DNA from: an uncultured Gammaproteobacteria bacterium
GTDB taxonomy: Bacteria > Patescibacteriota > Microgenomatia > UBA8517
Assembly: GCA_964524515.1 (NCBI GenBank)
Contig: CAZGEA010000001.1
Coordinates: forward strand, 297,522 to 361,521
Direction of reading: 5' to 3'
Length of the DNA: 64,000 nucleotides
Shown: piece by piece, positions 1-64,000 of the stretch
Position numbering within the stretch: the stretch's first letter is position 1
How the letters are laid out: every line of letters starts with the position of its first letter
Made by a program: the position numbers and the translations under genes
The notes under the pieces: generated by a model
What the model saw: the letters and a program-made list of their open reading frames with translations, nothing else
Databases searched by the model: none
What the model was told of the DNA's origin: nothing

Positions 1-833
1 AATCTAAAACAAATCTCAAAAAAATAACTGACCAAATAGGCTATAACTGGATTTATTTTAACTAAATTAACTTTATTACCTATAGATTTAACAATAATTT
101 TATAAATTTTATTCAACGAATTAACTTTAAAATTACCAATTATATATTCTCCACTTAATTTTGAATTCATGGCAATAAATGCAGCTCTTGCAACATCTTT
201 TACATATATATAATCAAGTTTATTCTCACCATCACCAATAACAAAAAACATACCTTTTTTAATTACTCGAACCAAATCCAGTAATGCCTTCTTATCTCTT
301 GGACCATAGACAGTCGTAGGTCTCAAAATTGAATATTTAAATTTTTTTAATTTTGCAAAATCTTTTATCAAACTTTCACCCAAAAATTTACTTTTTCCAT
401 ATGGCTCATCAGTATAAATATTTCTATCCTCATTCCAATCTTCTATATCACCAAATTCCGAAGGCAAACCATAAATCCCTACACTTGAAAAAAAGACAAT
501 TTTTTCAAACATTTTATCTATTGAATTCAAAATATTCTTAGTCCCAACAACATTTGTTCGATAATAATCTTCACTACTATGCTTAGGGTCCATAACTAGG
601 GCAGCCAAGTGGTAAATATAAGAAACATCTTTACAAGCCAACACACAATCTTTAACTTTTCTAATATCACCGACACAAATCTCAATATTTCCAGAACGAA
701 TATTAGATAAATTTTCCCATGGTGGAACCAAAATTCTAATTAAACAATCGTTGTTTAAATTTTTTTCAAGATAATCCAGCAAATGACTACCAATAAACCC
801 ACTTGCGCCAGTAATAAGTATTATTTTTCTCAT
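1..833 (-). CDS. NAD-dependent epimerase/dehydratase family protein (partial; C-terminus lies beyond the window start)
   Basis: Reverse-strand ATG at 831-833 gives MRKIILITGASGFIGSHL, a GxxGxxG Rossmann motif. Downstream there is NVVGT and a YGKSK (YxxxK) catalytic motif. I translated the frame manually and it stays open to position 1. Confidence 0.8.
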   Translation of the reverse strand, partial: MRKIILITGASGFIGSHLLDYLEKNLNNDCLIRILVPPWENLSNIRSGNIEICVGDIRKVKDCVLACKDVSYIYHLAALVMDPKHSSEDYYRTNVVGTKNILNSIDKMFEKIVFFSSVGIYGLPSEFGDIEDWNEDRNIYTDEPYGKSKFLGESLIKDFAKLKKFKYSILRPTTVYGPRDKKALLDLVRVIKKGMFFVIGDGENKLDYIYVKDVARAAFIAMNSKLSGEYIIGNFKVNSLNKIYKIIVKSIGNKVNLVKINPVIAYLVSYFFEICFR

Positions 834-843
834 ATTTTTAAAA

Positions 844-3465
844 TTATTCTTTTAAACCAGATGATCTGAAATGAACAGATTTTACTTCAAAATTAAATGG
901 CTTATACATAGGCGATATTTTAATTTTTTCTATTTTTAATCCATCAACAGGTAAAATTACCTCGTAATTTCTAAAAATATCATCTGGAGTAATTGAAATA
1001 TTACCAGCTTCTTTCCAACTATTACTTTTGTCACTAAAGTATAAAAGATCTACATTTAAATTTTCATTAAAATTATTCATAACTTCACTAAATGTCTCAA
1101 TATTTTCAATATAACCATAAGGATTATTTAAAAACTCTTCAGTATCATTCAAATTCAATTCTTTAAACTCATCGTCAATTGGCCAAATTTCAGAAATACC
1201 CGGAGAATCATCAGATAAACTAGAGCGAAACAAAACTTTTACATATTTAGCGTTTACAGGACTAAAAAAATTAATAGTCTGAATACCCTCCTCAATTCTT
1301 TTAACTTCTTTAATCTCTGATACTTTTACCCAATTTTTATTATCTATTGATGTTTCTACAATATAATCAGTAGGTGAATTATTAGGGTATGCATTTATCC
1401 ATGCAATTCGACCAATGTTAATTGGTTTATCCAGTTCTAAAATTAAACCTTGCTTTGCATCATGCCATAAAATTCGATCAGGGCGCCAGGATGTTTTTAT
1501 ATTATCATCAATTAAATTTAAACCAATATCTTCTCTCCATTCACTTGTTGTCAAAACTTTCATATTTTTATACAAGTTTGTTTTATAAATATAATATTTA
1601 AATGCCATATCTCTCATTTTTTTATTCACTAAAACATTATTAAATTCCATTTTCTTATTATTAACAATTGGATATAAAATACTTTCAAATTCACCATAGT
1701 CTACTTTTATTCGTAATTTAATTTTATTTGGAGTCACACTTACAATTGGGTTTAAAAAAATAATTTCATCATTATCATATTTAAAATTTATCATTTTATA
1801 ATTACTAGCATTCTCCAATCGTTTTCTTAAAATTTCAGATGTATCAATTAATTTATTATCAGTGTAATAAAATGAATAAACTTTTCTCAAATCAAAATTG
1901 CTAATTTCTGAGATATTTTTTTCCAATTCAGAATAGTCAACTATCCTTTTAAAGTCATACCTATCCATCCCATACCTCCACGCAATTGCAGTCTCTTCAG
2001 GCATTGATGCTACTGAAAATGCATTGGAAAAATTTATCCTCATGTCATCAGCTACATCAAAATAAACCAAATCACCTTTATTCAAAACTGGCATTTTAGT
2101 TTTCAACTCAGCATAAAATCTATCTACAGGTTTACTTCTAAAATTAACAATTTTATTCTGATAATTAAATCCATATACTAAATTTCCCAATACTATAAAA
2201 ATAATAAATCCAAAAAGCACTCCTATTTTTTTCTTAGGTTTTTTAAATGCATAAATACCAATAAAGGAAAATAACAATGTCAGTGGAAAAAAAGAATGAG
2301 CCAAGTATCTATAATAAGTTTCATAAACTACAGTTGGACTATATGCACTGTATGCAGCCAAATTTAAAATTACCCAAAGCAAAAAAAATAAATAAATATT
2401 TCTTTTATATCCTTTAAAAAGTAATGAGAAAAGAAACAAAATAAACAATACAATTCCACCCAAAAAAACAGTTACAAATGAGTGTTCATTTAAAACCAAA
2501 AATTGAGTATTGTAAATTTTTTTAGATATAAAAAACCATCCAACAAAAAAAGTAACAAGTAAAGAAGTCATCATCCATCTTCTTTTTTCAAAATATCCAG
2601 AAAACTTCCTAGTAAAAATTAAAAATGAAATGAAAATTAAAAAAAATATTTCTCTACTACTTAATAATGAATATAGAAAAGAAGTAATCCAATCTGGAAT
2701 TACCAAGTTAGCAAATGAAGATAAAAACCCATAAGATAAATAGTAATTTCCACTTATTATCCCTGATATTAAATCTTTAACTTGTCCACTTCTCCCATCT
2801 GGATTTTGAAGAAAATATTTATAAAAAAAATAGATAAACGGAATAAGTCGTAATACACTTTTTAAAATAGACCTAGGTAAACTTTTAAACGTAAAAAACA
2901 GTAACTCAAAAAGAATAACTACTGATATTAAATAATGTGTCCTCGTCTGCACAAATTCAATACTAAAAATATATGACAAAAGAGCCAACATGTACCATTT
3001 ATTTTTTTCAGTCTTAAAATACTTAAAATAAGAAAAGGTCAGTATCGTCACCAGTATCACACTAAAACTCGTAACTACAGAATTAAAAAGTCTTATATAA
3101 GAATCAGATGCAATATAACCACAAGCATAAATAAATGCAGAAAGTAATGCTATTTTTTGAGAAAAAACTTTTGAAACTAAAAAATAAATCACAAATACAC
3201 TTAATAAATAAAACAAAAAAGTAGTCAAAAAATAAAATACTATATTGAGACCAAAAAAATAATAAACAGGAACGAAAGGAGTAATAATATATTTATAAGT
3301 TCCCTCACCAAATGGTCCATAACCAAAGTAACCAGCTTTCTCATTAATATGTTGAAGTTTAAAAAAAAGTGACTGATCATCTTGCCATGGAGTCATTAAT
3401 AAAAGCTGACCGTATGAAATTATTGTAGTTAAAAATAAAAAAAGATAAATCTTAACTTGTTTCAT
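844..3465 (-). CDS. large multi-pass membrane protein, putative GT-C-type glycosyltransferase with C-terminal discoidin (F5/8 type C)-like ectodomain
   Basis: 873-aa ORF. The N-terminal ~450 aa are highly hydrophobic with many predicted TM helices. The C-terminal soluble region has SIDNKNW...AKYVKV-type discoidin signatures. There is a 4-nt overlap with the downstream methyltransferase. Confidence 0.5.
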   Translation of the reverse strand: MKQVKIYLFLFLTTIISYGQLLLMTPWQDDQSLFFKLQHINEKAGYFGYGPFGEGTYKYIITPFVPVYYFFGLNIVFYFLTTFLFYLLSVFVIYFLVSKVFSQKIALLSAFIYACGYIASDSYIRLFNSVVTSFSVILVTILTFSYFKYFKTEKNKWYMLALLSYIFSIEFVQTRTHYLISVVILFELLFFTFKSLPRSILKSVLRLIPFIYFFYKYFLQNPDGRSGQVKDLISGIISGNYYLSYGFLSSFANLVIPDWITSFLYSLLSSREIFFLIFISFLIFTRKFSGYFEKRRWMMTSLLVTFFVGWFFISKKIYNTQFLVLNEHSFVTVFLGGIVLFILFLFSLLFKGYKRNIYLFFLLWVILNLAAYSAYSPTVVYETYYRYLAHSFFPLTLLFSFIGIYAFKKPKKKIGVLFGFIIFIVLGNLVYGFNYQNKIVNFRSKPVDRFYAELKTKMPVLNKGDLVYFDVADDMRINFSNAFSVASMPEETAIAWRYGMDRYDFKRIVDYSELEKNISEISNFDLRKVYSFYYTDNKLIDTSEILRKRLENASNYKMINFKYDNDEIIFLNPIVSVTPNKIKLRIKVDYGEFESILYPIVNNKKMEFNNVLVNKKMRDMAFKYYIYKTNLYKNMKVLTTSEWREDIGLNLIDDNIKTSWRPDRILWHDAKQGLILELDKPINIGRIAWINAYPNNSPTDYIVETSIDNKNWVKVSEIKEVKRIEEGIQTINFFSPVNAKYVKVLFRSSLSDDSPGISEIWPIDDEFKELNLNDTEEFLNNPYGYIENIETFSEVMNNFNENLNVDLLYFSDKSNSWKEAGNISITPDDIFRNYEVILPVDGLKIEKIKISPMYKPFNFEVKSVHFRSSGLKE

Positions 3466-4295
3466 TTCTTTCTAGCTACAAAAAACATATTTATGTTCGA
3501 ATCTGTATCTTGTTTTAACAAACCACCAAACAAAAAAGGTAAAATTTTAGATCTAAAATCAACCAACATAACTAATCTTTTTCCAACAAATGTCTTTCCA
3601 ATTTGAGATGGCAATGCAGTAACCAAAAAAGCTTCATGTAATCGTAAATGTGTTGGTGATAATGTTCCTTCTTTTTTTACAATTTCAAACCCAGCTTTTT
3701 TTAATTTATCTTCCCACCAAGTATGAGTTTGTAAATTAACGTGTTTAAATATGTTTTTATGAAATTTCCAGTAAGATTCAGCACTATCTTTTAAACCAAT
3801 ACTTTTCAAAAATGAATAAACAAGCAAATACTCTTTCATTTCTGGAGTTGGAACTGAAAAAACGAACTTCCCACCTTTCTTTAAAACCCTATGAACTTCC
3901 TTGATTACTTTTTCACAACTCTCAATATGTTCCATAACACTAACTGAAACTACAGTTTTATAACTATTATCTTTAAACGGTAAATTTCTTGCATCTGCAT
4001 AAAGTAACTTTTTGTATCTTTTACCATCCAATGCTTTTTTTAAATCATCTTCATTAACGTCAATACCAACTTCGATTTGATTAAAAACCACTCCAGCAAA
4101 CTCACCAAAACCACAACCTAGATCTAAAACTGGTGATTCCATTTCAACTTTCTCAAAACTCAGTGCTTCAATAGTTCTCCACAAAGCATGAGAAAAAGGA
4201 GATATTCTCAAAAAATCTTTTAAATATTCCTTCGAATCTTTATTTTTTTTAGTATTTCTTTTTTTTGAAACTATTTCTTTTTTATAAGTTGCCAT
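3462..4295 (-). CDS. class I SAM-dependent methyltransferase
   Basis: Motif I LDLGCGFGEF and a post-I acidic residue are present, followed by a VMEHI...GGKFVFSVP motif. Confidence 0.8.
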   Translation of the reverse strand: MATYKKEIVSKKRNTKKNKDSKEYLKDFLRISPFSHALWRTIEALSFEKVEMESPVLDLGCGFGEFAGVVFNQIEVGIDVNEDDLKKALDGKRYKKLLYADARNLPFKDNSYKTVVSVSVMEHIESCEKVIKEVHRVLKKGGKFVFSVPTPEMKEYLLVYSFLKSIGLKDSAESYWKFHKNIFKHVNLQTHTWWEDKLKKAGFEIVKKEGTLSPTHLRLHEAFLVTALPSQIGKTFVGKRLVMLVDFRSKILPFLFGGLLKQDTDSNINMFFVARKK

Positions 4296-6492
4296 GTGAA
4301 TTTGTATAAAATAAATCTAAATCAATTTTCTGCTTATTGTAAGGCGAAGATGAAGTTATGTCATCAACATCTTTTTTTGATTCACTTAAGATTACATCAT
4401 CTAACCACATTTTAGAAGTTAAATTATCTGCCATCTGAAATGATATTGTTAAGTACTTTGAATTTTCTGGCGCCCTCTCGTATACAGATTTTAAATTCCA
4501 TTTAATAGTTCCAAACAAACGTGATGAAATTGCTGAATAAATCGGCATTTTAGTTAAATCATCATCGCTCCAATAATCAATTCTCAAAAAACCATTTCTT
4601 TGTTTTGCTGAAAATTCGTTGTCAGACCTAATAAAACCATCAACCTTATACAAATATCCCGGCTTAACTGATATTAAATTTGATCTAATTCTAACAATCG
4701 AATAAGGACTTCCAGATGACAAAAACAAAATTGATCCTTTATTTTTATTACCGCTTGCACTATCCCAAACAAAATCACTATCATAATTTTCTTTATCAAC
4801 AACTGTCCATCCACTCAATCCTTCACTAAATTCAAATTTTTCTTTTATACCAAAATCAACTTTCCCCCAATCTGGAAATTTAGAAAAAACTAAAGCTTCA
4901 TCAGGCGCTTGCCAAGGTTTAAAAGTAGAAAACACCTGATATCTCATCAACTCTTCAATTGATAATCCATAAAAAGTATTTCTCAAAATATACATTGGTT
5001 TATTCCAATATTTCGCTAAATCCTTATATCCATAACTCATCCAGAAAAAAAACAGGTTAGCTGCCCAATCTGAATTCAAAATTGAATATTTTGCACCATC
5101 ATCCCTATGCTCTGACATTGAATAACTTCCGGATAATTCAAATTCTGTCTTAATCATTACTGGAGCTCCAGTTGGTGGATCAAATGGGTTAGCTGCAACA
5201 ACAGAATTAGGGTCTAAATTTTTATTTAACCAATCTGACAAAACATAATAACCCCACTCTTTTGTATAATAATAAGTATTCAATAAACTGTTTCTAAATG
5301 GAACAAAAACAGTTAATCCAATTAAAAATACTAATACAATTTTTGAAAAAAAATCATTAAATCTAATTCTCAACAGTTCATAAAAATGATAAATAAATAT
5401 TGAAGCAAAAATAAGTAAAAATGGAGTTATAGTTACAAAATTTCGAACATAAAAACCTCCAGCTGAAAAATATGTAAACACGAAGAAAAAGGGTAAGATT
5501 ATAGTCAACAAGAACAAAAATCTTTTAGGGTACTTAATAATACTCACAATCATTCCAAGTACAACTAAAACAAATTCAATCGGTCCATAATCATAATGAT
5601 ACAAATACGAAAAAGGGAAAAAATTAAGTTTATTAACCCCCATTGCATAACGAGCAGATACAGCACTAGTCCACATTTTTGCAGATTCAAAATGTATAAA
5701 AAAATAAGGATTTAATAAAACGAAAACAATTAGTACTGAAAAACCCAATATAAATACTTTTCTAGAAATCAACTGACCCAATTTTATATTCTTATTTACT
5801 ATTAATAAATCAAGATGTGCAAAAATAATTGGCAAAAAAGAAAATATTTGATATTTCATCGAAAAACTTGCACCAGCACAAAGCCCAGCATACAAATAAT
5901 TAACAGTTGTAGGTTTCTTCCACATTCTATAAGTAAAATACAATGACAAAATTAAGAAAAACGCATTATATGGATCGGGCAAATTCATATGAGCGGCCAT
6001 AACTTGTCTAAAATTTACAGTCAATAAAAATGCAGACAATAAACCTATGAAATTGTTAAATACCTTTCGACTAAATATATAAATCAATACAACACTGCCA
6101 ATACTAAACAATGAAACAATATATCTACCCCAAAATAAAGGGTAAAAAACTTTAGTCCCTATTATCTCAAGTCTCAAAATCCTCTCCCACTCAATAGAAC
6201 TTTTAGGCAATTGAACCAATCCATCAACTAAATTTAGTATATTTACTGCAAAATATTTTAAATAACTCAAGGGTATAAACAAAAATTTAAAAAAAACGAA
6301 ATTAATAAATATCGTTCCAGCTGGATAATCAAATCTATTAGGATCAATATTTCCCCGAGTAACCATATCAATTGCAGTCCCATACAAAATAGGCTCATCA
6401 GCATGATATTTGTTATATCCTGGATTTGTTCCTATTACCCTAAGAAGAGATGCTAATAATATTATTCCAAAAAATATATAATTTTTTCTCAT
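4282..6492 (-). CDS. multi-pass membrane glycosyltransferase (GT-C-like, DE motif in first loop) with C-terminal CBM4/9-like carbohydrate-binding domain
   Basis: ORF track gives 4282..6549; the likely true start is the internal Met of MRKNYIFFGIILL at 6492, which abuts the upstream stop. HADEPILYG follows the first TM, as in PMT/ArnT-type enzymes. The C-terminal ~150 aa resemble a CBM fold and end in WLDDVIL. Confidence 0.5.
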   Translation of the reverse strand: MRKNYIFFGIILLASLLRVIGTNPGYNKYHADEPILYGTAIDMVTRGNIDPNRFDYPAGTIFINFVFFKFLFIPLSYLKYFAVNILNLVDGLVQLPKSSIEWERILRLEIIGTKVFYPLFWGRYIVSLFSIGSVVLIYIFSRKVFNNFIGLLSAFLLTVNFRQVMAAHMNLPDPYNAFFLILSLYFTYRMWKKPTTVNYLYAGLCAGASFSMKYQIFSFLPIIFAHLDLLIVNKNIKLGQLISRKVFILGFSVLIVFVLLNPYFFIHFESAKMWTSAVSARYAMGVNKLNFFPFSYLYHYDYGPIEFVLVVLGMIVSIIKYPKRFLFLLTIILPFFFVFTYFSAGGFYVRNFVTITPFLLIFASIFIYHFYELLRIRFNDFFSKIVLVFLIGLTVFVPFRNSLLNTYYYTKEWGYYVLSDWLNKNLDPNSVVAANPFDPPTGAPVMIKTEFELSGSYSMSEHRDDGAKYSILNSDWAANLFFFWMSYGYKDLAKYWNKPMYILRNTFYGLSIEELMRYQVFSTFKPWQAPDEALVFSKFPDWGKVDFGIKEKFEFSEGLSGWTVVDKENYDSDFVWDSASGNKNKGSILFLSSGSPYSIVRIRSNLISVKPGYLYKVDGFIRSDNEFSAKQRNGFLRIDYWSDDDLTKMPIYSAISSRLFGTIKWNLKSVYERAPENSKYLTISFQMADNLTSKMWLDDVILSESKKDVDDITSSSPYNKQKIDLDLFYTNSHGNL

Positions 6493-7127
6493 TTCACTGC
6501 TGTAAAAATTATATGAGAAAAAGGCATTTTTTCTTCTGCAGAAAAACATTTAACTTTAAAGTTATTTTTCTTTAATAAAACCAACCAATCACTTTTTTTT
6601 CTAAAATAAACTTCAGAATAAATCTTTCTCTCAAAAACCATTGGAACGATAAAATGATCAAACGTCCATGCAATAAAATATTTCAACGAAAATTTAATAT
6701 CAATTTCCACAATTACCAATTTTCCGCCTTTCACTAATGATTTATAACAATTTGCAATAAGTTTTTCCTGATCATTAAAATTTCGAAGGTGATGAAGTAG
6801 ATGAAAAAGAACTATTATTTTACTTTTTGGTATCTTCAATCGCGTTACATCAGATTTAATAAACTTTACATTATCAACACCTCGAGTTGCCTCTCTTATT
6901 CTCTCATTACTTATTTCATAGGCTTTTATTTTTCTTTTCTTAGAACTTATACCAAGATAATTACTAAATATTCCCTCACCACAACCCAATTCAACGATAC
7001 TTCCAGATTTAGGAATATATTTTTCAACAATTTCATATGGAGCAACCATAAATCTCCAAGCCGAAAAAAATTTCTTCCATCCAACCTTCTGATAAAGATT
7101 TATTGTCTGATCTATGCTTGTATTCAT
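6489..7127 (-). CDS. class I SAM-dependent methyltransferase
   Basis: Motif I VELGCGEGIFSNY is followed by the KLVIVEID region. Confidence 0.8.
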   Translation of the reverse strand: MNTSIDQTINLYQKVGWKKFFSAWRFMVAPYEIVEKYIPKSGSIVELGCGEGIFSNYLGISSKKRKIKAYEISNERIREATRGVDNVKFIKSDVTRLKIPKSKIIVLFHLLHHLRNFNDQEKLIANCYKSLVKGGKLVIVEIDIKFSLKYFIAWTFDHFIVPMVFERKIYSEVYFRKKSDWLVLLKKNNFKVKCFSAEEKMPFSHIIFTAVK

Positions 7128-8677
7128 TATTAGCTATTATGGTACCATTCAAAATAAAAATGAGAAACAGGACATTTAAATTTTCAGCAATCGTATTTTT
7201 AATTACTTTTATTGTTTGGAGTGGTACTTTAAGCCAAACTTTTTTAGGTGAAGGTTATTTCTATTTTGAAAGTTGGAGAGGAATCATATCACCAACAATA
7301 GGTTACAAAGCTTTACTTTCATATGACAACTTTGCAAGAATTATGTTTACGATTGCACCTTTAATATTTAAAGATAATCTATTTCTATATCAACTTTTCC
7401 AACTTCTAACATTTAGTTCCCTCACATCAATTTTTTTCTTCATAATATACAAAATTACAAAAGATTTATCATCATCATTTCTTGCATCAATATTTTTTTT
7501 AAGTAGTGTAACTGGGACTTTTGAAATGATTGCTGAAGGAAATTATGATAGATTTGTACAAAGAATTCCAAATTTTATTCCTGCATTAATAGCATTTTAT
7601 TTTTTATATCTATTCATAAAATCAAACAAAAAGACACATTTACTAATTTCAATATTATTATTTTGTATTGCCATGTTCATGGCTCACTTCACTTTTATAA
7701 TGACCCCACTTTTTATAATTTACCCTCTGGTACAAATTTTAATTAAAAAAACAACAACAAAAGAAATTATTAAAAAAATATTAATCTCCATAACTTTCTT
7801 AACAATGGGAATTCTTTTCGTCTATCCTGATCCATACCATCAAAGTAAAAGCATATTAAAATTTTTAAATAGTGATCCAAAATTACTAGAAAAAATTATT
7901 TATCAAATACCAACTGTTGCTTTTCCGTATGAACTAATACCAAAAACATCGATACTACTTAAAAATTTGTTTGATATTAAATCAATAAAACCACCATATA
8001 TATCATCACTTCAAATTCTCACATTCATTCTTGTTTACATGTTTACAAGATCACTCTATTACTATTACAAAAACGATAAAGATAAATTCAGTATATTTTT
8101 AACTTTTTTTGGAGCCCTTGTTTCAGGTTTTGTTTTATATTTTTATACCGACGATAAATTAAATCCATTTATTGAATTTGGAAGTGGAAGACAATACTTT
8201 ATATTCATTATTTACATATCAGTATTAATTGCACTATCTTTGAAATACTTTATTAAAAATAATAGTAATTTTAAAAAAGTAACTATAGTTTTAAGTCTAT
8301 TTATCCTATTATGGAATTTAAACTATATAAACAAAAAAATATACTCTTTAGAATACTTAGTGAAGGCAAACAGAGTATACACAACATACATCAAAAAAAT
8401 TTCTCCAAATTTCACAGACAGCACTGTCATTTTTGCTCGTTCAAGAATTCACTGGCCAAATGACTTAATCTTCAAATTTTATACACCAAAAGGAGCCAGA
8501 CAAGTTACAACACTTTCAGATTTAAAAGAATTAAACCTAAAAAATTATGATGATGTATATGTATTTGATTATGACTTTCAAACTGATCCATCAGAAGAGC
8601 CTAATCCACAAAAAGGTATATTTCTTGATTTAACAAATCAATTTAGAAACAAATCTGTTGATTTATCATCATGGTAG
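7103..8677 (+). CDS. polytopic membrane protein of unknown function (candidate glycan polymerase/GT-C-like)
   Basis: 524-aa ORF with at least 10 hydrophobic segments. I see no recognisable catalytic motif. It sits in a glycosylation context. Confidence 0.45.
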   Translation: MSDLCLYSLLAIMVPFKIKMRNRTFKFSAIVFLITFIVWSGTLSQTFLGEGYFYFESWRGIISPTIGYKALLSYDNFARIMFTIAPLIFKDNLFLYQLFQLLTFSSLTSIFFFIIYKITKDLSSSFLASIFFLSSVTGTFEMIAEGNYDRFVQRIPNFIPALIAFYFLYLFIKSNKKTHLLISILLFCIAMFMAHFTFIMTPLFIIYPLVQILIKKTTTKEIIKKILISITFLTMGILFVYPDPYHQSKSILKFLNSDPKLLEKIIYQIPTVAFPYELIPKTSILLKNLFDIKSIKPPYISSLQILTFILVYMFTRSLYYYYKNDKDKFSIFLTFFGALVSGFVLYFYTDDKLNPFIEFGSGRQYFIFIIYISVLIALSLKYFIKNNSNFKKVTIVLSLFILLWNLNYINKKIYSLEYLVKANRVYTTYIKKISPNFTDSTVIFARSRIHWPNDLIFKFYTPKGARQVTTLSDLKELNLKNYDDVYVFDYDFQTDPSEEPNPQKGIFLDLTNQFRNKSVDLSSW

Positions 8678-8693
8678 TAGTATATAAACAATA

Positions 8694-9404
8694 GTGAAAA
8701 ATAAATTTTACCCACCAATCTCAATTGTAATCCCTGCATACAATGAAGAAGAAAATATTAAAGAGATACTTTTAAATACAACTAAAAATCTCCCAAAATA
8801 TTTTAAAGATTTTGAAATAATAATTGTCAACGACGGCTCAAATGATAAAACTGGTGAAATTGTTAATAAATTTGCAAAAAATAAAAAATATATAAAAATC
8901 ATCGATCAAAAAAATTCAGGTTATAGTAAAGCAATGCTTGCCGGAATTAAAATTGCATCAAAAGAATTTGTTGCTTATATGCCTGCTGATGGTCAATTTT
9001 TAATTAATGACATGAGGCATTGTTTTGAAGTTATGAAAGAAAACGATTTAATATTAGGATACAGAGGTGGTAGACAAGATTATACAACAAGAAGAGTTAT
9101 ATTCTCATATGGCTACTTATTACTTCTTTTATTAATGTTTGATATTAAATATATGGATGTAGGATGGGTAAACATATGGAAAACCAAAAAAGTACAAAGA
9201 ACTAAACTAACTGCAGTCGGAGGTATTTTTATTCTCACTGAAATACTTGTTCGCTTTAAACAAAAAAAATATAAAATAACTGAAGCCCCTTCATATTATC
9301 ATCCAAGAATTGGCGGTGTTGCTAAAAATGCCAGTTATAAAGTAGTACTAAATACTTTTCTAAATGCAATCAAACTATGGATAAGCTTAAAATTGACAGT
9401 TTAA
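8694..9404 (+). CDS. GT2 polyprenol-phosphate glycosyltransferase (DPM1/GtrB-like)
   Basis: GTG start. The sequence SIVIPAYNEEENI...IIIVNDGSNDKT has the DxD region. There is a C-terminal hydrophobic helix. Confidence 0.75.
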   Translation: MKNKFYPPISIVIPAYNEEENIKEILLNTTKNLPKYFKDFEIIIVNDGSNDKTGEIVNKFAKNKKYIKIIDQKNSGYSKAMLAGIKIASKEFVAYMPADGQFLINDMRHCFEVMKENDLILGYRGGRQDYTTRRVIFSYGYLLLLLLMFDIKYMDVGWVNIWKTKKVQRTKLTAVGGIFILTEILVRFKQKKYKITEAPSYYHPRIGGVAKNASYKVVLNTFLNAIKLWISLKLTV

Positions 9405-9432
9405 TTGTTAATGAATAAGATAAGATTTACAT

Positions 9433-11088
9433 ATGACTCCTGAAATAAAATTTAATGAAATAATAAATTCTCCCCAAGAAAGAATTCTGGACCTTTCAAG
9501 ACAAAAGGATAAAGTCAGAAACATCCCAGTTTGCCTTATTATTCCCCCATCAAGTTTCTTAGCTGACGAGAGAGTCTTTCCATTCTTGGGTATTTTAAAA
9601 GTTGCAGCACAATTGCGTGACAATGGAAACGAAGTTGATGTTATCGATTGTTCTGGATATGGAAACCCGGATGAAATAGTCAAAAAATACATTGACGAAC
9701 ACCCAAGTGTTAAAACATTTGGACTTACTGCAACAACTCCACAAATTGTTTCTTGTGGGAAAATCCTTCAACAAATAAGGGATAGCTCTCATGATTCAAA
9801 AGTAATACTCGGTGGAACACATGCAACACTTACACATGCAGGTTATTTACAAGAATTAAAAACTGGAACTGAGCGCGGTCGAGCAACTGTAGCCTTAAGC
9901 CAACTTAATGAATTATTCGACACAATAGTGGCAGGTGATGGCGAAATGTCGATTTTTTATGCAATCGATAATGAAAATAATCAAAAATTAATCGATGCTG
10001 GCAATTTAAGTTCCCCACTATTTATAAAACGTGGTGAATTAGACCAATACACTCCAGCCGCTAGAGAACTAATTGATCACGAAAGTTACAAATACTACAT
10101 TGATGGCAAAAGAGCAGCAAGTCTAATAGCTCAACTTGGCTGTCCCTTTGAATGTGGTTTTTGTGGTGGGCGAGATTCTCAATTTTTAAGAATGATAAGA
10201 ACCAGAACGATTCCAAATATAATCGATGAAATGGGTCAAATAATAGATTCATCGAAAAATTGGGAGGAACCAATTCGAGCTATTATGTTTTATGATGACG
10301 AACTCAATGTTTCACCTCAAAATCTTGAAAATCTTTGTAAAGCATTGATTGATTACCAAGCTGAGTCTGGTTTAGAACTTCGCTTTAGAGGTTTTGTAAA
10401 AGCTGAATTATTCACCCAAGAACAAGCAAACTTAATGTATAAAGCTGGTTTTAGAGAAGTTTTAAGTGGTGTTGAATCAGGATCAGATCTAATGCTTAAA
10501 GCTATGAGAAAACACACAAGTAGAGACATCAACTCAAGATGTGTTAAATATGCCCATAATGCTGGATTGAATTTTAAAGCATTAATGTCCTTAGGTCACC
10601 CTGGCGAATCATATGAAACAATACAAGAATCAATTGATTGGGTAAAAGATAATTTAAGAGTTGGAGATCAAGTTGATTGGACTGTTATCACAGTTTTCTT
10701 TGGCACTCCCTATTCTGATAGGGCAACATATATAAAAGAAGATGATGTTTGGGTTTATGAAACAAAAGTTTTAGACGATAAAACAAAAACTACAAAAATT
10801 CTTAAACTTTACAGTAAAAGAACCGATCAATTCCTTGACGCCCAATTTTACAAAGGTATTCCAGATGGCTACAAAGCATATGTTTGGACAGATTTCATTA
10901 CTCAAGATGAATTAGTCACTCAAAGAGGAAGAGCTGAAAATGAAACTCGCGCACACTTAAATCTACCCCACATTCAATCAGTTACAGAAATGCAATACGA
11001 ACACACAATGGGTATGCCTGGCAATAGCAATGAAGCGCTTCCATCAAAGATACTTCGATCCTCAAAAACCATCTACTCAGCAAATTAA
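9433..11088 (+). CDS. B12-binding domain radical SAM enzyme (class B radical SAM, putative sugar C-methyltransferase/modifier)
   Basis: The N-terminal region has a B12-binding-like Rossmann fold (IPVCLIIPP...VDVIDCSGYG). The CPFECGFC segment gives a CxxxCxxC radical SAM cluster motif. Total length is ~550 aa. Confidence 0.8.
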   Translation: MTPEIKFNEIINSPQERILDLSRQKDKVRNIPVCLIIPPSSFLADERVFPFLGILKVAAQLRDNGNEVDVIDCSGYGNPDEIVKKYIDEHPSVKTFGLTATTPQIVSCGKILQQIRDSSHDSKVILGGTHATLTHAGYLQELKTGTERGRATVALSQLNELFDTIVAGDGEMSIFYAIDNENNQKLIDAGNLSSPLFIKRGELDQYTPAARELIDHESYKYYIDGKRAASLIAQLGCPFECGFCGGRDSQFLRMIRTRTIPNIIDEMGQIIDSSKNWEEPIRAIMFYDDELNVSPQNLENLCKALIDYQAESGLELRFRGFVKAELFTQEQANLMYKAGFREVLSGVESGSDLMLKAMRKHTSRDINSRCVKYAHNAGLNFKALMSLGHPGESYETIQESIDWVKDNLRVGDQVDWTVITVFFGTPYSDRATYIKEDDVWVYETKVLDDKTKTTKILKLYSKRTDQFLDAQFYKGIPDGYKAYVWTDFITQDELVTQRGRAENETRAHLNLPHIQSVTEMQYEHTMGMPGNSNEALPSKILRSSKTIYSAN

Positions 11089-11089
11089 C

Positions 11090-12103
11090 TTAATTCATAA
11101 AATCTTTATTCAATCTAGTTAAAGAATCAAGATAAGAACCAACATTAATTCTCTCCATACAATATTTAAATATTTGATCATCATCCACTTTCCTAAATTT
11201 TTGAACAATACTTCTTTTTTTCAATATCTCACCAATATTTAGTATATTCCACCCGATTGATTTATAAATCACTACTATTTCTTTTAATTTAAATTTAAAT
11301 AAATAATAGACAACCAAAAAATTAAGTACCAATAAATGCATAAATAAAATTATTAACAAATTTAAAAAACTTAAATTCTTAATTAATGAAGAAATTCTAT
11401 TTTTAAATGAATGATAATTAACAGAAAAAGGATTCATTCGTTTTGCAGAATAAGCCAATTTATGATAAATAAAAGTATTAGGAAAATACAAAACTTTATT
11501 TCCCAATAACCAAACCTTCCAACAATAATCTGTCTCCTCAAAATATGATCCAAAAGTATCATCAAACAAACCAACTTTATCTATTATTGACTTACGAGTC
11601 ATCATACAAGCCCCCTTCGCAGAAAATATAATTTTCTCTTTACTAAATTCCACACTATCTTTCTTAAAAAACCCCCAATGCTGCAAAAAACCAATTCTTG
11701 TTAAGAAAGAACCACAATTATCAAGTTTCTTATTTGTGTCCATTAAATATATTTTGGGTTGGATTACACCAATATTTAAATCCGATTCCATTTTATTAAC
11801 TAAGATATTAAGTAAATCACTTTTTACAGTTGTGTCATTATTAAGTAGCAACACATATTTTCCCTTTGCTCTTTTGTAACCAATATTATTAGCTGGTGCA
11901 AATCCCAAATTACCATTATTTACAATTAACATTTCACCTCTAGATTGATCTACATATTTGTAACTTCCATCAGTTGATGCATTATCAACTACAATTAATT
12001 CATAATTTTGATATTTCAATTTTCTAATTGACTGCAAACACTTCTTAAAAACATCTCCACCATTCCAATTCACAATTATTATTGATACCTTTGCGATTTT
12101 CAT
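11090..12103 (-). CDS. GT2 glycosyltransferase
   Basis: VSIIIVNWNGGD...ELIVVDNASTDGS has the DxD region. Overall it resembles the rhamnosyltransferase/WcaA type. Confidence 0.8.
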   Translation of the reverse strand: MKIAKVSIIIVNWNGGDVFKKCLQSIRKLKYQNYELIVVDNASTDGSYKYVDQSRGEMLIVNNGNLGFAPANNIGYKRAKGKYVLLLNNDTTVKSDLLNILVNKMESDLNIGVIQPKIYLMDTNKKLDNCGSFLTRIGFLQHWGFFKKDSVEFSKEKIIFSAKGACMMTRKSIIDKVGLFDDTFGSYFEETDYCWKVWLLGNKVLYFPNTFIYHKLAYSAKRMNPFSVNYHSFKNRISSLIKNLSFLNLLIILFMHLLVLNFLVVYYLFKFKLKEIVVIYKSIGWNILNIGEILKKRSIVQKFRKVDDDQIFKYCMERINVGSYLDSLTRLNKDFMN

Positions 12104-12107
12104 ATAT

Positions 12108-13079
12108 TTGGATTACTATACACTAAACATGAAACAAAAAGCGACAAATCTTTCTTTTATAATACCAGCAAAAAATGAAGACGGCTCAATAAAAATTTTG
12201 ATCAACGAAATTTTAAAGGTTACAAAAACTCTTAAAAAAAGTTACGAAATAATCGTAATTGATGATGGCTCAACGGACAAAACATACGAAGAAGTACTTA
12301 AAATACACAAGAAAAATAAAAAAATAAAAATAATTAAACTAAGAGGAAATTGGGGAAAATCAACTGCATTGCAAATTGGTTTTGGTTATGCAAAAGGTGA
12401 AATCGTATTTACAATGGATGCAGATCTTCAGGACAATCCGAAGGAAATTCCAAATTTTATTAAAAAAATAAACGAAGGCTATGATTTAGTTAGCGGATGG
12501 AAAAAAAATCGACACGATCCAATATCTAAAGTTATACCATCTAGAATTTTAAATAATATTCTAATACCATTTGCGACCGGTGTTAAATTGCACGATAACA
12601 ATTGTGGTTTTAAAGCATATAAAGCAGAAGTAATTAATAATTTAAACTTATATGGTGAACTTTATAGATTTATTCCAATCCTAGCATCAAAACAAAATTT
12701 TAAGATTACAGAAATTGTAGTAGATCATAGACAAAGAAAATACGGAAAAAGTAAATTTGGATGGGAAAGAAACCTAAAAGGATTTCTTGACTTAATAACA
12801 ATCGTTTTCTTGACAGGATATTCAAAAAGACCAGCACATTTTTTTGGAACAATTGGTGTGCTATCATTTCTGCCAGGATTTTTTATTGGAACATATTTAA
12901 CATATCTAAGAATTACGACAGGTGGAATAGAGTTTCACTTACCACTATTAATTTTAGGTCTACTACTTATGATGATCGGTGTTCAACTAATTACAACTGG
13001 TTTAGTTGCAGAGATGATTACAAATTACAGTCTTGCTTCAAAAGATTTAAATAAAATTATAAAAATAAAAAATATTTAA
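12108..13079 (+). CDS. polyprenol-phosphate sugar synthase (GtrB/ArnC/DPM1-type GT2 with C-terminal TM helices)
   Basis: LSFIIPAKNEDGSI...IIVIDDGSTDKT...DADLQDNP...SGWKKNRHD is the canonical GtrB/ArnC signature. Two C-terminal TM helices follow. The ORF opens with TTG at 12108; an ATG at 12129 (MKQKATN) is the more likely start. Confidence 0.85.
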   Translation: MDYYTLNMKQKATNLSFIIPAKNEDGSIKILINEILKVTKTLKKSYEIIVIDDGSTDKTYEEVLKIHKKNKKIKIIKLRGNWGKSTALQIGFGYAKGEIVFTMDADLQDNPKEIPNFIKKINEGYDLVSGWKKNRHDPISKVIPSRILNNILIPFATGVKLHDNNCGFKAYKAEVINNLNLYGELYRFIPILASKQNFKITEIVVDHRQRKYGKSKFGWERNLKGFLDLITIVFLTGYSKRPAHFFGTIGVLSFLPGFFIGTYLTYLRITTGGIEFHLPLLILGLLLMMIGVQLITTGLVAEMITNYSLASKDLNKIIKIKNI

Positions 13080-14101
13080 TTAATATTTCCCTTTATTATT
13101 TTTTTAATCAAATTTCGCCCATTTGCTTGAGACAAAAACAAATAAATAATGTAATCTGTTAGTAATAAATTAGTTGGCAATTCATAAAATCCAGCAAAAT
13201 CTTGATATTTAATTGTTTTATACAAACCAACAAAAAAACTTGGGAATAACAAATTCACATAAATTACCCAAAAAACTAACTTTAAAATATCAAATGGATT
13301 CTTGAAATCTATATAATTAAATTTTCTCTTTCCTACAACAGGTAAATAAGTAACTGAAACATCTCTTTTTTGTCTTTTAAGTTCATGTAAAAGATCACTT
13401 CTTTTATGAAAAAACCCTGCGTCTTCAACATATGCGAATCTATTAAACCCAATCTCAGACATTTGTATAGGAATTGCAATATCAACATAATTAAAAGTAT
13501 CAGGATTTTTAATTACCTTTTTCAATAAATTCATTCTATATACACACATACCTACAGGTGGACATTTCTTAGAATTAATTAAAAAAACTTTATAATCTTT
13601 ATTTTCTTCAACTGCTAAACTTTCAATTGTAGGTAACAAAAATGATAACATTGACCACAATTGCAATGAATTCCATGATAAATACCTATTAAAAGCTGAT
13701 TGCCTATCGCTCGGCATGTATCTTGTTGTTGATCCCGCAATTGTCTCATCACTTAAAAGTGGTTTTATAACGTTCTTAATCCAATTTTTAGATACTAATT
13801 CTGCATCAGAATCTAAATATAAAAAATATTCACCAGTAGCTTTTTTAAAACCAAAAGTTTTCGCAGGTTCTGCAAGTTTTTTAATATTTTTTACATAACG
13901 CACTGGATACTTACCGACAACTTGCTTAGTATTATCATCTGTTGCAATTGAATCGACAACAATAACTTCTATCTTATTTTTAGGATAATTTTGTTTATAA
14001 ATTGATTTTAAACAATCCTCAATGTAACTTGCAGAATTATAAGTCGGCACAACAATGCTAACTTTGGGGAATTTATTTACTTTCTTTCTCATATCTCTCA
14101 T
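13076..14101 (-). CDS. GT2 glycosyltransferase
   Basis: VSIVVPTYNSASYIEDCL...IEVIVVDSIATDDNT is followed by a DSDAEL segment carrying the DxD motif. Confidence 0.75.
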   Translation of the reverse strand: MRDMRKKVNKFPKVSIVVPTYNSASYIEDCLKSIYKQNYPKNKIEVIVVDSIATDDNTKQVVGKYPVRYVKNIKKLAEPAKTFGFKKATGEYFLYLDSDAELVSKNWIKNVIKPLLSDETIAGSTTRYMPSDRQSAFNRYLSWNSLQLWSMLSFLLPTIESLAVEENKDYKVFLINSKKCPPVGMCVYRMNLLKKVIKNPDTFNYVDIAIPIQMSEIGFNRFAYVEDAGFFHKRSDLLHELKRQKRDVSVTYLPVVGKRKFNYIDFKNPFDILKLVFWVIYVNLLFPSFFVGLYKTIKYQDFAGFYELPTNLLLTDYIIYLFLSQANGRNLIKKIIKGNIN

Positions 14102-14170
14102 TTTCCTTAATAATAAATTTAGTCAATCCTATATCTTATGTATACCTACTCACTTTCGATACACTTTAGC

Positions 14171-14192
14171 AATTTCGGCTAATCCCGAAATT
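14171..14192. promoter_or_regulatory. perfect 8-bp inverted repeat (aatttcgg-N6-ccgaaatt) in the only sizeable intergenic gap
   Basis: Seen directly in the sequence. A T-rich tract follows on the plus strand. The gap lies between two minus-strand genes. Confidence 0.3.
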
Positions 14193-14221
14193 CCTACATT
14201 TTCTTTTTTATTTATCATAAA

Positions 14222-16318
14222 TTACAAAATATAAAATACCTTAAAATGTTTAATGTATTTCAAACATGTGTCAATAGGATTTAAGAATAAATTAATGTAT
14301 CTTGCCTCTTGCCCTACAAAAGGTTCAACAAAATTCCCATTTTTCGGCTGTTCACCAAGATATGAAATTCTCCAATCCTCTGGTAGTGCTGACTTAATTC
14401 TTGTCCAATTCTTATCATCAATAGAAGTCTCATCATATCCTACCAATAAAGGTTTACACTTGACCTTTGTATCGTAATTAATTTCAAGACGCCATAATTT
14501 ATAAATATCGCCTAAATCAAATTTAATTCCATAGTCAGTAAATTTATAATTCGGATCAGAAACCACGCGCTCAACAATACCTTTTTTCAAATATTTTTTA
14601 TCATTTTTCCAAACATTCAATACTGAAACATTATCAACTTTTTCTGAATATACCGGATTAACATATTTATCTAAATATGTATCGTAATATGATCTTTGAT
14701 CCGTGCCATCATAAACTAAAGTGATTGCATACTCACCATTATTTAAATAACCACTTCGATTGGCATTATGAAAATTAATATCAGGCCTAACCCACAATCT
14801 TGGAATATTTGGAATAAGTTCATAAACTAATGACAAATTTGCCCCATATTCAGCATTTTTATTTATCCAAGAAATTCCATATCTATATGGAGCTCCAAGT
14901 GTAAAACCCCAATAAGGAAATTGATTCTCCTTTGCTCCAGACAATCCACCGATTAATTCATTAAAATATTGATTCTCATTTGGATGAATTTGAATCATTT
15001 TTCCAATAAACATATATAATCCAAAACTTAACACTACTAAAAATATAATTTTAGTAACATGTGATCTCATCAAATGAAAAATGAAAGCAGCTCCAATACC
15101 GGCCAAAATTGCAATTGGCGGTATAAATTCCATAATCTGTCTAATACCTCCATATATTGAAGCTCCCTTCCAAACAACTCTAATAATCGGAACTAAAAAC
15201 CATATCAATATTAAAAAGGTTGTAAAATTTTTATCCTTCTTAAAATTCAATAAAAAATATATAAAACCAAAAACTAAAAAAACTAAAATTACTAATGGTG
15301 TTGTGTATAATATCCACTGAATAGGATAAGTTGTAGTTCCAAACGGGCCAAGAAATCTACTCTCAACAATTCCTCCTGTACCAATTGTTTTATAGAAACC
15401 AAAAACTCTTTGAATTTTAGATATTGGATCTGCCCACAAATATGGCCAACTTCCAACAAAAATAAAAATACCAACTAGAAAAGCAAAAACAGAAGAAAAA
15501 ATATACTTAAGAGATTTAAAATACGAAAAATATTCACTTCTATTCACTATTATAAAAATAAGAAACCAAGGCAAAATAACAAATGGAATAAATAAAATAT
15601 TAAATTTAGTTCCCAACGCTAAACCAAAAAACAATCCAGATAAAATAATCCATTTTAAATTTTTATAAACAGTTCCTTTCCAAACAGAAAATATCATAAA
15701 CGCCCAAAATACTGTCTCAGGTATATCTTTCTCGGTATTAAAATGTGATTCTGACCAAAACAAAGGATAACTAGCAAGAAATAAAGCAGCCATTAAACCT
15801 GCAAATCTACCATAAACCTTAGATATCCAATAATAAATCAATCCAACTAAACAAGAAGATAAAAAAACTCCATACAAACGATATGAATCAATATCATTAA
15901 CAATTCTAAGCTTTGCAAAAAATATTCTATTAAATACAGAAGATAAAATATCAGATAATGGAGGATGTCCATCACCATCGATTCTTAAAAAAAAGTCCAA
16001 ATTTTGATCAGTTATTTGATAAACACTCCGAGTAGGAACTTTTTCTTTTGGAATATTTGCATCAATTGCCAAACTATCAGGATTTTGCCAATACCATTCA
16101 TTTTTATTTTCATGATTTTCAAAATACTTTGGAAGATCCAGGTAATCTCTTCTACCTGTTAAAAAATAATGTAGATACGATTGTCCACGAGGAAGATGAT
16201 TAATTGTATCCCAATTAATTCCATAATGAGTTAATGTAAAAGTAAGACCTAAAAAGTATAAAAATCCTAAAAGAAAAGATACAACTAAATCCTTATTTAC
16301 TTTATTATAAAATTGCAT
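14222..16318 (-). CDS. multi-pass membrane protein, putative GT-C-type glycosyltransferase with C-terminal discoidin-like domain
   Basis: 698 aa. The N-terminal ~480 aa form a polytopic membrane region. The C-terminus carries YDETSIDDKNW...EARYINLF, a discoidin-type signature. Confidence 0.5.
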   Translation of the reverse strand: MQFYNKVNKDLVVSFLLGFLYFLGLTFTLTHYGINWDTINHLPRGQSYLHYFLTGRRDYLDLPKYFENHENKNEWYWQNPDSLAIDANIPKEKVPTRSVYQITDQNLDFFLRIDGDGHPPLSDILSSVFNRIFFAKLRIVNDIDSYRLYGVFLSSCLVGLIYYWISKVYGRFAGLMAALFLASYPLFWSESHFNTEKDIPETVFWAFMIFSVWKGTVYKNLKWIILSGLFFGLALGTKFNILFIPFVILPWFLIFIIVNRSEYFSYFKSLKYIFSSVFAFLVGIFIFVGSWPYLWADPISKIQRVFGFYKTIGTGGIVESRFLGPFGTTTYPIQWILYTTPLVILVFLVFGFIYFLLNFKKDKNFTTFLILIWFLVPIIRVVWKGASIYGGIRQIMEFIPPIAILAGIGAAFIFHLMRSHVTKIIFLVVLSFGLYMFIGKMIQIHPNENQYFNELIGGLSGAKENQFPYWGFTLGAPYRYGISWINKNAEYGANLSLVYELIPNIPRLWVRPDINFHNANRSGYLNNGEYAITLVYDGTDQRSYYDTYLDKYVNPVYSEKVDNVSVLNVWKNDKKYLKKGIVERVVSDPNYKFTDYGIKFDLGDIYKLWRLEINYDTKVKCKPLLVGYDETSIDDKNWTRIKSALPEDWRISYLGEQPKNGNFVEPFVGQEARYINLFLNPIDTCLKYIKHFKVFYIL

Positions 16319-16346
16319 GCGCTCTATTCTCTCACTCTATTTATCA

Positions 16347-17771
16347 TCAATCAATATTTTTTAATTTAAAAGTCTTAATAAGTTTAGATAAAATCTTAAA
16401 TATTCCTTTTCTGTTAACATTAACAACATGAATTTTCAAATTTTCAAGTTCTTTTATTACCAAATTTTCATCAACTCCATTACTTTGAGTTATAAAAATT
16501 TTCTTATCCCTTGTCTTTGACATTAATGCTTTTTCCTTTTTATTAAACAGTATTTCTCTCAGTTTTTCTCCTTTTCTTATTCCCGTATATTTTATTTCTA
16601 TATCTTTTCCTGGAATTAAACCTGAAAGTCTAATAATATTCTCTGCTAAATCAACAATCTTAACTGGCTCTCCCATATCTAAAACAAAAAGCTCACCACC
16701 TTCACCCATCGCACCCGCCTTTAGAATAAGTTGAGCTGCTTCAGGTATTGTCATAAAATATCTAACCATTCGTGGATCAGTAATAGTCAGTGGACCACCC
16801 ATATCAATCTGCTTTCTGAAAGTTGGCACAACACTTCCATAACTATCCAGAACATTACCAAATCTAACTGTAACAAATTTTGTTTTTCTCTTTTTATTAA
16901 AGTGTCTTGCGATCGCCTCAGTCAAAAGTTTTGTTGCACCCATCACACTCTTTGGATTTGCTGCCTTATCTGTCGAAATTAGAACAAACTTCTTAACTTT
17001 ATATTTAAATGCTGTTTTTACAACATTGTATGTTCCAAAAACATTATTTCTAACTGCCTCTTCTGGAAACTCCTCCATCAATGGGACATGTTTATAAGCT
17101 GCAGCGTGATAAACAAAGTCAGGCTTATATTTTTGAAACAAATCACTTAATTTTTTCTCATCATGAATATTACCAATAACACAATTAATCGTATTTTTTG
17201 GAAAATTATGTCTTAATTCAGAATCCAATTCAAACACTCCATTTTCCCACCAATCAAAAAGAATTAAACTTTTAGGATTATATGCAGCAATCTGTCTTGA
17301 TAATTCAGAACCAATTGACCCAGCCGCTCCAGTAACAAAAACCTTTTTATCTTTAAAAAATTCCTTTAACTCTTCAACATCACTTTTAACAACTGGCCTT
17401 CCTAACAAATCTTCAACTTGAACTTTTCTAATTGTTCTAATATGCGCCTTTCCTTCAATTATTTCCCTTACACGAGGTACAATACGAACATCAACACGTG
17501 CCAAATTGCATACTTTTAAATACTCTGAAATTCTTTCACCTTCAGCTGATGGAATAGCAATTATTACTTCATCAATCTTCCATTTATTAATTATGTCAAT
17601 CAATTGATTTTGTGTTCCCAAGACTTTAACACCTAATATATAATTTCCAATTTTATCCTTATCGTCGTCAACAAAACCGACGACCTTAAAATCCAATGAT
17701 TTATCCTTATTAATCTCATTCAAAACATCGCATCCTGCTACTCCAGCACCAATAATAATTATATTTTTCAT
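16347..17771 (-). CDS. CapD/PglF/WbpM-family nucleotide-sugar 4,6-dehydratase (soluble form)
   Basis: The N-terminal Rossmann motif IIIIGAGVAGCDV is followed by a second one, VFVTGAAGSIGSEL. The domain order is typical of Polysacc_synt_2 proteins. The N-terminal TM region is absent. Confidence 0.8.
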   Translation of the reverse strand: MKNIIIIGAGVAGCDVLNEINKDKSLDFKVVGFVDDDKDKIGNYILGVKVLGTQNQLIDIINKWKIDEVIIAIPSAEGERISEYLKVCNLARVDVRIVPRVREIIEGKAHIRTIRKVQVEDLLGRPVVKSDVEELKEFFKDKKVFVTGAAGSIGSELSRQIAAYNPKSLILFDWWENGVFELDSELRHNFPKNTINCVIGNIHDEKKLSDLFQKYKPDFVYHAAAYKHVPLMEEFPEEAVRNNVFGTYNVVKTAFKYKVKKFVLISTDKAANPKSVMGATKLLTEAIARHFNKKRKTKFVTVRFGNVLDSYGSVVPTFRKQIDMGGPLTITDPRMVRYFMTIPEAAQLILKAGAMGEGGELFVLDMGEPVKIVDLAENIIRLSGLIPGKDIEIKYTGIRKGEKLREILFNKKEKALMSKTRDKKIFITQSNGVDENLVIKELENLKIHVVNVNRKGIFKILSKLIKTFKLKNID

Positions 17772-18886
17772 ATTGTTTTTAAATATATCTCAATAGCTCT
17801 CTTTTGATCAAAGTCAGAAGAAAATTTTTTAAAATTTCCAAATTTATACTTATTTAATATCACATTATTCATAATTTTAGAAAGAGCAAAAATATTTCCT
17901 CTCTCAAATGAAAATCCAACATTATATTTGTCAATAATTCGCTTACAATCTCCAACATCGCTTGCAATTATTGGTAATTTAAATCTTGATGCCTCAATCA
18001 TAACTAATGGTAAACTTTCATTTCTTGATGGAATTATCAAATAATCACAAATACTCATGTATTTACTAATTTCCTTTTCATTCAACCTTCCCAACATTTC
18101 AACACTATTTTGCAAGCCATTTTTTAATATAAATTTTTTCAAATCACTCTCCATATTTCCATCACCACCAATAAATAATTTATACTTTTTTTGATTAAGT
18201 AAAACACAAGCATTAAGCAAAATATCAACACCTTTTACTTTTTCTAATCTCCCCAAAAATAAAAATTTTACTTTTCCACTCTTTTTATTTGATTTAATAT
18301 TTTTTGAATCTAGATTTGTTATTGCTGGTAAAAAAATAGCGTTACGACCAACAAATTTTTTAACTTTATCATCCAATGAATAACTATTTACAAATACATT
18401 TTGTGCATTCATTAAGGAAAGATACATTAATTGTCTAATAATCGGATATCTGACGTACTTATTTAAATCCGACCCAAGACACCATATTGAATATTTATGC
18501 CCTGTAAAAATAAAAGAAATATAAGCAAATATACCAGAAGGCACTGCCCATGCTGCAAGGATGACATCAGGCTTTAATAACTTAACATGATTAATCGAAT
18601 AAACACTACCTTGATATAACAAAACAAAAAATCTAATAATCGAAAATGGAGAAGTTATTTTCCAATCACCAAGTTTTTTTCCATCACCACTCCACGGGAA
18701 CCAATTGACAGAAAAATTTTTATATTTTTCTTTGTTTCCAGGAAAAAATGGCGTTACAATCTCGATATTAGCTTTTCTTGAAAGAGAAATACAAAAATCA
18801 TAAAGAAAGGTTCCAGCATCCTTTCTTTCAAACGAGGTTGATGGGAAATTATGTGTAAATAATAATATTTTATTTTTCTTCTTCAA
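17768..18886 (-). CDS. GT4 (group 1) glycosyltransferase
   Basis: The C-terminal IIPSRNESLPLVMIEASRFKLPIIASDVG is an EX7E-type motif. Confidence 0.7.
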   Translation of the reverse strand: MKKKNKILLFTHNFPSTSFERKDAGTFLYDFCISLSRKANIEIVTPFFPGNKEKYKNFSVNWFPWSGDGKKLGDWKITSPFSIIRFFVLLYQGSVYSINHVKLLKPDVILAAWAVPSGIFAYISFIFTGHKYSIWCLGSDLNKYVRYPIIRQLMYLSLMNAQNVFVNSYSLDDKVKKFVGRNAIFLPAITNLDSKNIKSNKKSGKVKFLFLGRLEKVKGVDILLNACVLLNQKKYKLFIGGDGNMESDLKKFILKNGLQNSVEMLGRLNEKEISKYMSICDYLIIPSRNESLPLVMIEASRFKLPIIASDVGDCKRIIDKYNVGFSFERGNIFALSKIMNNVILNKYKFGNFKKFSSDFDQKRAIEIYLKTI

Positions 18887-19728
18887 ATTAATTTTCTAAT
18901 TCCAGAATCAATATTTATCTTCGGTTTCCATTTTAATTTCCGAAAAACAAATTCTGGATCACCGATCCAACAACTTTTATCAATGGGTCCAACATATTTT
19001 ATATTTGGATCAATTTTTAAACTAACAAATACTTTTTTTGCAATATAATTAAGACTAACCCCGCTACCTGTACAAATATTTTCCATAAAAAATTTGTTCT
19101 TTTTAGCATACCGTTCAATCACTAAATAAATTGCGTTACAAAGATCATCAATATACAAAAAATCACGCATCTGATTACCATCTCCTGTTAACAATACATC
19201 CCCCTTATTTTTAACCATATTAACAATCGAATTAACAACTGAATTTGAATTAGAATCAACTCCATTACCATAAACATTTGATATTCTCAAAATGGCAAGT
19301 CCACAAGTTTTCATTTTATTCGCTGAAATTAATAGATCTTCACACCATTTCTTTGTCCAACCATAAAAATTTCTTGGATCAATATTCGTACTTGTTTTAA
19401 TAATCTTCTTTTGTGATTCATAAACAGCAAACGAAGATGCAAAAACTATATATGGACAATTTATTTTACTAATACTCTTAAGAATTTTCTCTGTCAACAA
19501 AACATTGTTTAATAAATCAGCATCAGTACCTTTTGATACCCCAGCTAAGTGCACAATAACATCAAACTTAGAAAAAAATTTAGTATCATCTTTTTCAAAA
19601 TTCAAATTATCACGACCAATTTTTACAATTTTATATTTATTTTTTTGTTCTAAAAAGAAAACTAAACTACTACCAATAAATCCAGTTGAACCACTAATTC
19701 CAATCACCAATCGCCTTTTTATTGCCAT
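18883..19728 (-). CDS. NAD(P)-dependent epimerase/reductase (short form; putative 4-keto-sugar reductase)
   Basis: ISGSTGFIGSSL is a Rossmann motif and YGWTK a YxxxK motif. The gene lies adjacent to the CapD-like dehydratase. Confidence 0.7.
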   Translation of the reverse strand: MAIKRRLVIGISGSTGFIGSSLVFFLEQKNKYKIVKIGRDNLNFEKDDTKFFSKFDVIVHLAGVSKGTDADLLNNVLLTEKILKSISKINCPYIVFASSFAVYESQKKIIKTSTNIDPRNFYGWTKKWCEDLLISANKMKTCGLAILRISNVYGNGVDSNSNSVVNSIVNMVKNKGDVLLTGDGNQMRDFLYIDDLCNAIYLVIERYAKKNKFFMENICTGSGVSLNYIAKKVFVSLKIDPNIKYVGPIDKSCWIGDPEFVFRKLKWKPKINIDSGIRKLI

Positions 19729-19755
19729 TCTCTATCGATTATAATACTATATCTT

Positions 19756-20514
19756 ATGAATCGCAGATACAAAATTATGAACCGAAGATATCAAAAAAAT
19801 TACGCTTCAACTAGACCTCAAATGTATGATGAAATATCTAGAATAAAAAAGGCAAAAGCAATAATTTATGTCCTAAATGACTATTTTGGCACAAATAAAG
19901 TAAAAAAATTAAAAATACTAGATGTCGGTGCATCAAGTGGAATTATGGATAACGAAATATCAAAACATGTTAGTAATGTTATCGGAATAGATATTGACTC
20001 CCAAGCAATAAAATTTGCACAAAAAAATTTCAAAAGGAAAAATTTAAAATTTAAAGTTGACGACGCGATGAATTTAAAAGAGAAGCCTAATACTTACGAT
20101 GTCGTTATCTGTGCACATGTTTACGAACATGTGCCAGATTCTGCAAAACTATTTAAAGAAATTTACAAAGTCCTAAAACCAAATGGCGTTTGCTATCTTG
20201 CCGCAATAAATTCATTATGGCCAATGGAGCCACACTATAATTTATTATTTTTGTCCTGGCTTCCAAGAAATTTAGCAAATATTTATGTAAAACTTACGGG
20301 AAAAGCAAATGAATATTACGAGCATCCACTTTCTTACTGGGAAATTAAAAAAATGACAACTTATTTTGCAGAAATTGATTACACTTCAAAAATAGTTATT
20401 AATCCTAAAAAATTTGGTTATGGGAATTTTCAAATTGAAAACCCAATTACGAATTTTATTGCAAAATTTGCAAAATACTTTACTCCAACAATGTTTCTAC
20501 TTCTAAAGAAATGA
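19756..20514 (+). CDS. class I SAM-dependent methyltransferase (Methyltransf_11-like)
   Basis: The sequence ILDVGASSGIM...IGIDID...YDVVICAHVYEHV...VLKPNGVCYL is a class-I methyltransferase pattern. The N-terminus has a tandem MNRRYK/IMNRRYQ duplication. Confidence 0.8.
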   Translation: MNRRYKIMNRRYQKNYASTRPQMYDEISRIKKAKAIIYVLNDYFGTNKVKKLKILDVGASSGIMDNEISKHVSNVIGIDIDSQAIKFAQKNFKRKNLKFKVDDAMNLKEKPNTYDVVICAHVYEHVPDSAKLFKEIYKVLKPNGVCYLAAINSLWPMEPHYNLLFLSWLPRNLANIYVKLTGKANEYYEHPLSYWEIKKMTTYFAEIDYTSKIVINPKKFGYGNFQIENPITNFIAKFAKYFTPTMFLLLKK

Positions 20515-21314
20515 CATCAGGTATCTTCTGCATATCAATTGACACAGAACTTCTATGGGGAAGAAAAGACTTAAACTATTCAAAATTTATCGAAAAAACA
20601 AAAAAAGAGAGAGAAATAATAAAAAAAATTTTAAAATTATTTAAAAAATACCAAATTGGTGCCACATGGGCAATTGTTGGCAAATTATACGAAAAAGATA
20701 ATGAACTTTGGTCAGGTATTGATATTATAAATATGATCAAAAAAGATAAAAATCAAGAAATTGCATCCCATTCATATTCTCATGAAGACTTTTATAAAAT
20801 AAATAAAAAAAAAGCAATATCAGAACTCAATAAAAACGTTTCTTACAGTTTTATCTACCCCAGAAACCATATTAAATACCTTAATTTACTCAAAAAAATC
20901 GGATACTCAGCATATAGAGGAATTGACGAAACATCAATATCAAATAGTATCATACTTATTGCAAAACTATTTCTATCAATCACTCCAAAAACTAATAAAC
21001 CTAGTCAAATTAACGGATTAATAAACATACCAGGATCAATGTACTTCCTCTCGGCTAGAGGTATGAGAAAATTCATTCCACTCGGTCTAAAATACAAAAG
21101 AGCAGTTAAAGGTATCGATAAAGCAATTAAAAACAATGAAATATTTCATTTATGGTTTCATCCAATCGATTTTGCAGATAATCAAAATGAACAATTTTCA
21201 GAATTTGAAAAAATATTAGTGTATGCTAACAAAAAAAAGCGAAGTGGGGTTTTAAAAATTGAACCAATGATTAAAATTGCAAAAGAATTTAAACTTAAAA
21301 ATATTAATTCTTAA
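20511..21314 (+). CDS. polysaccharide deacetylase (CE4)-like protein
   Basis: CISIDTE is an Asp-rich motif 1 candidate. ASHSYSHEDF is an HxxxH metal-binding motif 2 candidate. This is a motif-level match only. Confidence 0.45.
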   Translation: MTSGIFCISIDTELLWGRKDLNYSKFIEKTKKEREIIKKILKLFKKYQIGATWAIVGKLYEKDNELWSGIDIINMIKKDKNQEIASHSYSHEDFYKINKKKAISELNKNVSYSFIYPRNHIKYLNLLKKIGYSAYRGIDETSISNSIILIAKLFLSITPKTNKPSQINGLINIPGSMYFLSARGMRKFIPLGLKYKRAVKGIDKAIKNNEIFHLWFHPIDFADNQNEQFSEFEKILVYANKKKRSGVLKIEPMIKIAKEFKLKNINS

Positions 21315-21879
21315 CTTCAGTTAACATTTCATCAACAGTTTTCTTCACTGCGTTTAATTCACCTATTTGTGGGAATTTTGATGATTGATAATTTAACAAT
21401 TCTGACATCTTTGTCAGTCTGTTCTGACTTTCATTTGATCCATTTATTGATGATTCAAGTTTTACAATAGACAATGCTTCAACTAATTGTTTATTTGCTC
21501 TTCCAAGAGTTTTTTTAGCCTCATCAACTTTATTGTCATTCAGTAATTTTTCTGATTCCAAAACTCTCTTTGTTGCTAAAAGAACTTTGTAATCAAACTT
21601 CTCAGCATTTCCAAAAATCATCTTACCTCTAATTTTTTCTTTCAATAATTTAAATAAATATAGTTTGTCACCTTCAACTCTTCCAGAAGATAAGGGCCAA
21701 AAAACTTCAAACGAATTCATACTTGGTATTGGAGTAACAGATGGTTTTGGGCTAGGGGTAGCTACTTTCTTTATAACTACTGTCTGTTTTTTCTGAGCAT
21801 AAGTATATGTGCTAGAAAATGCACTTGGCATTAAACCAATAAACAAGAATACTACAATAAATATTTTTAAAAATTTCAT
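21304..21879 (-). CDS. secreted hypothetical protein (signal peptide + coiled-coil)
   Basis: The N-terminus MKFLKIFIVVFLFIGLMPSAFS looks like a signal peptide. A Pro/Ser/Thr linker and a K/E-rich helical region follow. Confidence 0.5.
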   Translation of the reverse strand: MKFLKIFIVVFLFIGLMPSAFSSTYTYAQKKQTVVIKKVATPSPKPSVTPIPSMNSFEVFWPLSSGRVEGDKLYLFKLLKEKIRGKMIFGNAEKFDYKVLLATKRVLESEKLLNDNKVDEAKKTLGRANKQLVEALSIVKLESSINGSNESQNRLTKMSELLNYQSSKFPQIGELNAVKKTVDEMLTEVKN

Positions 21880-21903
21880 ATTTACAACTTAACTATATAC
21901 TAC

Positions 21904-23052
21904 CTATTTCAATTTCGCAACATATTTAATCAATAACAAACTTTTTCTTTTTGATACAGGCCATGTAAAATTTGCAGCCCATTTGACACATGTCTGTGTC
22001 ATTGCTTTATATTTATTTTTATTTTTTAATAACTTATCTATTTCCTTTGCTAATAATTTAGACTTATTTTTGTTAACTAAAACACCACTAAATTGATCTT
22101 TAACTGAATCAACCAACCCACCCACTTTATAACCTACAACAGGAGTACCCACAGAATTTGCTTCAATATTGACTAACCCAAATCCTTCATGAATTGAAGG
22201 ATTAATAAGAACATGACTTCTTGAAAGTAAGTTATATTTTTTACTTTTTTCAACATATCCCCAAATTTTTATTCTATTAGTCAATCCATATTCATCAATT
22301 AATGCAAAAAGTTCTTGATCAAAACCTATTCCAATTTTTCCTATCAACCAAAAATAATAATTTCCAATTTTTGATAATTCACGAAAAACATTAAGAGCAT
22401 CAATTATCCCCTTGTCACGAGTTACAGCACCCAAAAAAGTGATTGTTTTATTTTTTTCTTTTGAAGATTTCTCAAATTTACCTTGTTTTTCAATCCCATG
22501 ATTTACAACTTCAATATAATTTCTATCAATCCCAATCTTTATCAAATCTTTTTTTGCAGACTCCGAACCTGTCATAAAATTAACATTTCTACTTCCTGGA
22601 AATATATTCTTTTTATAAAGATAATATAAAAATGGTTCTCCAAAATATCCAATATGTCCAATTACAAAATTAAATGGCTTGGGAAGTTGATTATTCAACC
22701 AAACTTCCTTTGCAACCTCCTGCACAACAGCAACAATTGGAACTCGTACATATAGTGGTGTAAAAAAAGGTAATCCATGAAATTGATCGATAATCAGATC
22801 AAACTTAATATTTCTTTTAAAGATATACCAAAAAAACGCACTTATTTGAACACCTACAAGTTGCAATCCCATTCGCTCAATGATTACTCCATCTAAAACT
22901 TCCTTTTTCTTACATCCTTTATAAAACGAACTTATTAATATAACTTTATGACCATTTTCAACCCAACCTTTCATATGCTCATGCATAACCTGCTCTGCTC
23001 CACCAGATTGTGGATGTTTAGGGTCGCGCCATGATAAAACTAGTATATTCAT
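21904..23052 (-). CDS. GT4 (group 1) glycosyltransferase
   Basis: The C-terminal INPSIHEGFGLVNIEANSVGTPVVG is an EX7E motif. Confidence 0.75.
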   Translation of the reverse strand: MNILVLSWRDPKHPQSGGAEQVMHEHMKGWVENGHKVILISSFYKGCKKKEVLDGVIIERMGLQLVGVQISAFFWYIFKRNIKFDLIIDQFHGLPFFTPLYVRVPIVAVVQEVAKEVWLNNQLPKPFNFVIGHIGYFGEPFLYYLYKKNIFPGSRNVNFMTGSESAKKDLIKIGIDRNYIEVVNHGIEKQGKFEKSSKEKNKTITFLGAVTRDKGIIDALNVFRELSKIGNYYFWLIGKIGIGFDQELFALIDEYGLTNRIKIWGYVEKSKKYNLLSRSHVLINPSIHEGFGLVNIEANSVGTPVVGYKVGGLVDSVKDQFSGVLVNKNKSKLLAKEIDKLLKNKNKYKAMTQTCVKWAANFTWPVSKRKSLLLIKYVAKLK

Positions 23053-23056
23053 AAAC

Positions 23057-23812
23057 TCATGAAGATTTTAATCTAGAATCATACTTTTTAGCTAGCTTTA
23101 GTCGATAAAACACCACTAAAGTATCCCAAAGCATTCTAGATATATTTTTAAATGTGGAAGCATGTGTCAAATCATCAAATCTATAAGTTATCTTAATCGG
23201 AGCTTCATATATTCTTTTAAAACCCAAGTAATGTGAAACTGCTAACATTTCAATATCCATTGCATATCTTTCAACCTGAAGTTTAGGTAATATTTTCTCA
23301 AGTACTTTTCTTTTAAATATTTTTATTCCACTTTGTGTATCACGAACATTAATATTAAACAATATTCTTGTGGCCATATGATATCCAAAACTAAAAATCT
23401 TTCTGCCTAATGGATATTCAACTTGGGAAGCAGGATGCCTTTTTGATCCAATAATAATATCAGCATCGTACCATTTCATATGATCCATTAGCATCATAAT
23501 CCCAGATGGCCAAATTTCTCGCCCTGCATCCAAAAATGAAATAATATCTCCTCTACTTCTAAGCATTCCAAATCTAACTGCAAATCCCTTTCCTTTATTC
23601 AAATCATATTTATATACTTTTATTTTTTTACTTTTAACTTTCTTAGCTTTCTCATATGTCTTATCAACTACTCCATCCACAACACAAATTATTTCATAAT
23701 TAAAATTGCTAGGAATTCCTTGATGGAGTACTTTATCAATTGTTCTCAAATCCTTTTCAATCGTCTTTTCCTGCTTATAGGCAGGTATAACAACTGAAAG
23801 TAAATTTTTCAT
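23057..23812 (-). CDS. GT2 glycosyltransferase
   Basis: LSVVIPAYKQEKTI...IICVVDGVVDKT is followed by a FLDAG segment carrying the DxD-type motif. Confidence 0.75.
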   Translation of the reverse strand: MKNLLSVVIPAYKQEKTIEKDLRTIDKVLHQGIPSNFNYEIICVVDGVVDKTYEKAKKVKSKKIKVYKYDLNKGKGFAVRFGMLRSRGDIISFLDAGREIWPSGIMMLMDHMKWYDADIIIGSKRHPASQVEYPLGRKIFSFGYHMATRILFNINVRDTQSGIKIFKRKVLEKILPKLQVERYAMDIEMLAVSHYLGFKRIYEAPIKITYRFDDLTHASTFKNISRMLWDTLVVFYRLKLAKKYDSRLKSS

Positions 23813-25047
23813 TATTCAAATGATAATATCGTATAAACGGTAAGAAGCAATAGTAAAAAAAGACAAGAAAAAATTGAAGCCACGATCATATTCATTACAC
23901 TCATGTGAAATAAAAATATACTTAATATATAGACAACTGAACCAAATAACGCAATATATGAAACAAAAGTTTTTCCAAGAGCCAGATTATAAAAAATCAA
24001 TATTCCAACAAATGAATAAACCACCATATATAAACCAAAAAATGGTAATAAATTATCAAAACCAAAATACTGAGATCCATAAGAAAACTGAAATATTTGT
24101 CTATGAAAAAATGTAAAAGTAAAAAGTGCAAAAAAACTAATTATCATTACAAAAAAAATTGACAAGAAAAAATATTTATATGTTGGCTTATTTTGTGCAT
24201 GGCTCTTTACTATATTTGGAAACATAACTGAAAAAACAGGTGTTGTTGCAAAATAAACAATCTTCCCAAGAGTAGACAATGCAGCATACAAACCCGCATC
24301 AAATGATAAAAAATAATGTCTTGCCAAAATAACATCTAAACTAACAAAGGCCGTTAGTGCAAGTGCCTGAACAATAACTGGAATCGAATACTTTATAAAT
24401 TTACTATAATCAAATGAAATATTTTCAATCTTTATAAACTTTTTAGTGGACCACCTCTCCAAATACAAAACAGCGATTAAAACAGCGATTAATATTCCAA
24501 ATAGAGCACCATCAACAGCAAAACCTAAAACAACCAACAACAAGCCGATCAAAAGCTTTCCCGCCCCTGATATAAAATTAGGAATTACTGCTGATAAAAA
24601 ATCAAGTTTTCCTTGTGCAACTGCCTGATTATAAGTAGCATGAAGTGATAAGTAAAAAATTGGAGCCAAATATATAACCTTATAAATACTATCCAAATGT
24701 AAATAAGTCATAATAAATGGACTAACTAAAAATATAAATAAAGCAATAAAAATTCCAAATTTAACTACAAATCTTTTCAACGCCCAATATGTTTTACTTT
24801 GATCTTCAATATCAAATGAGGATGAAATAAATTTTACGATAGAAACGTTAGCCGACTGCGGAACAATACTAATTATATATAATACTGAAAAAACTGAAGC
24901 TAAAACGCCATATTGAACAGGACCCAAAAACCTACCCATCAATATGTGATAAACAAAATTAATAACATTAACAAACATTGAACCGATAACCATAATGCTA
25001 CTACCTAAAATAAAAGGGTGTGTAATAAAATTTTTTATTCTTTTCAT
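23812..25047 (-). CDS. Wzx/MOP-superfamily oligosaccharide flippase
   Basis: About 12 predicted TM helices with the length and hydropathy pattern of polysaccharide biosynthesis flippases. ORF track gives ..25083; the Met of MKRIKNF at 25047 avoids overlapping the upstream stop. Confidence 0.55.
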   Translation of the reverse strand: MKRIKNFITHPFILGSSIMVIGSMFVNVINFVYHILMGRFLGPVQYGVLASVFSVLYIISIVPQSANVSIVKFISSSFDIEDQSKTYWALKRFVVKFGIFIALFIFLVSPFIMTYLHLDSIYKVIYLAPIFYLSLHATYNQAVAQGKLDFLSAVIPNFISGAGKLLIGLLLVVLGFAVDGALFGILIAVLIAVLYLERWSTKKFIKIENISFDYSKFIKYSIPVIVQALALTAFVSLDVILARHYFLSFDAGLYAALSTLGKIVYFATTPVFSVMFPNIVKSHAQNKPTYKYFFLSIFFVMIISFFALFTFTFFHRQIFQFSYGSQYFGFDNLLPFFGLYMVVYSFVGILIFYNLALGKTFVSYIALFGSVVYILSIFLFHMSVMNMIVASIFSCLFLLLLLTVYTILSFE

Positions 25048-25048
25048 A

Positions 25049-26230
25049 TCATGATAACCAATAACCATTAGAAAACAGTCCAAAAGAAATGTAGTTCAAA
25101 ACAACCATAAATAGAAGAATAACACAAAAAAATAAAAATCTTTTATAACCTAAAGAAAGATATTTTGCAAACATTATATAAACAACAAAACAAGGCAGTA
25201 AATATCTCGGCATCGATGAAAAACTTCCTGATAATGTAGGTATTAAATATATAAATAATGAAAACATAAAATACGAAAATCTAACTTTTCTAAACGAAAT
25301 TAAAATGATAAACAAAAACAATATACTTAATATAAACTCCAAATACCCTGAATACAAATTAGGAAAAAAATGATAATTAAGATTTGGAAGTATCTTAAAT
25401 ATATATCTATACAAAACTTGAGGTAATAGTACAAAATGAGATGATCTTTGTGAGCCAAACGTCTGCTCTAAATTATTATAAAAAGCGAAAAAATTACCTG
25501 TTTTTAATTTCAAAAAAGCCAAATATACGATTAACCCAAAAGTAGAAAAAGTTATTTTAAAAAAATTTAAAATAGTATAGTTACTTATCCGCAACTTCCA
25601 ATTATTTTGACTAAAATATTCAATTAATATAGAAATAAACATAGCGATTCCAACAACACGGGTTGCAGATGCAAACATAGCCAATAATGCTGCAGGAAAC
25701 CACTTACCTTTTCTGGCAAAATAAAAACTCCATATACAAAGTACTAAAAAAAAGGATTCTGTATAAACTGACACCAAATAAAATGATGTTGGAAATAATA
25801 TCAACATAACAATCGACATTAAAGTAATCTTTTTAGAAAAATCAATTCTAAGTAACTTCCAAAAACCAAATATTAAGAATAAAAAACAAAAAAATGAAAC
25901 AAACATTCCACTATATAAATATGAGTAAATTCCAGCTCCCCATAAAAAAGAAATTTTACTCAAAACCAATGAATATAATGGAAAATAATAATATTCTGAA
26001 TTGGTATATCCATTTCTCGCTAGGTGTATATATCTTTCGCCATCAAAATTTGCAAAAGACCAAGTCGTAGGGCTTCGTAAATACTCTTTCTTTGAACCAC
26101 CAAGATAATCATTTTGTAAGGGGAAAAAATTTGACGAAGTATTAATTGTAAAAATTAAAAAAAATCTCCAAAAAATAATTATAAAAATTATTAATAATAA
26201 TTCTCTATTCTTTTTCAAAAAAGTAGACAT
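25049..26230 (-). CDS. PIG-V/Gpi18-like mannosyltransferase family membrane protein (GT76-like)
   Basis: FDGERYIHLARNGY...YYFPLYS matches the WDAxHYxxIAxxGY...FFPLYP signature of Mannosyl_trans2 proteins. ORF track start is 26293; the Met of MSTFLKK at 26230 abuts the upstream gene. Confidence 0.5.
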   Translation of the reverse strand: MSTFLKKNRELLLIIFIIIFWRFFLIFTINTSSNFFPLQNDYLGGSKKEYLRSPTTWSFANFDGERYIHLARNGYTNSEYYYFPLYSLVLSKISFLWGAGIYSYLYSGMFVSFFCFLFLIFGFWKLLRIDFSKKITLMSIVMLILFPTSFYLVSVYTESFFLVLCIWSFYFARKGKWFPAALLAMFASATRVVGIAMFISILIEYFSQNNWKLRISNYTILNFFKITFSTFGLIVYLAFLKLKTGNFFAFYNNLEQTFGSQRSSHFVLLPQVLYRYIFKILPNLNYHFFPNLYSGYLEFILSILFLFIILISFRKVRFSYFMFSLFIYLIPTLSGSFSSMPRYLLPCFVVYIMFAKYLSLGYKRFLFFCVILLFMVVLNYISFGLFSNGYWLS

Positions 26231-26232
26231 GT

Positions 26233-27288
26233 TTATTTCATCCCAGCTACTCGCTGATACACCTGCAATGTCTCGTTTGCAGTCTTTTTCCAAGAAAAAT
26301 TAGAGTTACATTCAAATCCTTTTGATATTAACTTTTTTTGCAATAATTTATTCACTAATACTTTATTTAGTGAATCAACTAAAGAATCAACACTGTATGG
26401 ATCAAAAGGTAAAAAAGCACCGTCAGCTATTTCAGTAAAAACTTGCGTTCGAGAAGCAACAACTGGGCAGCCAGAAGCGAATGCCTCAAGAATTGGTAAA
26501 CCAAACCCCTCATAAAACGAGGGCTGACAATATACTGTTGCCAAATTATAAATCAATGATAAATCATCATTTGAGACAAAACCCAACCTTTTAATAAATT
26601 TATTATCGCCATATTTATTCAAAAACTCCCTAAAAGGTTTATTTTCAATATTTGAAAAATCAACATTATCATCGGCTGCCTGTTTTCCAACAATTACTAA
26701 ATACTTTTTAAGTCTCACGGCTGCCTCGCATAAAGTAATTAAATTCTTATTATAATTAACGTCACCTGTATATAAAATAAATTCACTTGGAAGATCATAT
26801 TTATTTTTAATAATACTTAATAATTTTCTATCATTAATTATTCTATACGACTCACCAGCAGCCAAATAAATAACACTTATTTTCTCGTCAGGGATATTCA
26901 AAAATCTAATTATATCTTTCTTCGATGTCTCAGATATTGTAATAATTTGGTCAACTCTACTAATTAAAATCCAATTTATTAAAAAATAAATTTTACCTTT
27001 AATACCAGATGGATATTTACTAGGATAAATTAATCTAATTAAATCATGAATTGTTAAAACTATTTTTGTATTTTTAAAAAAAGGCAGTGACAAAAAATTT
27101 GGATGAAAAGATGGAAAATGAACCACATTATACTTTTTTGAAATATTTTGATCCCAACAATCAACTTCCTCTATTAAAATTTCCTTATTCTTTTTCAATT
27201 CATCAACCAACAAACGCATGTGCATTCCAATTCCCCGTATTGAATCACCTTTAACATTTGGTCCTTTATCGATTGCAATTTTAATCAT
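26233..27288 (-). CDS. GT4 (group 1) glycosyltransferase
   Basis: The C-terminal QPSFYEGFGLPILEAFASGCPVVAS is an EX7E-type motif. Confidence 0.75.
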   Translation of the reverse strand: MIKIAIDKGPNVKGDSIRGIGMHMRLLVDELKKNKEILIEEVDCWDQNISKKYNVVHFPSFHPNFLSLPFFKNTKIVLTIHDLIRLIYPSKYPSGIKGKIYFLINWILISRVDQIITISETSKKDIIRFLNIPDEKISVIYLAAGESYRIINDRKLLSIIKNKYDLPSEFILYTGDVNYNKNLITLCEAAVRLKKYLVIVGKQAADDNVDFSNIENKPFREFLNKYGDNKFIKRLGFVSNDDLSLIYNLATVYCQPSFYEGFGLPILEAFASGCPVVASRTQVFTEIADGAFLPFDPYSVDSLVDSLNKVLVNKLLQKKLISKGFECNSNFSWKKTANETLQVYQRVAGMK

Positions 27289-28160
27289 TTCAATTCAACA
27301 ATTAATTTATAATAAGACAACGGAATTTGAATTGATGAATAGGCACTCCACAAAAAACCTCTTATTCCATCCATATAACCTTTATGCCGAATGTATAAAC
27401 GAAAAAAATAAAAGGAAGGCTCAAACAAGCTGTATTTAACAAAAGTAAAAAAACTATATTTAATTCCAGAATCTTTCATCTGATTTGCTCTAAAACTTGT
27501 ATATCTGTTTAATCTAAAAATATACCTTTCAAGAGTAGGTGAATCATAATGTTCCATATCATTAAATAACCATGCAACCCCACCATCTATTTCCATAATT
27601 TCATGAACTGATTTACCAGGAAGTCTTGCTTTGCCTTTCTTGATTAATCTTATTGCTGGATCAGGATAGACACCACCATGAATTAATGGTGCACCTATAA
27701 AAATATTTTTTCTAGGAATAAAAAAAGCAACAATTTCATTGCTAGTTCTTTTATCAATCAATCCATCTCTTTGCTCAATAATCTTTTGATGTTTTTCAAA
27801 AAGCATATTTTTTACACTATTCGGATTAATTCTTTTTTTAATTTGACTATCACTCATTAAAATAACTTCCTTAATCTCTTTTGCAAGTAATGGAGTAATA
27901 ACTTCGTCAGCATCAAGCTGAAGGATCCATTTTCCATGGGCAATATCTATTGCCTTTTGCTTTGTAATATGAAAATTATCCTGATGTTCAACTTGATAAA
28001 CTTTAGCACCATATTTTTTTGCAATCTCAACAGTCTTATCTGTTGAATACTCATCAAATATAATTATCTCATCAGCTATTTCAGATATTGAATCGAGACA
28101 TCTTCCAATGTTTTTTTCTTCATTTCTTGTTGCCAGCACTACTGATAAATTTTTGCTCAT
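27285..28160 (-). CDS. GT2 glycosyltransferase
   Basis: LSVVLATRNEEKNI...IIIFDEYSTDKT is followed by a QLDADEV segment carrying the DxD motif. Confidence 0.75.
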   Translation of the reverse strand: MSKNLSVVLATRNEEKNIGRCLDSISEIADEIIIFDEYSTDKTVEIAKKYGAKVYQVEHQDNFHITKQKAIDIAHGKWILQLDADEVITPLLAKEIKEVILMSDSQIKKRINPNSVKNMLFEKHQKIIEQRDGLIDKRTSNEIVAFFIPRKNIFIGAPLIHGGVYPDPAIRLIKKGKARLPGKSVHEIMEIDGGVAWLFNDMEHYDSPTLERYIFRLNRYTSFRANQMKDSGIKYSFFTFVKYSLFEPSFYFFRLYIRHKGYMDGIRGFLWSAYSSIQIPLSYYKLIVELK

Positions 28161-28161
28161 A

Positions 28162-29832
28162 TTAAATTTCTATGATCCTAAAATAAGTGTAAGAATTAAC
28201 GCCTTTTATTTCTTTTGCATTTGGATATGCACTTTGGGTAATTTCCTCACTTGTTCCTACAACTATAGCATTAATCTTTTGTTTTTTTATATCATCCAAA
28301 TTTATTTTCCCAAATCTGAATTTATCAAAATAACTAACAGTTGAAAAACCAAATGCATCAGGAACAGAAAGTACACCTTCGCTTTGAAATTTTACTGGTG
28401 AATAATTTAAATAGAAAAGAAACAATATGTATGGCTGATCATATCGATCAGTAACAAAAATAAGTCTATCGTCATTCTTATATGTACTATTCAAATAATC
28501 TACCAATTCAAAAACCCCATATTGCGATGAAAAAGGTAATTCTTGTGACATTCTTTTATAGTAATTATTTAAATACAAGAAAAAAAATATTAACAAAGTT
28601 GAAAATGTTACTACTTTTGCAATAAAAATATATTTTCTATTTAATATATTATAAAAACGAACAACTCCATAAGAAAAAATTATAGTCAAAGGAATAATCA
28701 TAAAAGCCGATCGAAGTGCATGTGGTGCCTGAAAAGTTAATGAAGCAGGTATTGGTGCTAAAAGCAACATTAACAATAGTATTAAGCCTCGTTTATTTAA
28801 TCTATCTTTAAATAAATAAAATAAACCTAAAAACAAAAACGGCAGTACATATAAATATAGTTGACCAAATCCTGGAACTTTATTTCTCTGTATTTCATCC
28901 CCATTTACAAAAAGATAATTAAATGAGAAATGAGAAAAATAATTTGTAAATATTCTTGATCCATATCCTGTAAATCTATTAAATACTAACCTAGTAATAA
29001 TTGAATTAGGATTTGGCTGTTGTCCCCGCAGTTCGTTAATCCTATTTAACGGTCCTAGATCTGAAAATATACCCACTCCTTGCGCTCTTGATAGAACTTT
29101 ACCATTCAACAAATCTCCACCTAGTGGAATTAAAAATACCAACGATATCAATAATGTCAAAAAAATTTTATAAAACCTTTTAAATAAATTTTTATAAAAA
29201 ATAAAGTGCAATGATATAAAAATTAATGTTCCGATTACTCGTCCTGAATGATATGTATAAAGAACCAATATATAAAATATTAAACTGCATATATAATTCC
29301 TAAATTTATCAGTACGTTGATATTTTAAATAAAAATAAACTAAGAACATCAAAAATGTAGTACAAACATTCACTTCCCAAGCTCCTCTTGAAAAATGAAT
29401 GTGCCACGGTGAAATGGCTAACATTAAGGCAGACACTAAAGCAATCACTTTTTTATTTTTACTTTCTCTAAATATTTCAAATGACAAATAATAGATACCA
29501 AGAATTCCAATCAAACCAAAAATTAATCCCGGCAACCTAACAGACATTACATTTAAACCAAAAAATTTAACAAATGGAATTGCTAAATAAAAATACAATC
29601 CTGGCTTATAATCATTAAAAGATTGAAAATTTACAGGCCAAATATTTCCGTGTTCATCCTTACCAGTTAAAATTAAAGAAAAAACATTGTAACCAATTGC
29701 CGCTTCGTCAGCATTAAGTGCAGGTAATGTATTTAAATTATATATTCTCAAAACAAAGCTAATGAATAGCACAATTAACAATAAATAATTTTTATTAAAT
29801 ATTTTCATAAATATAAAAAGCAATCTTTCCAT
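28162..29832 (-). CDS. PMT-like GT39 family membrane glycosyltransferase (paralog A)
   Basis: The first loop reads NADEAAIGYN, a DE motif like yeast PMT DEvhfG. It is followed by GNIWPVNFQ...KPGLYFYL. There are at least 10 TM helices. Confidence 0.8.
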   Translation of the reverse strand: MERLLFIFMKIFNKNYLLLIVLFISFVLRIYNLNTLPALNADEAAIGYNVFSLILTGKDEHGNIWPVNFQSFNDYKPGLYFYLAIPFVKFFGLNVMSVRLPGLIFGLIGILGIYYLSFEIFRESKNKKVIALVSALMLAISPWHIHFSRGAWEVNVCTTFLMFLVYFYLKYQRTDKFRNYICSLIFYILVLYTYHSGRVIGTLIFISLHFIFYKNLFKRFYKIFLTLLISLVFLIPLGGDLLNGKVLSRAQGVGIFSDLGPLNRINELRGQQPNPNSIITRLVFNRFTGYGSRIFTNYFSHFSFNYLFVNGDEIQRNKVPGFGQLYLYVLPFLFLGLFYLFKDRLNKRGLILLLMLLLAPIPASLTFQAPHALRSAFMIIPLTIIFSYGVVRFYNILNRKYIFIAKVVTFSTLLIFFFLYLNNYYKRMSQELPFSSQYGVFELVDYLNSTYKNDDRLIFVTDRYDQPYILFLFYLNYSPVKFQSEGVLSVPDAFGFSTVSYFDKFRFGKINLDDIKKQKINAIVVGTSEEITQSAYPNAKEIKGVNSYTYFRIIEI

Positions 29833-31498
29833 CTAAAAACCTTATTTCAGTTATTAATTTCCATTTTAAATCATTAATTGTTTGCGACGTTGCAATCAGA
29901 CATTTAATGTTTGCACAATCATATTCAAATCCCTTTTCAGTTTTAAAGACTGATCCTTCCTTTGGAATTTGCCAATCATTCAAAAAAACATATTTATCAA
30001 AACTATCTACCCAAAACCAATCACTTTGCCCATATCGAACTAAATTTTGATCATTATTTAAAAAAGTTGGAGCCAATCTTTCATAAAAATAAAAGAACTC
30101 ATGTGGTTCGCCATACTTTTTCGTAACAAAAATTTTGTCATATTCATTTTTATTATCCAAAGAATATTCAACCAATTCTTTATATCCATATTGCCAAGAC
30201 TGGGAGTATTTCATTTTGTAATCACCAAAATACAAACTTAAATATCTAATAAAAAAACCAAACAGTATTATTAGAAAAATATAAAAAAATACTTTCTTAA
30301 ACTTTAACAGATACACAATTCCGATTGCACTTAAAAACATAGGAAGTGGTACTAAAACAAAAGATCTCAACGCATGAGGTGCATCCTTAGTAAGTGATGC
30401 CGGTATAAAAGCTATTAAAAACCAATAAAATAAAAATTTAACTACTCTATTTTTAAAATTCTTTATTAATATAGTAATAGAAATCAATACTGTCACCAAT
30501 TCAGGAAAATATAGCTGTCCAAAATTAGGTATATTAAACTGGTATTGAGTACCACCATTAATAAATAAATAATTTGGATTTAAATAAATTAAATAATTTT
30601 TAACAAATTCTAATCCAAAAAAAACTGGTCGATTAAAAACCAGTCTTTCAACTATATTTGGCAAATTACTTTTTAATCTAAAATCAATTATCTGTGACAC
30701 AACACCAACATCAACTAGTTGCAAAGTTCTATATCTACTTTGCCCCTCCAAAGAAAACAACTCATGACCTAAAAATAAAAAACTAATCAAAATTAAACTT
30801 AACAAAATATATAAACGATATTTAGAATTAGTAAAAATAATTTTTAGATTTGAATAAAAAATAAAAAATAAACCAAAAAACATTAAAGGAACAAAAACTC
30901 TTGCTGAATTATATGCCCACATCGAACTAATCATAAAAAAGACTCCCAAAAATAAAAATTTATTTAATTTAGTGTTAATTGATCGAAATATAAAATATAA
31001 ACCTAAAATAATTAAAAAATTAGATAGATTTGCCTCTAACGCAACTCTTGATAAGAAAAAAGTCCATGGCTCAATTGCAACCAAAAAAGCAGAAACCAAA
31101 ATGATACTTTTTTTATTTTTAACTAAGAAAGTAATCTTAGAAAACTCAATCAATTCATTACACAATAAATAAGTAAACAAGACTATTCCCAACCCAGAAA
31201 ATAATGATACCACTCGTACTGTAAATACACTCAGTCCAAAAAACTTCACAATTGCTGATGTCAAATAAATATACAATGGTAATTTATAATCACCATATGC
31301 CCTAAATAAAACTGGAAATTTATTTCCCCATTCATCAATTCCTGATTTTGCAATCGAAAAAGCATTGTATCCGAGTGACACTTCATCCCAATTCATAGAA
31401 ACAGGCATTGAATCTATTCGATAAATTCGAATTATAAACGCAAATATTAATATCAAAATCAAACAAACTAAAGTAATATTCTTTTTTATTAAATTCAT
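29795..31498 (-). CDS. PMT-like GT39 family membrane glycosyltransferase (paralog B)
   Basis: NWDEVSLGYN...GNKFPVLF...KLPLYIYL is colinear with paralog A. Confidence 0.8.
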   Translation of the reverse strand: MNLIKKNITLVCLILILIFAFIIRIYRIDSMPVSMNWDEVSLGYNAFSIAKSGIDEWGNKFPVLFRAYGDYKLPLYIYLTSAIVKFFGLSVFTVRVVSLFSGLGIVLFTYLLCNELIEFSKITFLVKNKKSIILVSAFLVAIEPWTFFLSRVALEANLSNFLIILGLYFIFRSINTKLNKFLFLGVFFMISSMWAYNSARVFVPLMFFGLFFIFYSNLKIIFTNSKYRLYILLSLILISFLFLGHELFSLEGQSRYRTLQLVDVGVVSQIIDFRLKSNLPNIVERLVFNRPVFFGLEFVKNYLIYLNPNYLFINGGTQYQFNIPNFGQLYFPELVTVLISITILIKNFKNRVVKFLFYWFLIAFIPASLTKDAPHALRSFVLVPLPMFLSAIGIVYLLKFKKVFFYIFLIILFGFFIRYLSLYFGDYKMKYSQSWQYGYKELVEYSLDNKNEYDKIFVTKKYGEPHEFFYFYERLAPTFLNNDQNLVRYGQSDWFWVDSFDKYVFLNDWQIPKEGSVFKTEKGFEYDCANIKCLIATSQTINDLKWKLITEIRFLDGKIAFYIYENI

Positions 31499-31500
31499 AT

Positions 31501-33150
31501 CTATATCTTCACTATATAATATGCAGAATTTCCGTTTTGGTAATTAACAACTTCATTTGGAACAATATCTTTAGGAAAATCTTCGGGAAAACCCACATAA
31601 ACAGTGTTCTCTTCAGGTTTTTCATTCTTTAAATCAAACGATTTAAAAGCGTAATTTCCAATTGAATAATCTGAAAGCTGATCTACCCACCCTGAAGTTT
31701 CGGTTCTATATTTAAACCAACTTGTATTTGCAGCAGACTGTGCAAATAATGGATCAATTTTTCTATAAAACAAATAATAAATATGTGGTTCTGAAATTTT
31801 TCTCGAAACAATTATATTCATTCCATCATATTTTGATATTTTCTCAAAAAGACTATCCATCCCATAAATCATGGAACTTTGATATCTAATCGGTTGTATA
31901 AACACATAACTTTCAAAAAAATTAAGGAATTGAAAACTGAAAACTGAAATTATTATCACAAAAAAAATATTTCTAATATATTTTAATTTATAAATATTAT
32001 CAAAAATATAAATAAATCCAATTGAAGAAAAAATAACTAAAAAAATATCCATCAAAACTACTCTATTTGCAGCATGACCAGGTCCCACTGTTAACGCTCC
32101 AGGAATAGGCGAAAGAAGTAATGACAAAATTAAAATTGAATATTTAATATTAAATTTACCTTTTACAAAATCTTTAATCAATTTAAAAACAAAGCCAATC
32201 AAAAAAATAATTTCAACAATCCAAAGCAATCCAATTCCAGGCACCATCCCATATGTTGCCTCGTTGGGTCCTTGTGTAAACAAGAATTCAAAGGAAAAAT
32301 AACTTAAATATTGTTTTGCAAATCTCGAAACAAATGCCAAAACTGGGTTTTGAAACACTTTTAATAATAAAGTTGGTGTACCCCCAACCAACAAGTCAAA
32401 TCTACGCTGAGGTTCATCAAGTGCCCAGGATAAATAACTTGATGAATTTAATCTCGAAGAGGTTCCAAAATATCCTGCAAAGGCAATAACTGTCATTGTC
32501 AACAAAATAAATATAAAAACTAAAAAATACTTATCCATAAATATTTTTCTTTTTTTAATAATTATTTTCCAAGCAACAAAAAGCAAAACAATCAGTGGAG
32601 TTAATATTCTTGCACTATGATAAGAATATATTGATAATATAAACAAAAATAAACTTAATAAATAATACTTTTTTGAATTATTTTCAGCATATATAAACGA
32701 AAGTATTGTGGCAGGAATAAAAAAGGTAATTAAATTAGCCTCAAATGCACCTCTTGAGAGCATAATATGCCAAGGTGAAATTGCAAGAAACAAAGATGCA
32801 ACAATAGCAGTTTTTCGACTACCAGTTAACTCTTTTGTTAAAAAATACAAAATTACCACTGCAAATGATCCAAATATTGCACCAGCTAGTCTAGTTGAAA
32901 ACTCAGTTAAACCAAAAATAAAAACAAATGGAATCGATAAATATGAATAAAGTGGTAACTTAAAATCTCCAAACGATTCTAAACTAAGAGGCATAAACCT
33001 TCCCCATTGGTCCTTTCCAGTTTTCAAAATACTATACGAATCATAACCAAAAGATGCCTCATCAGGTGTAAATCCAGATGGATATGAAGACAAACTTACA
33101 ATTCTAAGCAAAAAACCCAATAAAAATATTATTAAAATATATTTCCACAT
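31501..33150 (-). CDS. PMT-like GT39 family membrane glycosyltransferase (paralog C)
   Basis: TPDEASFGYD...GRFMPLSL...KLPLYSYL is colinear with A and B. Confidence 0.8.
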   Translation of the reverse strand: MWKYILIIFLLGFLLRIVSLSSYPSGFTPDEASFGYDSYSILKTGKDQWGRFMPLSLESFGDFKLPLYSYLSIPFVFIFGLTEFSTRLAGAIFGSFAVVILYFLTKELTGSRKTAIVASLFLAISPWHIMLSRGAFEANLITFFIPATILSFIYAENNSKKYYLLSLFLFILSIYSYHSARILTPLIVLLFVAWKIIIKKRKIFMDKYFLVFIFILLTMTVIAFAGYFGTSSRLNSSSYLSWALDEPQRRFDLLVGGTPTLLLKVFQNPVLAFVSRFAKQYLSYFSFEFLFTQGPNEATYGMVPGIGLLWIVEIIFLIGFVFKLIKDFVKGKFNIKYSILILSLLLSPIPGALTVGPGHAANRVVLMDIFLVIFSSIGFIYIFDNIYKLKYIRNIFFVIIISVFSFQFLNFFESYVFIQPIRYQSSMIYGMDSLFEKISKYDGMNIIVSRKISEPHIYYLFYRKIDPLFAQSAANTSWFKYRTETSGWVDQLSDYSIGNYAFKSFDLKNEKPEENTVYVGFPEDFPKDIVPNEVVNYQNGNSAYYIVKI

Positions 33151-33156
33151 CCAGTA

Positions 33157-34452
33157 TTAATTATACCTAAATTTTTTTCTTAAAGTATGAACAGATGTAA
33201 AAATAATTACAAAAATTAATAACATTAAATTAACAAAACTAGATATATATTGAAATTCAAAATTTATCTGTAAAAATTTTTCAACTCCTGGTAGACTTGG
33301 AACCCAAAATAAATGGTACAAATTAAAAACATAGGTAATATTTAATAAAATTAAAACAAATATCATAATATTTCTAACAACTATTTTCTGTTCAAGACCT
33401 AGATAAACTATAAATAGTGGAAAAAATGGATAAAGATATCTCTCATGCATTTTTGTTAAAAACATAAATGATGAAAATGAAATTAAAGCCAAGGACAAAA
33501 AAACACTACTTTCTGTCTTATTTCTAATAAAATTAAACAATGAAAATATATATAAACCAAAAAATATAAGATAACCAAATGTACTATATGAAAATATATA
33601 AAAAATACTTGAATCCAAAATTTTTCCTGGGTTAATTAACCACCAAAAATTAAATGCGTTTGCAGTTAAATATCCAATCTCACCTGCAAACAATCTAGTT
33701 TTATATAAATCAAAAATCCAAACAAAAAAATCAGTACTTAAATGAAAAGGTAAAAAAAGAATCACAAATACAGCTACTGAAGCCAAAATCCCCTTTAATA
33801 AAATCTTATAATCGACGTTATTTTTAAAAAGATAATAAACTATAAATGGCAAATATATAGATAACGATAATTTATAAAGGCAACAAAGAGTAAACAAGAA
33901 TATCGAAAGGAAAATTCTCTTCCTTACTAGAAAAATCACACTTAAAATACCCAAAAAATTTAGAATTGAATCAGTTTGCCCCCAAACTGCAGAGTTATAC
34001 CAAGAAACGGGCATAAAAAGCCAGACAACAGAAACAATCGCCGCCAACTTTGGCTTCTTTACACTAAAGAAAAATTTAAACAAAATAAAACCAATTCCCA
34101 AATCAAACAATATTCCAGGTACTTTTAAAACAAAATATTTACCATATATTTCCCAATACCAAACTAATTGTGAAGGAAAAAAAGAAACCAAATCATTTAT
34201 CTTATAAATATATTTATTGATAGTTTGATAAACATAAGCATCCGCTGCAAAAACATAAATATAAAGCGCTGGCTGGTTTGGTTTAGAATATTCCCATTCA
34301 CTCCTATCATAAAACCCATTTGTTCCATATTTTAATAAAGTTTCACCCCAAGAATAATTGTTTCTCAAATCGCCATGATATGAAGAAGGAATCAAAAAAA
34401 GTCTAAATACAAATGCGAGAATAAATATAAAAATAATATACTTCTTGTACAT
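33157..34452 (-). CDS. polytopic membrane protein, unknown (candidate GT-C-like glycosyltransferase)
   Basis: 431 aa with 10 or more hydrophobic helices. It sits between GT39 paralogs. I see no clear motif. Confidence 0.4.
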   Translation of the reverse strand: MYKKYIIFIFILAFVFRLFLIPSSYHGDLRNNYSWGETLLKYGTNGFYDRSEWEYSKPNQPALYIYVFAADAYVYQTINKYIYKINDLVSFFPSQLVWYWEIYGKYFVLKVPGILFDLGIGFILFKFFFSVKKPKLAAIVSVVWLFMPVSWYNSAVWGQTDSILNFLGILSVIFLVRKRIFLSIFLFTLCCLYKLSLSIYLPFIVYYLFKNNVDYKILLKGILASVAVFVILFLPFHLSTDFFVWIFDLYKTRLFAGEIGYLTANAFNFWWLINPGKILDSSIFYIFSYSTFGYLIFFGLYIFSLFNFIRNKTESSVFLSLALISFSSFMFLTKMHERYLYPFFPLFIVYLGLEQKIVVRNIMIFVLILLNITYVFNLYHLFWVPSLPGVEKFLQINFEFQYISSFVNLMLLIFVIIFTSVHTLRKKFRYN

Positions 34453-34457
34453 ATACC

Positions 34458-34997
34458 CTAAAGCACTCTACCAAAAATACCAATAACACCCAAACCAATT
34501 AACCAAAACCTAATTAACCTACCAATAAAAGTTGCAAGAAAAAAATTCTTGTATTCAAACTTCAAATATCCAGCAATTAAACCAATAAAATCGTACGGTG
34601 TTGGCAAAAGCGCTAAAAAGAAAAGCCCATAAACTCCATATTTATGCAAAAATTCGATTGTATCCTTCGTTTTCTTACTATCAGTCTGAATTGGAATCAT
34701 ACTATGTGCATATTTACCCACCCACCATGACAACAAATCATTAATTGCCATACCCAAGGATGACACTAAAGCTACTGGAAATGCACCAAAATATCTTGAA
34801 ACAATTGGTATTAAAAGCATTCCTGGTCCACCTATCAAGTTAAACAAAAATACTCCAAAATTTCCCAATCTCAAAAATGGTCCTGGCTCAACAAATATAA
34901 AAAAAGTTAAAAATATATATAAAATTCCCAAAACAAAAACAGTCTTTCTGAAGTTTTTTGAAGCAGCTAATTTATTTATTAATTTCATTTTTTCCAC
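34458..34997 (-). CDS. DedA/SNARE-associated (VTT domain) family membrane protein
   Basis: 179 aa. The core LIGGPGMLLIPIVSRYFGAFPVALVSSLGMAINDLLSWWVGKY resembles the DedA re-entrant helix region. Confidence 0.6.
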   Translation of the reverse strand: MEKMKLINKLAASKNFRKTVFVLGILYIFLTFFIFVEPGPFLRLGNFGVFLFNLIGGPGMLLIPIVSRYFGAFPVALVSSLGMAINDLLSWWVGKYAHSMIPIQTDSKKTKDTIEFLHKYGVYGLFFLALLPTPYDFIGLIAGYLKFEYKNFFLATFIGRLIRFWLIGLGVIGIFGRVL

Positions 34998-36684
34998 TAA
35001 AAATATAATATGCAGGCAATCCAGACGGGAACTTTATGTAATAAACAAGTTTTAAATCCTTAGGTGTTCTATCTGGCTCCTCTATAAGATTAACATTAAC
35101 TTCCTTTGCAGATGCTAAATAAAGCATATCAGATCCAAGCACTTTACCCCAGTCATAAATCCCAAGTCCATTTGGACTACCAAAATAATATTTATCAATA
35201 TATGAAACTTCACCAAAACCACCAACTATCTGTTTCTTAAAAGGATATCCCAATTGCCATTTCTCAGGTGGATACTGCATACCTGCTGCAAAAAATATCC
35301 AAGGTGGCTCATCATATGTTGTTACAAACACCTTACTATATTTACTTTGTATCTTTTCAATCTCAGAAAATGATTGCGAAAAACCATAATGCCACCACTT
35401 TTCTGAATCAATTGGATAGTGAAACCAATATTGGTGTTGATAAAATAAAAAATCAAAAACAAAAAGGATTAAATAGCAAATCAAAAACAAATATTTTAAA
35501 TTTCTTTTTTCTTTAAAGACAGACCAGAGTCCATAACTCATTACAAAAACAATTGGTGGCAAAATTAATATCAATCTTGTCGCATGATTTGCGCCATCTC
35601 TTGTTAAACTCGATGGCAATATGCCAATTAAAATCATAATAAAAAGTATATATCCAAACTTTCTATGTTTTTCTGATTTTGATAAATAATAAATACCAAG
35701 AAACAATAAAACTATCTCAACATGATAAAAAACACCCATTTGAGGAACGGTATGTCTCAAATTCGGATCACCTTTATCAAACAAAAAATTAAAAGACAAT
35801 GAAGTTAAAAAATTATTTTCAATTTTTGAAAATATAATTTGATATTTATTATGAAAATATTTAGAAAGTACGGCAGAACCTTGATCACTATCAATATCTC
35901 TCACAGGACCTAATTGATATTCTATTGATGGATCACTAAATACACTTAAATAATTAAATCTCTGAGCGCCTTGTCCAAACAAAGTTGAATAAACAGTTAA
36001 AGAACCAATAATCAATAAAACAACAACACCTATAAATAATTCACTCTTTTTTAAATTAAATATCTTTTTACGATAAAACAAAAACAAAACTATCAAAATA
36101 ATTGGTGTATATATTTTAGCTGTACTATATATTAACGGTGTCAATGCAAAACAAGCGGCGCTAATCCACAGATATTTACCCTTTTGTGTATTAATTGCTC
36201 TAAAAAATGTCCAAAAAGCAAACATAATAAAAAACAACAACATTGTTACCTCAAAACCAGATCTACTATATTGAATATGCCATGGCGAAAAACACAAAAT
36301 TAGACTTGACATTAACGCCAAAGAATTACTTTTAGTAATTTCTTTTATTAAATAAAATGCAATCAAAACTCCAAATATTCCAAATATTGCAGCTGGAAGT
36401 CTCACTCCCCATGCAGTTATTCCAAAAATTTTTACTGTAGGAACTGATGCATATAAATATAATGGCGTTCTCCACTCAGCCAATGAATGAAATTCAAGCG
36501 GCATAAAATTTCCAGAATAATCACGACCCGTATTAATAATTGATAGTGCGTGATAGCCAACATCAAGTTCATCTCCAAAAAGAGACGGTGGATTTTTATC
36601 TAATTTCCATAACCTCAAAAATGAGGCTGCAATCAAAATTAGAAAAATTAGTATTAATATTTTTTTATTTTTTGACTTATCCAT
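34972..36684 (-). CDS. PMT-like GT39 family membrane glycosyltransferase (paralog D)
   Basis: FGDELDVGYH...GNFMPLEF...RTPLYLYA is colinear with paralogs A-C. Confidence 0.8.
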   Translation of the reverse strand: MDKSKNKKILILIFLILIAASFLRLWKLDKNPPSLFGDELDVGYHALSIINTGRDYSGNFMPLEFHSLAEWRTPLYLYASVPTVKIFGITAWGVRLPAAIFGIFGVLIAFYLIKEITKSNSLALMSSLILCFSPWHIQYSRSGFEVTMLLFFIMFAFWTFFRAINTQKGKYLWISAACFALTPLIYSTAKIYTPIILIVLFLFYRKKIFNLKKSELFIGVVVLLIIGSLTVYSTLFGQGAQRFNYLSVFSDPSIEYQLGPVRDIDSDQGSAVLSKYFHNKYQIIFSKIENNFLTSLSFNFLFDKGDPNLRHTVPQMGVFYHVEIVLLFLGIYYLSKSEKHRKFGYILFIMILIGILPSSLTRDGANHATRLILILPPIVFVMSYGLWSVFKEKRNLKYLFLICYLILFVFDFLFYQHQYWFHYPIDSEKWWHYGFSQSFSEIEKIQSKYSKVFVTTYDEPPWIFFAAGMQYPPEKWQLGYPFKKQIVGGFGEVSYIDKYYFGSPNGLGIYDWGKVLGSDMLYLASAKEVNVNLIEEPDRTPKDLKLVYYIKFPSGLPAYYIFSGKNEINK

Positions 36685-37454
36685 ATTATTGAACTAAACA
36701 AGTAATGACCAACATATCCATAATAAATTTTACTAGAAGGAATTAAACGTTTCCATTGATCTTTTGCTTTCACTATATTTTTACCACTTTCCCCATGTAA
36801 ATGAATAAAATGACTTGTGGCCAAATAATATATTTTTAAATTCAATTGTTTAACTTTTCTACAATAATCAAAATCCTCAAAATACATAAAATAACGTTCA
36901 TCCATAAATCCAACCTTTTTATATCCAATTGGCGTAATTAAAAATACAGCAGCAACAGCACACTCAACTTGCTCAAAACTATCTGTATCTGGAGTGTATT
37001 TATCAAGAATTGGTCCCTTATTTAACAAATATTGTCTAACAACTCTATTAAAATTCGGTAATCTATAAACCGAGGGTTGAACTGTTTTATCTTTATTTAA
37101 AAGTCTCGGTACAACAACAGCAGCATCCAAATGCTCTCCAGCAAAATTAATTAATTTTTCAATCTGACCTTTTGCAACCAACGTATCAGAATTAAGAAGT
37201 AACTTATATTCACCTTTTGATTCTTTCAATCCAAGATTATTCGCTTTTGAAAAACCCAAATTTGTATCATTTAACACTAGCTTAAAATTACTTTTTTTTA
37301 TTTTTCTAAATGCTTCTTCACTTCCATCGACTGAATTATTATCAATCAAAATAATTTCATAATCCATATTAATCTTTGCAGAATAAATTGATTCAATACA
37401 ATCAAGCGTTACCTTTTTTGTATTAAAACTAACAATAATTATCGATAATTTCAT
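36654..37454 (-). CDS. GT2 glycosyltransferase
   Basis: LSIIIVSFNTKKVTLDCIESI...IILIDNNSVDGS has the DxD region. Confidence 0.75.
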   Translation of the reverse strand: MKLSIIIVSFNTKKVTLDCIESIYSAKINMDYEIILIDNNSVDGSEEAFRKIKKSNFKLVLNDTNLGFSKANNLGLKESKGEYKLLLNSDTLVAKGQIEKLINFAGEHLDAAVVVPRLLNKDKTVQPSVYRLPNFNRVVRQYLLNKGPILDKYTPDTDSFEQVECAVAAVFLITPIGYKKVGFMDERYFMYFEDFDYCRKVKQLNLKIYYLATSHFIHLHGESGKNIVKAKDQWKRLIPSSKIYYGYVGHYLFSSIIWISQKIKKY

Positions 37455-38350
37455 TCTTTAATATAATTAGAAAAAATATCTTCATCAGAAACAATTGCCT
37501 CAACTTTTTCTCTCTTCCTAGAATCCATCACAGCAAAAATTTTTATCATTGCAAAAAAAACAACTTTAATATAACCAGGGTGAATGACTGTTCTTCTTAA
37601 TAAATTAAATATATGATTTTTTAGCATTTCATTACTTGTTAAATTTTTCCAATGAAACAATAAATAATTTCTCTCCTTTATTGTATTCAAATAACTTAAT
37701 TTAAAATTTGAACTGTTAATAACTGACTCATGTTCGTGTTTTACATTTGCACTCCTATCCCATTTCACAATCAAACCTCTTTTTTGTGCTCTATATGAAA
37801 TATCAACATCTTCCCAATAAAAAGGTGATAAGACTTTCTCATCAAATCCATGAAGAATAGTCCAATGACTTTTTCTAAAAATTGCTGACCCTCCACTTGC
37901 CCAAAAACTAACTTCACTATTTGTTTTATCACCTAAATTTGAATGAATTAAAAAACCGCTATCAAATTTAGCAGTTGCCGGTCCGTAACCTTTCTCATGA
38001 AAAGAAACAGCAAAAACTCTTTCATCATCAAATATTTTGTAAACATTTTTTAAAAAATTACTTTCAACCGACACGTCAGTATTTAGCAATACAACCAAAT
38101 CACCTTTTGCATTTGACACTCCTTTATTACAAGCTTTAGAAAAACCTAAATTTTTAAAATTACGAATCATCTTTACATTTTTAAAATTATTTTCAATATA
38201 TTCAACTGAATTATCAGTAGATCCGTCATCAACAATAATAATCTCAACAATTTTATTAACCTTATTTTCAAATGACTTTAAAACAGAAGGCAAATGTTTT
38301 TCTAATAATTTCTTTCCATTCCAGTTTGGAATAATAATTGATGTATTCAT
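37451..38350 (-). CDS. GT2 glycosyltransferase
   Basis: TSIIIPNWNGKKLL...EIIIVDDGSTDNS has the DxD region. Confidence 0.75.
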   Translation of the reverse strand: MNTSIIIPNWNGKKLLEKHLPSVLKSFENKVNKIVEIIIVDDGSTDNSVEYIENNFKNVKMIRNFKNLGFSKACNKGVSNAKGDLVVLLNTDVSVESNFLKNVYKIFDDERVFAVSFHEKGYGPATAKFDSGFLIHSNLGDKTNSEVSFWASGGSAIFRKSHWTILHGFDEKVLSPFYWEDVDISYRAQKRGLIVKWDRSANVKHEHESVINSSNFKLSYLNTIKERNYLLFHWKNLTSNEMLKNHIFNLLRRTVIHPGYIKVVFFAMIKIFAVMDSRKREKVEAIVSDEDIFSNYIKE

Positions 38351-39006
38351 TTTTTTAATTTCTTCACCTTAACTGAAACTAACATTCCTAATAAAAATCT
38401 ATCTTCATTCACAATATCAAAACCTGCATCAGTACACATCTTAACTAATAAATTCGATCTATACGACTGCAAATGACAATCATCCCAAATCTTACCTTTA
38501 AAAAACTTAGTCCAAAAAAACCATATAAACCTAAACAATAAAGTATCAGTTGGAACCAAAAATATCCCTTCTCCACCAATCTTTAAAACTCTCTTAATTT
38601 CAAGCAAGGCATCATTAGGCTTTAAAACATGTTCCAAAACTTCCAATGCAAAAACAAAATCAAAACTTTCATTTTTATATTTTAATCGATGAATATCAGC
38701 AACCTCAAACTTAAATCTTTTATCACTTTTAAAATGTTTTTTTGCCCACTTGATAGACGTCTCAAGTGCATCAATTCCAATAATCTCCTTGGCACCAGTC
38801 GAATTTGCAATTACTTCAGTAAACATTCCGTCAGCACATCCTATATCTAAAACTTTACAATTCTTCCTATACTTTATTAAATTCTTAATATGTTCAATTC
38901 TAGTTCTATGCCAAAAATTTTGACAAAAATTAGTTCTCATTGAAGAAAAATACCAATCAGGTGGAACATTTTTATGAATCTCTGCAGCTTTTTTTAAATC
39001 ATTCAT
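38347..39006 (-). CDS. class I SAM-dependent methyltransferase
   Basis: VLDIGCADGMF...IGIDAL...FDFVFALEVLEHV...VLKIGGEGIF is a class-I methyltransferase pattern. Confidence 0.8.
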   Translation of the reverse strand: MNDLKKAAEIHKNVPPDWYFSSMRTNFCQNFWHRTRIEHIKNLIKYRKNCKVLDIGCADGMFTEVIANSTGAKEIIGIDALETSIKWAKKHFKSDKRFKFEVADIHRLKYKNESFDFVFALEVLEHVLKPNDALLEIKRVLKIGGEGIFLVPTDTLLFRFIWFFWTKFFKGKIWDDCHLQSYRSNLLVKMCTDAGFDIVNEDRFLLGMLVSVKVKKLKK

Positions 39007-40523
39007 TTAATCCTTCTATATTGAATATTAATTTGTCCAAAATTTATTTGATCAATTAATTTTGATTTATAATTCTCCTCACCAACTGTTTCATCTAAAT
39101 ATCTAAGAGGAATTCCATCAAGTGGTTCAATTATTAAAAATCTAATTTTAGAATTATCAGAACTTTGATTTAGCGCAACAACTTGCCCAATTTGATCTCG
39201 TCCAACATAATTTGGAGTATATCCATAATGACTTTGCCCGTACCAATTATATAAATAAGCCCAGACTATATTTATCCAAAGAGGTGATGTTAAGCTATTT
39301 ATATCAAATTTTTCTCCATTCGAAGTTAAATAAGTATAATCAATTGCTTTTATTTGTTTTGATAAAAGCATATCTTTTTGTATTGAAAATATAGTCGAAC
39401 CTTTTTGATTCTCACGAATTATCATACTTAAACTGCCAAATAATACAAAAACAATTAGTAAAAAAGAAAATAAATAATTTTTAGATTTAATAAGTGATCC
39501 AATAAAAGATCCCAGAATTATCGATACAGCAGAACCGATTCCTACTAACAAAAATGGGGTACTAACCCCCCCAAGTGAAACAACACTTAAACTGCTAAAT
39601 AACCATGTTGACAAAAAAAGTGGCCAATAATTTGTTTTCTTTTCATTTTTATACTTAATAAGGTAAAACAAACTGCCTATTACCAAAAAAGTTCCGTAGC
39701 CTATATTTGATGCATATGAATTGTAAGATAAAACTCGTCCAATTTGATTTAAATATAAAGTTACAATATCTCCAAAACCCTTAGATGACGTAACAGCATC
39801 ACTAGTTTGAACAACTGACATTAATCCACCCAATCCTCTAAATCCAAATTTAACTTCAGATATAAGCATTGTTGAAATTCCCATCAAAAATGATATTAAA
39901 AACCAAACAATATATCTCTTTTCAATATTTTTTCTATAATATAAATACCAAATAAATCCAGGAACTATGTGGTAAAGTAAAAACACCTCAGCCTGTACCG
40001 AAAACCCTAAAGATAAACCAGCAACAATTGCACCAAATCGCAAATTCTTCTTTGAAATCACCAACCATAATCCAAAATAATATAATGCGACAGTCAATAC
40101 TCCAATTGTAGGATTTGAAAGCCAAGTTGCGTATTGTGTTGATTCAAACGAAAAAGCAAAAAACAGAGATGATAAAATTGCAGAAATTGGATCTTTTGTA
40201 AGTAAAAATGTAATTAAAAATACTATAAAAATTACAATTGAATTAATAAATGCAATTCCAATTGCAGCAACAATTGGACTACCATTTCCAAAAAAATAAA
40301 ACGGAGCAAGAACATAATAATACAAAACACCATGAAACAATCCAGGTGCAGATGATGGCGGCCCTAATATTTTTAAATGTCCCTTTGCAATTTCCGTTGC
40401 ATGAGTTGCATCCCTTGCCTGATCATACCCAAATGTTAATGCTCCATCCTTTAAAAAAAATATTCTAACAACAAAAGCTAAAATAAATAATACAAAAAGT
40501 ACAAAATAGTATTTCTTTCTCAT
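39003..40523 (-). CDS. ArnT-like (GT83-type) GT-C membrane glycosyltransferase (paralog 1)
   Basis: FGYDQARDATH occupies the first loop, the position of the DExRYAEI motif in ArnT. It is followed by GP..S..G...G..YYY. The protein is polytopic. Confidence 0.6.
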   Translation of the reverse strand: MRKKYYFVLFVLFILAFVVRIFFLKDGALTFGYDQARDATHATEIAKGHLKILGPPSSAPGLFHGVLYYYVLAPFYFFGNGSPIVAAIGIAFINSIVIFIVFLITFLLTKDPISAILSSLFFAFSFESTQYATWLSNPTIGVLTVALYYFGLWLVISKKNLRFGAIVAGLSLGFSVQAEVFLLYHIVPGFIWYLYYRKNIEKRYIVWFLISFLMGISTMLISEVKFGFRGLGGLMSVVQTSDAVTSSKGFGDIVTLYLNQIGRVLSYNSYASNIGYGTFLVIGSLFYLIKYKNEKKTNYWPLFLSTWLFSSLSVVSLGGVSTPFLLVGIGSAVSIILGSFIGSLIKSKNYLFSFLLIVFVLFGSLSMIIRENQKGSTIFSIQKDMLLSKQIKAIDYTYLTSNGEKFDINSLTSPLWINIVWAYLYNWYGQSHYGYTPNYVGRDQIGQVVALNQSSDNSKIRFLIIEPLDGIPLRYLDETVGEENYKSKLIDQINFGQINIQYRRIK

Positions 40524-41548
40524 ACTATTATTTTAGTGAATTCTTGATTAAAAGCACTAACTGAAAATCTATTTACATCATTTGAAGCTTTCTGGGAAAA
40601 TACTTTCCATAAATTATCATCCTCAATTAAATATTTTGATGCTTTAACCAGGCCCTCTATAGTCTCCCATAAATAGCCATTTTCTCCAGTTTGAATTATT
40701 TCTTTGTGACCACCTGAATTAAATAATAAAGGAACACATCCAGCTGACATTGCTTCAACTGGTGTTATTCCAAAATGTTCAACTCTCTCAGGTTGAGATT
40801 TCTCATCAATTCCAAAACCACTTGCAGACCAAAATAACTTTGCATGACCATATAAATCCTGCAACTGACTAAAACTTGGGCTTTCAAGTATTTCAATTGG
40901 ATAACCTTTTGCCATTTCGTTTAATGAATCAATAAAATCTTCACTACCAATTTCAGCTCCACCTGCAATCACCAATTTCCATCCCCGAACACCATTTCTA
41001 AACAACTCAATTGCTGACTGAATTAATATATCCTGACCTTTCCTTTGCATTAATTTAGAAAATCTTCCAACATATAAAATAGTATTTTCCTTCTTTTTCG
41101 CCTTAAATTTACTGATATCAACTGGAGGATATACCACCTTGGAATTAACATTATATTCGTGATCTATATAACTTTTTGTAAAATTTGAATTACAAACCAC
41201 CTCTTTTATTCTAAACATTTTCATTCGATTAATTAAGCTACTACCACCTACTTTTATAAATGGAACCTGAAAATGAAGAACATTAACTCTAGCTCGAAGT
41301 GTAGGTACACTACCATCTGAAACCCAAAAGCACAGATCATATCCATCACCTCTTGATGATTGATTAATAAATCTTATATTTTTAAGTGAAATTGAAAATC
41401 TTTCTTCAAGTTTACTTTTGACTTTTGGATCAATGAATTCAACATCAACTTTATAACCCAAATCGCGAGCCAGCATAGCAAAAAACATACTATACCTCTC
41501 TCCACCACCCAAACTATCTAAATATGGATTAACTATTACTGCTTTCAT
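40520..41548 (-). CDS. GT4 (group 1) glycosyltransferase
   Basis: The C-terminal FGITPVEAMSAGCVPLLFNSGGHKE is an EX7E-type motif. Confidence 0.7.
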   Translation of the reverse strand: MKAVIVNPYLDSLGGGERYSMFFAMLARDLGYKVDVEFIDPKVKSKLEERFSISLKNIRFINQSSRGDGYDLCFWVSDGSVPTLRARVNVLHFQVPFIKVGGSSLINRMKMFRIKEVVCNSNFTKSYIDHEYNVNSKVVYPPVDISKFKAKKKENTILYVGRFSKLMQRKGQDILIQSAIELFRNGVRGWKLVIAGGAEIGSEDFIDSLNEMAKGYPIEILESPSFSQLQDLYGHAKLFWSASGFGIDEKSQPERVEHFGITPVEAMSAGCVPLLFNSGGHKEIIQTGENGYLWETIEGLVKASKYLIEDDNLWKVFSQKASNDVNRFSVSAFNQEFTKIIV

Positions 41549-42320
41549 TTTTATTATTTTCTATTTGTAGTTCCCAAAGTTTAGAATAACTAACAAATCT
41601 ACTAAACATTTGAAAAACTATTTCAATAATCCCAATTGGTCCATCCAAAAAACCTAACTTCAGAATTGCCCTATACCAAAATTCACGAAATACACCAGTA
41701 AAAAATCTCATAATATTCATTTTGGGATGATTTGCATCAAACATTAATCGCGCTTCATATTCACTCCATTTATTTGTTTTTTCAATCATTGAAGTCAATG
41801 ATCTATGAGTAATATGATAAAAATAACTTTTAAGTTTTCCAGTCTTTCCCTTTATTTGTGGTTGTTCATGAAGTTCACCAGTATATTTAACAAATCTATC
41901 AACCTTAATTAATCTCATTACATAATCTGGCCACCAACCTCCCCATTTCATATCATGACCCAATAAATTATTAAGTCTGGCAATTGCATATCCAGATTTT
42001 GAATCATCGCTAAAAATAACTTTTAAAATTTCCTTTTTCAAATCTAGTGTAACTCTCTCATCTGCATCAACAAATAAAACCCAAGGAGATTTAGCTTTTG
42101 ATATTGCATAGTTTCTATAATCTGAAAAGTTTTTCCCATCAGTATACTCTATTACAGTTGATCCCTCTTTCTTTGCCAATTCACGAGTTTTATCACTTGA
42201 TCCTGTATCAACAACCAAAATTTGATCCACCCAATCAACACTCTTCAAACAAGAAGTTATCATTTTCTCTTCATTTTTTGTAATTATTATGGCTGTTATC
42301 TTATTAATTTTATGCTTCAT
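41529..42320 (-). CDS. GT2 glycosyltransferase
   Basis: ITAIIITKNEEKMI...ILVVDTGSSDKT is followed by a FVDADER segment carrying the DxD motif. ORF track start is 42380; the Met of MKHKINK at 42320 is the likely true start. Confidence 0.75.
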   Translation of the reverse strand: MKHKINKITAIIITKNEEKMITSCLKSVDWVDQILVVDTGSSDKTRELAKKEGSTVIEYTDGKNFSDYRNYAISKAKSPWVLFVDADERVTLDLKKEILKVIFSDDSKSGYAIARLNNLLGHDMKWGGWWPDYVMRLIKVDRFVKYTGELHEQPQIKGKTGKLKSYFYHITHRSLTSMIEKTNKWSEYEARLMFDANHPKMNIMRFFTGVFREFWYRAILKLGFLDGPIGIIEIVFQMFSRFVSYSKLWELQIENNKNESSNS

Positions 42321-43237
42321 ATCCAAGATCCTCTTCCGTTCTTTCCAAAAAAATAATCCATTACACCAATTCTTTGCCACTTTCGTCCAATAAAAATCAA
42401 TTTTAAAGCTTCTCTAAAAATTGCAAATTTTGCTCTAAAATTAGCATATTTCATTGCAAAAATTATTCTATTACGCGTTAAAAAATAATCGTTTAACCCA
42501 GAACCTATTCCAGAACTTTGTGCAACTTTATGCCAAATAATTGATTTAGGACAAAACATTATTTTCCAACCATTTTTTTTAAACCTAACACTTAAGTCTG
42601 TATCTTCAAAATACATAAAATAATTTTCATCAAAAAAACCAGTATTCAAAATTGCCTTAGTACTATATAAAACACATGCTCCTGTTGCAAATTCAGTTTC
42701 TCGATTTTCATCATTCTGATAAGTATCAACCTTATCAACATCAACATTGTTTGCATAGACATTCTTCCAATCGATTTCACCACCAGCGTACCAAATTACT
42801 TTTGAAAGTTCTGATTCTTTATATTTTTTATGATATTCAAAACCTTTTGCAAAATAAATTTTAGGTGAAACAGCAGCTACGTTTTGGTTATTTTTAAAAA
42901 CAGACTCTAACTTCTCTAAAAAATCAGATTTAACATATGTATCATTATTAATTAACAAAACATACTGACTATTCTTATCAATAGCAGCTTTTATTCCAAT
43001 ATTATTTCCGGCTGCAAAACCATAATTTTTTACATTTTCAATAAATAAATTATTTATCTTAAATTTAGACTTAGTAAAATATTTTTTAATTTTATCCTTA
43101 TCGCTACTATCTGAATTGTTATCAACCAAAATAATTTGAATACTCTTTAATGGATAACTTATTTTCTCAAGTGATTTCAAACACTCAATGGTATCCTCTG
43201 ACCTATTCCAATTAACAATAACAATAGATATTTTCAT
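42317..43237 (-). CDS. GT2 glycosyltransferase
   Basis: ISIVIVNWNRSEDTIECL...IILVDNNSDSSD has the DxD region. Confidence 0.75.
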   Translation of the reverse strand: MKISIVIVNWNRSEDTIECLKSLEKISYPLKSIQIILVDNNSDSSDKDKIKKYFTKSKFKINNLFIENVKNYGFAAGNNIGIKAAIDKNSQYVLLINNDTYVKSDFLEKLESVFKNNQNVAAVSPKIYFAKGFEYHKKYKESELSKVIWYAGGEIDWKNVYANNVDVDKVDTYQNDENRETEFATGACVLYSTKAILNTGFFDENYFMYFEDTDLSVRFKKNGWKIMFCPKSIIWHKVAQSSGIGSGLNDYFLTRNRIIFAMKYANFRAKFAIFREALKLIFIGRKWQRIGVMDYFFGKNGRGSWI

Positions 43238-43241
43238 AAAT

Positions 43242-44141
43242 TTAGAGGATTTTAAGTTTTCGCTTTATTCTAGATATAAAGTTAGCTTTTTGCGCAATTT
43301 CAACATTCGCAATCCAATATGCAATTTCTGAAATTGATTTTTTAAAAGTAGAAGAAAAATCATCAAATGGTATTTGCTTATTTTCAAATTTAGAATTTTG
43401 CCAAAGTTTACAATACAAAACCACCTCTGAAAAAGCCTGTAATAATGACAAAGCAAGACCATGTATTCCGTCTTTGTATCCTTCCTCAGAAAAATACCTT
43501 CTACAAAATTCCTGAGTTGGTTTAATAATTAAATCACGCCACAAAAAATGCTTACCACTATATGTTAAATTTTTTGCCTGTATTGTTGTATATCTATTTA
43601 ATCGATCAATAAACTGTTCAACTGTTTGGTACTCATGATGAATAATTGAAAAATCCTCAGTAGTCTGAAGATCAGTCCCTACACCCGAAGTGATTGGAAT
43701 ACCATGAATTGCATCATCCCAAACAACATGATTTTTTCTAAAAAATCTAATGTTGTAATCAGGCCACCAAAATGAATGTTTAATCCATTTATTAAAAATA
43801 ATATTTTTCCTTGCAATCCTTACATAGTCAACATCATTTTGATTAGATATTTCTTTTAATTTATTACTAAGTTCGATACCAATCTCCTCATCTGCGTCCA
43901 AAACTAGAACCCAATCACTTTTAGCCTTAGCGATCGCAAAATTACGTGCTGGCTCAACATAACCAACCCTCTTATGTTTATAAATTTTTGCACCCATTTT
44001 TGAAGCTAATTCTGAAGTTTTATCATCAGAATTCATATCACAGACTATAATTTCATCTGCAAAATCAGAGATTGAGCTAATAGCTCTCTCAATATTTTTC
44101 TCTTCGTTTAATGTATTAATAACTACAGATATTGATCCCAC
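43242..44141 (-). CDS. GT2 glycosyltransferase
   Basis: ISVVINTLNEEKNI...IIVCDMNSDDKT is followed by a VLDADEE segment carrying the DxD motif. Confidence 0.75.
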   Translation of the reverse strand: MGSISVVINTLNEEKNIERAISSISDFADEIIVCDMNSDDKTSELASKMGAKIYKHKRVGYVEPARNFAIAKAKSDWVLVLDADEEIGIELSNKLKEISNQNDVDYVRIARKNIIFNKWIKHSFWWPDYNIRFFRKNHVVWDDAIHGIPITSGVGTDLQTTEDFSIIHHEYQTVEQFIDRLNRYTTIQAKNLTYSGKHFLWRDLIIKPTQEFCRRYFSEEGYKDGIHGLALSLLQAFSEVVLYCKLWQNSKFENKQIPFDDFSSTFKKSISEIAYWIANVEIAQKANFISRIKRKLKIL

Positions 44142-44150
44142 AGTTATATT

Positions 44151-45893
44151 TTACATTTTTTCGAACCTATACAAAAGAACCTCTTCGTTTTCATATATTT
44201 TAATCAACTTTAGCTTTGCTAAATCAACATTCACATCTTGTCCTTTTATTAAATAGAGATACTCAATATTATTATTAACCAAAAACATGCTTGCTTCATT
44301 TATATTATTGCTGTTAAAAAAATCTTGCATTGCAATTTTCCTGTTTTGCCAATCAAAACCCAAAATTTCCAAATTAACCTCATCTTCCATAAAAACTTTT
44401 TTAGAAGAAAACGCAGAAACATAAGCAGTCGACTCATAAAGATACAGTGGTCTTGGAGGATTACTAATCGCCTCATCAGCCTTATATTTATCAAAAGGAT
44501 AAGTCAACACGATTCCATCAGGTAATTGCCTTAAAAACTTCAACGCACTAATCTCATTATTTGATAATTTAGCCGGCGATCTATTTGGTATATACACAGA
44601 AAATAAGGTTGAAATAGTAGTTGGAATAGTAACAATTATCATTAAAAATGATACAAAACAAATAAACACTTTAGACTTATTTTTAATTAATTGTGCAAAA
44701 TTAACTCCTGCTAATATTCCAGAAAACACAAGAGAGTAATATAAAAACTGAATTGTATTCCAAGGTGTTCCTTTTTGCACAAACAATGTTGGCAATAATA
44801 TTCCAAAAAATATTAAAATATAAAAAAATGAATTTATATATGAAAAATTTGGTTTACGGGTAAATATAAATAATCTTGTTCCAAAATTTCCAATTACAAA
44901 AATAATAAATGCTAACAAGTAACCTAAAAATAACTTTAAATAAATCCCTGATTCTTTATATGTATTGATTGCAGAAAAAAGTTTTGGCCAATAAAATCTA
45001 TCCACCGAACCCAACATATTTTCCAAAAACCAAAATGGTTTAAATATCAATATCTTTGAATCAAACCCGCTAACAGGAATAAATATCAAAATTGAAATTA
45101 AAAATGAAACAAACCACAATGCAAGTAATGATTTTTTCCTTTCTTTAACAAACTGAATTAAACCAATTAAAAAAAGTCCAATCAAAACCAAAACACCAGC
45201 ATATGATTTTATTTCAATTAACAATCCAAATAAAATTGCTGATGACCAAAAATAAATAATTTTATTTTTTTCTATATATCGATTCAAGCAAAATAGTCCA
45301 ATAAAAATAACCATTAACGAAAACGCATAAGGTGGATTAATCAAGGTTGAAACAGACTGTTGTGCCCAAAACATCGACTCGCCTCCAAGTTGCTCTCCTC
45401 TAAATAAATTAACTATCCAGCCAAAACTCCCTCCAAAATATAAAAAAAACGCAGCCCAAAAAAATTCAAACTTTGAATTCCTCCATTCCACAATAAATAA
45501 ATAGAAAAACAAAGCAATTAATACAGAAAACAAGATAGGGAAAAACTGAAAATACAAATTACTCACAGAAATTCCAGTTAGTCTATTAAGTATCGCTAAA
45601 ATCAAATCATAACCAATATGATAATTTTTAATTTTTGCGCCAGAAAAAATCTGATTATCTAAATTTAAATTCGATAAACCATTTGAAATTGCGATATGCC
45701 ATACACCATCATGTCCATTTGCACCCCAAAATCCTATTCCATAGGAGTACTCCAATCCACTTTTAACCATCGTCACACACCATGAAGCTATAGCAATTCC
45801 CAAAAAAACTAAAATAAACCAATTTAATAATTTATTTTTTGCCAAGTATTGTTTTAAAACTTTTTTTCGCATCTTCAACCAAGGACATTCCAA
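44151..45893 (-). CDS. large polytopic membrane protein, unknown (candidate glycan polymerase/GT-C)
   Basis: 580 aa with 12 or more hydrophobic helices. I see no diagnostic motif. It sits in a glycosylation context. Confidence 0.4.
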   Translation of the reverse strand: MECPWLKMRKKVLKQYLAKNKLLNWFILVFLGIAIASWCVTMVKSGLEYSYGIGFWGANGHDGVWHIAISNGLSNLNLDNQIFSGAKIKNYHIGYDLILAILNRLTGISVSNLYFQFFPILFSVLIALFFYLFIVEWRNSKFEFFWAAFFLYFGGSFGWIVNLFRGEQLGGESMFWAQQSVSTLINPPYAFSLMVIFIGLFCLNRYIEKNKIIYFWSSAILFGLLIEIKSYAGVLVLIGLFLIGLIQFVKERKKSLLALWFVSFLISILIFIPVSGFDSKILIFKPFWFLENMLGSVDRFYWPKLFSAINTYKESGIYLKLFLGYLLAFIIFVIGNFGTRLFIFTRKPNFSYINSFFYILIFFGILLPTLFVQKGTPWNTIQFLYYSLVFSGILAGVNFAQLIKNKSKVFICFVSFLMIIVTIPTTISTLFSVYIPNRSPAKLSNNEISALKFLRQLPDGIVLTYPFDKYKADEAISNPPRPLYLYESTAYVSAFSSKKVFMEDEVNLEILGFDWQNRKIAMQDFFNSNNINEASMFLVNNNIEYLYLIKGQDVNVDLAKLKLIKIYENEEVLLYRFEKM

Positions 45894-47328
45894 CTATCAC
45901 AACCATAATTACAAAATAAACAATCAAACCAACCAAACTCAATATAAATATTGTATATGCATTAACAGGAAGAAAATTTCTTAAAATAACCAATACAATT
46001 GTCATCGCCAAAGTGCCTACTAGTGGTCTTCCTATCGAATCATACAATGAAAACTTCACATAACTATGTGCAATTAATATAGCGATAAGAGAAGAGGATC
46101 CGACAATTGCATATCCTACAGATGCACCATTTACTCCAAAATAAGTTGCCAATAATGGAATCAATGCCCAAGTCAACGCAGTCCACATTATCATAAGCAA
46201 AAATGTAATTTTTATTTTCCCAATCGCGTTTAATAAATTAGTTAATTGAGTTGTCGCAGCTGCAAACATAAAATTAACGGATACAAATGTTAAAGCAAAC
46301 AAAGCAGGTTTCCACTGATAATATCTAGGAACTACTTCAACTATTAATGGAGCAACAATTACCAACCCCGATAAAGCAGGAAAAACCAAAAAACAAATAA
46401 AAAATATTGATCTTGTAACACTTCGTGCTAAATGATCTTTTGAATCCTGAAGTCTTGAAAAAGCCGGAAAAGTAACACGAGTTACCGTATCCATAAAAAA
46501 TGTTAATGGATATCTTGCAAACTTTTGAGCAGTGGCCAAATAACCAATTCCCACAGGACCCAAAATCCCTCCCAAAACCAATGTCATTCCATCATCTTTA
46601 ATCGCTGCCATTAATGTATTAATTTGATATGGAATTCCAAACTTAAATAAACCAGTTAAAGTTTTTCTAGAAAATGAAAATCCAGGTTTCCAGGGTTGAA
46701 ATGTATAAATTGCAAAAAGTCCTACGATATCTCGAACAATAACTGCAATAGTAAAACTCTTAATCCCAAATCCACGCATTGCAAAAAAGACTAAGATTAA
46801 ATAATAAATAATTTGCTCAAGTATTTGAGGAAATGCTAATTTTACAAATTCTAATTTTCTCTCCAATAAAACAGATGGAATACTTTTAAGCGATGATAAG
46901 AAAAATGACAAAGCCAATGCATATAAAAGCATAACACCATCACTATTTAGTGAATAATGTTTTGTAAAAAATGGAGTCAAAAATACAACAATCAATATAA
47001 TTGTTACTACAAGAATTTCCTGAACAAAAAATGTAGTTCTCAAATCTGTTTCAGATGGATGTTCCTTTTTCTGAACCAATGAAGCTGCTAATCCAATATC
47101 AGAAAAATAATTAAGAAAATTAATTACAGCATTTAAAATAAAAAATATACCAATTTCAGAAGGTCCCAAATATGCCCACATTAAACCTGAAGCAACTACA
47201 GCAATTATTTGTAAAAAAAATGTTCTACCAGTCAAAATCACAATTCCACGAACTGAACGCTCCTTTACAGATTCTAAAGAAATTTCCGAAGTCGGGTCTA
47301 AATGCTCATCTTGATGAAATTCTGCCAC
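45832..47328 (-). CDS. MOP-superfamily (Wzx/MurJ-like) flippase
   Basis: 498 aa with about 14 TM helices. The N-terminal cytoplasmic extension and periodic hydrophobic pattern are typical of polysaccharide biosynthesis flippases. Confidence 0.6.
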   Translation of the reverse strand: MAEFHQDEHLDPTSEISLESVKERSVRGIVILTGRTFFLQIIAVVASGLMWAYLGPSEIGIFFILNAVINFLNYFSDIGLAASLVQKKEHPSETDLRTTFFVQEILVVTIILIVVFLTPFFTKHYSLNSDGVMLLYALALSFFLSSLKSIPSVLLERKLEFVKLAFPQILEQIIYYLILVFFAMRGFGIKSFTIAVIVRDIVGLFAIYTFQPWKPGFSFSRKTLTGLFKFGIPYQINTLMAAIKDDGMTLVLGGILGPVGIGYLATAQKFARYPLTFFMDTVTRVTFPAFSRLQDSKDHLARSVTRSIFFICFLVFPALSGLVIVAPLIVEVVPRYYQWKPALFALTFVSVNFMFAAATTQLTNLLNAIGKIKITFLLMIMWTALTWALIPLLATYFGVNGASVGYAIVGSSSLIAILIAHSYVKFSLYDSIGRPLVGTLAMTIVLVILRNFLPVNAYTIFILSLVGLIVYFVIMVVIVGMSLVEDAKKSFKTILGKK

Positions 47329-47331
47329 AAA

Positions 47332-49056
47332 TTATTTTACCATGGAAGCATTAACTCTTAGATACTTAAAATAAAACATTAAAACCAAAATTAAAGTGAC
47401 TAAAGAAATAATATTACTAATCGTTCTAATTGTCGTATCATAAAATTTCACATATACACTATGCTCTCCAGGTTTTACATCTAAATACATTCTTCCCCAC
47501 TTTTCACTATCTGGAATTCTCACTTGGACTTCAACTCCATCAACAAAAACTTTCCAATTTGGAAATTGAAAAATATTAATTCTAATTTCTGAATTTTCTT
47601 TTATAACATTAACATCAAATTTTGCCCAGTTGGTTCCCTCAATTTGATTATTAATTTCCACATTTCCACTAACTTTTTCAGCCAATTGTTTTTTACCATC
47701 TCTTGGATTCTCCTTTGCAGTCTTTGGTAAATAATCCAAAATTCCAGCAGTCTTTTGCATTTCCCAGGCAACACCTGATAATTTTTCACTATCAGTAATT
47801 GGTCCCATCTTTCCAGTTTCAGGTTCAAAATATGGAAAATAAAATATCATAGACACAGCGATCAAAAATATACCAATATAAAAAATAATATTCTTTGAAA
47901 AATAATTAACAATTCCCCCAACAGAAAAAGATAACCCTAAAATCGTCAAAGTTAAAAATCTCCATGGAAATTGCACATAAGAAAGTGGTGAAAATGATTG
48001 CCAAATTGGCGTTGATTTTGAATGAGTCATAAATGCAGCAAAAACAGCACTCGAACCCATAATTAAAATTGCCAAAACTTGTGAATCAATCTTTCTGGTC
48101 TTTACTAGTCTATGAAAAACAAACAACATTAAAACTATAAAAATTAATATGTGACCAATTCCAATTTGAAGCGAAAACCCATCTAACGGTTCCCAAATAG
48201 AAGGTCCATAACCCCAATATCTATTAACAATAAGCTGCTTCAATGACAAAAAATGTGTAGAAAATTCATAATACCCTTGAATTAAAGTATCAGCATGAAC
48301 TAATTTTTGTTCAAAAACTACAGGGAGCGTAAAAAATGCTGCCAAACCAAATGCCATAAGTCCAGATATTAATAAATACAAAATGCTATCAAACGACTTA
48401 TTTTTCAATATAAAAACACCACACCACACTGCAAAAATTGGTGTAAATATCAAAACCATTAAATTATGAGAAGTTAATAACCCCACCCAAGCAAAAGCCA
48501 ATATTAAAATATTAAAATATCTTCTTTCCTTTAATTTAATAATCTTATACGAAGACCACAATATTAATGGAAAAAAAACTAAAGCCCAAGATTCGTTCAT
48601 CGCACCACGAACATAAACATCAACACTATGATAAGGTGCAAAAACATAAAAAGCCGCCGAAACCAAACCGCCAATTTTTCCAAAAAACTGCCTAGACAAT
48701 AAGTACATAAACAAACTTGAAAAAACAAAAGACAAAATAAACACCAACTTCACAGTATCAAGATATCCAAGTGGAGTAATTAATCGAACAACTAAACCAA
48801 CAACATATGGTAATTGAGGATAAAAATTATAAAGTGGGAATCCATAACCATAACCCATATCGGGCACCCATCTACAAGGAATTTGTAAATCAAAAAAACA
48901 TTTCTCAATTGAAACTTGTCTCATGACTTGTAGATCGTCATGCATATTAAAATAACCTGGTCCAATCAATTTAAATCCAGCAATAACACCAAAAAGTATT
49001 GCGATAGCCAATTGAAGATAATTCTTCTTTATAAATTGCGAAAAAATTTCAATCAC
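47332..49056 (-). CDS. polytopic membrane protein with C-terminal ectodomain and terminal TM anchor, unknown (YfhO/GT-C-like candidate)
   Basis: 574 aa. A multi-TM N-terminal half is followed by a soluble ~130-aa segment and a final hydrophobic helix. Confidence 0.4.
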   Translation of the reverse strand: MIEIFSQFIKKNYLQLAIAILFGVIAGFKLIGPGYFNMHDDLQVMRQVSIEKCFFDLQIPCRWVPDMGYGYGFPLYNFYPQLPYVVGLVVRLITPLGYLDTVKLVFILSFVFSSLFMYLLSRQFFGKIGGLVSAAFYVFAPYHSVDVYVRGAMNESWALVFFPLILWSSYKIIKLKERRYFNILILAFAWVGLLTSHNLMVLIFTPIFAVWCGVFILKNKSFDSILYLLISGLMAFGLAAFFTLPVVFEQKLVHADTLIQGYYEFSTHFLSLKQLIVNRYWGYGPSIWEPLDGFSLQIGIGHILIFIVLMLFVFHRLVKTRKIDSQVLAILIMGSSAVFAAFMTHSKSTPIWQSFSPLSYVQFPWRFLTLTILGLSFSVGGIVNYFSKNIIFYIGIFLIAVSMIFYFPYFEPETGKMGPITDSEKLSGVAWEMQKTAGILDYLPKTAKENPRDGKKQLAEKVSGNVEINNQIEGTNWAKFDVNVIKENSEIRINIFQFPNWKVFVDGVEVQVRIPDSEKWGRMYLDVKPGEHSVYVKFYDTTIRTISNIISLVTLILVLMFYFKYLRVNASMVK

Positions 49057-49082
49057 AGTGATATTATTATGCCATAAAAAAT

Positions 49083-50630
49083 TTATTTCAGTACTTCAAA
49101 AAACAAAAGATGTTCGTTTGATCCATGTTGAACATATTCACGAACAAAAGGTGGTCTTGTAGCTTTTTTATATGATGCAATTAAATTAAGTCCCAATTCT
49201 GATGGATCACCTGTATATGTAAATCTTGAATCATTAATCACCAAAAAAGTTAAATTCCCGGCATCTCTTGATTCAGCCAAGGGCTTTGGAACTTCATGAA
49301 TGTTTAATCCGATTCCAACAACAATTACTGAATTCAATTGATCTAAATACATTTGTAATCCATCAGGCAAAGTACCAAAATAACCTTCAGTTCCCACAAC
49401 TATTTGTTTATCAGGATTTTTAACATGTAGATCCTTTATATATTCTGAAATTTGTTTTATTCCATTTCCGGCAGTCCACTCTTCAAGATATCCAGACCTC
49501 TCACTTCGCGGTATTGCAGCCCTTTCAAGATCAGTCCAAAAATTAAAAATTGTTACAAAGCTTGATATCAGTAGAACCAAAACCGATATATAAAAAATAT
49601 ATTTAAAATATCTAAGATTTATTAAAATTGAATTCCCTGCCAGTATAATTAAATAAGGTATTGTAAAAAGAATATATCTTGCAGTAAAAACTTTAGCAAT
49701 CGCACTTTCCATAACAATTGGTGTAATAAAAAGAATAAACAAAAAAACATTTTCTGATATATTTCTTTTTTGTTTCAAAAATACCACCAAGGAAAAAATA
49801 GCCAATATTAATACTGGCGCAGGACCCCAAATTCTAATCCATTCAAAACTTCTATCTATTTGCGATACAAATGGATCAAGTGGAGAACTAAATAAATGCG
49901 AAATTGGATAAACGTAATCTAAATTTCTAGAATTTATTAAATTAAAATTAGGACCTAAACGTAAAATATTATACATCGCAAAAGCGATTATCGATGAAAT
50001 TAAATTTAAAACAAAAAATTGAAATCCAAATTTATAAATATTTTTTCGATCAAACGAAATAATAAAACTAAGTGGTGATAATAAAATTAAAAATATAGCT
50101 GGTGATTTTGTAAGCCAAGCAAAACCCAAACAAAATCCAGTAAAAAGTGCAGCATCAATCCTTTTTGTTTTTGCAGTAATTATAGAAAAGAAAATTGCCC
50201 ACGTTCCCCAAAAAGTAAGCATCGAATCAACCAATGCCATTCTGTCAAAAAAGACAAGAAACGGGCAAATCGATGTAATTAAAGCTGAAAAAATTGCTGC
50301 TTTTTTAGATTTAAATAACAAATAAGAAATACTAAAAACCCCCAAAATAGTACCAGTTCCAGTCATTACTGATAAAAATCTTCCAGCAAACAAAGGATCA
50401 GAAAACCTAGAAACCGCAAACATTAAAATCCACATAAAAAATGGCTGTTTTCCATCAGACAATGGCAAAAAACGAAGAGTAGGTTCATGACCCATTACTT
50501 GAGACCATCTAACATAAATAGCTTCATCAGCAAAAACAGGCAGGTAAGTTAAATTAATCGATCTAACTATAAAACCAGATACCAATAAACCAATTAAAAT
50601 AATTAATGTATAAATATAATTTTTTTTCAC
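49083..50630 (-). CDS. ArnT/PMT-like GT-C membrane glycosyltransferase (GT83/GT39-type)
   Basis: FADEAIYVRW is a first-loop DE motif. The protein is polytopic and ~515 aa. Confidence 0.7.
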   Translation of the reverse strand: MKKNYIYTLIILIGLLVSGFIVRSINLTYLPVFADEAIYVRWSQVMGHEPTLRFLPLSDGKQPFFMWILMFAVSRFSDPLFAGRFLSVMTGTGTILGVFSISYLLFKSKKAAIFSALITSICPFLVFFDRMALVDSMLTFWGTWAIFFSIITAKTKRIDAALFTGFCLGFAWLTKSPAIFLILLSPLSFIISFDRKNIYKFGFQFFVLNLISSIIAFAMYNILRLGPNFNLINSRNLDYVYPISHLFSSPLDPFVSQIDRSFEWIRIWGPAPVLILAIFSLVVFLKQKRNISENVFLFILFITPIVMESAIAKVFTARYILFTIPYLIILAGNSILINLRYFKYIFYISVLVLLISSFVTIFNFWTDLERAAIPRSERSGYLEEWTAGNGIKQISEYIKDLHVKNPDKQIVVGTEGYFGTLPDGLQMYLDQLNSVIVVGIGLNIHEVPKPLAESRDAGNLTFLVINDSRFTYTGDPSELGLNLIASYKKATRPPFVREYVQHGSNEHLLFFEVLK

Positions 50631-51379
50631 TTATATCTTCCTAATATGGCATTAATTCTAACTTGTATCAATCCACGAAGCCCAATCCAAGAATCCTTTA
50701 TTGGATTCACACGTCCCTTTACACCCTTTTCTTCCCAAAATACATCAACCTCACTTACACGAAACCCCATCTTACGCGCCAAATAAAGAACTTCTAAATC
50801 AAATCCTGCGGTAACAGTATAACCGTCAATCGATTCCATTTTATGAAGTTCCTTCATCTTGCTAAAAATTTTATTACTTGCAGTTTTTTTGAAAATTTTA
50901 AAACCACATTGTGTATCTTTATATGGCATTCTTAAAATAACAGTTCGCAAAACAACAAAACCCATTGCCATTATTTTTCTAATCAGAGGAGCCCCTTTTC
51001 TTCCAGTCCTTGAACCAATTGCAATATCACTACCCGCATCAATCATCTGTGTTAATTTTTCAATTTGATCAATTGGAGTTGCCTGATCTGTATCAGTAAA
51101 CAAAACCAAATCGCCCTTTGCCTTTAACATCCCTTCAATTACAGTACCAGCCTTACCTCTATGAGGCTCCAAAATTGGATAAAAATATTTATGTTTTTTG
51201 GCAAATTTCTGTAAAAAGTTAAACGTCTCATCAGTTGAGCCATCATCAACCAACAAAACCTCCCAATTATATTTTTGTTTCGATAAATATTGATAAACTT
51301 CATCCAATACACCTCTCTTTAAATTAGACATTTCATTATATGAAGGGACGACAACAGATAAATATATATTTTTATTCAT
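50627..51379 (-). CDS. GT2 polyprenol-phosphate glycosyltransferase (DPM1-like, soluble)
   Basis: LSVVVPSYNEMSNL...VLLVDDGSTDET has the DxD region. It is followed by the TDTDQ region. Confidence 0.8.
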   Translation of the reverse strand: MNKNIYLSVVVPSYNEMSNLKRGVLDEVYQYLSKQKYNWEVLLVDDGSTDETFNFLQKFAKKHKYFYPILEPHRGKAGTVIEGMLKAKGDLVLFTDTDQATPIDQIEKLTQMIDAGSDIAIGSRTGRKGAPLIRKIMAMGFVVLRTVILRMPYKDTQCGFKIFKKTASNKIFSKMKELHKMESIDGYTVTAGFDLEVLYLARKMGFRVSEVDVFWEEKGVKGRVNPIKDSWIGLRGLIQVRINAILGRYK

Positions 51380-51381
51380 TA

Positions 51382-52845
51382 TTAATTTGTATATCCAAAT
51401 AATGGCTCGGTCAAATTTTGATTCTCACCGCTACAACTTTGATCAATTTTTTTATTCTCATACTTTTTATAGTCAGGCAAAATCAACCCTAATGCACCAA
51501 AACTCTTATCAATTTTATCTACCATACTATGTGGAAATACAATTGTATAAACAGGACTATTACTCGCAGGCAAATTAACATGCATATTCTTAATATAAAA
51601 CAAATACCTATAACCTAAATTATATCCAGGTTGAGTAATATAAGAAATCGAAATACAAGGATATCCATGAATTTTCGAATCTTCATTTATGTAATTTACA
51701 ATCTGTTTCCTTTGAATGTAACCACTTGCATTAATAGGATGGCTTATAAATCTGAAAACACTTACAAAAGATAGAAATAAAACCAAAAATACACCTACTA
51801 ATGATAACTTTTTTCTTCCAAATAAATACAAAATAAACATAACAATAACAAGCATCCACACAAAATTTAAACTATTTAAATAATATTCCGATAAAATTTT
51901 TGAGTAATTAGCAAAAAAAGTAATCACCATTAAAATCCACCCAACCAAAACACTCGCAATATTTTTATTCAAAACTCTTTTGTAAATCAAAAAACCAAAA
52001 AATAATAAAATAATTAATGACGGTAGCCAAAAACTTACATTAAAACTTTGGCCAATAAATAAATTTGTAATATTTTTATATGCTAAATACAAAGTTCTTT
52101 CTAATTTTGTAGCATTATAAACAGTATCGCTTTGCGAAGTTGTAACTGATAAAAATAAATATCTAGATTGTAAAAAATTATTTCTCAACTCAAAAAGAAT
52201 CAATGGTAAAAGACCAAAAAGACTTGAAACAGTAAAATATAGTATAGATTTTTTAGATGGTATCTTTTTAGACAATAAAATAGAAATAAAAACCAAAGGA
52301 ATCAAAAGGATTAACCCCATATTCACATGCCAAATCAAACCAACCAATAATCCAATTAACAAATAACCAAAATTATTATTTTTAAAAATCAAATAAATAC
52401 CATAAAAAAACCAGATACAAAATAATAAAAACAATGGCTGAGTCGGTACTACTTCTCTTTCATTTATTGAAAGAAAATAACTCGTTGAATGAAAAAATGC
52501 AGCCAAATAACCAGCATCTATCGAAAAAATCTTTTTAAAGACAATATAAAAACTAAAAGTTGTTAATGCACCAAGAATTGATACTGCAAAAACTCCACCT
52601 ATTGGATCCATTCCAAACAATAAATAAAATGGGACTAAAAAATAATAAAAATAAGGTCCAATATAAATTCCAGAAGTTGATGTTTCCTGTCCTATTAATC
52701 TAAAATTCCCATGAACAATATCTTTAACAAACCAGCCAATTAAATCTTGGTCATGAGAATATAAAAAAAGATCAGGTGCACGATAAAGTCTAAAGAAAAA
52801 ACTAATTAAAACAAATATTAATATTGGTGTTATAAATTTCTTCAC
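51382..52845 (-). CDS. ArnT-like GT-C membrane glycosyltransferase (paralog 2, divergent first-loop motif HDQDLIG)
   Basis: SHDQDLIGWF...GIYIGPYFYYFLVPFYLL is colinear with 39003, 52842 and 55301. Confidence 0.55.
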   Translation of the reverse strand: MKKFITPILIFVLISFFFRLYRAPDLFLYSHDQDLIGWFVKDIVHGNFRLIGQETSTSGIYIGPYFYYFLVPFYLLFGMDPIGGVFAVSILGALTTFSFYIVFKKIFSIDAGYLAAFFHSTSYFLSINEREVVPTQPLFLLFCIWFFYGIYLIFKNNNFGYLLIGLLVGLIWHVNMGLILLIPLVFISILLSKKIPSKKSILYFTVSSLFGLLPLILFELRNNFLQSRYLFLSVTTSQSDTVYNATKLERTLYLAYKNITNLFIGQSFNVSFWLPSLIILLFFGFLIYKRVLNKNIASVLVGWILMVITFFANYSKILSEYYLNSLNFVWMLVIVMFILYLFGRKKLSLVGVFLVLFLSFVSVFRFISHPINASGYIQRKQIVNYINEDSKIHGYPCISISYITQPGYNLGYRYLFYIKNMHVNLPASNSPVYTIVFPHSMVDKIDKSFGALGLILPDYKKYENKKIDQSCSGENQNLTEPLFGYTN

Positions 52846-54332
52846 AAGCGTATTCTTCTTTGAACAATAATTCCACCAAAACGTGCTTCCTTTTCAACTT
52901 TTCCAATTCCCTCTTGTCGATTAAGCCATGTATTCAGTCTCTCAGGATGTGGCGGATCAACTTCATACAAAGTATATAAAGGACTAATAATTTCAGTTGA
53001 CGGCTCATATCCTTTCACTCTTCCTCCATACCATCTAAACAAATAATCATAAGAATGAGGAATTACTGGGGGAACATAAACATCAACAGAAAACTGCCTA
53101 AAATTTGCATCAGAATAAATCCAATCCATAGCCTTTTTTTGATTACCCAATGCAATTGTCGATTCACCGTCAAGTTTGTCTGAATATCTATTAATTGAAA
53201 GAGCAATATTGTTTCTAAAAAATGCAAAGAAAAATACTAAAACAAAAATTTTACCAAGTCTATATTTCCATATTTGACTAAGCACAATTCCAAACATAAG
53301 AATAAAAATTAAATAATATCCAGTAACATAATAATCATAAAAATTCCCTTCATTTCCTTGAAAAAATAGTATTCCCACATACAAAGTAGTTAAAAATATA
53401 ATTAAAATTCTAGATAATTTATTTTTAAGAAATTTAGGTATATTTATTAGGAAAAATAACAAAACAACAATCAACAATATGTTTTCAAGTTGCCCTCTTG
53501 ATTCAAAAATTTTATTAACAAAAACATCAATATAAAAATTAGTTCTTAATTGAATTATTTTCCAAAAATCAATTTTAAAACTTTGATCTCCAACAAAAAA
53601 TTTAAGAATATTATTTCTAAGTATTCCATCATGCCTTAAATCAAAAACTAAAAGTGGCAAAAACGTTACAAAAAAAGAAACAAAACTTAATAATAAAACT
53701 TTAATTGATGGCCTATTTTTCCAATTAAAAATTAAAAATATAAATATTGCTGGAAAATAGAAAAATTCACCAGATGAACCGAAGTGAAACAATGATGATC
53801 CTGCAATAAATCCTAAAAATATCCAATAGAAGTTGTAGCCCTTCGCAATTTTATATAGACAATAAACAAGTAAAACAGACAACAAAAACATCGGAGTTGG
53901 GTTTGAAAGCCAACGCGAAGAAAGAACAATATTAAATGAAAAAGCACCAACAGCAAGTGCAATAATTCCTGCAGCATTTCCAAACTCACGTTTTCCCAGT
54001 ATATAAACAAAAAATAAACCTAAAACTGTTAGTATTGATAAAAATACTGAGACAAAAACTGGATTACCATTACCCAAGAAATAAGCTGGAGTTATCAAAT
54101 AATAATAAAAAGGGCCCCTAAATATTCCAGCAATTCCAGTTGTCGGTCCAATTAAAAATATTTTTTTGTATTCAATTAAGTCAAAAACTACATTTGCATC
54201 TCTTCCTTGATCAAAATAAAATCCCAACACTTGATCAATTCTATATACACGAAACCACAAAGCAAAAACCAAAATGGTAATCAAAAAAAATGGAATTAAT
54301 AATTTTTTATATTCTATTTTAAATTTCTGCAT
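52842..54332 (-). CDS. ArnT-like GT-C membrane glycosyltransferase (paralog 3)
   Basis: YFDQGRDANVV...GIFRGPFYYYLITPAYFL is colinear with the other paralogs. Confidence 0.6.
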   Translation of the reverse strand: MQKFKIEYKKLLIPFFLITILVFALWFRVYRIDQVLGFYFDQGRDANVVFDLIEYKKIFLIGPTTGIAGIFRGPFYYYLITPAYFLGNGNPVFVSVFLSILTVLGLFFVYILGKREFGNAAGIIALAVGAFSFNIVLSSRWLSNPTPMFLLSVLLVYCLYKIAKGYNFYWIFLGFIAGSSLFHFGSSGEFFYFPAIFIFLIFNWKNRPSIKVLLLSFVSFFVTFLPLLVFDLRHDGILRNNILKFFVGDQSFKIDFWKIIQLRTNFYIDVFVNKIFESRGQLENILLIVVLLFFLINIPKFLKNKLSRILIIFLTTLYVGILFFQGNEGNFYDYYVTGYYLIFILMFGIVLSQIWKYRLGKIFVLVFFFAFFRNNIALSINRYSDKLDGESTIALGNQKKAMDWIYSDANFRQFSVDVYVPPVIPHSYDYLFRWYGGRVKGYEPSTEIISPLYTLYEVDPPHPERLNTWLNRQEGIGKVEKEARFGGIIVQRRIRL

Positions 54333-55291
54333 ACATTCAATATCTTATCAATTCCTTGGGAAAAATTCATATCGTAAAGTCTAGCAGCCGATGCCCACTT
54401 GTGGCCTCCGCCTCCAAGTTCAATTGCAATCTTTGAAACATCAACGCCAGTTCTCGATCTAAAACTGACAGATATAAAATTTGGTGACTCTTCAATTGCA
54501 ATAAATCCAAAATCAGTATTTTCAATACTTTGAATTAAAATATCAGCCAACTCACTTTTAGCCCCGTCAATATGACCCAATTTTTGATATTCTTCATAAT
54601 TTAATGCAGACCAAACAATCTTTTTATCTTGATCAATCTGAATTTTTTCCATTATTTTTCCCCAAAGTTTTACATGATCAAGTGAATATGATTGATATAA
54701 ACTTCTTATTATTTTATTCTTATCTGCAAACTTCATCAATTCAGCAACTACATCAAAAGTAATTTCATTTGCTTCAGGAAATCTCAAAGCTCCTGTATCC
54801 CCAATTATTCCCGTTAACAAATCTTGAGCAATTGAATTATTAATTTCAATCTTCATGTCATTAATAATAAAATAAACCAATTCGCAATTAGCAGCGATAT
54901 TAAACTTTACTAAATTAATATCTCCATACATTTCATTTGTCTCATGATGATCAATAACAATAATTGGAATATCAAAAATTGGAATATCACGCCTCCCAGT
55001 CACCCTATTCCAACCAGCAGAATCAAGAGTAATAAATAAATCAAAAGACGAATAATCAAAATTTGAATAATCTATTGTTTTCACTTTATCTGAATTTGCC
55101 AAAAATTCTAAATTACCAGGTAAATTATGTGGACAAACAATTGAAACATTTTTATTCATTTGAGTTAATAATTCATAAAATGCCAATGCAGATCCCACAG
55201 AATCAGCATCAGGACTTGCATGACAATTAACCAAAATGTTTGAAGAGTTTTTTATCTTTTCTAAAATAAGAGATGACTCGGGATAATTCAT
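54314..55291 (-). CDS. nrnA: DHH-family phosphoesterase, NrnA-type (bifunctional oligoribonuclease / pAp phosphatase)
   Basis: CHASPDADSVGSA is the DHH motif I region, and DHHETN is present. GGGGHKWA resembles a DHHA1 GGGH motif. Confidence 0.75.
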   Translation of the reverse strand: MNYPESSLILEKIKNSSNILVNCHASPDADSVGSALAFYELLTQMNKNVSIVCPHNLPGNLEFLANSDKVKTIDYSNFDYSSFDLFITLDSAGWNRVTGRRDIPIFDIPIIVIDHHETNEMYGDINLVKFNIAANCELVYFIINDMKIEINNSIAQDLLTGIIGDTGALRFPEANEITFDVVAELMKFADKNKIIRSLYQSYSLDHVKLWGKIMEKIQIDQDKKIVWSALNYEEYQKLGHIDGAKSELADILIQSIENTDFGFIAIEESPNFISVSFRSRTGVDVSKIAIELGGGGHKWASAARLYDMNFSQGIDKILNVCRNLK

Positions 55292-55300
55292 TTTATTTAG

Positions 55301-56890
55301 TTACTTTTTTGAATGAACTAATTTATAAATTGTTACCCCATACAAATCCCATTCATTTTCAATTTTGCTCCAACCAAAATTAGCAACTTCAGCTTTTGAA
55401 TTATGAGTTGGATCGCATTTAGATTTATCAAGTTCACATACAACAAATAATTGATTTGCAATTGTCTCATCTGCTTTTTGAGGATCAATTTGAACCAAAT
55501 ATGATCCATTTTTTTCCATAAAATACTGATATGCACCTTCATAATTACGCTCTGCAATAACTGCAAAATTAAAATTTTGACCGTTTGATTCTTCAATAAT
55601 TTTATTAGCTACATCAGCAGATCTTTGAAGTTGTCTATTTGGTGAATATTTAATTGGATTTTCATTCAAATTAACAATAATTAAAAAGATCAAAATGGTT
55701 AATAAAAAAATATTTCCCAACAATTTTACCTTTTTAACATGACCCAAAATTCCACCCAACAATATAAAAAGAGCAGGAGCTAAAAATCCATAATAATGGT
55801 CATATATTTCTTGCTTATAAAGGGACAATCCAACAACTCCAATTCCCAACCATATAAATAAAAATATAAATGCCTGTTTCTCCTTTGAAGTTAATTTTTG
55901 CCTATATAATCCAAATATCCATGCTAGGGCTGCTAAATATCCTACCACCAACCAACCACCAACGTATTCATTTTTTGCAGAAACCAATCTACTTGTTATT
56001 TTATCAAGCTGCGGTATAACTTTTGCAAAACCACTCCATGGTTTAATAGAAACAGTCGTTTGTCGATCAGTAAAGAATTTCTCAATTGCAGAAAAATTTC
56101 GCCAATCATGCCTTGCATCAAATATAACAAGTGGTGACATCAAAAATCCAAATATAAATATTCCCAATAAACTAAATTTCAAAATCCTAAATATTTCTTT
56201 ACTATTTTTCCTATTTTGAATTTCTTTATAAAAGACCAAAAACCAAAAAATCAAAACAACAGGTAGGATCAATAATCCTAAATAATGTGATTGCATTACA
56301 AATGCAAAACTCAAACCAACAATAGGAAGCCAAAAAACCTCTCTATTTTGCCAAAATCTCCATATTCCATAGACAGTCAAAAGTGCAAAAAATGGCATGA
56401 TATTTGGATTCCACGAAGATTTTGTATAAATAATAATAGTAGGAGCTATAGCATATAAAATTGATGCAGCAAAAGCAGCAACTCTACCAAACATATCTCG
56501 TGTGGCATACCACACCAAGAAAATTGTCAAAACTCCAAAAAAAGCAACTAATATAGAAGGGCCAATTGGAGAAAAATTAAACAATAATAAAGCAGGGGCA
56601 ATAAAATAATAATAAAGTGGCCCCAAATACATATTTCCAATTGAAGTTCCAGGGCCCACCAATATGATATCAGCATTTACCAATAATCTTCTAACAACCA
56701 AAGCATCACGACCTTCATCTCCCAAAAAAGTCATATACTCACCAATTCGATAAAATCTAAAAAAGGAACCTATTAAAATTATTCCAACTAAAAACAAAAA
56801 TTCAGTTTTATTATTTTTAATAAACGTCGTACTATTTTTAATGAAACTTTTTATTTTTTGCATTGCTAAATTTACTTTAATTTTACCCAT
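55301..56890 (-). CDS. ArnT-like GT-C membrane glycosyltransferase (paralog 4)
   Basis: LGDEGRDALVV compares with ArnT DETRYAEI. It is followed by GNMYLGPLYYYFIAPALLL. Confidence 0.65.
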   Translation of the reverse strand: MGKIKVNLAMQKIKSFIKNSTTFIKNNKTEFLFLVGIILIGSFFRFYRIGEYMTFLGDEGRDALVVRRLLVNADIILVGPGTSIGNMYLGPLYYYFIAPALLLFNFSPIGPSILVAFFGVLTIFLVWYATRDMFGRVAAFAASILYAIAPTIIIYTKSSWNPNIMPFFALLTVYGIWRFWQNREVFWLPIVGLSFAFVMQSHYLGLLILPVVLIFWFLVFYKEIQNRKNSKEIFRILKFSLLGIFIFGFLMSPLVIFDARHDWRNFSAIEKFFTDRQTTVSIKPWSGFAKVIPQLDKITSRLVSAKNEYVGGWLVVGYLAALAWIFGLYRQKLTSKEKQAFIFLFIWLGIGVVGLSLYKQEIYDHYYGFLAPALFILLGGILGHVKKVKLLGNIFLLTILIFLIIVNLNENPIKYSPNRQLQRSADVANKIIEESNGQNFNFAVIAERNYEGAYQYFMEKNGSYLVQIDPQKADETIANQLFVVCELDKSKCDPTHNSKAEVANFGWSKIENEWDLYGVTIYKLVHSKK

Positions 56891-57576
56891 AATCTAAACA
56901 AATCAATAAAACTTTGAATAATCACATCAAGTGATGCACCAGTTCCATGCCCTTCAACTCTTGGATAATGAGTTGTCGGAATCTCAACAATTGAAAAATT
57001 ATGTTTTCTAGATTTTATTAATAATTCACTACTAATAAATGCACCTCTCTCACTTTCCAATGGTTCAATTGTGTCAATTACTTTCTTAGAAATCAATTTA
57101 AACCCACAATCAATATCTCGAACTTTCAAACCAAATAAAATAAATACAGACATTTGCCAAATAAAAGTATTAATTTTTCTATAAAAAGGAACTTTTCTAT
57201 TTCTATAATATCCAATCACCAAATCAGCATTTGTTTCATTTTGCTTATCTATAAAATTAACAACTTCAGAAAAATCAAATTGACCGTCAGAATCAGTAAA
57301 AGTTATCCATTTATATTTTGAAGTATAAAGTCCGCTTTTAAGTGCTGCTCCATATCCACGATTTGGATCATGGTTAATTATTTTAATATTTTTATTTTTA
57401 TCGACGTATTTTTGAACTACATCTTTAGTTTTATCTTTTGATCCATCGTTTATGATTATTAATTCCCATTTCTCGCTTATTTCAGGCAATATCAAAACTG
57501 CCTTTTCAATTGTTTTTCCAATATTTTTCTCTTCATTGTAAGCTGGAAAAAACACAGACAACTCTTTTATTTTCAT
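56872..57576 (-). CDS. GT2 polyprenol-phosphate glycosyltransferase (DPM1-like, soluble)
   Basis: LSVFFPAYNEEKNI...LIIINDGSKDKT has the DxD region. It is followed by the FTDSDGQ region. Confidence 0.8.
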   Translation of the reverse strand: MKIKELSVFFPAYNEEKNIGKTIEKAVLILPEISEKWELIIINDGSKDKTKDVVQKYVDKNKNIKIINHDPNRGYGAALKSGLYTSKYKWITFTDSDGQFDFSEVVNFIDKQNETNADLVIGYYRNRKVPFYRKINTFIWQMSVFILFGLKVRDIDCGFKLISKKVIDTIEPLESERGAFISSELLIKSRKHNFSIVEIPTTHYPRVEGHGTGASLDVIIQSFIDLFRLWVKLK

Positions 57577-57601
57577 AATTTGTTACAGTTTATCATGCCA
57601 A

Positions 57602-58777
57602 TTGAATCCATGTATAATTAAAACAATGCAAAAATCATTAAAGGTTTTCTTAATAATAATTTTTCTTGCAATTGCTCCAATACTTGTTGTTTGGCTTCCA
57701 TTTCTACTTGAAATAAAATCATTTATGGGTATTCCTATTGCTCAAGGTGGATTAAGTGCGATAGTTTCAAATTACGATGGACCACTATATATTGTCATTG
57801 CTAAAACTTTTTATAATTTTGATTTAATCAAAAACTTCCCATTTAGCCTTCCAGTTGAATACTACGCAGCTCACTTTCCACTTTTTCCAATTATAATTCG
57901 CGCTTTTGGGCAATTTACGGGTTATATTTACGGTGGCTTAATTGCAAGCATCTTAGGTTCAATCTTTGCATTAAGTTATTTTTATTTACTTGCAAAAATG
58001 TATTTAAAACCACAAAACGCATTATGGCTTACTGCAATTTTTTCAATTTTCCCTGTTAGATTCTTAATAGTCAGATCAGTTGTCTCCCCTGAAGCATTAT
58101 TTTTAGGTGCTATTATTGCTTCCATTTTTTACTTCCAAAAGAAAAATTATTTTCTAGCAGGAATTTTTGGAGCTATTGCACAAATGACCAAATCTCCAGC
58201 AATTATTTTATTTATCTCATACTTTATTACGATAACTTTTCCATACATTTCCAAAATGGTTATGGGAAAACTTAAAAAAATAGAGCTTTATTCACTCAGT
58301 TCGATCTTTATATTTTTAATTCCCTTATCCTTAGTTTTAGTTTTTGGAATTTATTATTTTCAAATGGGCAATTTCTTTGCTTATTTTAATTCTGGAGATA
58401 ATATTCACTTATTTTTTCCACCATTCCAAATATTTAATTATTCTCAATCTTGGGTCGGTAGCCATTGGCTAGAAGATATAATTTTTATATATTTACTCTC
58501 TCTAACTGGAATCGCCAGCTTATATAAATTAAAAGATAAAGCCATGTTTTATTTTTGTTCTATATTTTTCATTGCAATAATATTTGTTTCCCACAGAGAT
58601 ATTTCAAGATATATTTTGCCAATTACTCCATTTTTATTAATTGGATTATCAAAATTTTTAATCAAAAAACAATTTAAAATAATATTATTAATTCTTTTAC
58701 TTCCAATGCTACTTTACTCCATTGCGTTTATTTCGAACAATATTATGCCAATAGGAAATTGGACACCTCTGCTATAA
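57602..58777 (+). CDS. PIG-V-like mannosyltransferase family membrane protein (GT76-like)
   Basis: NYDGPLYIVIAKTFY...YYAAHFPLFP parallels the WDAxHY...FFPLYP signature also seen in 25049-26230. The ORF opens with TTG at 57602; an ATG at 57626 (MQKSLKV) is the more probable start, with a TATAAT hexamer at ~57612. Confidence 0.45.
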   Translation: MNPCIIKTMQKSLKVFLIIIFLAIAPILVVWLPFLLEIKSFMGIPIAQGGLSAIVSNYDGPLYIVIAKTFYNFDLIKNFPFSLPVEYYAAHFPLFPIIIRAFGQFTGYIYGGLIASILGSIFALSYFYLLAKMYLKPQNALWLTAIFSIFPVRFLIVRSVVSPEALFLGAIIASIFYFQKKNYFLAGIFGAIAQMTKSPAIILFISYFITITFPYISKMVMGKLKKIELYSLSSIFIFLIPLSLVLVFGIYYFQMGNFFAYFNSGDNIHLFFPPFQIFNYSQSWVGSHWLEDIIFIYLLSLTGIASLYKLKDKAMFYFCSIFFIAIIFVSHRDISRYILPITPFLLIGLSKFLIKKQFKIILLILLLPMLLYSIAFISNNIMPIGNWTPLL

Positions 58778-58801
58778 TCTTAAATATAATTTATTCTTAA
58801 T

Positions 58802-58972
58802 ATGACACAGGAAAGATTAAATCTCACAGCTTGGCGTGGAAAAGAATTTCTTCTTAAACTATCAGGAAAAGAGGCAACCAGAAGGATAAAAAGATTTCAA
58901 GAAGATCAAAATCCAAAAATTAAATACGATATTGATAAAATTACTTCTTCTGTTTTGAACCCTTCCAAATAA
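58802..58972 (+). CDS. small lysine-rich hypothetical protein (56 aa), speculative
   Basis: An ATG-initiated ORF, MTQERLNLTAWRGKEFLLKLSGKEATRRIKRFQEDQNPKIKYDIDKITSSVLNPSK, lies in the 164-bp gap and overlaps the 3' end of the downstream minus-strand gene by ~30 nt. Confidence 0.2.
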   Translation: MTQERLNLTAWRGKEFLLKLSGKEATRRIKRFQEDQNPKIKYDIDKITSSVLNPSK

Positions 58973-60095
58973 CCAAGTTATACATCATGTAGTTATATGG
59001 TAGTACTAAAAATGCTACAACAAACAACAAAACCAAAAAATCATATCTAGCTCCAACAATCTTAACTCCAATTGGTCCAACAGTAGATTGAATAATTAAT
59101 GCTCCAACTGAAGTCAAATTAAATTGCAAAAATTTCGATATTATTTTATTAATTCCAGAAATTTTATTATCTTTAAATGTCCAGAAATTGTTAAATGTAA
59201 AATTTGAAACTATTGCAATCTCAGTTGATAAAAGCCATGAAGCAATCTCAGAAAAATTAAGCCCTCTAAATACTCTTAAAAAGATAAAGTTAACCAAAAA
59301 TCCCACAAACCCAACTGTAGCAAATTTTATAAATTTCATTTTATCTTTAATTCCCAAAATAATTGCAACTTTAAAAGTTGAGGTCATTTCATTTGGATTA
59401 AATTTCGACTTTTCTCTTTTTCGCGCCGCAAATTCCAATGGAACTTCAACTACCTTTTTACTATTTTTAATAGATTGATACAGCAAATCAACCTTGTAGG
59501 CAAAACGCTTTAGTTCCATTAAATTATCAAGATCAATTTTATCCAAAACACCATTTACTCTTGTTAATCTAAAGCCAGTAGTTAAATCGTGAATTGAAGG
59601 TTTAAGTAAAACCATTCTTATAAACAAATTCCCAAAAAAACTAATTGCTTTTCGGCTAATTGCCCAGTCAGCAGGAACAGAGCCACCTTTAATATATCTT
59701 GAACCAATCACATAATCTGCTCCATTTAAATATGCTTGAACCATTGGTGGAACAAATCGTGGTGGATGTTGAAAATCAGCATCCATTTCCATAACTGCAT
59801 CTGCATGTATTTCACCAATTGCATATTTCATTCCACGAACATATGCCATCCCCAGTCCTGCTTTTTCTCCTTGTAATAAATAAATCTTTTTTTGCTTAGA
59901 ATTAAACTTTTTCATATATTTTTTAACAATATCTCCGGTTCCATCAGGTGAGTTATCATCAACTACAAGAAGCTTCATGTCAGCATTAATTTTTGGAAAC
60001 TCTTCCAAAACTAATTTTTCTATCATTAAAGAAATGTTTTCTTTTTCGTTGTATGTGGGAATTATTACAACGACTCTATCTTTTGAAGTATTCAT
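58941..60095 (-). CDS. polyprenol-phosphate sugar synthase (DPM1/GtrB-type GT2) fused to C-terminal GtrA-like membrane domain
   Basis: VVVIIPTYNEKENI...LLVVDDNSPDGT has the DxD region. It is followed by the MEMDADFQHPP region. The C-terminal ~120 aa have 4 TM helices with a GtrA-like FATVGFVGFLVNF...FTFNNFWTF pattern. Confidence 0.8.
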   Translation of the reverse strand: MNTSKDRVVVIIPTYNEKENISLMIEKLVLEEFPKINADMKLLVVDDNSPDGTGDIVKKYMKKFNSKQKKIYLLQGEKAGLGMAYVRGMKYAIGEIHADAVMEMDADFQHPPRFVPPMVQAYLNGADYVIGSRYIKGGSVPADWAISRKAISFFGNLFIRMVLLKPSIHDLTTGFRLTRVNGVLDKIDLDNLMELKRFAYKVDLLYQSIKNSKKVVEVPLEFAARKREKSKFNPNEMTSTFKVAIILGIKDKMKFIKFATVGFVGFLVNFIFLRVFRGLNFSEIASWLLSTEIAIVSNFTFNNFWTFKDNKISGINKIISKFLQFNLTSVGALIIQSTVGPIGVKIVGARYDFLVLLFVVAFLVLPYNYMMYNLVIWKGSKQKK

Positions 60096-60099
60096 ATTT

Positions 60100-60663
60100 T
60101 TAATTTAATTTCATTTCACCCAAAGCAGGAAGATAAAACAAATAAGCTGCCACACCTATAAAAACCAATGTTAAAATAAGTCTTGGTAAAAATACAACAA
60201 GAAGTGCTTTTTTACGATTAAATCCGTGCAACACTTCAGTTCCACGAATAAATATAACCAATTCATAAATCCATCCAATAAAAGAAATTGCAGGAAAAAA
60301 CCCAAGCAATAAAGTTGGAGTTTGTGAATAAACAATCAATTGATATGTATTTTTAAAATCCCCTTTACCTTTAAATAACTTTATCCAAAAGTGAGTAATC
60401 CTTGCAATTACAAAACTAAATATAATTCCAAAAATATAAGTAACTACATAAAAAGCTCCATTCTGTAAATTCAGCGATGCCACAGCATTTGTCTTTGGAA
60501 ACAAATAAGTAATAAGTACATAAATAATAAGATTAATTAAAGATAAAACTGCATAAAAACTAACTGCAAGTTTTATATTTTTTTCTTTCTTTAAATCAGC
60601 AAATGCTTTGCCAGGAGTTAAAACAATAAACTTAATTTTATTAATTAATTCATTAATTGTCAT
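60100..60663 (-). CDS. small polytopic membrane protein (Yip1/DUF1282-like), unknown
   Basis: 187 aa with about 5 TM helices. I see no catalytic motif. Confidence 0.4.
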   Translation of the reverse strand: MTINELINKIKFIVLTPGKAFADLKKEKNIKLAVSFYAVLSLINLIIYVLITYLFPKTNAVASLNLQNGAFYVVTYIFGIIFSFVIARITHFWIKLFKGKGDFKNTYQLIVYSQTPTLLLGFFPAISFIGWIYELVIFIRGTEVLHGFNRKKALLVVFLPRLILTLVFIGVAAYLFYLPALGEMKLN

Positions 60664-60690
60664 AAAATATTATATAATCTTAAAGCTATA

Positions 60691-61392
60691 ATGAAAATAG
60701 ACATAATTACACTCTTTCCCCATATGTTTGAAGGAATCTTTAATCATTCAATTATTGGTCGCGCAAAAGAGAAAAACTTAGTTAATATTGAAATTCACGA
60801 TCTTCGACAATTCGGCATTGATGAGAGAAAAACAGTTGATGACAGGCCATATGGTGGTGGAGTAGGTATGATTTTAATGATTGAACCGATTGATAAAATT
60901 CTTAAATCACTTGATTTAAAACCAAATACACCAAATCAAAAAATAATATTAACTTCCGCTTCAGGCAAAATTTACAAACAACAAACTGCAAAAGAATATT
61001 CATCTCTTGAGAGGCTAACAATAATTTGCGGCAGATATGAAGGAGTTGATGAAAGAGTTACAAATTTAATTGATGATCAAATCTGCATTGGTGATTTTGT
61101 ATTAACTGGTGGCGAAATTGCATCAATGGCAATAACAGATTCGGTTACAAGATTAATTCCAGGTGTTTTAGAAAAAGAAGGTGCCACTGAATTGGAATCA
61201 TTTACCAATCCTCAACTATTAGAAGAACCAAAATACACTCGTCCAGAAAACTATAATGGTCTCTTGGTTCCAGAAATTCTTTTATCAGGAAACCATGCAA
61301 AAATCGAAGAATGGAAAAAAGAAGAATCTCTTAAAATAACTAAAAAAAACAGACCAGACTTATCCGTTGCAAATAAAAAAATTTTACAATAA
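60691..61392 (+). CDS. trmD: tRNA (guanine37-N1)-methyltransferase
   Basis: MKIDIITLFPHMFEG...RPYGGGVGMILMIEP...ICGRYEGVDERV...GDFVLTGGE carries hallmark TrmD blocks across its full length. Confidence 0.9.
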   Translation: MKIDIITLFPHMFEGIFNHSIIGRAKEKNLVNIEIHDLRQFGIDERKTVDDRPYGGGVGMILMIEPIDKILKSLDLKPNTPNQKIILTSASGKIYKQQTAKEYSSLERLTIICGRYEGVDERVTNLIDDQICIGDFVLTGGEIASMAITDSVTRLIPGVLEKEGATELESFTNPQLLEEPKYTRPENYNGLLVPEILLSGNHAKIEEWKKEESLKITKKNRPDLSVANKKILQ

Positions 61393-61401
61393 AGTTAATA
61401 A

Positions 61402-61734
61402 ATGGAGCAAAATTCAGAAATACCAAAAACTATCATCAATCAGCCAACAGAACCAATTCAGCCTCCAACAACACCATCCCCAGTAGAAACGCTATCCTCA
61501 GCTCCAAAACTAACAGATGTACAAACAAATCCTGGAATGGAAGGCACAACACAAACAATCGACACGGTTAAAAATGAATCAGTAATGCCAAGTGTAATTA
61601 GTAAAGATGTCAATGTAATTAATCCGGCAGATGCAGCTGAAATCCGCAAACAAGCCCAAGCGTTAATTGATGCACAAAACGCAAAAAAACCAAATTTAAT
61701 AGACAAATTTAAGAACTTTTTAAATATAAAATAA
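61402..61734 (+). CDS. hypothetical Pro/Thr-rich low-complexity protein
   Basis: 110 aa, acidic, with PTEPIQPPTTPSPVET repeats and no signal peptide. It starts 10 nt after the trmD stop. Confidence 0.4.
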   Translation: MEQNSEIPKTIINQPTEPIQPPTTPSPVETLSSAPKLTDVQTNPGMEGTTQTIDTVKNESVMPSVISKDVNVINPADAAEIRKQAQALIDAQNAKKPNLIDKFKNFLNIK

Positions 61735-61767
61735 TCAAGATTAAATAAACAAAAAGAAGTCTCCAGT

Positions 61768-62031
61768 TTAAGCTCGCATTATCATAAAAGATAATATTAC
61801 AAATCCAATAATTGATATACAAAAATACTCCAAAAACACTGACCAGCTAAAATCTTTATGAATCATATGGTGTACCACTCCCCAAACTACATATGAAACA
61901 GATGTTGCAGCAGCAATTGCAAATTGAAACTCACGATTATAAGAAAAAAACCAAAAACCTAAAGTTGAAAACAATAGTATTCCCAGAAGTGGAATGAAAT
62001 GAACAATATTTTTTGAAAAATCTTTTATCAT
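61768..62031 (-). CDS. small membrane protein (2-3 TM), unknown
   Basis: 87-aa ORF with a hydrophobic profile. It is convergent with the preceding gene. Confidence 0.4.
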   Translation of the reverse strand: MIKDFSKNIVHFIPLLGILLFSTLGFWFFSYNREFQFAIAAATSVSYVVWGVVHHMIHKDFSWSVFLEYFCISIIGFVILSFMIMRA

Positions 62032-62047
62032 TTTGAAAAATCTCTTA

Positions 62048-62962
62048 TCATATAATATTACCTGCTTTCATGATAACAATAATAGTAACTATCATTCCAA
62101 AAAAAGATAAATGTGCAAAAGCACGTCCTGATATTCTTGGAATCTTTTGCTTCCAAACTATAAATGCATCAATAAATATAATTGACCCTAAAACCACAGT
62201 TAACAAAAGTGATCCATATTTAGTTGCATCAAAACTGCTAACTTGTTGTGATTTTCCATCAAACGCCAATGCTGCACCTGAAACAACAGGAGCTGGACTT
62301 ACTGCTAATTGATTTTCAACAACTTGCTTTCCTGGTGCAACATCAGATGCTGAAACTGTAGTTATAGATTTTGAAGTATCAGAAAGTTTAGTTCCAAAAA
62401 GCTGCACTACAATAGTAGTATCGTGCCCTAACAAATCTCCTTCAATTACAGCGATTCCAATTTCTTTATAACGAGTAGATAACAAATTTTCCCTATGAGA
62501 TGATGAGCTCATCCAAGCATCAACTGTAGATTTTGGATCACGAAAATCACGCGCCAAATTCTCGCCCGCATATTTATATTTATAGCCTTGATCTGCAAAA
62601 AACTTCCAAGGCTGTGTACCATCCGGTGCCACATGAGACCAATAATCACGATTAATCATATCTGTTGCCTTTGCCTGTGCTGCTTTTGTTAATTGTTCAC
62701 TATACGAAAGCTGAGTTAATCCAGCTTCTTTTCTTTTTTGATTTGTTAAATTTATTACATCACTTGGAGAAATATTTGCAGCATACCCCAAAACAGACAC
62801 AGGATGAGTGGATAATGTCGATACAAAAATCTGATAAACAAAAATACCAATCAATAAAACCAATAAAGATTTACTATGAAGTATCTTTGCTTTATGGTTA
62901 TTTGATTCTCGTGGAATAAATAAATGCAAAATTTGATTTAGGGCAAGTTCCATAACTATCAA
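62048..62962 (-). CDS. CAP/SCP/PR-1 domain protein (YkwD-like) with N- and C-terminal TM anchors
   Basis: The central region NQKRKEAGL...AQAKATDM...WSHVAPDG...YAGENLAR...VDAWMSSSSHRENLL...IGIAV fits the CAP domain signature. Confidence 0.6.
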   Translation of the reverse strand: MIVMELALNQILHLFIPRESNNHKAKILHSKSLLVLLIGIFVYQIFVSTLSTHPVSVLGYAANISPSDVINLTNQKRKEAGLTQLSYSEQLTKAAQAKATDMINRDYWSHVAPDGTQPWKFFADQGYKYKYAGENLARDFRDPKSTVDAWMSSSSHRENLLSTRYKEIGIAVIEGDLLGHDTTIVVQLFGTKLSDTSKSITTVSASDVAPGKQVVENQLAVSPAPVVSGAALAFDGKSQQVSSFDATKYGSLLLTVVLGSIIFIDAFIVWKQKIPRISGRAFAHLSFFGMIVTIIVIMKAGNII

Positions 62963-62983
62963 TAATATTAACTATATGTTGAG

Positions 62984-64000
62984 CTATCGTCTAGTAGGAG
63001 AGACCCAAGGTCCAGAAATTTTCAAAAACATTGATTGATAGAATCCTTTAATAAGCGAGGCAATACTAACAAACTGTACAAACCACAAAAATGGCCCAAA
63101 GAATATTAAATAAAATTTCTTTATCCAAAAATTTTGAATTGCAGCAAATCCCCACAGAAGTAAAAAATCAATACTAATTAAATAAAAAACAATTTTTCTA
63201 TCAATCAAAAAACTTAAAAAATTAGAATGACTCCCAGGAAAAAGTGAATATAAAAACAAAGCCATCAAGAAAAATAAATATATGGAATGCACTAAATCAA
63301 TTGTAAAAAATAAAATAATTGCGATATCAAATGCCTGAAATTTAAATGGCACTTTATGCTTTTTAACAGTTTGGAAAAAACCTAATTGCCATCTCGTACA
63401 CTGCTTGAAATAATCAAAAAAATTATCTGGATCCTGAGTTACAACTTCAGCTTTCGGTTCATAAACTATTGAACCTAATTTCTTTCTATGAATTTGAAAT
63501 GTCATATCAAAATCTTCAATTATTATATCTTTATCAAATTCAATTTTTGCCAAAACCGATGATTTATAAATACTTGAAGTTCCAGGGGCGATCATCACTG
63601 CATTAACAGTAGAACTCAGTCTCTTGTATATATTCTGCCAAATAAAATACATCACAGATCTATATACAACAAAAATGTTTGCTTTTTCTTGACTCATCAC
63701 CTGACCACATACAACAGCTGTATTTTTATTCTTTTCAAATCTCGAAAGTATTAAATTAAAAAAATTAGCTTTAGGGTAAGTGTCAGCATCCAAAACTAAA
63801 ACATATTTATATTTAGTCAAAATCTTATAATGCTTTATTGCTTTTTTTAAACTATTTATTTTCCCAATGTTTCTTTTATTGCGAAGTAAATTTACACCAA
63901 ATTTTTTACAAATCTTATCTGTATTGTCCCCCGATGCATCAGAAACAATAAAAATATCCTTTCGATGAATATCATTTTTAAGTGATGCTAAAGTTTTAGA
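62984..64000 (-). CDS. processive-type GT2 glycosyltransferase (QxxRW motif; cellulose/chitin-synthase-like), partial - N-terminus beyond window end
   Basis: The ORF-track ORF starts at a TTG, but the frame stays open upstream to position 64000 (translated manually: ...DIFIVSDASGDNTDKI...LDADT). The downstream part has QCTRWQLG (QxxRW) and about 4 C-terminal TM helices. Confidence 0.75.
   Translation of the reverse strand, partial: SKTLASLKNDIHRKDIFIVSDASGDNTDKICKKFGVNLLRNKRNIGKINSLKKAIKHYKILTKYKYVLVLDADTYPKANFFNLILSRFEKNKNTAVVCGQVMSQEKANIFVVYRSVMYFIWQNIYKRLSSTVNAVMIAPGTSSIYKSSVLAKIEFDKDIIIEDFDMTFQIHRKKLGSIVYEPKAEVVTQDPDNFFDYFKQCTRWQLGFFQTVKKHKVPFKFQAFDIAIILFFTIDLVHSIYLFFLMALFLYSLFPGSHSNFLSFLIDRKIVFYLISIDFLLLWGFAAIQNFWIKKFYLIFFGPFLWFVQFVSIASLIKGFYQSMFLKISGPWVSPTRR

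Follow-up and report, generated by a model that had tools for sequence, protein, structure and literature searches.

The window analysed here, a 64-kb stretch of DNA from a very small Candidatus Woesebacteria bacterium (CPR/Patescibacteria) of groundwater, is almost wholly an extracytoplasmic glycosylation locus. A sequence-only reading had assigned five of its genes to polyprenol-phosphate sugar synthases. All five are present, namely A (8694-9404, + strand, 236 aa), B (12129-13079, + strand), C (50627-51379, − strand, 250 aa), D (56872-57576, − strand, 234 aa) and E (58941-60095, − strand), and all match Pfam family PF00535 (GT2) with E-values from 1e-24 to 1e-32. For B, the ATG at 12129 is most likely the start, yielding a protein of 316 aa, and not the TTG at 12108 that appears in the list of open reading frames. 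A sixth candidate at 23057-23812 (− strand, 251 aa), a divergent GT2 residing in a Wzx-type polysaccharide cluster, fits by sequence as well as by predicted fold, which suggests that the count of five is too low. The window also encodes at least a dozen GT-C membrane enzymes. The five synthases fall into four architectures: E, with a GT2 domain and a four-helix GtrA/DPMS transmembrane (TM) domain; B, of the ArnC/GtrB type with two C-terminal TM helices; C; and D and A as a pair. Among A to D, C-terminal TM helices are thus confined to B, and A, C and D have none, which corrects the earlier division into two soluble enzymes and two with such helices.

The GT2 motifs by which these genes had been picked out can be read in all five translations: IPAYNEEENI, VNDGSNDKT and PADGQF in A; IPAKNEDGSI, IDDGSTDKT and DADLQD in B; VPSYNEMSNL, VDDGSTDET and DTDQAT in C; FPAYNEEKNI, INDGSKDKT and DSDGQF in D; and IPTYNEKENI, VDDNSPDGT and DADFQH in E. 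However, they do not discriminate, as the N-terminal motif is present in all of the ten further GT2 reading frames of the window. An N-terminal-half model, derived from PfDPMS (the type-III synthase of Pyrococcus furiosus; PDB 5MLZ, 5MM1, 9EP0), GtrB (Synechocystis sll0501; PDB 5EKE/5EKP) and ArnC (Salmonella/E. coli; PDB 9BHC, 9HWJ), scored the ordinary GT2 37451-38350 at 52.9 bits as compared to 47.9 bits for C and 45.9 bits for E. An HMM of the acceptor (C-terminal) half, built only from the same three enzymes, returned 75 bits for B, 39 for E and 26 each for D and C, and at most 1 bit for nine ordinary GT2s of the window; it was weak for A and 23057-23812 (5-7 bits; A, 5). It is the acceptor half, and not the N-terminal motif, that sets the five apart. 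The nine ordinary GT2s likewise had no match to the ArnC, AglJ and PpgS models at 1e-8, and 37451-38350 matched the PgfS model with its N-terminal 108 residues only. The NCBIfam equivalog cutoff was reached by none of the proteins.

E matches PfDPMS 5MLZ with 146 bits across residues 7-357, thereby covering the TM domain, with 34.6% identity over 327 residues. The proposed fusion to a GtrA-like domain is borne out by a PF04138 match at residues 257-377 (53.5 bits), and its description as archaeal-like is accurate. In an alignment of 120 family members, DADFQHPP, SRY, G122, R131, S135, F177, R202 and K208 are conserved with no more than single substitutions; N277 never varies, and 118 of 120 sequences have N248. 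Judged by its sequence, the E family retains nearly all motifs of the "type-III" synthases, which according to a 2026 paper are reportedly confined to hyperthermophilic archaea. E is probably a type-III DPMS-like polyprenyl-phosphate mannose synthase, and the source annotation of its relatives is dolichol-phosphate mannosyltransferase. Donor specificity cannot be read from sequence as such, and among the sugars named previously (Man, Glc or a HexNAc) a sequence-based case can be made only for mannose in E. A gene for a Yip1-domain membrane protein (60100-60663, − strand; PF04893) abuts the start of E, an adjacency also seen in loci L002 and L003.

B matches ArnC (156 bits) and GtrB (126 bits) over its full length including the TM helices. 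Its score against the NCBIfam ArnC model, 182.6 bits, is far under the cutoff of 529. C has PfDPMS as its best PDB match (66.6 bits), and JGI or NCBI give several of its relatives the name dolichyl-phosphate beta-glucosyltransferase, making C ALG5-like by annotation; its family has no clear counterpart of the acceptor-loop Arg. D matches GtrB with 56.8 bits (residues 5-181) and ArnC with 53.5 bits (residues 3-209), and shares 37% identity with B and 32% with A. The alignment of A and D spans the full length (31.6% identity, E = 5e-38), and both carry the motif x-x-D-G-Q-F. In A, the non-canonical P-A-D replaces D-x-D and GW replaces GF, and PADGQF is invariant in 25 orthologues. By sequence, A matches the N-terminal part of chondroitin synthase best in the PDB, which counts against a synthase assignment. 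Nevertheless, its AlphaFold2 model (pLDDT 92.9) has two interface helices, and the top 22 Foldseek matches are all ArnC, PfDPMS or GtrB, with TM-scores of 0.62-0.79. Moreover, full-length relatives of A include fusion proteins of the types GT2-PMT_2 (P0407, P0454), GT2-GtrA-PMT_2 (P0510) and GT2-GtrA (P0435).

The best PDB match of the sixth candidate is PfDPMS (60.5 bits), it matches the NCBIfam PpgS model over its full length, and it aligns with D (76.6 bits) and C (73.2 bits) over ~205 aa. The AlphaFold2 model (pLDDT 90.2) again has two interface helices, and its top 25 fold matches are PfDPMS, ArnC and GtrB. The models of A and 23057-23812 are biased to this fold, because the input alignments are rich in family members. 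DXD is replaced by DAG-x-[DE]; among 78 aligned sequences D-A-G is invariant, placing Gly where the metal-binding Asp would be, and the acceptor loop shows no conservation. Where PfDPMS has R117 and GtrB has R122, both B and 23057-23812 have Lys, and the D family has Tyr. Residues reported to be essential or conserved in characterised enzymes are altered in A, D and the sixth candidate, whose assignment as synthases is putative; the mechanistic roles of the residues compared here are taken from PMC5526996 and PMC4728340.

These deviations, together with the weak acceptor-half scores of A and 23057-23812, leave room for an alternative that we regard as unlikely: some proteins lacking TM helices, above all 23057-23812 and possibly A and D, might be ordinary membrane-peripheral GT2s that extend an undecaprenyl-diphosphate-linked repeat unit in a Wzx/Wzy pathway, having kept the lipid-binding helices of the DPM1 clade while making no polyprenyl-monophosphate sugar donors. 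The gene neighbourhood of 23057-23812 agrees with it, since, among the 80 orthologous loci recovered, the long ones that were listed contain a block of GT2, GT4, Wzy-like, Wzx, 23057-23812 and GT4 genes, in which the candidate always comes just after the Wzx-type gene and never adjoins a GT-C gene. However, the best folds for A and 23057-23812 are exclusively polyprenyl-phosphate enzymes, D always lies directly upstream of a GT-C gene, and in relatives of A, GT-C and GtrA domains form part of the same protein. Furthermore, within a given family the deviating motifs do not vary, which argues for selected variant chemistry rather than decay. We favour the reading as lipid-phosphate glycosyltransferases: five, perhaps six, enzymes of the window most likely attach sugars to a lipid carrier in the membrane.

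Gene order links these enzymes to GT-C proteins. D overlaps by 19 nt with the GT-C (PMT_2) gene 55301-56890 (− strand; PF13231), and the same pair is conserved in six loci (L001, L002, L006, L026, L033, L043). C is translationally coupled through a GTGA stop/start overlap to the downstream GT-C (PMT_2/PMT) gene 49083-50630 (− strand; PF13231 and PF02366), which forms an operon with a further, weakly matching PMT_2-type gene (47332-49056, − strand; PF13231, 24 bits); the end of this operon is taken by a Wzx-like flippase candidate of the MOP family (45832-47328, − strand; PF13440, 176.7 bits), whose position is kept in L026, L033 and L043. Two more GT-C genes, 51382-52845 and 52842-54332 (− strand; PF13231), lie between D and C and are paralogues of the 55301 type. 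Across CPR bacteria, a 55301-type orthologue is found immediately upstream of the C-type synthase and a 49083-type orthologue downstream, followed in most loci by a 47332-type gene. Of the CPR loci retrieved with the C family, 28 of 30 have a GT-C gene whose end is no more than 250 bp upstream, and 25 of 27 have one no more than 3 kb downstream; in Gottesmanbacteria and others, an E-type gene directly precedes that upstream GT-C gene. The order TrmD-(Yip1)-E ... D-GT-C-(DHH)-GT-C-C-GT-C is retained in other Woesebacteria. Outside CPR, the link between C-type and GT-C genes is inconsistent, and it is absent from Acidobacteriota loci L044, L050 and L061. The block of A and B is flanked by two large GT-C genes, 4282-6549 (PMT_2/PMT, − strand; PF13231 and PF02366) and 14222-16318 (PMT_2, − strand; PF13231); L004 contains homologues of both (727 aa, in the same position, and 676 aa, respectively). 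Finally, an array at 28162-36684 (− strand) comprises four paralogous GT-C genes (28162, 29795, 31501, 34972; PF13231; 28-33% identical), a 9-TM protein and a VTT/DedA gene (34458-34997; PF09335).

The analysis itself shows homology, predicted folds, conserved motifs, a conserved gene order and gene fusions. The core of the earlier proposal, polyprenol-phosphate sugar synthases feeding GT-C enzymes, gains support from homology, the acceptor-half model, the fold of A, CPR synteny and the fusions. We consider it probable that members of the DPM1/GtrB/ArnC clade make polyprenyl-phosphate sugars which are then flipped and used by GT-C enzymes; enzyme activity, lipid carrier, sugars, flippase and final acceptor are what we infer. 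Each synthase would transfer a single sugar from a nucleotide sugar to a polyprenyl phosphate, presumably undecaprenyl phosphate, the host being bacterial, at the cytoplasmic face of the membrane; the product of E would most likely be polyprenyl-phosphate-mannose. In A, C and D, hydrophobic peaks (Kyte-Doolittle ≤1.63) are confined to the internal interface helix; the helix at the C-terminus is amphipathic (in A, as modelled). The enzymes lacking TM helices may sit on the membrane via two amphipathic interface helices, like human DPM1 and truncated PfDPMS, which remains membrane-bound and active without its TM domain (PMC5526996). The lipid-linked sugars would then be flipped, with the TM domain of E and two Wzx-like proteins as candidates. 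The GtrA domain of E is the only one in the 64-kb window, which has no stand-alone GtrA gene, leaving the flipping of four or five products unaccounted for. From the flipped donors, the many GT-C enzymes with genes next to the synthases would glycosylate some extracytoplasmic acceptor, and the DedA-family protein may recycle the carrier lipid.

Several synthases could instead make one and the same lipid-linked sugar, each dedicated to a partner GT-C. This would suit the tight coupling of each synthase lacking TM helices to a particular GT-C gene, the existence of GT2-GT-C fusion proteins and a sequence that does not reveal donor specificity. Yet it is quite improbable: the paralogues are just 25-37% identical, they form families that are conserved separately and differ in the donor-site motif (DADFQHPP, DTDQATP, DSDGQF, PADGQF, DADLQD), and source annotations name the relatives of E and C differently.

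E shares with PfDPMS the order of a GT2 domain and then four TM helices, but its host is a mesophilic, low-GC CPR bacterium rather than a hyperthermophilic archaeon, and its lipid would be a bacterial polyprenol and not dolichol. In addition, K178 is replaced by Ala in the E family, with an invariant Lys two residues on, and the gating Phe338 did not align. B shares with GtrB and ArnC its length and its layout of a GT-A domain, two juxtamembrane helices and two C-terminal TM helices, as well as DADLQD and the acceptor-loop Arg; it differs from GtrB in the Lys at R122, and, as compared to ArnC, genes of an Arn pathway (ArnA, ArnB, ArnE/F) were not recognised in the vicinity. A possible likeness of C to the eukaryotic ALG5/archaeal AglK-type dolichyl-phosphate glucose or GlcNAc synthases comes via the names of its relatives. 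C carries a DTQCGFK motif, which we take to be typical of ALG5, but not the N-terminal membrane anchor that ALG5 possesses. The polypeptides of A, C, D and 23057-23812 stop just beyond the second interface helix and are devoid of TM helices, as are human DPM1, type-II DPMS's catalytic subunit, and mycobacterial PpgS. The likeness to DPM1 derives from published descriptions and not from sequence alignment, and a partner gene of the DPM2/DPM3 or GtrA kind was not recognised; the NCBIfam PpgS model is matched weakly, at 35-51 bits where the cutoff is 370. The overall logic is that of the three-component systems (GtrA/GtrB/Gtr*; CsbB/GtcA/YfhO), in which a polyprenyl-phosphate sugar synthase on the cytoplasmic side works with a flippase and with a GT-C that uses the donor outside the membrane (PMC11127046, PMC8035078), and all three parts are fused in P0510. 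As compared to these, the present locus has six synthase candidates, most of them without TM helices, and at least 13 GT-C candidates. It represents an enlarged case of a known lipid-linked sugar system, not a new one.

ORF listing and Pfam analysis placed all five genes that the sequence-only reading had proposed as polyprenol-phosphate sugar synthases at the positions reported for them, and identified each as a GT2 glycosyltransferase. They are designated here A (8694-9404, plus strand), B (12129-13079, plus strand), C (50627-51379, minus strand), D (56872-57576, minus strand) and E (58941-60095, minus strand); for B, the ATG at 12129 is a likelier start than position 12108 as originally given. 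The N-terminal motif that had served to recognize these proteins is readable in all five translations, but it fails to separate them from the ten other GT2 genes of the window. On a model of the N-terminal half of three solved reference synthases, i.e. Pyrococcus furiosus dolichyl-phosphate mannose synthase (PfDPMS), Synechocystis GtrB and ArnC, the ordinary GT2 encoded at 37451-38350 reached 52.9 bits as compared to 47.9 bits for C and 45.9 bits for E. The features that distinguish enzymes glycosylating polyprenyl phosphates are located in the C-terminal half. They comprise an Arg following strand β5 (GtrB R122, PfDPMS R117), two amphipathic helices, the first of which is an interface helix with R131 and S135, and an Arg in the acceptor loop (R200/R202) (PMC4728340, PMC5526996); the first of these Arg residues binds the lipid phosphate and has been called universally conserved (PMC4728340).

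All fifteen GT2 proteins of the window were scored with an acceptor-half HMM made from PfDPMS, GtrB and ArnC only. B reached 75 bits, E 39 bits and D and C 26 bits each, followed by a sixth ORF absent from the original list, 23057-23812 (minus strand), with 6.9 bits and A with 5.1 bits, while the other nine remained at or below 1.0 bit. The count of five synthases consequently becomes six candidates, all of which contain PF00535. With respect to the alternative that these are ordinary cytoplasmic GT2 enzymes devoid of the lipid-phosphate acceptor region, the acceptor half is recognized in B, E, D and C, but A and 23057-23812 score weakly. In BLASTP comparisons within the window, mutual similarity of the six candidates spans ~150-280 residues, being shortest for A versus B, C and E, and their similarity to the other GT2 proteins ends after roughly 60-145 residues. 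The nine ordinary GT2 proteins gave no match to the NCBIfam models for ArnC, AglJ and PpgS at 1e-8, and 37451-38350 matched the PgfS model over its N-terminal 108 residues only. 23057-23812 matches PgfS and, over the full length, PpgS; none of the synthases reaches an equivalog-level assignment in NCBIfam.

The candidates also differ from the topology initially described, namely two soluble proteins, one fusion and two proteins having C-terminal TM helices. From Kyte-Doolittle scans together with hydrophobic moments, B has two TM helices, E has four and A, C, D and 23057-23812 have none, that is three TM-less proteins (four with the sixth candidate), one two-TM protein and one fusion. The sole hydrophobic peaks of the TM-less proteins fall on the first interface helix, their C-terminal helix is amphipathic and they terminate just past the second interface helix. 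In the predicted models, these helices comprise residues 132-149 and 215-235 of A and residues 135-152 and 221-250 of 23057-23812, and both models superpose best on ArnC, PfDPMS and GtrB; in B, C, D and E, the segments equivalent to both helices were located by alignment. A truncated PfDPMS with a corresponding end is still membrane-bound and active (PMC5526996), and the TM-less ending of the four proteins is like that of human DPM1.

The fusion of E to a GtrA-like domain was borne out, as PF04138 matches residues 257-377 of this 384-aa protein. Residues 7-357 of E align with residues 24-354 of the PfDPMS chain at 34.6% identity and 146 bits, with all four TM helices covered. Many proteins from Candidatus Woesebacteria and further Patescibacteria (CPR) share 68-78% identity with E, and one encoded on a 425-kb NCBI contig is 100% identical to it; the source is accordingly assigned to the CPR, in the Microgenomates group. 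PfDPMS-like enzymes of type III are said in a 2026 paper to occur only in archaea, all of them hyperthermophiles, and are delineated by the motif 89-DADxQHPP-96 (x = Leu, Phe or Tyr), by the residues binding the lipid phosphate, i.e. SRY (R117), R131, S135 and K178 (KIL), and by N248, N277 and F338 of the TM domain, of which the two Asn residues form a polar pocket and Phe338 has a gating role (PMC12992685). E carries DADFQHPP, and among 120 family members the D, A, D, Q, H and first P vary little or not at all, with Phe at the variable position in 116 cases. SRY, R131 and S135 are likewise invariant (single substitutions at most), N248 is retained in 118 and N277 in all 120 sequences. The position of K178 is taken by Ala in 111 of the 120 members, and two residues further on a Lys is invariant (F-A-Y-K); in an alternative MAFFT alignment the Lys of the E family falls on K178 itself. 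Phe338 was not aligned: the alignments of E with PfDPMS end at chain residue 354, 20 short of the chain end, also when the TM domain of E is used alone, and the tail of E has no [FY]-x-x-N.

Judged by these residues, the E family shares most of a definition that was reported as exclusive to archaea. Its distribution departs from the reported one, as members of the family were found in Patescibacteria, among them Candidatus Woesebacteria, sampled from groundwater and similar sources; the window itself has 28% GC and encodes bacterial TrmD. Because the DPM1-type DADxQHPP, the SRY and the residues holding the lipid phosphate are kept, the donor of E would most likely be GDP-mannose. We tentatively propose, at somewhat less than even confidence, that the E family represents a true bacterial type-III dolichyl/polyprenyl-phosphate mannose synthase with a product-flipping GtrA-like domain, which is abundant in mesophilic CPR bacteria and provides the lead gene of a conserved CPR operon encoding DPM1-like and ALG5-like synthases together with several PMT-like GT-C enzymes, i.e. 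membrane glycosyltransferases that would use lipid-linked sugars outside the cell. If true, the E family would contradict the 2026 conclusion of a restriction to hyperthermophilic archaea, and its operon would correspond, in bacteria, to the branch of archaeal and eukaryotic glycosylation that works with lipid-monophosphate sugars. The GT2-GtrA architecture as such is already visible for bacteria in domain databases and in JGI annotation and hence is no new kind; that the type-III layout and nearly all signature residues are common in bacteria bears on the published distribution claim and on the proposed flippase role. Directly upstream of E resides a gene for a Yip1-domain membrane protein (60100-60663, minus strand), which is also found in two related loci (L002, and L003 at 9441-10001). 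In a related Woesebacteria genome, the last base of the Yip1 gene is the first base of E, an arrangement that suggests a functional link between the two genes.

C and D are embedded among GT-C genes. C, whose best PDB match is PfDPMS, belongs to a large family (7,657 matches among 8,000 candidates scored, from many CPR lineages), the invariant residues of which include D-x-D-Q-A-T-P, IGSRxGRxG and DTQCGFK; several members have been named dolichyl-phosphate beta-glucosyltransferase by JGI and NCBI. D matches GtrB and ArnC in the PDB over residues 3-209 and shares 37% identity with B and 32% with A. In the window, the stop of C and the start of a GT-C gene overlap as GTGA, and D overlaps with a GT-C gene by 19 nt. 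Other Woesebacteria keep the order TrmD, (Yip1), E, a 9-TM gene on the opposite strand, D, GT-C, (DHH), GT-C, C, GT-C. Scanning the C-family alignment against one genome per species yielded 80 loci. The anticipated co-occurrence of synthases and GT-C genes across genomes holds for the C type in CPR: in 28 of the 30 CPR loci with enough flank, the C-type gene is preceded by a 55301-type GT-C gene whose end is no more than 250 bp away, and a downstream GT-C gene follows within 3 kb in 25 of 27 CPR loci, the two exceptions having a GT-C gene that overlaps the end of the C-type gene. Co-occurrence is patchy outside CPR: in one Dehalococcoidia and one Brocadiia locus the C homologue is followed by a PMT_2 gene, a GT87 gene is nearby in one locus, and in the Acidobacteriota loci the neighbours of the C homologue are unrelated, with no link to GT-C. 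The recurring CPR operon consists of an E- or D-type synthase, a GT-C gene (55301 type), a C-type synthase, a gap of 1-2 kb, a GT-C gene (49083 type) and one or two further GT-C genes (47332 type), to which three loci (L026, L033, L043) add a Wzx-like gene and a multi-TM gene. Eleven loci titled ‘uncultured Gammaproteobacteria’ or ‘Pseudomonadales’ (L009, L010, L013, L017, L018, L022, L024, L027, L028, L033, L035) share the CPR-type operon found in the Woesebacteria and Gottesmanbacteria loci, with C-type genes 39-50% identical to C; these labels look wrong.

B aligns over its full length, including both TM helices, with ArnC (156 bits) and GtrB (126 bits). Its score on the NCBIfam model NF007986, which represents ArnC (undecaprenyl-phosphate 4-deoxy-4-formamido-L-arabinose transferase), is 182.6 bits and thus far under the equivalog cutoff of 529, and B has the architecture of ArnC without being its orthologue. 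An Arn-like pathway near B is likewise unsupported, the deacetylase at 20511-21314 matching generic polysaccharide deacetylase models only.

By sequence, A is the weakest case. Its best PDB match is the N-terminal region of chondroitin synthase, with PfDPMS aligned over residues 8-211, and its link to the other candidates within the window is provided by D, which it matches over the full length (E-value 5e-38, BLASTP). The AlphaFold2 model of A (pLDDT 92.9) retrieved from the PDB by Foldseek, as its best 22 matches, exclusively ArnC, PfDPMS or GtrB over ~230 columns, with TM-scores mostly of 0.74-0.79 and of 0.62-0.69 for older GtrB crystal chains. Among 1.84 billion representative proteins, relatives matching A over its full length at 30-38% identity include fusions with PMT_2 (P0407, P0454), with GtrA and PMT_2 (P0510) and with GtrA (P0435), as well as with the TM domain of LPG synthase (P0505) and with polysaccharide deacetylase domains; P0427, P0474 and P0486 are further natural fusions. 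A chain in which GT2, GtrA and GT-C are joined comprises a complete three-component system and constitutes strong circumstantial evidence for the function of the GT2 subfamily of A. As these natural fusions suggest, the TM-less synthases may be physical partners of their GT-C enzymes. The block containing A and B is conserved in Woesebacteria GW2011_GWB1_43_14, where it comprises A, a radical-SAM gene, B and two GT2 genes, flanked by two large GT-C genes. The B12-binding radical-SAM gene beside A (9433-11088, plus strand) is also conserved in the related locus L004 (9586-11193), where it is accompanied by a nucleotidyltransferase gene and an aminotransferase-methyltransferase fusion; this neighbourhood hints at an unusual modified sugar.

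The sixth candidate, 23057-23812, is the least certain of the six. It directly follows a Wzx-type gene in most of the long orthologous loci listed (L089-L168) and is part of a conserved block composed of GT2, GT4, a 9-TM Wzy-like protein, Wzx, 23057-23812, GT4 and DUF5667. From this context, it could make the donor for side-chain addition to the polymer of the block, but an ordinary repeat-unit transferase that has retained the lipid-binding helices is just as plausible. The window encodes two paralogous 9-TM proteins without Pfam match (57602-58777, plus strand; 25049-26293, minus strand; 26% identity). One of them is conserved divergently upstream of the D/GT-C pair in several CPR loci, and the other is found between a GT4 gene and Wzx, the site expected for a Wzy-type polymerase.

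Inspection of single residues shows that the candidates vary at positions considered diagnostic. D-x-D is kept in B, C, D and E, but is represented by an invariant P-A-D in A and an invariant D-A-G-x-[DE] in 23057-23812. In the A family, P-A-D-G-Q-F is invariant in 25 of 25 aligned orthologues, with Pro in place of the first Asp, and GW replaces GF. The R122/R117 position is occupied by Arg in E, C and A, by Lys in B and 23057-23812 and by Tyr in the D family, and the Arg three residues further (GtrB R125) is retained in A, B, C and D. The E and A families have an invariant acceptor-loop Arg (GtrB R200, PfDPMS R202), which B and most D-family sequences also possess; no Arg is conserved at this site in the families of C and 23057-23812. 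The latter family (78 aligned sequences) combines the invariant D-A-G and an acidic residue two positions on with S-K where S-R is expected and an unconserved acceptor loop. Since the variant motifs are invariant within each family, they represent selected variants rather than decay, and a decayed pseudo-enzyme is rejected for 23057-23812, whose unusual motifs are invariant in 78 of 78 sequences. Clade membership accordingly relies on the fold, the genomic context and similarity as a whole instead of a complete set of catalytic residues, and PADGQF and DAG-x-[DE] mark subfamilies whose chemistry may depart from the textbook D-x-D mechanism.

The window (26-30% GC, densely coding, genes mainly on the minus strand) also contains a bacterial TrmD gene. 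Pfam was run on each of the 55 ORFs with 100 aa or more, and glycosylation machinery makes up nearly all of the window, with 15 GT2, 5 GT4 and 10 genes with the GT-C domain PMT_2, two genes for Wzx-like flippases, several methyltransferases, sugar-nucleotide dehydratase and epimerase genes, a B12 radical-SAM, a polysaccharide deacetylase and a DedA/VTT gene. By BLASTP within the window, 29795-31498 and 39003-40523 were recognized as additional, clear GT-C paralogues, and 7103-8677 and the N-terminal portion of 844-3465 as weak ones. The 64 kb thus hold at least 12 and probably 14 GT-C-type genes, starting at 4282, 14222, 28162, 29795, 31501, 34972, 39003, 47332, 49083, 51382, 52842 and 55301 and, more weakly supported, at 844 and 7103; four of them form a tandem array with 28-33% mutual identity. 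The 873-aa membrane protein encoded by 844-3465 (minus strand) continues from its GT-C-like N-terminus to a C-terminal carbohydrate-binding domain of the F5/8 type C (discoidin) family. The cellulose/chitin-synthase-like GT2 ORF 62984-63820 (minus strand) aligns only with the C-terminal part of the Pfam GT2 profile, which it enters at position 77 of 168, and may be a truncated or split gene. Seven multi-TM proteins and the small non-membrane ORF 61402-61734 had no usable match in relaxed Pfam scans, NCBIfam scans gave no match for the GT-C genes and the unassigned membrane proteins, and a comparison of GT-C gene 55301-56890 with PDB sequences was negative as well.

Taken together, the best-supported reading of our data is an expanded three-component scheme of extracytoplasmic glycosylation. 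The core of the earlier interpretation, lipid-linked donor synthases feeding GT-C enzymes, is thereby upheld, with count, topology, motif specificity and the start of B corrected. The synthases are predicted to charge polyprenyl phosphate with single sugars at the cytoplasmic side; the charged lipids would then be flipped and the GT-C enzymes would pass the sugars to an extracytoplasmic acceptor. Candidate flippases are the TM domain of E and the two Wzx-like proteins, a flipping role having been proposed for the TM domain of PfDPMS (PMC12992685). The sugars of A, B, C, D and 23057-23812 are not readable from their sequences. A VTT/DedA gene (34458-34997, minus strand) lies within the GT-C array. 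The DedA family includes undecaprenyl-phosphate transporters, and this protein could return the carrier lipid phosphate to the cytoplasmic face. CPR genomes are tiny, ~1 Mb, and about 64 kb of such a small genome are given here to surface glycosylation, with the donor synthases as entry points to that chemistry. Among the fifteen GT2 genes, the likely donor synthases and their accompanying GT-C genes provide concrete targets for studying the surface chemistry of uncultivated episymbionts. We found no description of such a locus type for CPR bacteria or Woesebacteria in the literature. The window shares with the three-component system a synthase encoded together with GT-C, but is missing the dedicated small GtrA flippase: no separate GtrA ORF is present, the intergenic regions are too small to hold one, and the sole GtrA domain is that fused to E. 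The proteins belong to a known enzyme clade and a known type of pathway, which is unusually expanded here and conserved across CPR.

Follow-up and report, generated by a model that had tools for sequence, protein, structure and literature searches.

Positions 9,433 to 11,088 of the window (the whole 64,000-nt stretch of DNA analyzed) encode a class B radical SAM (rSAM) enzyme, a member of a large uncharacterized clade linked to glycan clusters. In the reading we favor, to which we assign a probability of about 0.5, the protein is a soluble cytoplasmic class B enzyme responsible for an accessory sugar-tailoring step in cell-surface glycan pathways, possibly through C-methylation of a UDP-sugar. 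The parts of this reading are not equally firm. That a class B-type rSAM enzyme acts in glycan tailoring is very likely; that its substrate lies at the nucleotide-sugar level is slightly better than an even bet; and C-methylation specifically has close to even odds, perhaps a little under.

The gene and the domains of its product are arranged as follows.
9433..11088, + strand: class B (B12-binding domain) radical SAM enzyme, soluble, 551 aa, ATG start (ORF and Pfam)
9520..10002, + strand: predicted N-terminal Rossmann-like cobalamin-binding domain, residues ∼30–190
10132..10644, + strand: radical SAM core, residues 234–404 (PF04055, 58 bits)
10720..11085, + strand: family-specific C-terminal domain, residues ∼430–551 (conservation; modeled β-hairpin and helix)

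Two Pfam domains were matched above their gathering thresholds: B12-binding (PF02310) at residues 52–155 (44.2 bits versus 32.1, E = 2e-11) and Radical_SAM (PF04055) at residues 234–404 (58.1 bits versus 29.5, E = 1.6e-15). The initial annotation had proposed an N-terminal B12-binding fold combined with a CPFECGFC motif, the class B architecture, and these scores bear it out; the B12-binding domain was recovered on alignment, and no classification into a known non-methylating clade was obtained. The [4Fe-4S] motif, C237-P-F-E-C241-G-F-C244 (CX3CX2C), lies at nt 10,141–10,164. Its three cysteines, which would hold the cluster, are invariant in all 78 distinct orthologues; matches to orthologues reach E = 1e-195. 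The core aligns to and superposes on AprD4, MgmA and TsrM, and the motif, the PF04055 match and the superposition together place the protein in the radical SAM superfamily. An AlphaFold2 model of the protein has a mean pLDDT of 90 and a pTM of 0.90. The N-terminal ∼15–30 residues are unconserved and modeled with low confidence, so the true start may lie slightly downstream. No transmembrane-like segment was detected in the protein, and the residues invariant in the family are mainly charged or polar (YDDE.N, R319, K323, K360, K382, H389, E392, D415, D429, K474, R498 and E502). The C-terminal domain, presumed to bind substrate, has no Pfam match; Y473, K474, G475, Y480, R498 and E502 are invariant in it.

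Base-off cobalamin is contacted by a Gly-Gly pair on β4, a Gly-Glu pair at the start of α5, a downstream GxSxL-like motif and an extended β1–α1 loop (PMC9204698). Using motif definitions from OxsB, TsrM and TokK (same source), we compared positions with the modeled secondary structure of the rSAM protein. G127-G128 ends β4 and is kept in 78 of 78 orthologues, and G170-E171 starts α5 and is kept in 77. The counterpart of the GxSxL-like motif is G97/T99/T101, with T99 and T101 on β3. A long β1–α1 loop, the 'His loop', spans residues 38–51; its residues S40, F42, L43, D45, E46, R47, V48 and F49 are kept in 73–77 of the 78 sequences, which come from more than 10 phyla. The cobalamin-contact residues are thus present and near-invariant among the orthologues. 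As judged from sequence and model, the protein has both the N-terminal Rossmann-like B12-binding domain and the base-off contact motifs of class B, and it most probably binds cobalamin, base-off, in that domain. Cobalamin-type NCBIfam models (PhpK, BchE, BzaD, HpnR and Sden_1168) align through the N-domain, from residues 27–51 on, whereas the AprD4 and HpnJ models align to the core only. The near-invariance of the contact motifs favors a true cobalamin enzyme, and hence C-methylation.

No cobalamin transporter or salvage gene was found among the Pfam-scanned ORFs of the 64 kb window, and an Rfam scan of the window gave no match at all, including to cobalamin riboswitches. A tRNA scan of the window also gave no match. 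The host belongs to the Patescibacteria (Microgenomates), which are not known to produce cobalamin. Both points count against the favored reading.

The following genes of the window bear on the context of the rSAM gene.
3462..4295, − strand: class-I SAM methyltransferase, 277 aa (Pfam)
4282..6549, − strand: PMT_2 (GT-C) membrane glycosyltransferase, 755 aa
6489..7127, − strand: class-I SAM methyltransferase, 212 aa, divergent from the operon (Pfam; cluster c17 in loci L001, L007, L008 and L009)
7103..8677, + strand: polytopic membrane protein of 524 aa with 8 or more hydrophobic segments (unmatched in Pfam and NCBIfam)
8694..9404, + strand: small GT2 glycosyltransferase, 236 aa, on the same strand as the rSAM gene and separated from its start by 28 nt (Pfam Glycos_transf_2, 94 bits)
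11090..12103, − strand: GT2 glycosyltransferase, 337 aa, convergent with the rSAM gene (Pfam; position kept in relatives, synteny cluster c4)
12108..13079, + strand: ArnC/GtrB-type polyprenyl-phosphate glycosyltransferase, 323 aa (NCBIfam PRK10714, 182.6 bits, full length, below the equivalog cut-off)
13076..14101, − strand: GT2 glycosyltransferase, 341 aa (synteny cluster c14)
14222..16318, − strand: PMT_2 (ArnT-like GT-C) membrane glycosyltransferase, 698 aa (Pfam PMT_2; equivalent position in L001)
19756..20514, + strand: class-I SAM methyltransferase, 252 aa (Pfam)
38347..39006, − strand: class-I SAM methyltransferase, 219 aa (Pfam)

The rSAM gene lies between GT2 genes, as first described, with one upstream on the same strand and one convergent. 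Likewise, the four class-I SAM methyltransferases (at 3462, 6489, 19756 and 38347) reported at the outset all have Pfam matches well above threshold. The membrane-protein gene at 7103..8677 is probably the first of a three-gene plus-strand operon, and the C-terminal part of its product is similar to the protein encoded by an ORF ∼7 kb upstream in L001, a locus of Woesebacteria. The ArnC/GtrB-type gene keeps its position in L001, L006–L009 and L011. At least 10 PMT_2 genes are present in the cluster.

The link of the rSAM family to glycan synthesis is conserved. A recognized glycan gene occurs within four genes of the rSAM gene at 60 of 72 loci, and at 42 of the 72 a glycosyltransferase is directly beside it. 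Nine of 11 close relatives (L001, L004–L009, L011 and L012) have a GT2 of ∼229–255 aa upstream, either as the direct neighbor or with one NTP_transferase gene between. The common order in close relatives is methyltransferase, small GT2, GalU-like NTP_transferase (in some), rSAM, GT2 and, further along, ArnC-like GT2 and then PMT_2.

Partner genes differ between lineages. A GalU-like nucleotidyltransferase is encoded immediately upstream of the rSAM gene in Woesebacteria and Daviesbacteria. Acidobacteriota, Nitrospirota and one viral contig have an orthologue of UDP-glucuronate decarboxylase (UXS; 2b69, E = 1e-122) no more than ∼260 nt upstream of the rSAM gene (neighbors at viral loci were labeled solely by BLAST similarity to already annotated bacterial clusters). 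At L079 and L050 the partner resembles UDP-GlcA 4-epimerase, and that of L079 also matches MoeE5; DegT is a further nucleotide-sugar partner. L019 carries a minimal cassette of UXS and rSAM, and P0275 is a Rosetta-stone fusion of B12-binding, Radical_SAM and Exostosin GT47 domains. No obligatory operon partner is common to all loci, and the variation between lineages makes any choice of substrate tentative. The GalU-like nucleotidyltransferase, the UXS orthologue and the fused GT47 domain point to a cytoplasmic UDP-sugar. The initial annotation had predicted a role in C-methylation of glycan sugars. The glycan part of that proposal is supported by the architecture, the glycosyltransferase cluster and the link to glycan genes in many phyla, whereas C-methylation as such finds no support from a curated family (98 of the 600 bits needed for PhpK).

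No curated NCBIfam cut-off was reached by the rSAM protein. The best match was to the PhpK-family P-methyltransferases (TIGR04479; 98.2 bits versus a cut-off of 600, residues 49–406), and scores fell short of the cut-offs for BchE (TIGR02026; 84 bits versus 481), HpnJ (TIGR03471; 64.8 versus 577.6, core only) and the AprD4 family (NF033070; 64.1 versus 500, core only) as well. The GenK, GenD1, MoeK5 and Fom3 families were absent among the NCBIfam matches. Because every curated cut-off was missed, homology does not assign the chemistry of the enzyme.

At E ≤ 1e-30 the clade numbers ∼2,100 representative clusters; among GTDB species genomes, 420 places were confirmed. Its hosts include Patescibacteria, Nanoarchaeota, Nitrospirota, Acidobacteriota and Elusimicrobiota, among others, and Woesebacteria, Daviesbacteria and Paceibacterota, like many further phyla, commonly carry orthologues. 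The enzyme is therefore not unusual for its lineage, and the original idea that a C-methylated glycan sugar would be unusual there gains no support on the side of the enzyme. The family is widely exchanged. It is found on 141 predicted viral contigs in IMG/VR; these contigs showed no DNA similarity to GenBank phages, and protein searches with them gave a single weak glycosyltransferase match. Matches by tblastn in plasmids and GenBank phages were limited to remote relatives of class B (BchE, HpnR and a protein of Streptomyces phage SF3; ∼24–26% identity). Two cultured bacteria, Acanthopleuribacter pedis and Sulfidibacter corallicola, have orthologues, in each case adjoining a UDP-xylose synthase gene; in Acanthopleuribacter, UXS is the sole glycan-related gene among seven scanned neighbors. 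Literature searches turned up no account of the family, none of surface-glycan clusters with class B rSAM enzymes, and no report of a C-methyl sugar from any organism carrying the gene.

Under the favored reading, a UDP-activated sugar would come from the GalU-like nucleotidyltransferase or, as in relatives, from UDP-glucuronate-derived routes. On the cytoplasmic side, the rSAM enzyme would modify an unactivated carbon of this UDP-sugar, or possibly of a polyprenyl-phosphate derivative. The chemistry would be that of GenK, Fom3 and MoeK5: SAM would methylate cob(I)alamin, a second SAM would give rise to a 5'-deoxyadenosyl radical that abstracts a hydrogen from the sugar, and the substrate radical would receive the methyl group from methylcobalamin. 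Adjacent GT2 enzymes, and ultimately ArnC-like and PMT_2 (GT-C) enzymes, would then move the modified sugar into the glycan. Characterized class B enzymes are mostly methylases, with GenK, GenD1, Fms7 and MoeK5 acting on sugars (PMC9204698; PMC13459092). A point against C-methylation is that class B-type enzymes also catalyze ring contractions and other reactions (OxsB and, putatively, HpnJ).

More tentatively, the family as a whole might be an overlooked, very widespread cobalamin-dependent rSAM group working at the nucleotide-sugar level. Its product would be a UDP-sugar derived from UDP-glucose, UDP-glucuronate or UDP-xylose, either C-methylated or rearranged by other radical chemistry, and destined for surface glycans in Patescibacteria, DPANN archaea, Nitrospirota, Acidobacteriota and further groups. 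Viruses, marine and other, would carry copies as well, some of them interrupted by inteins, and use them to alter the glycans of the host or the virion. Cell-surface glycan synthesis in ultra-small symbionts unable to make B12 would then depend on cobalamin.

It is possible, though we think rather unlikely, that the enzyme instead performs non-methylating radical chemistry on a sugar, with the N-domain being structural or cobalamin having a non-methyl role. Candidate reactions are an AprD4-like 1,2-diol dehydration (giving a deoxy-keto sugar, followed by SDR reduction), an HpnJ-, Cds- or OxsB-like ring contraction or rearrangement, and epimerization. By sequence, AprD4 is the best match in the PDB (E = 9.6e-10 with a single sequence, 1e-19 with a profile), and its substrate is a sugar. 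AprD4 works with a reductase partner, AprD3, and at loci of Acidobacteriota, Nitrospirota and others the gene for an extended SDR precedes the rSAM gene by no more than ∼260 nt. However, that SDR is a clear UDP-xylose synthase orthologue, not an AprD3-like ketoreductase, and in the window no SDR gene adjoins the rSAM gene, the nearest being more than 5 kb away. Ring contraction has a precedent in HpnJ (65 bits), which is proposed to contract lipid-linked glucosamine supplied by a GT2 enzyme, with Cds and PtmC being analogous. Against the non-methylating alternatives, the N-domain exceeds the Pfam B12-binding threshold, whereas AprD4 does not bind cobalamin and its NCBIfam model is confined to the rSAM core. 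If the N-domain were merely structural, it would be hard to explain why the 'His loop' positions and the GG and GE motifs vary so little across phyla.

A non-sugar envelope substrate is improbable. This could be the polyprenyl carrier or another lipid (compare GrsA/B, Hgm, HpnP/R and ladderane enzymes), or a protein or peptide acceptor. Many class B enzymes do modify lipids, the rSAM protein has weak NCBIfam matches to the lipid-type families TIGR04072 and HpnR, and the cluster is rich in polyprenyl-phosphate-dependent enzymes, namely the ArnC-like GT2 and the PMT_2 proteins. But the protein is soluble, with its mainly charged or polar invariant residues, and it is partnered with enzymes of nucleotide-sugar metabolism (GalU-like, UXS, UDP-GlcA epimerase-like and DegT) or, by fusion, with a GT47 domain; the L019 cassette has no lipid genes nearby. 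We therefore judged modification of a lipid unlikely.

A PhpK- or Fom3-like P- or C-methyltransferase making a phosphonate or phosphinate glycan decoration can be rejected as very unlikely: PhpK-family enzymes are the top NCBIfam match, Sden_1168 also matches, and the nucleotidyltransferase directly upstream in relatives recalls the pairing of Fom1 cytidylyltransferase with Fom3, but 98 bits is far from 600, the nucleotidyltransferase is GalU-like, all ORFs of the 85 bacterial and archaeal loci and of window positions 1–20,000 lack a PEP-mutase-like motif, and phosphonate-pathway families gave no match among the Pfam-scanned ORFs of the window.

If the enzyme is a cobalamin-dependent modifier of nucleotide sugars, it would represent a new reaction type for primary glycan biosynthesis, since class B sugar chemistry has so far come from antibiotic pathways. 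A sugar not yet discovered would be predicted in the envelopes of many uncultured lineages, and B12-auxotrophic Patescibacteria and DPANN would rely for their surface chemistry on corrinoid from the community or host. An AprD4-like dehydratase would instead be a newly recognized way of making glycan deoxy sugars by radical chemistry. The orthologues beside UDP-xylose synthase genes in cultured A. pedis and S. corallicola make the question of function directly testable.

Among known systems, the top-scoring curated models, BchE and the PhpK family, align over the full length, including the cobalamin domain (84 and 98 bits), and plasmid BchE genes share ∼25% BLAST identity with the rSAM protein; yet these scores are far under the cut-offs, and there is no tetrapyrrole or phosphinate context. 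HpnJ and, functionally, Cds and PtmC are comparable as class B-type rSAM enzymes acting downstream of a GT2 on a sugar. Their proposed reaction, putative in the case of HpnJ, uses radical chemistry to contract the ring of a hexose linked to a lipid or an aglycone. The rSAM gene, in contrast, has no hopanoid or archaeal tetraether context, and no hopanoid genes were seen among the Pfam-scanned ORFs of the window or in annotated relatives. Fom3 is a C-methylase of HEP-CMP, a nucleotide-linked substrate made by the Fom1 cytidylyltransferase. That logic, in which the product of a nucleotidyltransferase undergoes class B modification, resembles the NTP_transferase directly upstream in rSAM relatives, but the rSAM loci have a GalU-like nucleotidyltransferase and no phosphonate pathway genes. 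AprD4 (PDB 6fd2), the rSAM 1,2-diol dehydratase of apramycin synthesis, has the same two-domain layout and acts on a sugar ring; its cobalamin-free N-domain is only remotely Rossmann-like, unlike that of the rSAM family with its near-invariant contact motifs.

A further set of known systems is formed by the cobalamin-dependent rSAM sugar C-methyltransferases GenK, GenD1, Fms7 and MoeK5 of aminoglycoside and moenomycin synthesis. They have the N-terminal B12-binding domain and CX3CX2C core seen here and share a sugar-pathway context with the family; MoeK5, like family members in some loci, is tied to enzymes for UDP-glucuronate-derived sugars. The likeness is one of architecture and context, with no curated model matched, and the family differs in having its own conserved C-terminal domain. 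Whereas those enzymes belong to antibiotic clusters, the rSAM family belongs to primary cell-surface glycan clusters, where it probably acts at the nucleotide-sugar level.

The rSAM gene lies directly between GT2 glycosyltransferase genes, with a further glycosyltransferase gene beside them:

9433-11088, plus strand: rSAM, ATG start, 551 aa
8694-9404, same strand as rSAM and upstream of it with a 28-nt gap: GT2, 236 aa
11090-12103, convergent with rSAM: GT2, 337 aa
12108-13079: ArnC-like polyprenyl-phosphate glycosyltransferase

Pfam assigns residues 52-155 of rSAM to the B12-binding family (PF02310, 44.2 bits versus a gathering score of 32.1) and residues 234-404 to Radical_SAM (PF04055, 58.1 bits). 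The [4Fe-4S] motif reads C237-P-F-E-C241-G-F-C244. The initial annotation had described a B12-binding domain and a CPFECGFC motif in an ORF placed between GT2 genes, accompanied by four class-I SAM methyltransferases. Because domains, motif and GT2 flanks were all found, and all four methyltransferase ORFs match such families, this description holds as written.

In OxsB, TsrM and TokK, the contacts with cobalamin come from a Gly-Gly on beta4, a Gly-Glu where alpha5 begins, a GxSxL-type motif further downstream and the extended 'His loop' between beta1 and alpha1 (PMC9204698). We located the motifs of rSAM on the secondary structure of an AlphaFold2 model, which was built from 42 homologues and is confident (pLDDT 90, pTM 0.90). 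In this model, G127-G128 ends beta4, G170-E171 starts alpha5, beta3 carries G97, T99 and T101, and a 14-residue loop spans residues 38-51. Conservation was assessed across more than 10 phyla, in a set of 78 distinct orthologues. The GG pair was kept in all 78, G168-D169-G170-E171 in 76-78, T99 and T101 in 77, and S40, F42, L43, D45, E46, R47, V48 and F49 in 73-77 each. Thus the contact motifs, which the initial annotation had proposed to check, are present and nearly invariant. The cobalamin-type models PhpK, BchE, BzaD, HpnR and Sden_1168 align from residues 27-51 on, across the N-domain; the AprD4 and HpnJ NCBIfam models align to the core only. Near-invariance of the motifs and alignment of cobalamin-type models through the N-domain make a good but indirect case for a functional cofactor site, with predicted cobalamin binding.

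Characterised class B enzymes are mostly methylases, and those acting on sugars include GenK, GenD1, Fms7 and MoeK5 (PMC9204698, PMC13459092). Given this precedent and the conservation of the cobalamin site, C-methylation is the likeliest reaction (probability about 0.45-0.5): rSAM would methylate an unactivated sugar carbon by way of methylcobalamin and a 5'-deoxyadenosyl radical.

The entire window is a glycan supercluster of roughly 60 kb. It holds numerous glycosyltransferase genes of the GT2 and GT4 families, ten or more PMT_2 (ArnT-like GT-C) genes and two genes for Wzx-like flippases; a deacetylase, an epimerase and a PseB/CapD-like dehydratase are encoded as well. Other features are as follows:

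4282-6549, 14222-16318, 28162-29832, 31501-33150, 34972-36684: PMT_2 paralogues 1-5
47332-49056, 49083-50630, 51382-52845, 52842-54332, 55301-56890: PMT_2 paralogues 6-10
7103-8677: large polytopic ORF without Pfam match
25049-26293, 29795-31498, 33157-34452, 39003-40523, 44151-45893: large ORFs without Pfam match
54314-55291, minus strand: DHH/DHHA1 phosphoesterase, interleaved with PMT_2 genes
34458-34997, minus strand: VTT/DedA-domain membrane protein, interleaved with PMT_2 genes
844-3465, minus strand, cluster edge: F5/8 type C (discoidin, galactose-binding-like) domain protein, 873 aa

For a small genome, the PMT_2 set is an unusually dense array of transferases for lipid-linked sugars, all within 64 kb. 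The phosphoesterase and the VTT/DedA protein may have to do with recycling the polyprenyl-phosphate carrier, and the discoidin-domain protein may be a surface carbohydrate-binding protein. A scan of the 64 kb found no RNA families or tRNA, and window ORFs of at least 120 aa scanned against Pfam gave no match to a cobalamin-related family. GC skew follows the coding strand: it is -0.2 to -0.36 across the greater part of the window, which carries minus-strand genes, and near zero only at 8001-10000, inside the plus-strand operon holding rSAM. The TrmD gene (60691-61392) has named relatives in the Microgenomates group and Patescibacteria.

ORFs were called in the loci and clustered, and neighbours were counted in the 72 non-redundant loci that had four or more called neighbours. 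A recognised glycan gene lay within four genes of rSAM in 60 of these loci, and a glycosyltransferase immediately adjoined it in 42. Nucleotide-sugar-related enzymes (SDR, aminotransferase, nucleotidyltransferase or AsnB-like protein) occurred in 31/72 and class-I methyltransferases in 18/72; no universal partner gene was seen across rSAM loci. The window and its close relatives share the order methyltransferase, small GT2, [NTP_transferase], rSAM, GT2, ..., ArnC-like GT2, GT2, PMT_2. In Latescibacterota (L063 4727-16990, L076), the orthologue has a 1016-aa GT2-TPR protein on one side and two flagellin genes and FliD on the other, which suggests a role in flagellin glycosylation there. Several class B genes lie close together in L030 (3819-15145; the orthologue plus paralogues, ~22-24% identity) and L067 (475-9935), suggesting multi-step radical tailoring in some glycan clusters.

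Partner genes offer clues to the substrate. The NTP_transferase inserted in Woesebacteria and Daviesbacteria loci is GalU-like (160 bits). In Acidobacteriota and Nitrospirota, one orthologous SDR lies at most ~260 nt upstream of rSAM (L019 6746-7744, L071 6958-7962; also L020, L060, L073, L077). This SDR is a clear orthologue of UDP-glucuronate decarboxylase (UDP-xylose synthase, UXS; human UXS1, 2b69, E 1e-122), and the pairing recurs on L124 (UXS at 4984-5928), a predicted viral contig of 393 kb. None of the six remaining neighbours scanned in Acanthopleuribacter pedis has a glycan role (FtsEX, AtuA, a STAS protein, a sigma-54 activator and a zinc-finger protein), which suggests that UXS and rSAM form a two-gene cassette making a modified UDP-sugar. 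The partner in L079 and L050 resembles UDP-GlcA 4-epimerases, including MoeE5. In P0275 (L086 6001-8109, 702 aa), an Exostosin GT47 domain (86 bits) is naturally fused to the B12-binding and Radical_SAM domains; the protein is encoded in a one-strand array of GT2, GT8, GT11 and methyltransferase genes with a Cpn10 gene; GT47-like genes adjoin rSAM in several other loci. Finally, rSAM lacks any hydrophobic segment, and its invariant residues (78 distinct orthologues) are for the most part charged or polar. Together, the GalU-like, UXS and epimerase-like partners, the GT47 fusion and the soluble, polar protein favour a cytoplasmic, nucleotide-activated sugar as substrate. A polyprenyl-phosphate-linked sugar is a conceivable alternative.

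Two further rivals to sugar C-methylation carry little weight. Action on a lipid or protein substrate is improbable. Phosphonate chemistry is more doubtful still, with no PEP-mutase motif in 85 bacterial/archaeal loci or window positions 1-20000.

An identical protein is encoded on a 425 kb NCBI contig, and the next relatives (50-59% identical) come from Woesebacteria, Daviesbacteria and similar MAGs. Scanning one genome per GTDB species gave 420 confirmed family places. The best 80 of these (44-56% identity) fall in Patescibacteria, Nanoarchaeota, Elusimicrobiota, Planctomycetota, Omnitrophota, Latescibacterota, Nitrospinota, Nitrospirota (with Nitrospira defluvii) and Acidobacteriota (with two cultured species, Acanthopleuribacter pedis and Sulfidibacter corallicola). 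Among 1.84 billion representative proteins, a profile search returned 2,118 matches at E<=1e-30. Since the family is widespread both within Patescibacteria and far outside it, the idea that the enzyme would be unusual for this lineage is not supported; the chemistry of the resulting sugar could be new. The MAGs of L006, L008, L009, L012 and L013, titled 'uncultured Gammaproteobacteria', show Woesebacteria-like synteny and carry the closest orthologues (51-56% identity), and these taxonomic labels look unreliable.

Relatives are also encoded on 141 IMG/VR contigs predicted to be viral (GC 0.30-0.64, length at most 393 kb), two of which carry two copies each. At 41-49% identity, the best 80 of the 141 are roughly as close as bacterial orthologues of other phyla. 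Many of these loci (L088-L167; e.g. L124 rSAM 6001-7524, L106 rSAM 6001-7488) lie in long co-directional gene arrays, and wherever a neighbour could be given a label it was of glycan type (SDR, DegT, GT2, FkbM-type). At the DNA level the contigs did not resemble GenBank phages.

An intein interrupts the CX3CX2C motif in about a dozen high-scoring relatives (650-930 aa), among them P0245 (L087 6001-8718), P0246, P0247, P0249, P0253, P0263, P0289 and P0300. Example junctions, marked by slashes, are ...GQLGCPYR/C-ISGDE...LISHN/CSFCSGR. P0245 matches Intein_splicing and LAGLIDADG, and P0246 Intein_splicing and HINT; in P0343 a second site is occupied by an intein. The very long predicted proteins P0309 (2096 aa), P0357 (2331 aa), P0384 and P0390 consist of four to five B12-binding plus Radical_SAM modules in tandem, with an added SPASM domain in one of them; these may be genuine multi-module enzymes or products of fusion during gene calling.

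rSAM stays below the cut-off of every NCBIfam model. The best scores, for the PhpK subfamily (98 bits, cut-off 600), BchE (84, cut-off 481), HpnJ (65, cut-off 578) and AprD4 (64, cut-off 500), all fall short of the curated threshold, and we found no literature on the rSAM family. In the PDB comparison, the top matches are class B-type two-domain enzymes throughout: AprD4 (25.3, 397 residues aligned), MgmA (23.0), TsrM (22.6), CysS (22.1), TokK (17.4) and OxsB (15.0). The testable architectural features of class B are present, and in how it works rSAM resembles the class B radical SAM enzymes that tailor sugars; the best description is that of a new and uncharacterised member of this known kind of enzyme.

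Follow-up and report, generated by a model that had tools for sequence, protein, structure and literature searches.

An ancient array of ArnT-like GT-C glycosyltransferases within a conserved Microgenomates operon

Introduction

The envelope of the CPR/Patescibacteria is almost uncharacterised, yet it forms the host interface of these ultra-small episymbionts. The 64,000-nucleotide stretch of DNA analysed here (hereafter the window) encodes four large membrane proteins, paralogs A–D, which an earlier note had read as protein O-mannosyltransferases (PMTs, family GT39) arisen by an old, lineage-specific expansion and possibly serving multiple acceptor specificities. The locus thereby raises the question of which enzymes these are, how old their array is, and what it might build. 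A search of the literature on Patescibacteria/CPR O-mannosyltransferases, GT39 and mannosyltransferases yielded no account of such an array.

Four colinear paralogs in a near-tandem array

The four open reading frames were recovered at precisely the coordinates given earlier; they proved to be colinear over their full length and all lie on the same strand (Table 1). Pairwise identities among A, B, C and D were 29–35%, with E-values from 1e-41 to 1e-69 (BLASTP) that lie far past chance, B matching A over its full length at 4.5e-69. The near-tandem layout described earlier was likewise recovered, with A, B and C abutting or overlapping (+2 and -38 nt) and two genes, encoding a DedA/VTT protein and the membrane protein M431, separating C from D. 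All of the first-loop motifs that had been listed (NADEAAIGYN, NWDEVSLGYN, TPDEASFGYD and FGDELDVGYH) were found again, as was the G(N/R)xxP(V/L)x(F/L) block in each of the four paralogs. The LPLY(I/S)YL block, also described as conserved, was exact in B and C only, whereas A carries PGLYFYL and D TPLYLYA.

Table 1. Genes of the array and selected neighbours in the window, ordered by position.
Feature	Position	Strand	Length	Assignment and remarks
Short GT2, DPMS/GtrB-like	23057-23812	(-)		PDB 5mlz DPMS E 2.1e-15, GtrB 1e-8; operon-conserved; candidate polyprenyl-phosphate-hexose synthase
Wzx-like (Polysacc_synt) flippase	23812-25083	(-)		PF01943 + PF13440; operon-conserved by synteny
M414	25049-26293	(-)	414 aa	PIG-M-like GT-C; conserved downstream by synteny
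GT4 glycosyltransferase	26233-27288	(-)		PF00534 + PF13439; conserved downstream partner by synteny
GT2 (GT-A) glycosyltransferase	27285-28160	(-)		PF00535; directly after A; kept in nearly all related loci
Paralog A	28162-29832	(-)	556 aa	ArnT/PMT_2-like GT-C; orthogroup A; closes the array; structure modelled
Paralog B	29795-31498	(-)	567 aa	ArnT/PMT_2-like GT-C; orthogroup B (group 'c', 66 members)
Paralog C	31501-33150	(-)	549 aa	ArnT/PMT_2-like GT-C; orthogroup C (group 'd', 48 members)
M431	33157-34452	(-)	431 aa	Class-B GT-C, ALG6/ALG3/PIG-M/PimE-like; conserved within array
DedA/VTT-domain membrane protein	34458-34997	(-)	179 aa	PF09335 VTT_dom E 2.8e-17; between D and M431, this genome only
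Paralog D	34972-36684	(-)	570 aa	ArnT/PMT_2-like GT-C; orthogroup D (group 'e', 32 members); opens the canonical D-C-B-X-A array
Two GT2 genes upstream of D	36654-37454, 37451-38350	(-)		PF00535; syntenic in several related loci
M414 paralog	57602-58777	(+)		E 6.7e-9 to M414 (BLASTP)
Full-length Dol-P-Man-synthase-type GT2 + GtrA/DPMS TM domain	58941-60095	(-)		PF00535 + PF04138; donor synthase elsewhere in the island

Catalytic residues, topology and fold

The Asp-Glu pair (D42-E43, paralog A numbering) was invariant in A–D and across an alignment of 44 family sequences, and its conservation within each of the five orthogroups into which the family divides was 90% or more. A wider set of residues (D42, E43, D59, R99, R149, Y194, R249 and R374) was at least 87% conserved per orthogroup, and paralog B, too, retained its catalytic residues. 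Group-specific residues were found in the external loops EL1, EL4 and EL5 (positions 77, 258, 312, 316, 371 and 373). For A–D, 11 TM helices were predicted, with the N-terminus inside and a C-terminal domain of approximately 120 residues outside, the latter appearing in the paralog A model as a soluble alpha/beta domain (residues ~435–556). The predicted cytoplasmic loops were K/R-rich throughout in all four paralogs, and the model helices together with the positive-inside rule place the DE pair of each in EL1, right after TM1, on the extracytoplasmic side. With the sole exception of G389 in TM10, the 29 family-invariant residues are located in external loops, at outer helix ends or in the C-terminal external domain. 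Structure comparison with Foldseek assigned the A–D family to the GT-C class A fold at high model confidence.

A–D are real genes, and their products are probably catalytically competent, active GT-C glycosyltransferases. The possibility that some paralogs are pseudo-enzymes was rejected, because the full set of catalytic residues is kept in every orthogroup.

The paralogs are nearer to ArnT than to protein mannosyltransferases

The placement of A–D in the PMT/PMT_2 Pfam neighbourhood, as GT-C membrane glycosyltransferases, was supported by the domain searches. PF13231 (PMT_2; gathering threshold 26.1 bits) was detected in A, C and D (30.7, 45.6 and 49.7 bits) and in most homologs of A–D, while PF02366 (PMT; threshold 22.7 bits) was detected in C and D (42.3 and 36.4 bits), in both of which it was outscored by PMT_2. 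Neither A nor B matched PF02366, and B gave no Pfam match on its own in a standard or a relaxed scan. The other families that had been named as candidates, YfhO (PF09586) and DUF2142, were not matched by any of A–D at E <= 0.01, nor by B at E <= 5.

The assignment to the PMTs proper fared less well. The curated bacterial Pmt equivalog NF058602 (NCBIfam, cutoff 800 bits) aligned with D only, at 25.2 bits over 82 residues, and not with A, B or C. The C-terminal 4-TM module PMT_4TMC defines the PMTs, and eukaryotic members also possess a lumenal MIR domain; PMT_4TMC (PF16192) and MIR were both absent from all four paralogs at E <= 0.01. Among solved structures, the top Foldseek match was instead ArnT (E 2.3e-8, full-length alignment at 11–12% identity), with no PMT placed above rank 22 or scoring better than E 5e-4, at least four orders of magnitude behind. 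ArnT was also the sole significant PDB sequence match, found with paralog D in phmmer (5ezm, E 0.004, residues 23–227), and PDB searches with a 4-sequence profile, a 44-sequence profile or C alone returned no PMT and only marginal STT3/ArnT matches. The spacing in loop 1 from DE to (K/H)P is 35 residues in the A–D family, 31 in ArnT and 22 in PMTs, and the D74-x-K76-P77 motif of the family is equivalent to E84-K85-P86 of ArnT. Homologs are annotated as ArnT-like by JGI.

The DE pair itself, which had been taken as the PMT signature, cannot identify a PMT, because ArnT bears the same pair (D55-E56). The best hhalign alignment to a PMT loop-1 profile, built from the PMT sequences of PDB 6p25, 9e61 and 9i5k and from exon-like fragments of 35–92 aa, the only homologs retrieved with a 55-aa Pmt4 fragment, did set DE on DE in register (LNaDEAaiG on vvFDEVHFG), over 26 columns at a probability of 1.6%, a match that is non-discriminating since ArnT has the pair as well. 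The results indicate that A–D are nearer to ArnT than to true protein mannosyltransferases and are not PMT orthologs, and the generic label 'GT39 family' is therefore likely a misannotation.

An ancient array shared across Microgenomates

The duplication had been considered old, which the comparison with related genomes bore out, and lineage-specific, which it did not. Across 80 Microgenomates loci, five orthogroups follow one another in a set order, D-C-B-X-A, within a conserved operon, and the array is syntenic across Woese-, Ames-, Shapiro- and Blackburnbacteria. Identities were 43–51% within orthogroups and 28–34% between them. The window is in fact one member below the group-wide norm: orthogroup X is missing, as it is from one further locus (L058), and the DedA gene has been gained. 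A recent, genome-specific expansion was rejected, because the orthogroups are separated by 100–400 bits. The array is an ancient feature common to all sampled Microgenomates and not a local expansion.

Operon partners and the remainder of the window

The conserved operon in the 80 loci has the order GT2-GT2-D-M431-C-(E)-B-X-A-GT2-GT4-M414-Wzx-GT2-GT4, and the arrangement of the two upstream GT2 genes and D ('GT2c GT2b D') recurs in L007, L032, L048 and L058. Gene packing is tight over 31 genes (gaps of -64 to +26 nt), which suggests that the operon is co-transcribed. The promoter scan was at background (121 found versus 124 expected) and terminator-like sites were mostly intragenic, so that neither marked operon boundaries.

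A–D form part of a very large gene block devoted to cell-surface sugars, and in total 17 GT-C genes occupy 44% of the bases of the window. Besides A–D, these comprise at least ten further genes of the PMT_2 type and three from a different GT-C class, which the earlier note had missed. M431 and M414 were assigned as GT-Cs from their own profiles and a model, M414 being called PIG-M-like on the basis of profile A5, which matches PIG-M at E 5.5e-5; hhalign of the A–D family profile against the single M431 and M414 sequences fell short of significance (probabilities of 4.6% and 0.5%, respectively).

A donor-synthase homolog is the product of the GT2 gene with the GtrA/DPMS TM domain, which matched the P. 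furiosus DPMS (PDB 5mlz) at E 1.3e-41 over residues 7–357. With this and the DPMS/GtrB-like short GT2, the Wzx-like flippase and the GT-Cs A–D co-located, the three-component set is complete and syntenic in related loci, and its parts would be expected to work jointly. An initiating phosphoglycosyltransferase, a polymerase or a ligase was not positively identified in the conserved operon, and the unassigned membrane proteins of the window had no matches in relaxed Pfam scans. No DedA homolog was found within +-10 kb in the 80 related loci. DedA proteins are C55-P flippases (PMC12893004, PMC11474028), and the one in the window is a candidate polyprenyl-phosphate recycling flippase.

Proposed function and alternatives

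We hold it to be moderately probable that A–D are polyprenyl-phosphate-sugar-dependent transferases forming an assembly line for a conserved surface or lipid-linked glycan, because one operon unites the five orthogroups with GT2s, GT4s, two GT-Cs of the ALG6/PIG-M kind and a Wzx-like flippase. The DPMS/GtrB-like GT2s of the island would make the polyprenyl-phosphate-sugar donor on the cytoplasmic side, and the donor would then be flipped across the membrane. The active site of A–D, predicted around D42-E43 where the first external loop begins, would face the outside of the cytoplasmic membrane, where each enzyme would move a single sugar from donor to acceptor on the outer face. In this way, the paralogs may each contribute a residue or linkage of their own to a conserved glycan that is either exposed on the cell surface or lipid-linked. 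These functional steps are assigned by homology at 8–16% identity to characterised enzymes. Systems combining a GT2, a flippase and a GT-C are an established route to extracytoplasmic glycan decoration (PMC11127046, PMC8035078).

The GT2 beside A has its best PDB matches in GmaR (4e-14) and the ThuS/SunS type (1e-10) and thus most resembles protein/peptide glycosyltransferases, an observation that counts against the glycan assembly line. So do the failure to identify an initiating phosphoglycosyltransferase, polymerase or ligase in the operon and the existence of protein-glycosylating GT-Cs of comparable size in monoderm bacteria.

The resemblance of this GT2 to protein/peptide glycosyltransferases would suit bacterial protein O-mannosyl or O-hexosyl transferases of a PMT-like kind, with each paralog serving one class of secreted or membrane proteins and perhaps forming hetero-oligomers like Pmt1-Pmt2. 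We consider this unlikely, though it has several points in its favour. The 11-TM, N-in/C-out topology of A–D is the same as that of Pmt1 and Pmt2, as the structure paper for 6P25 reportedly describes them, PF02366 scores above its gathering threshold in C and D, and the DE pairs align in register with a genuine PMT loop-1 profile. Similar-sized GT-Cs moreover glycosylate proteins in monoderm bacteria, as exemplified by Cbes_1864 (PMC6151902) and by PgfM1/M2 and PgtC2 (PMC12041528). Against this stand the NF058602 score of 25 bits versus a cutoff of 800, the absence of PMT_4TMC and MIR, the lack of any PMT chain among the PDB sequence and profile matches, the low Foldseek rank of PMTs, the loop-1 length and the low probability of the hhalign match. 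Furthermore, one Pmt suffices in characterised bacteria, whereas here five orthogroups are fixed together with Wzx, GT4s and ALG6/PIG-M-like GT-Cs, an arrangement typical of glycan assembly. From this operon context, the multiple acceptor specificities of protein O-mannosylation that had been envisaged were judged less likely than sequential glycan steps.

It is improbable that A–D are ArnT/Rgt-like modifiers of a lipid anchored in the membrane (a glycolipid or a lipoteichoic-acid-like polymer, for example), which would tune surface charge with charged or neutral sugars. Patescibacteria are commonly taken to be monoderm and free of lipid A; ArnA/ArnB/ArnD-type domains of the Ara4N pathway were absent from the 53 window ORFs scanned, and the identity to ArnT is just 11–12%. 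Five orthogroups accompanied by Wzx, GT4s and ALG-like GT-Cs are also more than a single lipid decoration requires. Speaking for a lipid modifier are the status of ArnT as the closest solved structure and sole significant PDB sequence match, the JGI annotation, and the DedA gene inside the array, as DedA flippases have been tied to ArnT-dependent polymyxin resistance (PMC12893004).

Very improbable, finally, is an obligate hetero-oligomer with one shared function, in which some subunits would act mainly as scaffolds or in acceptor binding: near-universal co-occurrence in fixed order, overlapping start and stop codons suggestive of coupled translation, and the known heterodimers of tandem paralogous GT-Cs (EmbA-EmbB, 7bvf; Pmt1-Pmt2, 6p25) would fit it, but every orthogroup has a complete catalytic residue set, and the set is not strictly obligate, because X is absent from this window and from L058.

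Implications for the Microgenomates envelope

The array and its operon are a concrete candidate for the locus behind a surface glycan conserved in Microgenomates. More tentatively, the product could be a hallmark envelope polymer of the Microgenomates, assembled mostly on the outside of the cytoplasmic membrane along a fixed line of 7–9 GT-Cs fed by DPMS-type synthases, an idea that we regard as possible but doubtful. Such a line, comprising the five ArnT-like orthogroups and the ALG6/PIG-M-like members, would correspond in bacteria to the ER-lumenal ALG pathway or to the arabinan synthesis of mycobacteria; one ancient operon would account for several percent of a genome of approximately 1 Mb, and the polymer could be central to the building of the episymbiont surface or to host attachment. 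Because the enzymes belong to a well-known mechanistic class, the locus is of value as a starting point for work on the envelope and for finding enzymes, and not as a new principle.

Comparison with known systems

ArnT of Cupriavidus metallidurans (PDB 5EZM/5F15; CAZy GT83; PMT_2 neighbourhood of Pfam; COG1807) resembles A–D in several respects: both have a GT-C class A fold and an extracytoplasmic domain at the C-terminus, and in both the DE pair follows TM1 and the long loop 1 includes a hairpin and a K-P motif. ArnT takes its sugar from a polyprenyl-phosphate monosaccharide, the donor type that A–D presumably use as well. In contrast, ArnT has 13 TM helices, compared to the 11 predicted in A–D, and it is a single gene rather than a five-orthogroup array. 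ArnT proper moves L-Ara4N from undecaprenyl-P-Ara4N to lipid A and is encoded with arnBCADTEF, whereas the window is devoid of Ara4N synthesis genes and Patescibacteria are not expected to have lipid A.

The PMTs (yeast Pmt1/Pmt2/Pmt4, PDB 6P25/9E61; bacterial Rv1002c; GT39) differ from A–D in their C-terminal 4-TM module, in place of which A–D have a soluble C-terminal domain, and in a loop 1 that is shorter by 13 residues. The Gram-positive three-component systems (a GtrB/CsbB/GacI-type GT2 with a flippase and GacL, YfhO or PgfM1/M2) follow the same logic with the same three kinds of genes (PMC8035078, PMC11127046). In them, each modification usually has a single GT-C, in many cases a YfhO family member, whereas the Microgenomates operon has 7–9 GT-Cs and A–D gave no YfhO match.

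Lipid-linked glycan elongation is the task of the ER-lumenal ALG pathway (ALG3, 9, 12, 6, 8 and 10) and of the GPI and PIM mannosyltransferases (PIG-M, PimE), and M431 and M414 resemble ALG6, ALG3, PIG-M and PimE. The ALG pathway, however, is eukaryotic, with dispersed genes and an established acceptor, while the Microgenomates genes form one bacterial operon. The mycobacterial embC-embA-embB genes (PDB 7BVF), together with the Aft enzymes, are alike in being ancient tandem paralogous GT-C genes; their products, which work outside the membrane with a polyprenyl-phosphate-sugar donor, carry a C-terminal extracytoplasmic domain, form hetero- or homodimers and assemble a wall polysaccharide in successive steps.

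Four paralogs of ArnT-like type

The four ORFs A–D, previously proposed to be PMT-like (GT39) paralogs, were all recovered exactly at the positions listed in the table, on the minus strand, which holds nearly all of the coding sequence in the window (G+C approximately 28.6%). A, B and C are contiguous or overlapping, and D lies apart from C by two genes. The proteins align colinearly along their entire length with 29–35% identity (pairwise BLASTP E 1e-41 to 1e-69), and the first-loop motifs quoted in the earlier note are present, with D42-E43 (numbering of protein A) invariant, so that both the paralogy and the motif are real and far above chance.

Genes of the array region in the window
Feature	Position (nt)	Strand	Description
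A	28162-29832	-	556 aa
B	29795-31498	-	567 aa
C	31501-33150	-	549 aa
D	34972-36684	-	570 aa
DedA/VTT gene	34458-34997	-	between D and M431
M431	33157-34452		431-aa membrane protein; with the DedA/VTT gene separates D from C

The assignment to the GT39 PMTs did not hold, and the proteins are instead ArnT-like rather than PMT orthologs. Pfam PMT_2 (PF13231) was matched above the gathering score by A, C and D, and PMT (PF02366) by C and D with scores below those of PMT_2, while B matched no Pfam family. In the same scan none of A–D matched PMT_4TMC, MIR, or YfhO and DUF2142, the latter two having been named earlier as alternative families. Against NF058602, the curated equivalog model for bacterial Pmt with a cutoff of 800 bits, only D scored, at 25 bits. 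Profile searches over all PDB chains found no PMT chains, only marginal STT3 and ArnT matches, and a phmmer search with D reached Cupriavidus ArnT (E 0.004, residues 23–227). An AlphaFold2 model of A, built from a 44-sequence alignment (pLDDT 91.4, pTM 0.90), was used for Foldseek searches, where ArnT was the top match in a full-length alignment (E 2.3e-8). Behind it came OST catalytic subunits, at E 1e-7 to 1e-5, and ALG12, at 3e-5, whereas no PMT ranked higher than 22nd (E 4.6e-4) and Pmt1 stood at E 0.07.

The Asp-Glu pair had also been read as the catalytic signature of PMTs. PMT loop-1 sequences were retrieved from the PDB (Pmt1 D77-E78, Pmt2 D92-E93, Pmt4 D80-E81) and made into a small profile, with which hhalign placed the family LNaDEAaiG in register with the PMT vvFDEVHFG, over only 26 columns and with a probability of 1.6%. 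ArnT holds the identical pair (G-P-D55-E56-G-R-Y, allowing for a PDB construct offset of +3). The pair thus occupies the position of the PMT DE but is common to GT-C class A enzymes in general. An S/T-G-x-D...W hairpin is shared by the A–D family and ArnT, and DE and the conserved (K/H)-P motif lie 35 residues apart in the family, compared with 31 in ArnT and 22 in PMTs; the DE-bearing loop is of ArnT-type build.

When the helices of the A model were combined with the positive-inside rule, an N-in, C-out arrangement of 11 TM helices was predicted for A–D, since the five short cytoplasmic loops are all K/R-rich in A, B, C and D and the short external loops carry one or two K/R apiece. The DE pair, for which a periplasmic placement had been raised, is thereby predicted to lie on the extracytoplasmic side. 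The 29 family-invariant residues map to external loops, outer helix ends or the external C-terminal domain, with the sole exception of G389 in TM10.

A superphylum-wide array of five orthogroups

The family is large: a word-indexed search gave more than 3,000 matches, and an exhaustive search (E <= 1e-30) yielded 7,123 clusters when grouped at 50% identity. The named matches belong to Patescibacteria/Microgenomates and are labelled merely 'glycosyltransferase family 39 protein' or 'ArnT-like'. Nearly all of the 80 related Microgenomates loci compared with the window (GTDB species representatives) hold four to six tandem members. Clustering of 326 full-length members gave five orthogroups (A with 80 members, X with 73, B with 66, C with 48 and D with 32), with 43–51% identity within and 28–34% between them, a canonical 5'-to-3' order of D-C-B-X-A and best-hit margins of 100–400 bits. 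The duplications are therefore older than the point at which Woese-, Ames-, Shapiro- and Blackburnbacteria radiated. The expansion is thus old, as first supposed, but it is not lineage-specific, the array being superphylum-wide.

Of the 66 loci with both B and A, 64 carry the fifth orthogroup, X, between the two; the only exceptions are the window, from which X is absent, and one other locus (L058). At the B/A junction of the window (29795-29832) the two genes overlap by 38 nt, which leaves no X remnant.

The record titles of 32 of the 80 loci (L006, L008, L017, L018, L021-L025 and others) read 'uncultured Gammaproteobacteria' or 'Pseudomonadales' (GTDB/GenBank). In operon synteny these loci nevertheless agree with the other Microgenomates, and their G+C is similar (0.28–0.45), so that the taxonomy in the titles seems to be a placeholder or mistaken.

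Operon and window context

The conserved synteny is [GT2 GT2]–D–M431–C–(0–2 copies of a 47332-like GT-C)–B–X–A–GT2–GT4–M414–Wzx–GT2–GT4, where M431 and M414 (25049-26293, 414 aa) are both ALG6/PIG-M-like, M414 matching PIG-M with E 5.5e-5. An operon-conserved GT2 (23057-23812) is closest to Dol-P-Man synthase and GtrB, and ORF 58941-60095, which has a GtrA/DPMS TM domain, is homologous to DPMS over nearly its full length (E 1.3e-41). In the window, 31 co-directional minus-strand genes (21304-57576) are tightly packed, at spacings between -64 and +26 nt. The 17 GT-C genes, 14 PMT_2-like and three PIG-M/ALG6-like, make up 44% of its bases, beside approximately 15 GT2, five GT4, two Wzx-like flippases and four methyltransferases. 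For a bacterium with a small genome, devoting this much of 64 kb to such genes is extreme.

Several further genes were observed. The 873-aa product of 844-3465 (-) joins an N-terminal PMT_2-like GT-C region to a C-terminal F5/8 type C (discoidin, galactose-binding-like) domain, and is thus a GT-C with its own carbohydrate-binding module. A B12-binding radical SAM enzyme (9433-11088, +) lies inside the glycan island; several related loci have an ortholog downstream of their array (e.g. L049, L051, L057, L071-L075). The enzyme may serve sugar modification such as C-methylation. The genes at 16347-19728 (-), a PglF/CapD-like 4,6-dehydratase (CoA_binding_3 + Polysacc_synt_2), a GT4 and an NAD-dependent epimerase, look like a nucleotide-sugar module of 6-deoxy-HexNAc type; in the conserved operon, their orthologs often occupy the distal end. 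A DHH/DHHA1 phosphoesterase gene (54314-55291, -) is wedged between the GT-C genes 52842-54332 and 55301-56890. The right end (60100-63820) leaves the glycan theme with a Yip1-domain membrane protein, TrmD (tRNA m1G37 methyltransferase, +) and a CAP/SCP-domain secreted protein, after which one more GT2 (chitin-synthase-like group 2) follows.

Proposed function

D42, E43, D59, R99, R149, Y194, R249 and R374 are kept in all five orthogroups, each of which is therefore probably an active enzyme. Group-specific residues occur in EL1, EL4 and EL5 (positions 77, 258, 312, 316, 371 and 373), which we take to be the loops shaping the donor and acceptor sites in solved GT-Cs, and this pattern would fit differing specificities. 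With donor synthases, a flippase and ALG/PIG-M-like GT-Cs in one operon, the array is most economically read as part of an extracytoplasmic assembly line, in which polyprenyl-P-sugar donors would be used to build one conserved surface glycan.

It is possible that the acceptor is instead a protein, as GT-Cs of Caldicellulosiruptor and streptococci glycosylate proteins (PMC6151902, PMC12041528). The closest solved relatives of a GT2 (27285-28160, -) that directly follows A, and is conserved at nearly every related locus, are protein and peptide glycosyltransferases, namely GmaR (E 4e-14) and enzymes of the ThuS/SunS type (1e-10), a resemblance hinting that some step may act on protein. Structure alone cannot decide the acceptor.

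DedA proteins are undecaprenyl-phosphate flippases (PMC12893004, PMC11474028), so the DedA gene of the window looks like a carrier-lipid recycler and would fit as one for polyprenyl phosphate. It appears locally acquired; no DedA/VTT gene was found within 10 kb on either side of the array in the 80 related loci.

A–D belong to a known mechanistic class, with generic annotations already in place, and no description of the D-C-B-X-A array was found in the literature on Patescibacteria/CPR mannosyltransferases and GT39. What is added is the corrected placement, the recognition that five orthogroups in fixed order form an operon feature throughout the superphylum, and the assignment of M431 and M414 to the ALG6/PIG-M-like GT-Cs. 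The proposed assembly line on polyprenyl-P-sugar donors would have its analogues in the ALG pathway, in Emb/Aft arabinan synthesis or in the three-component systems of Gram-positive bacteria (PMC8035078, PMC11127046).
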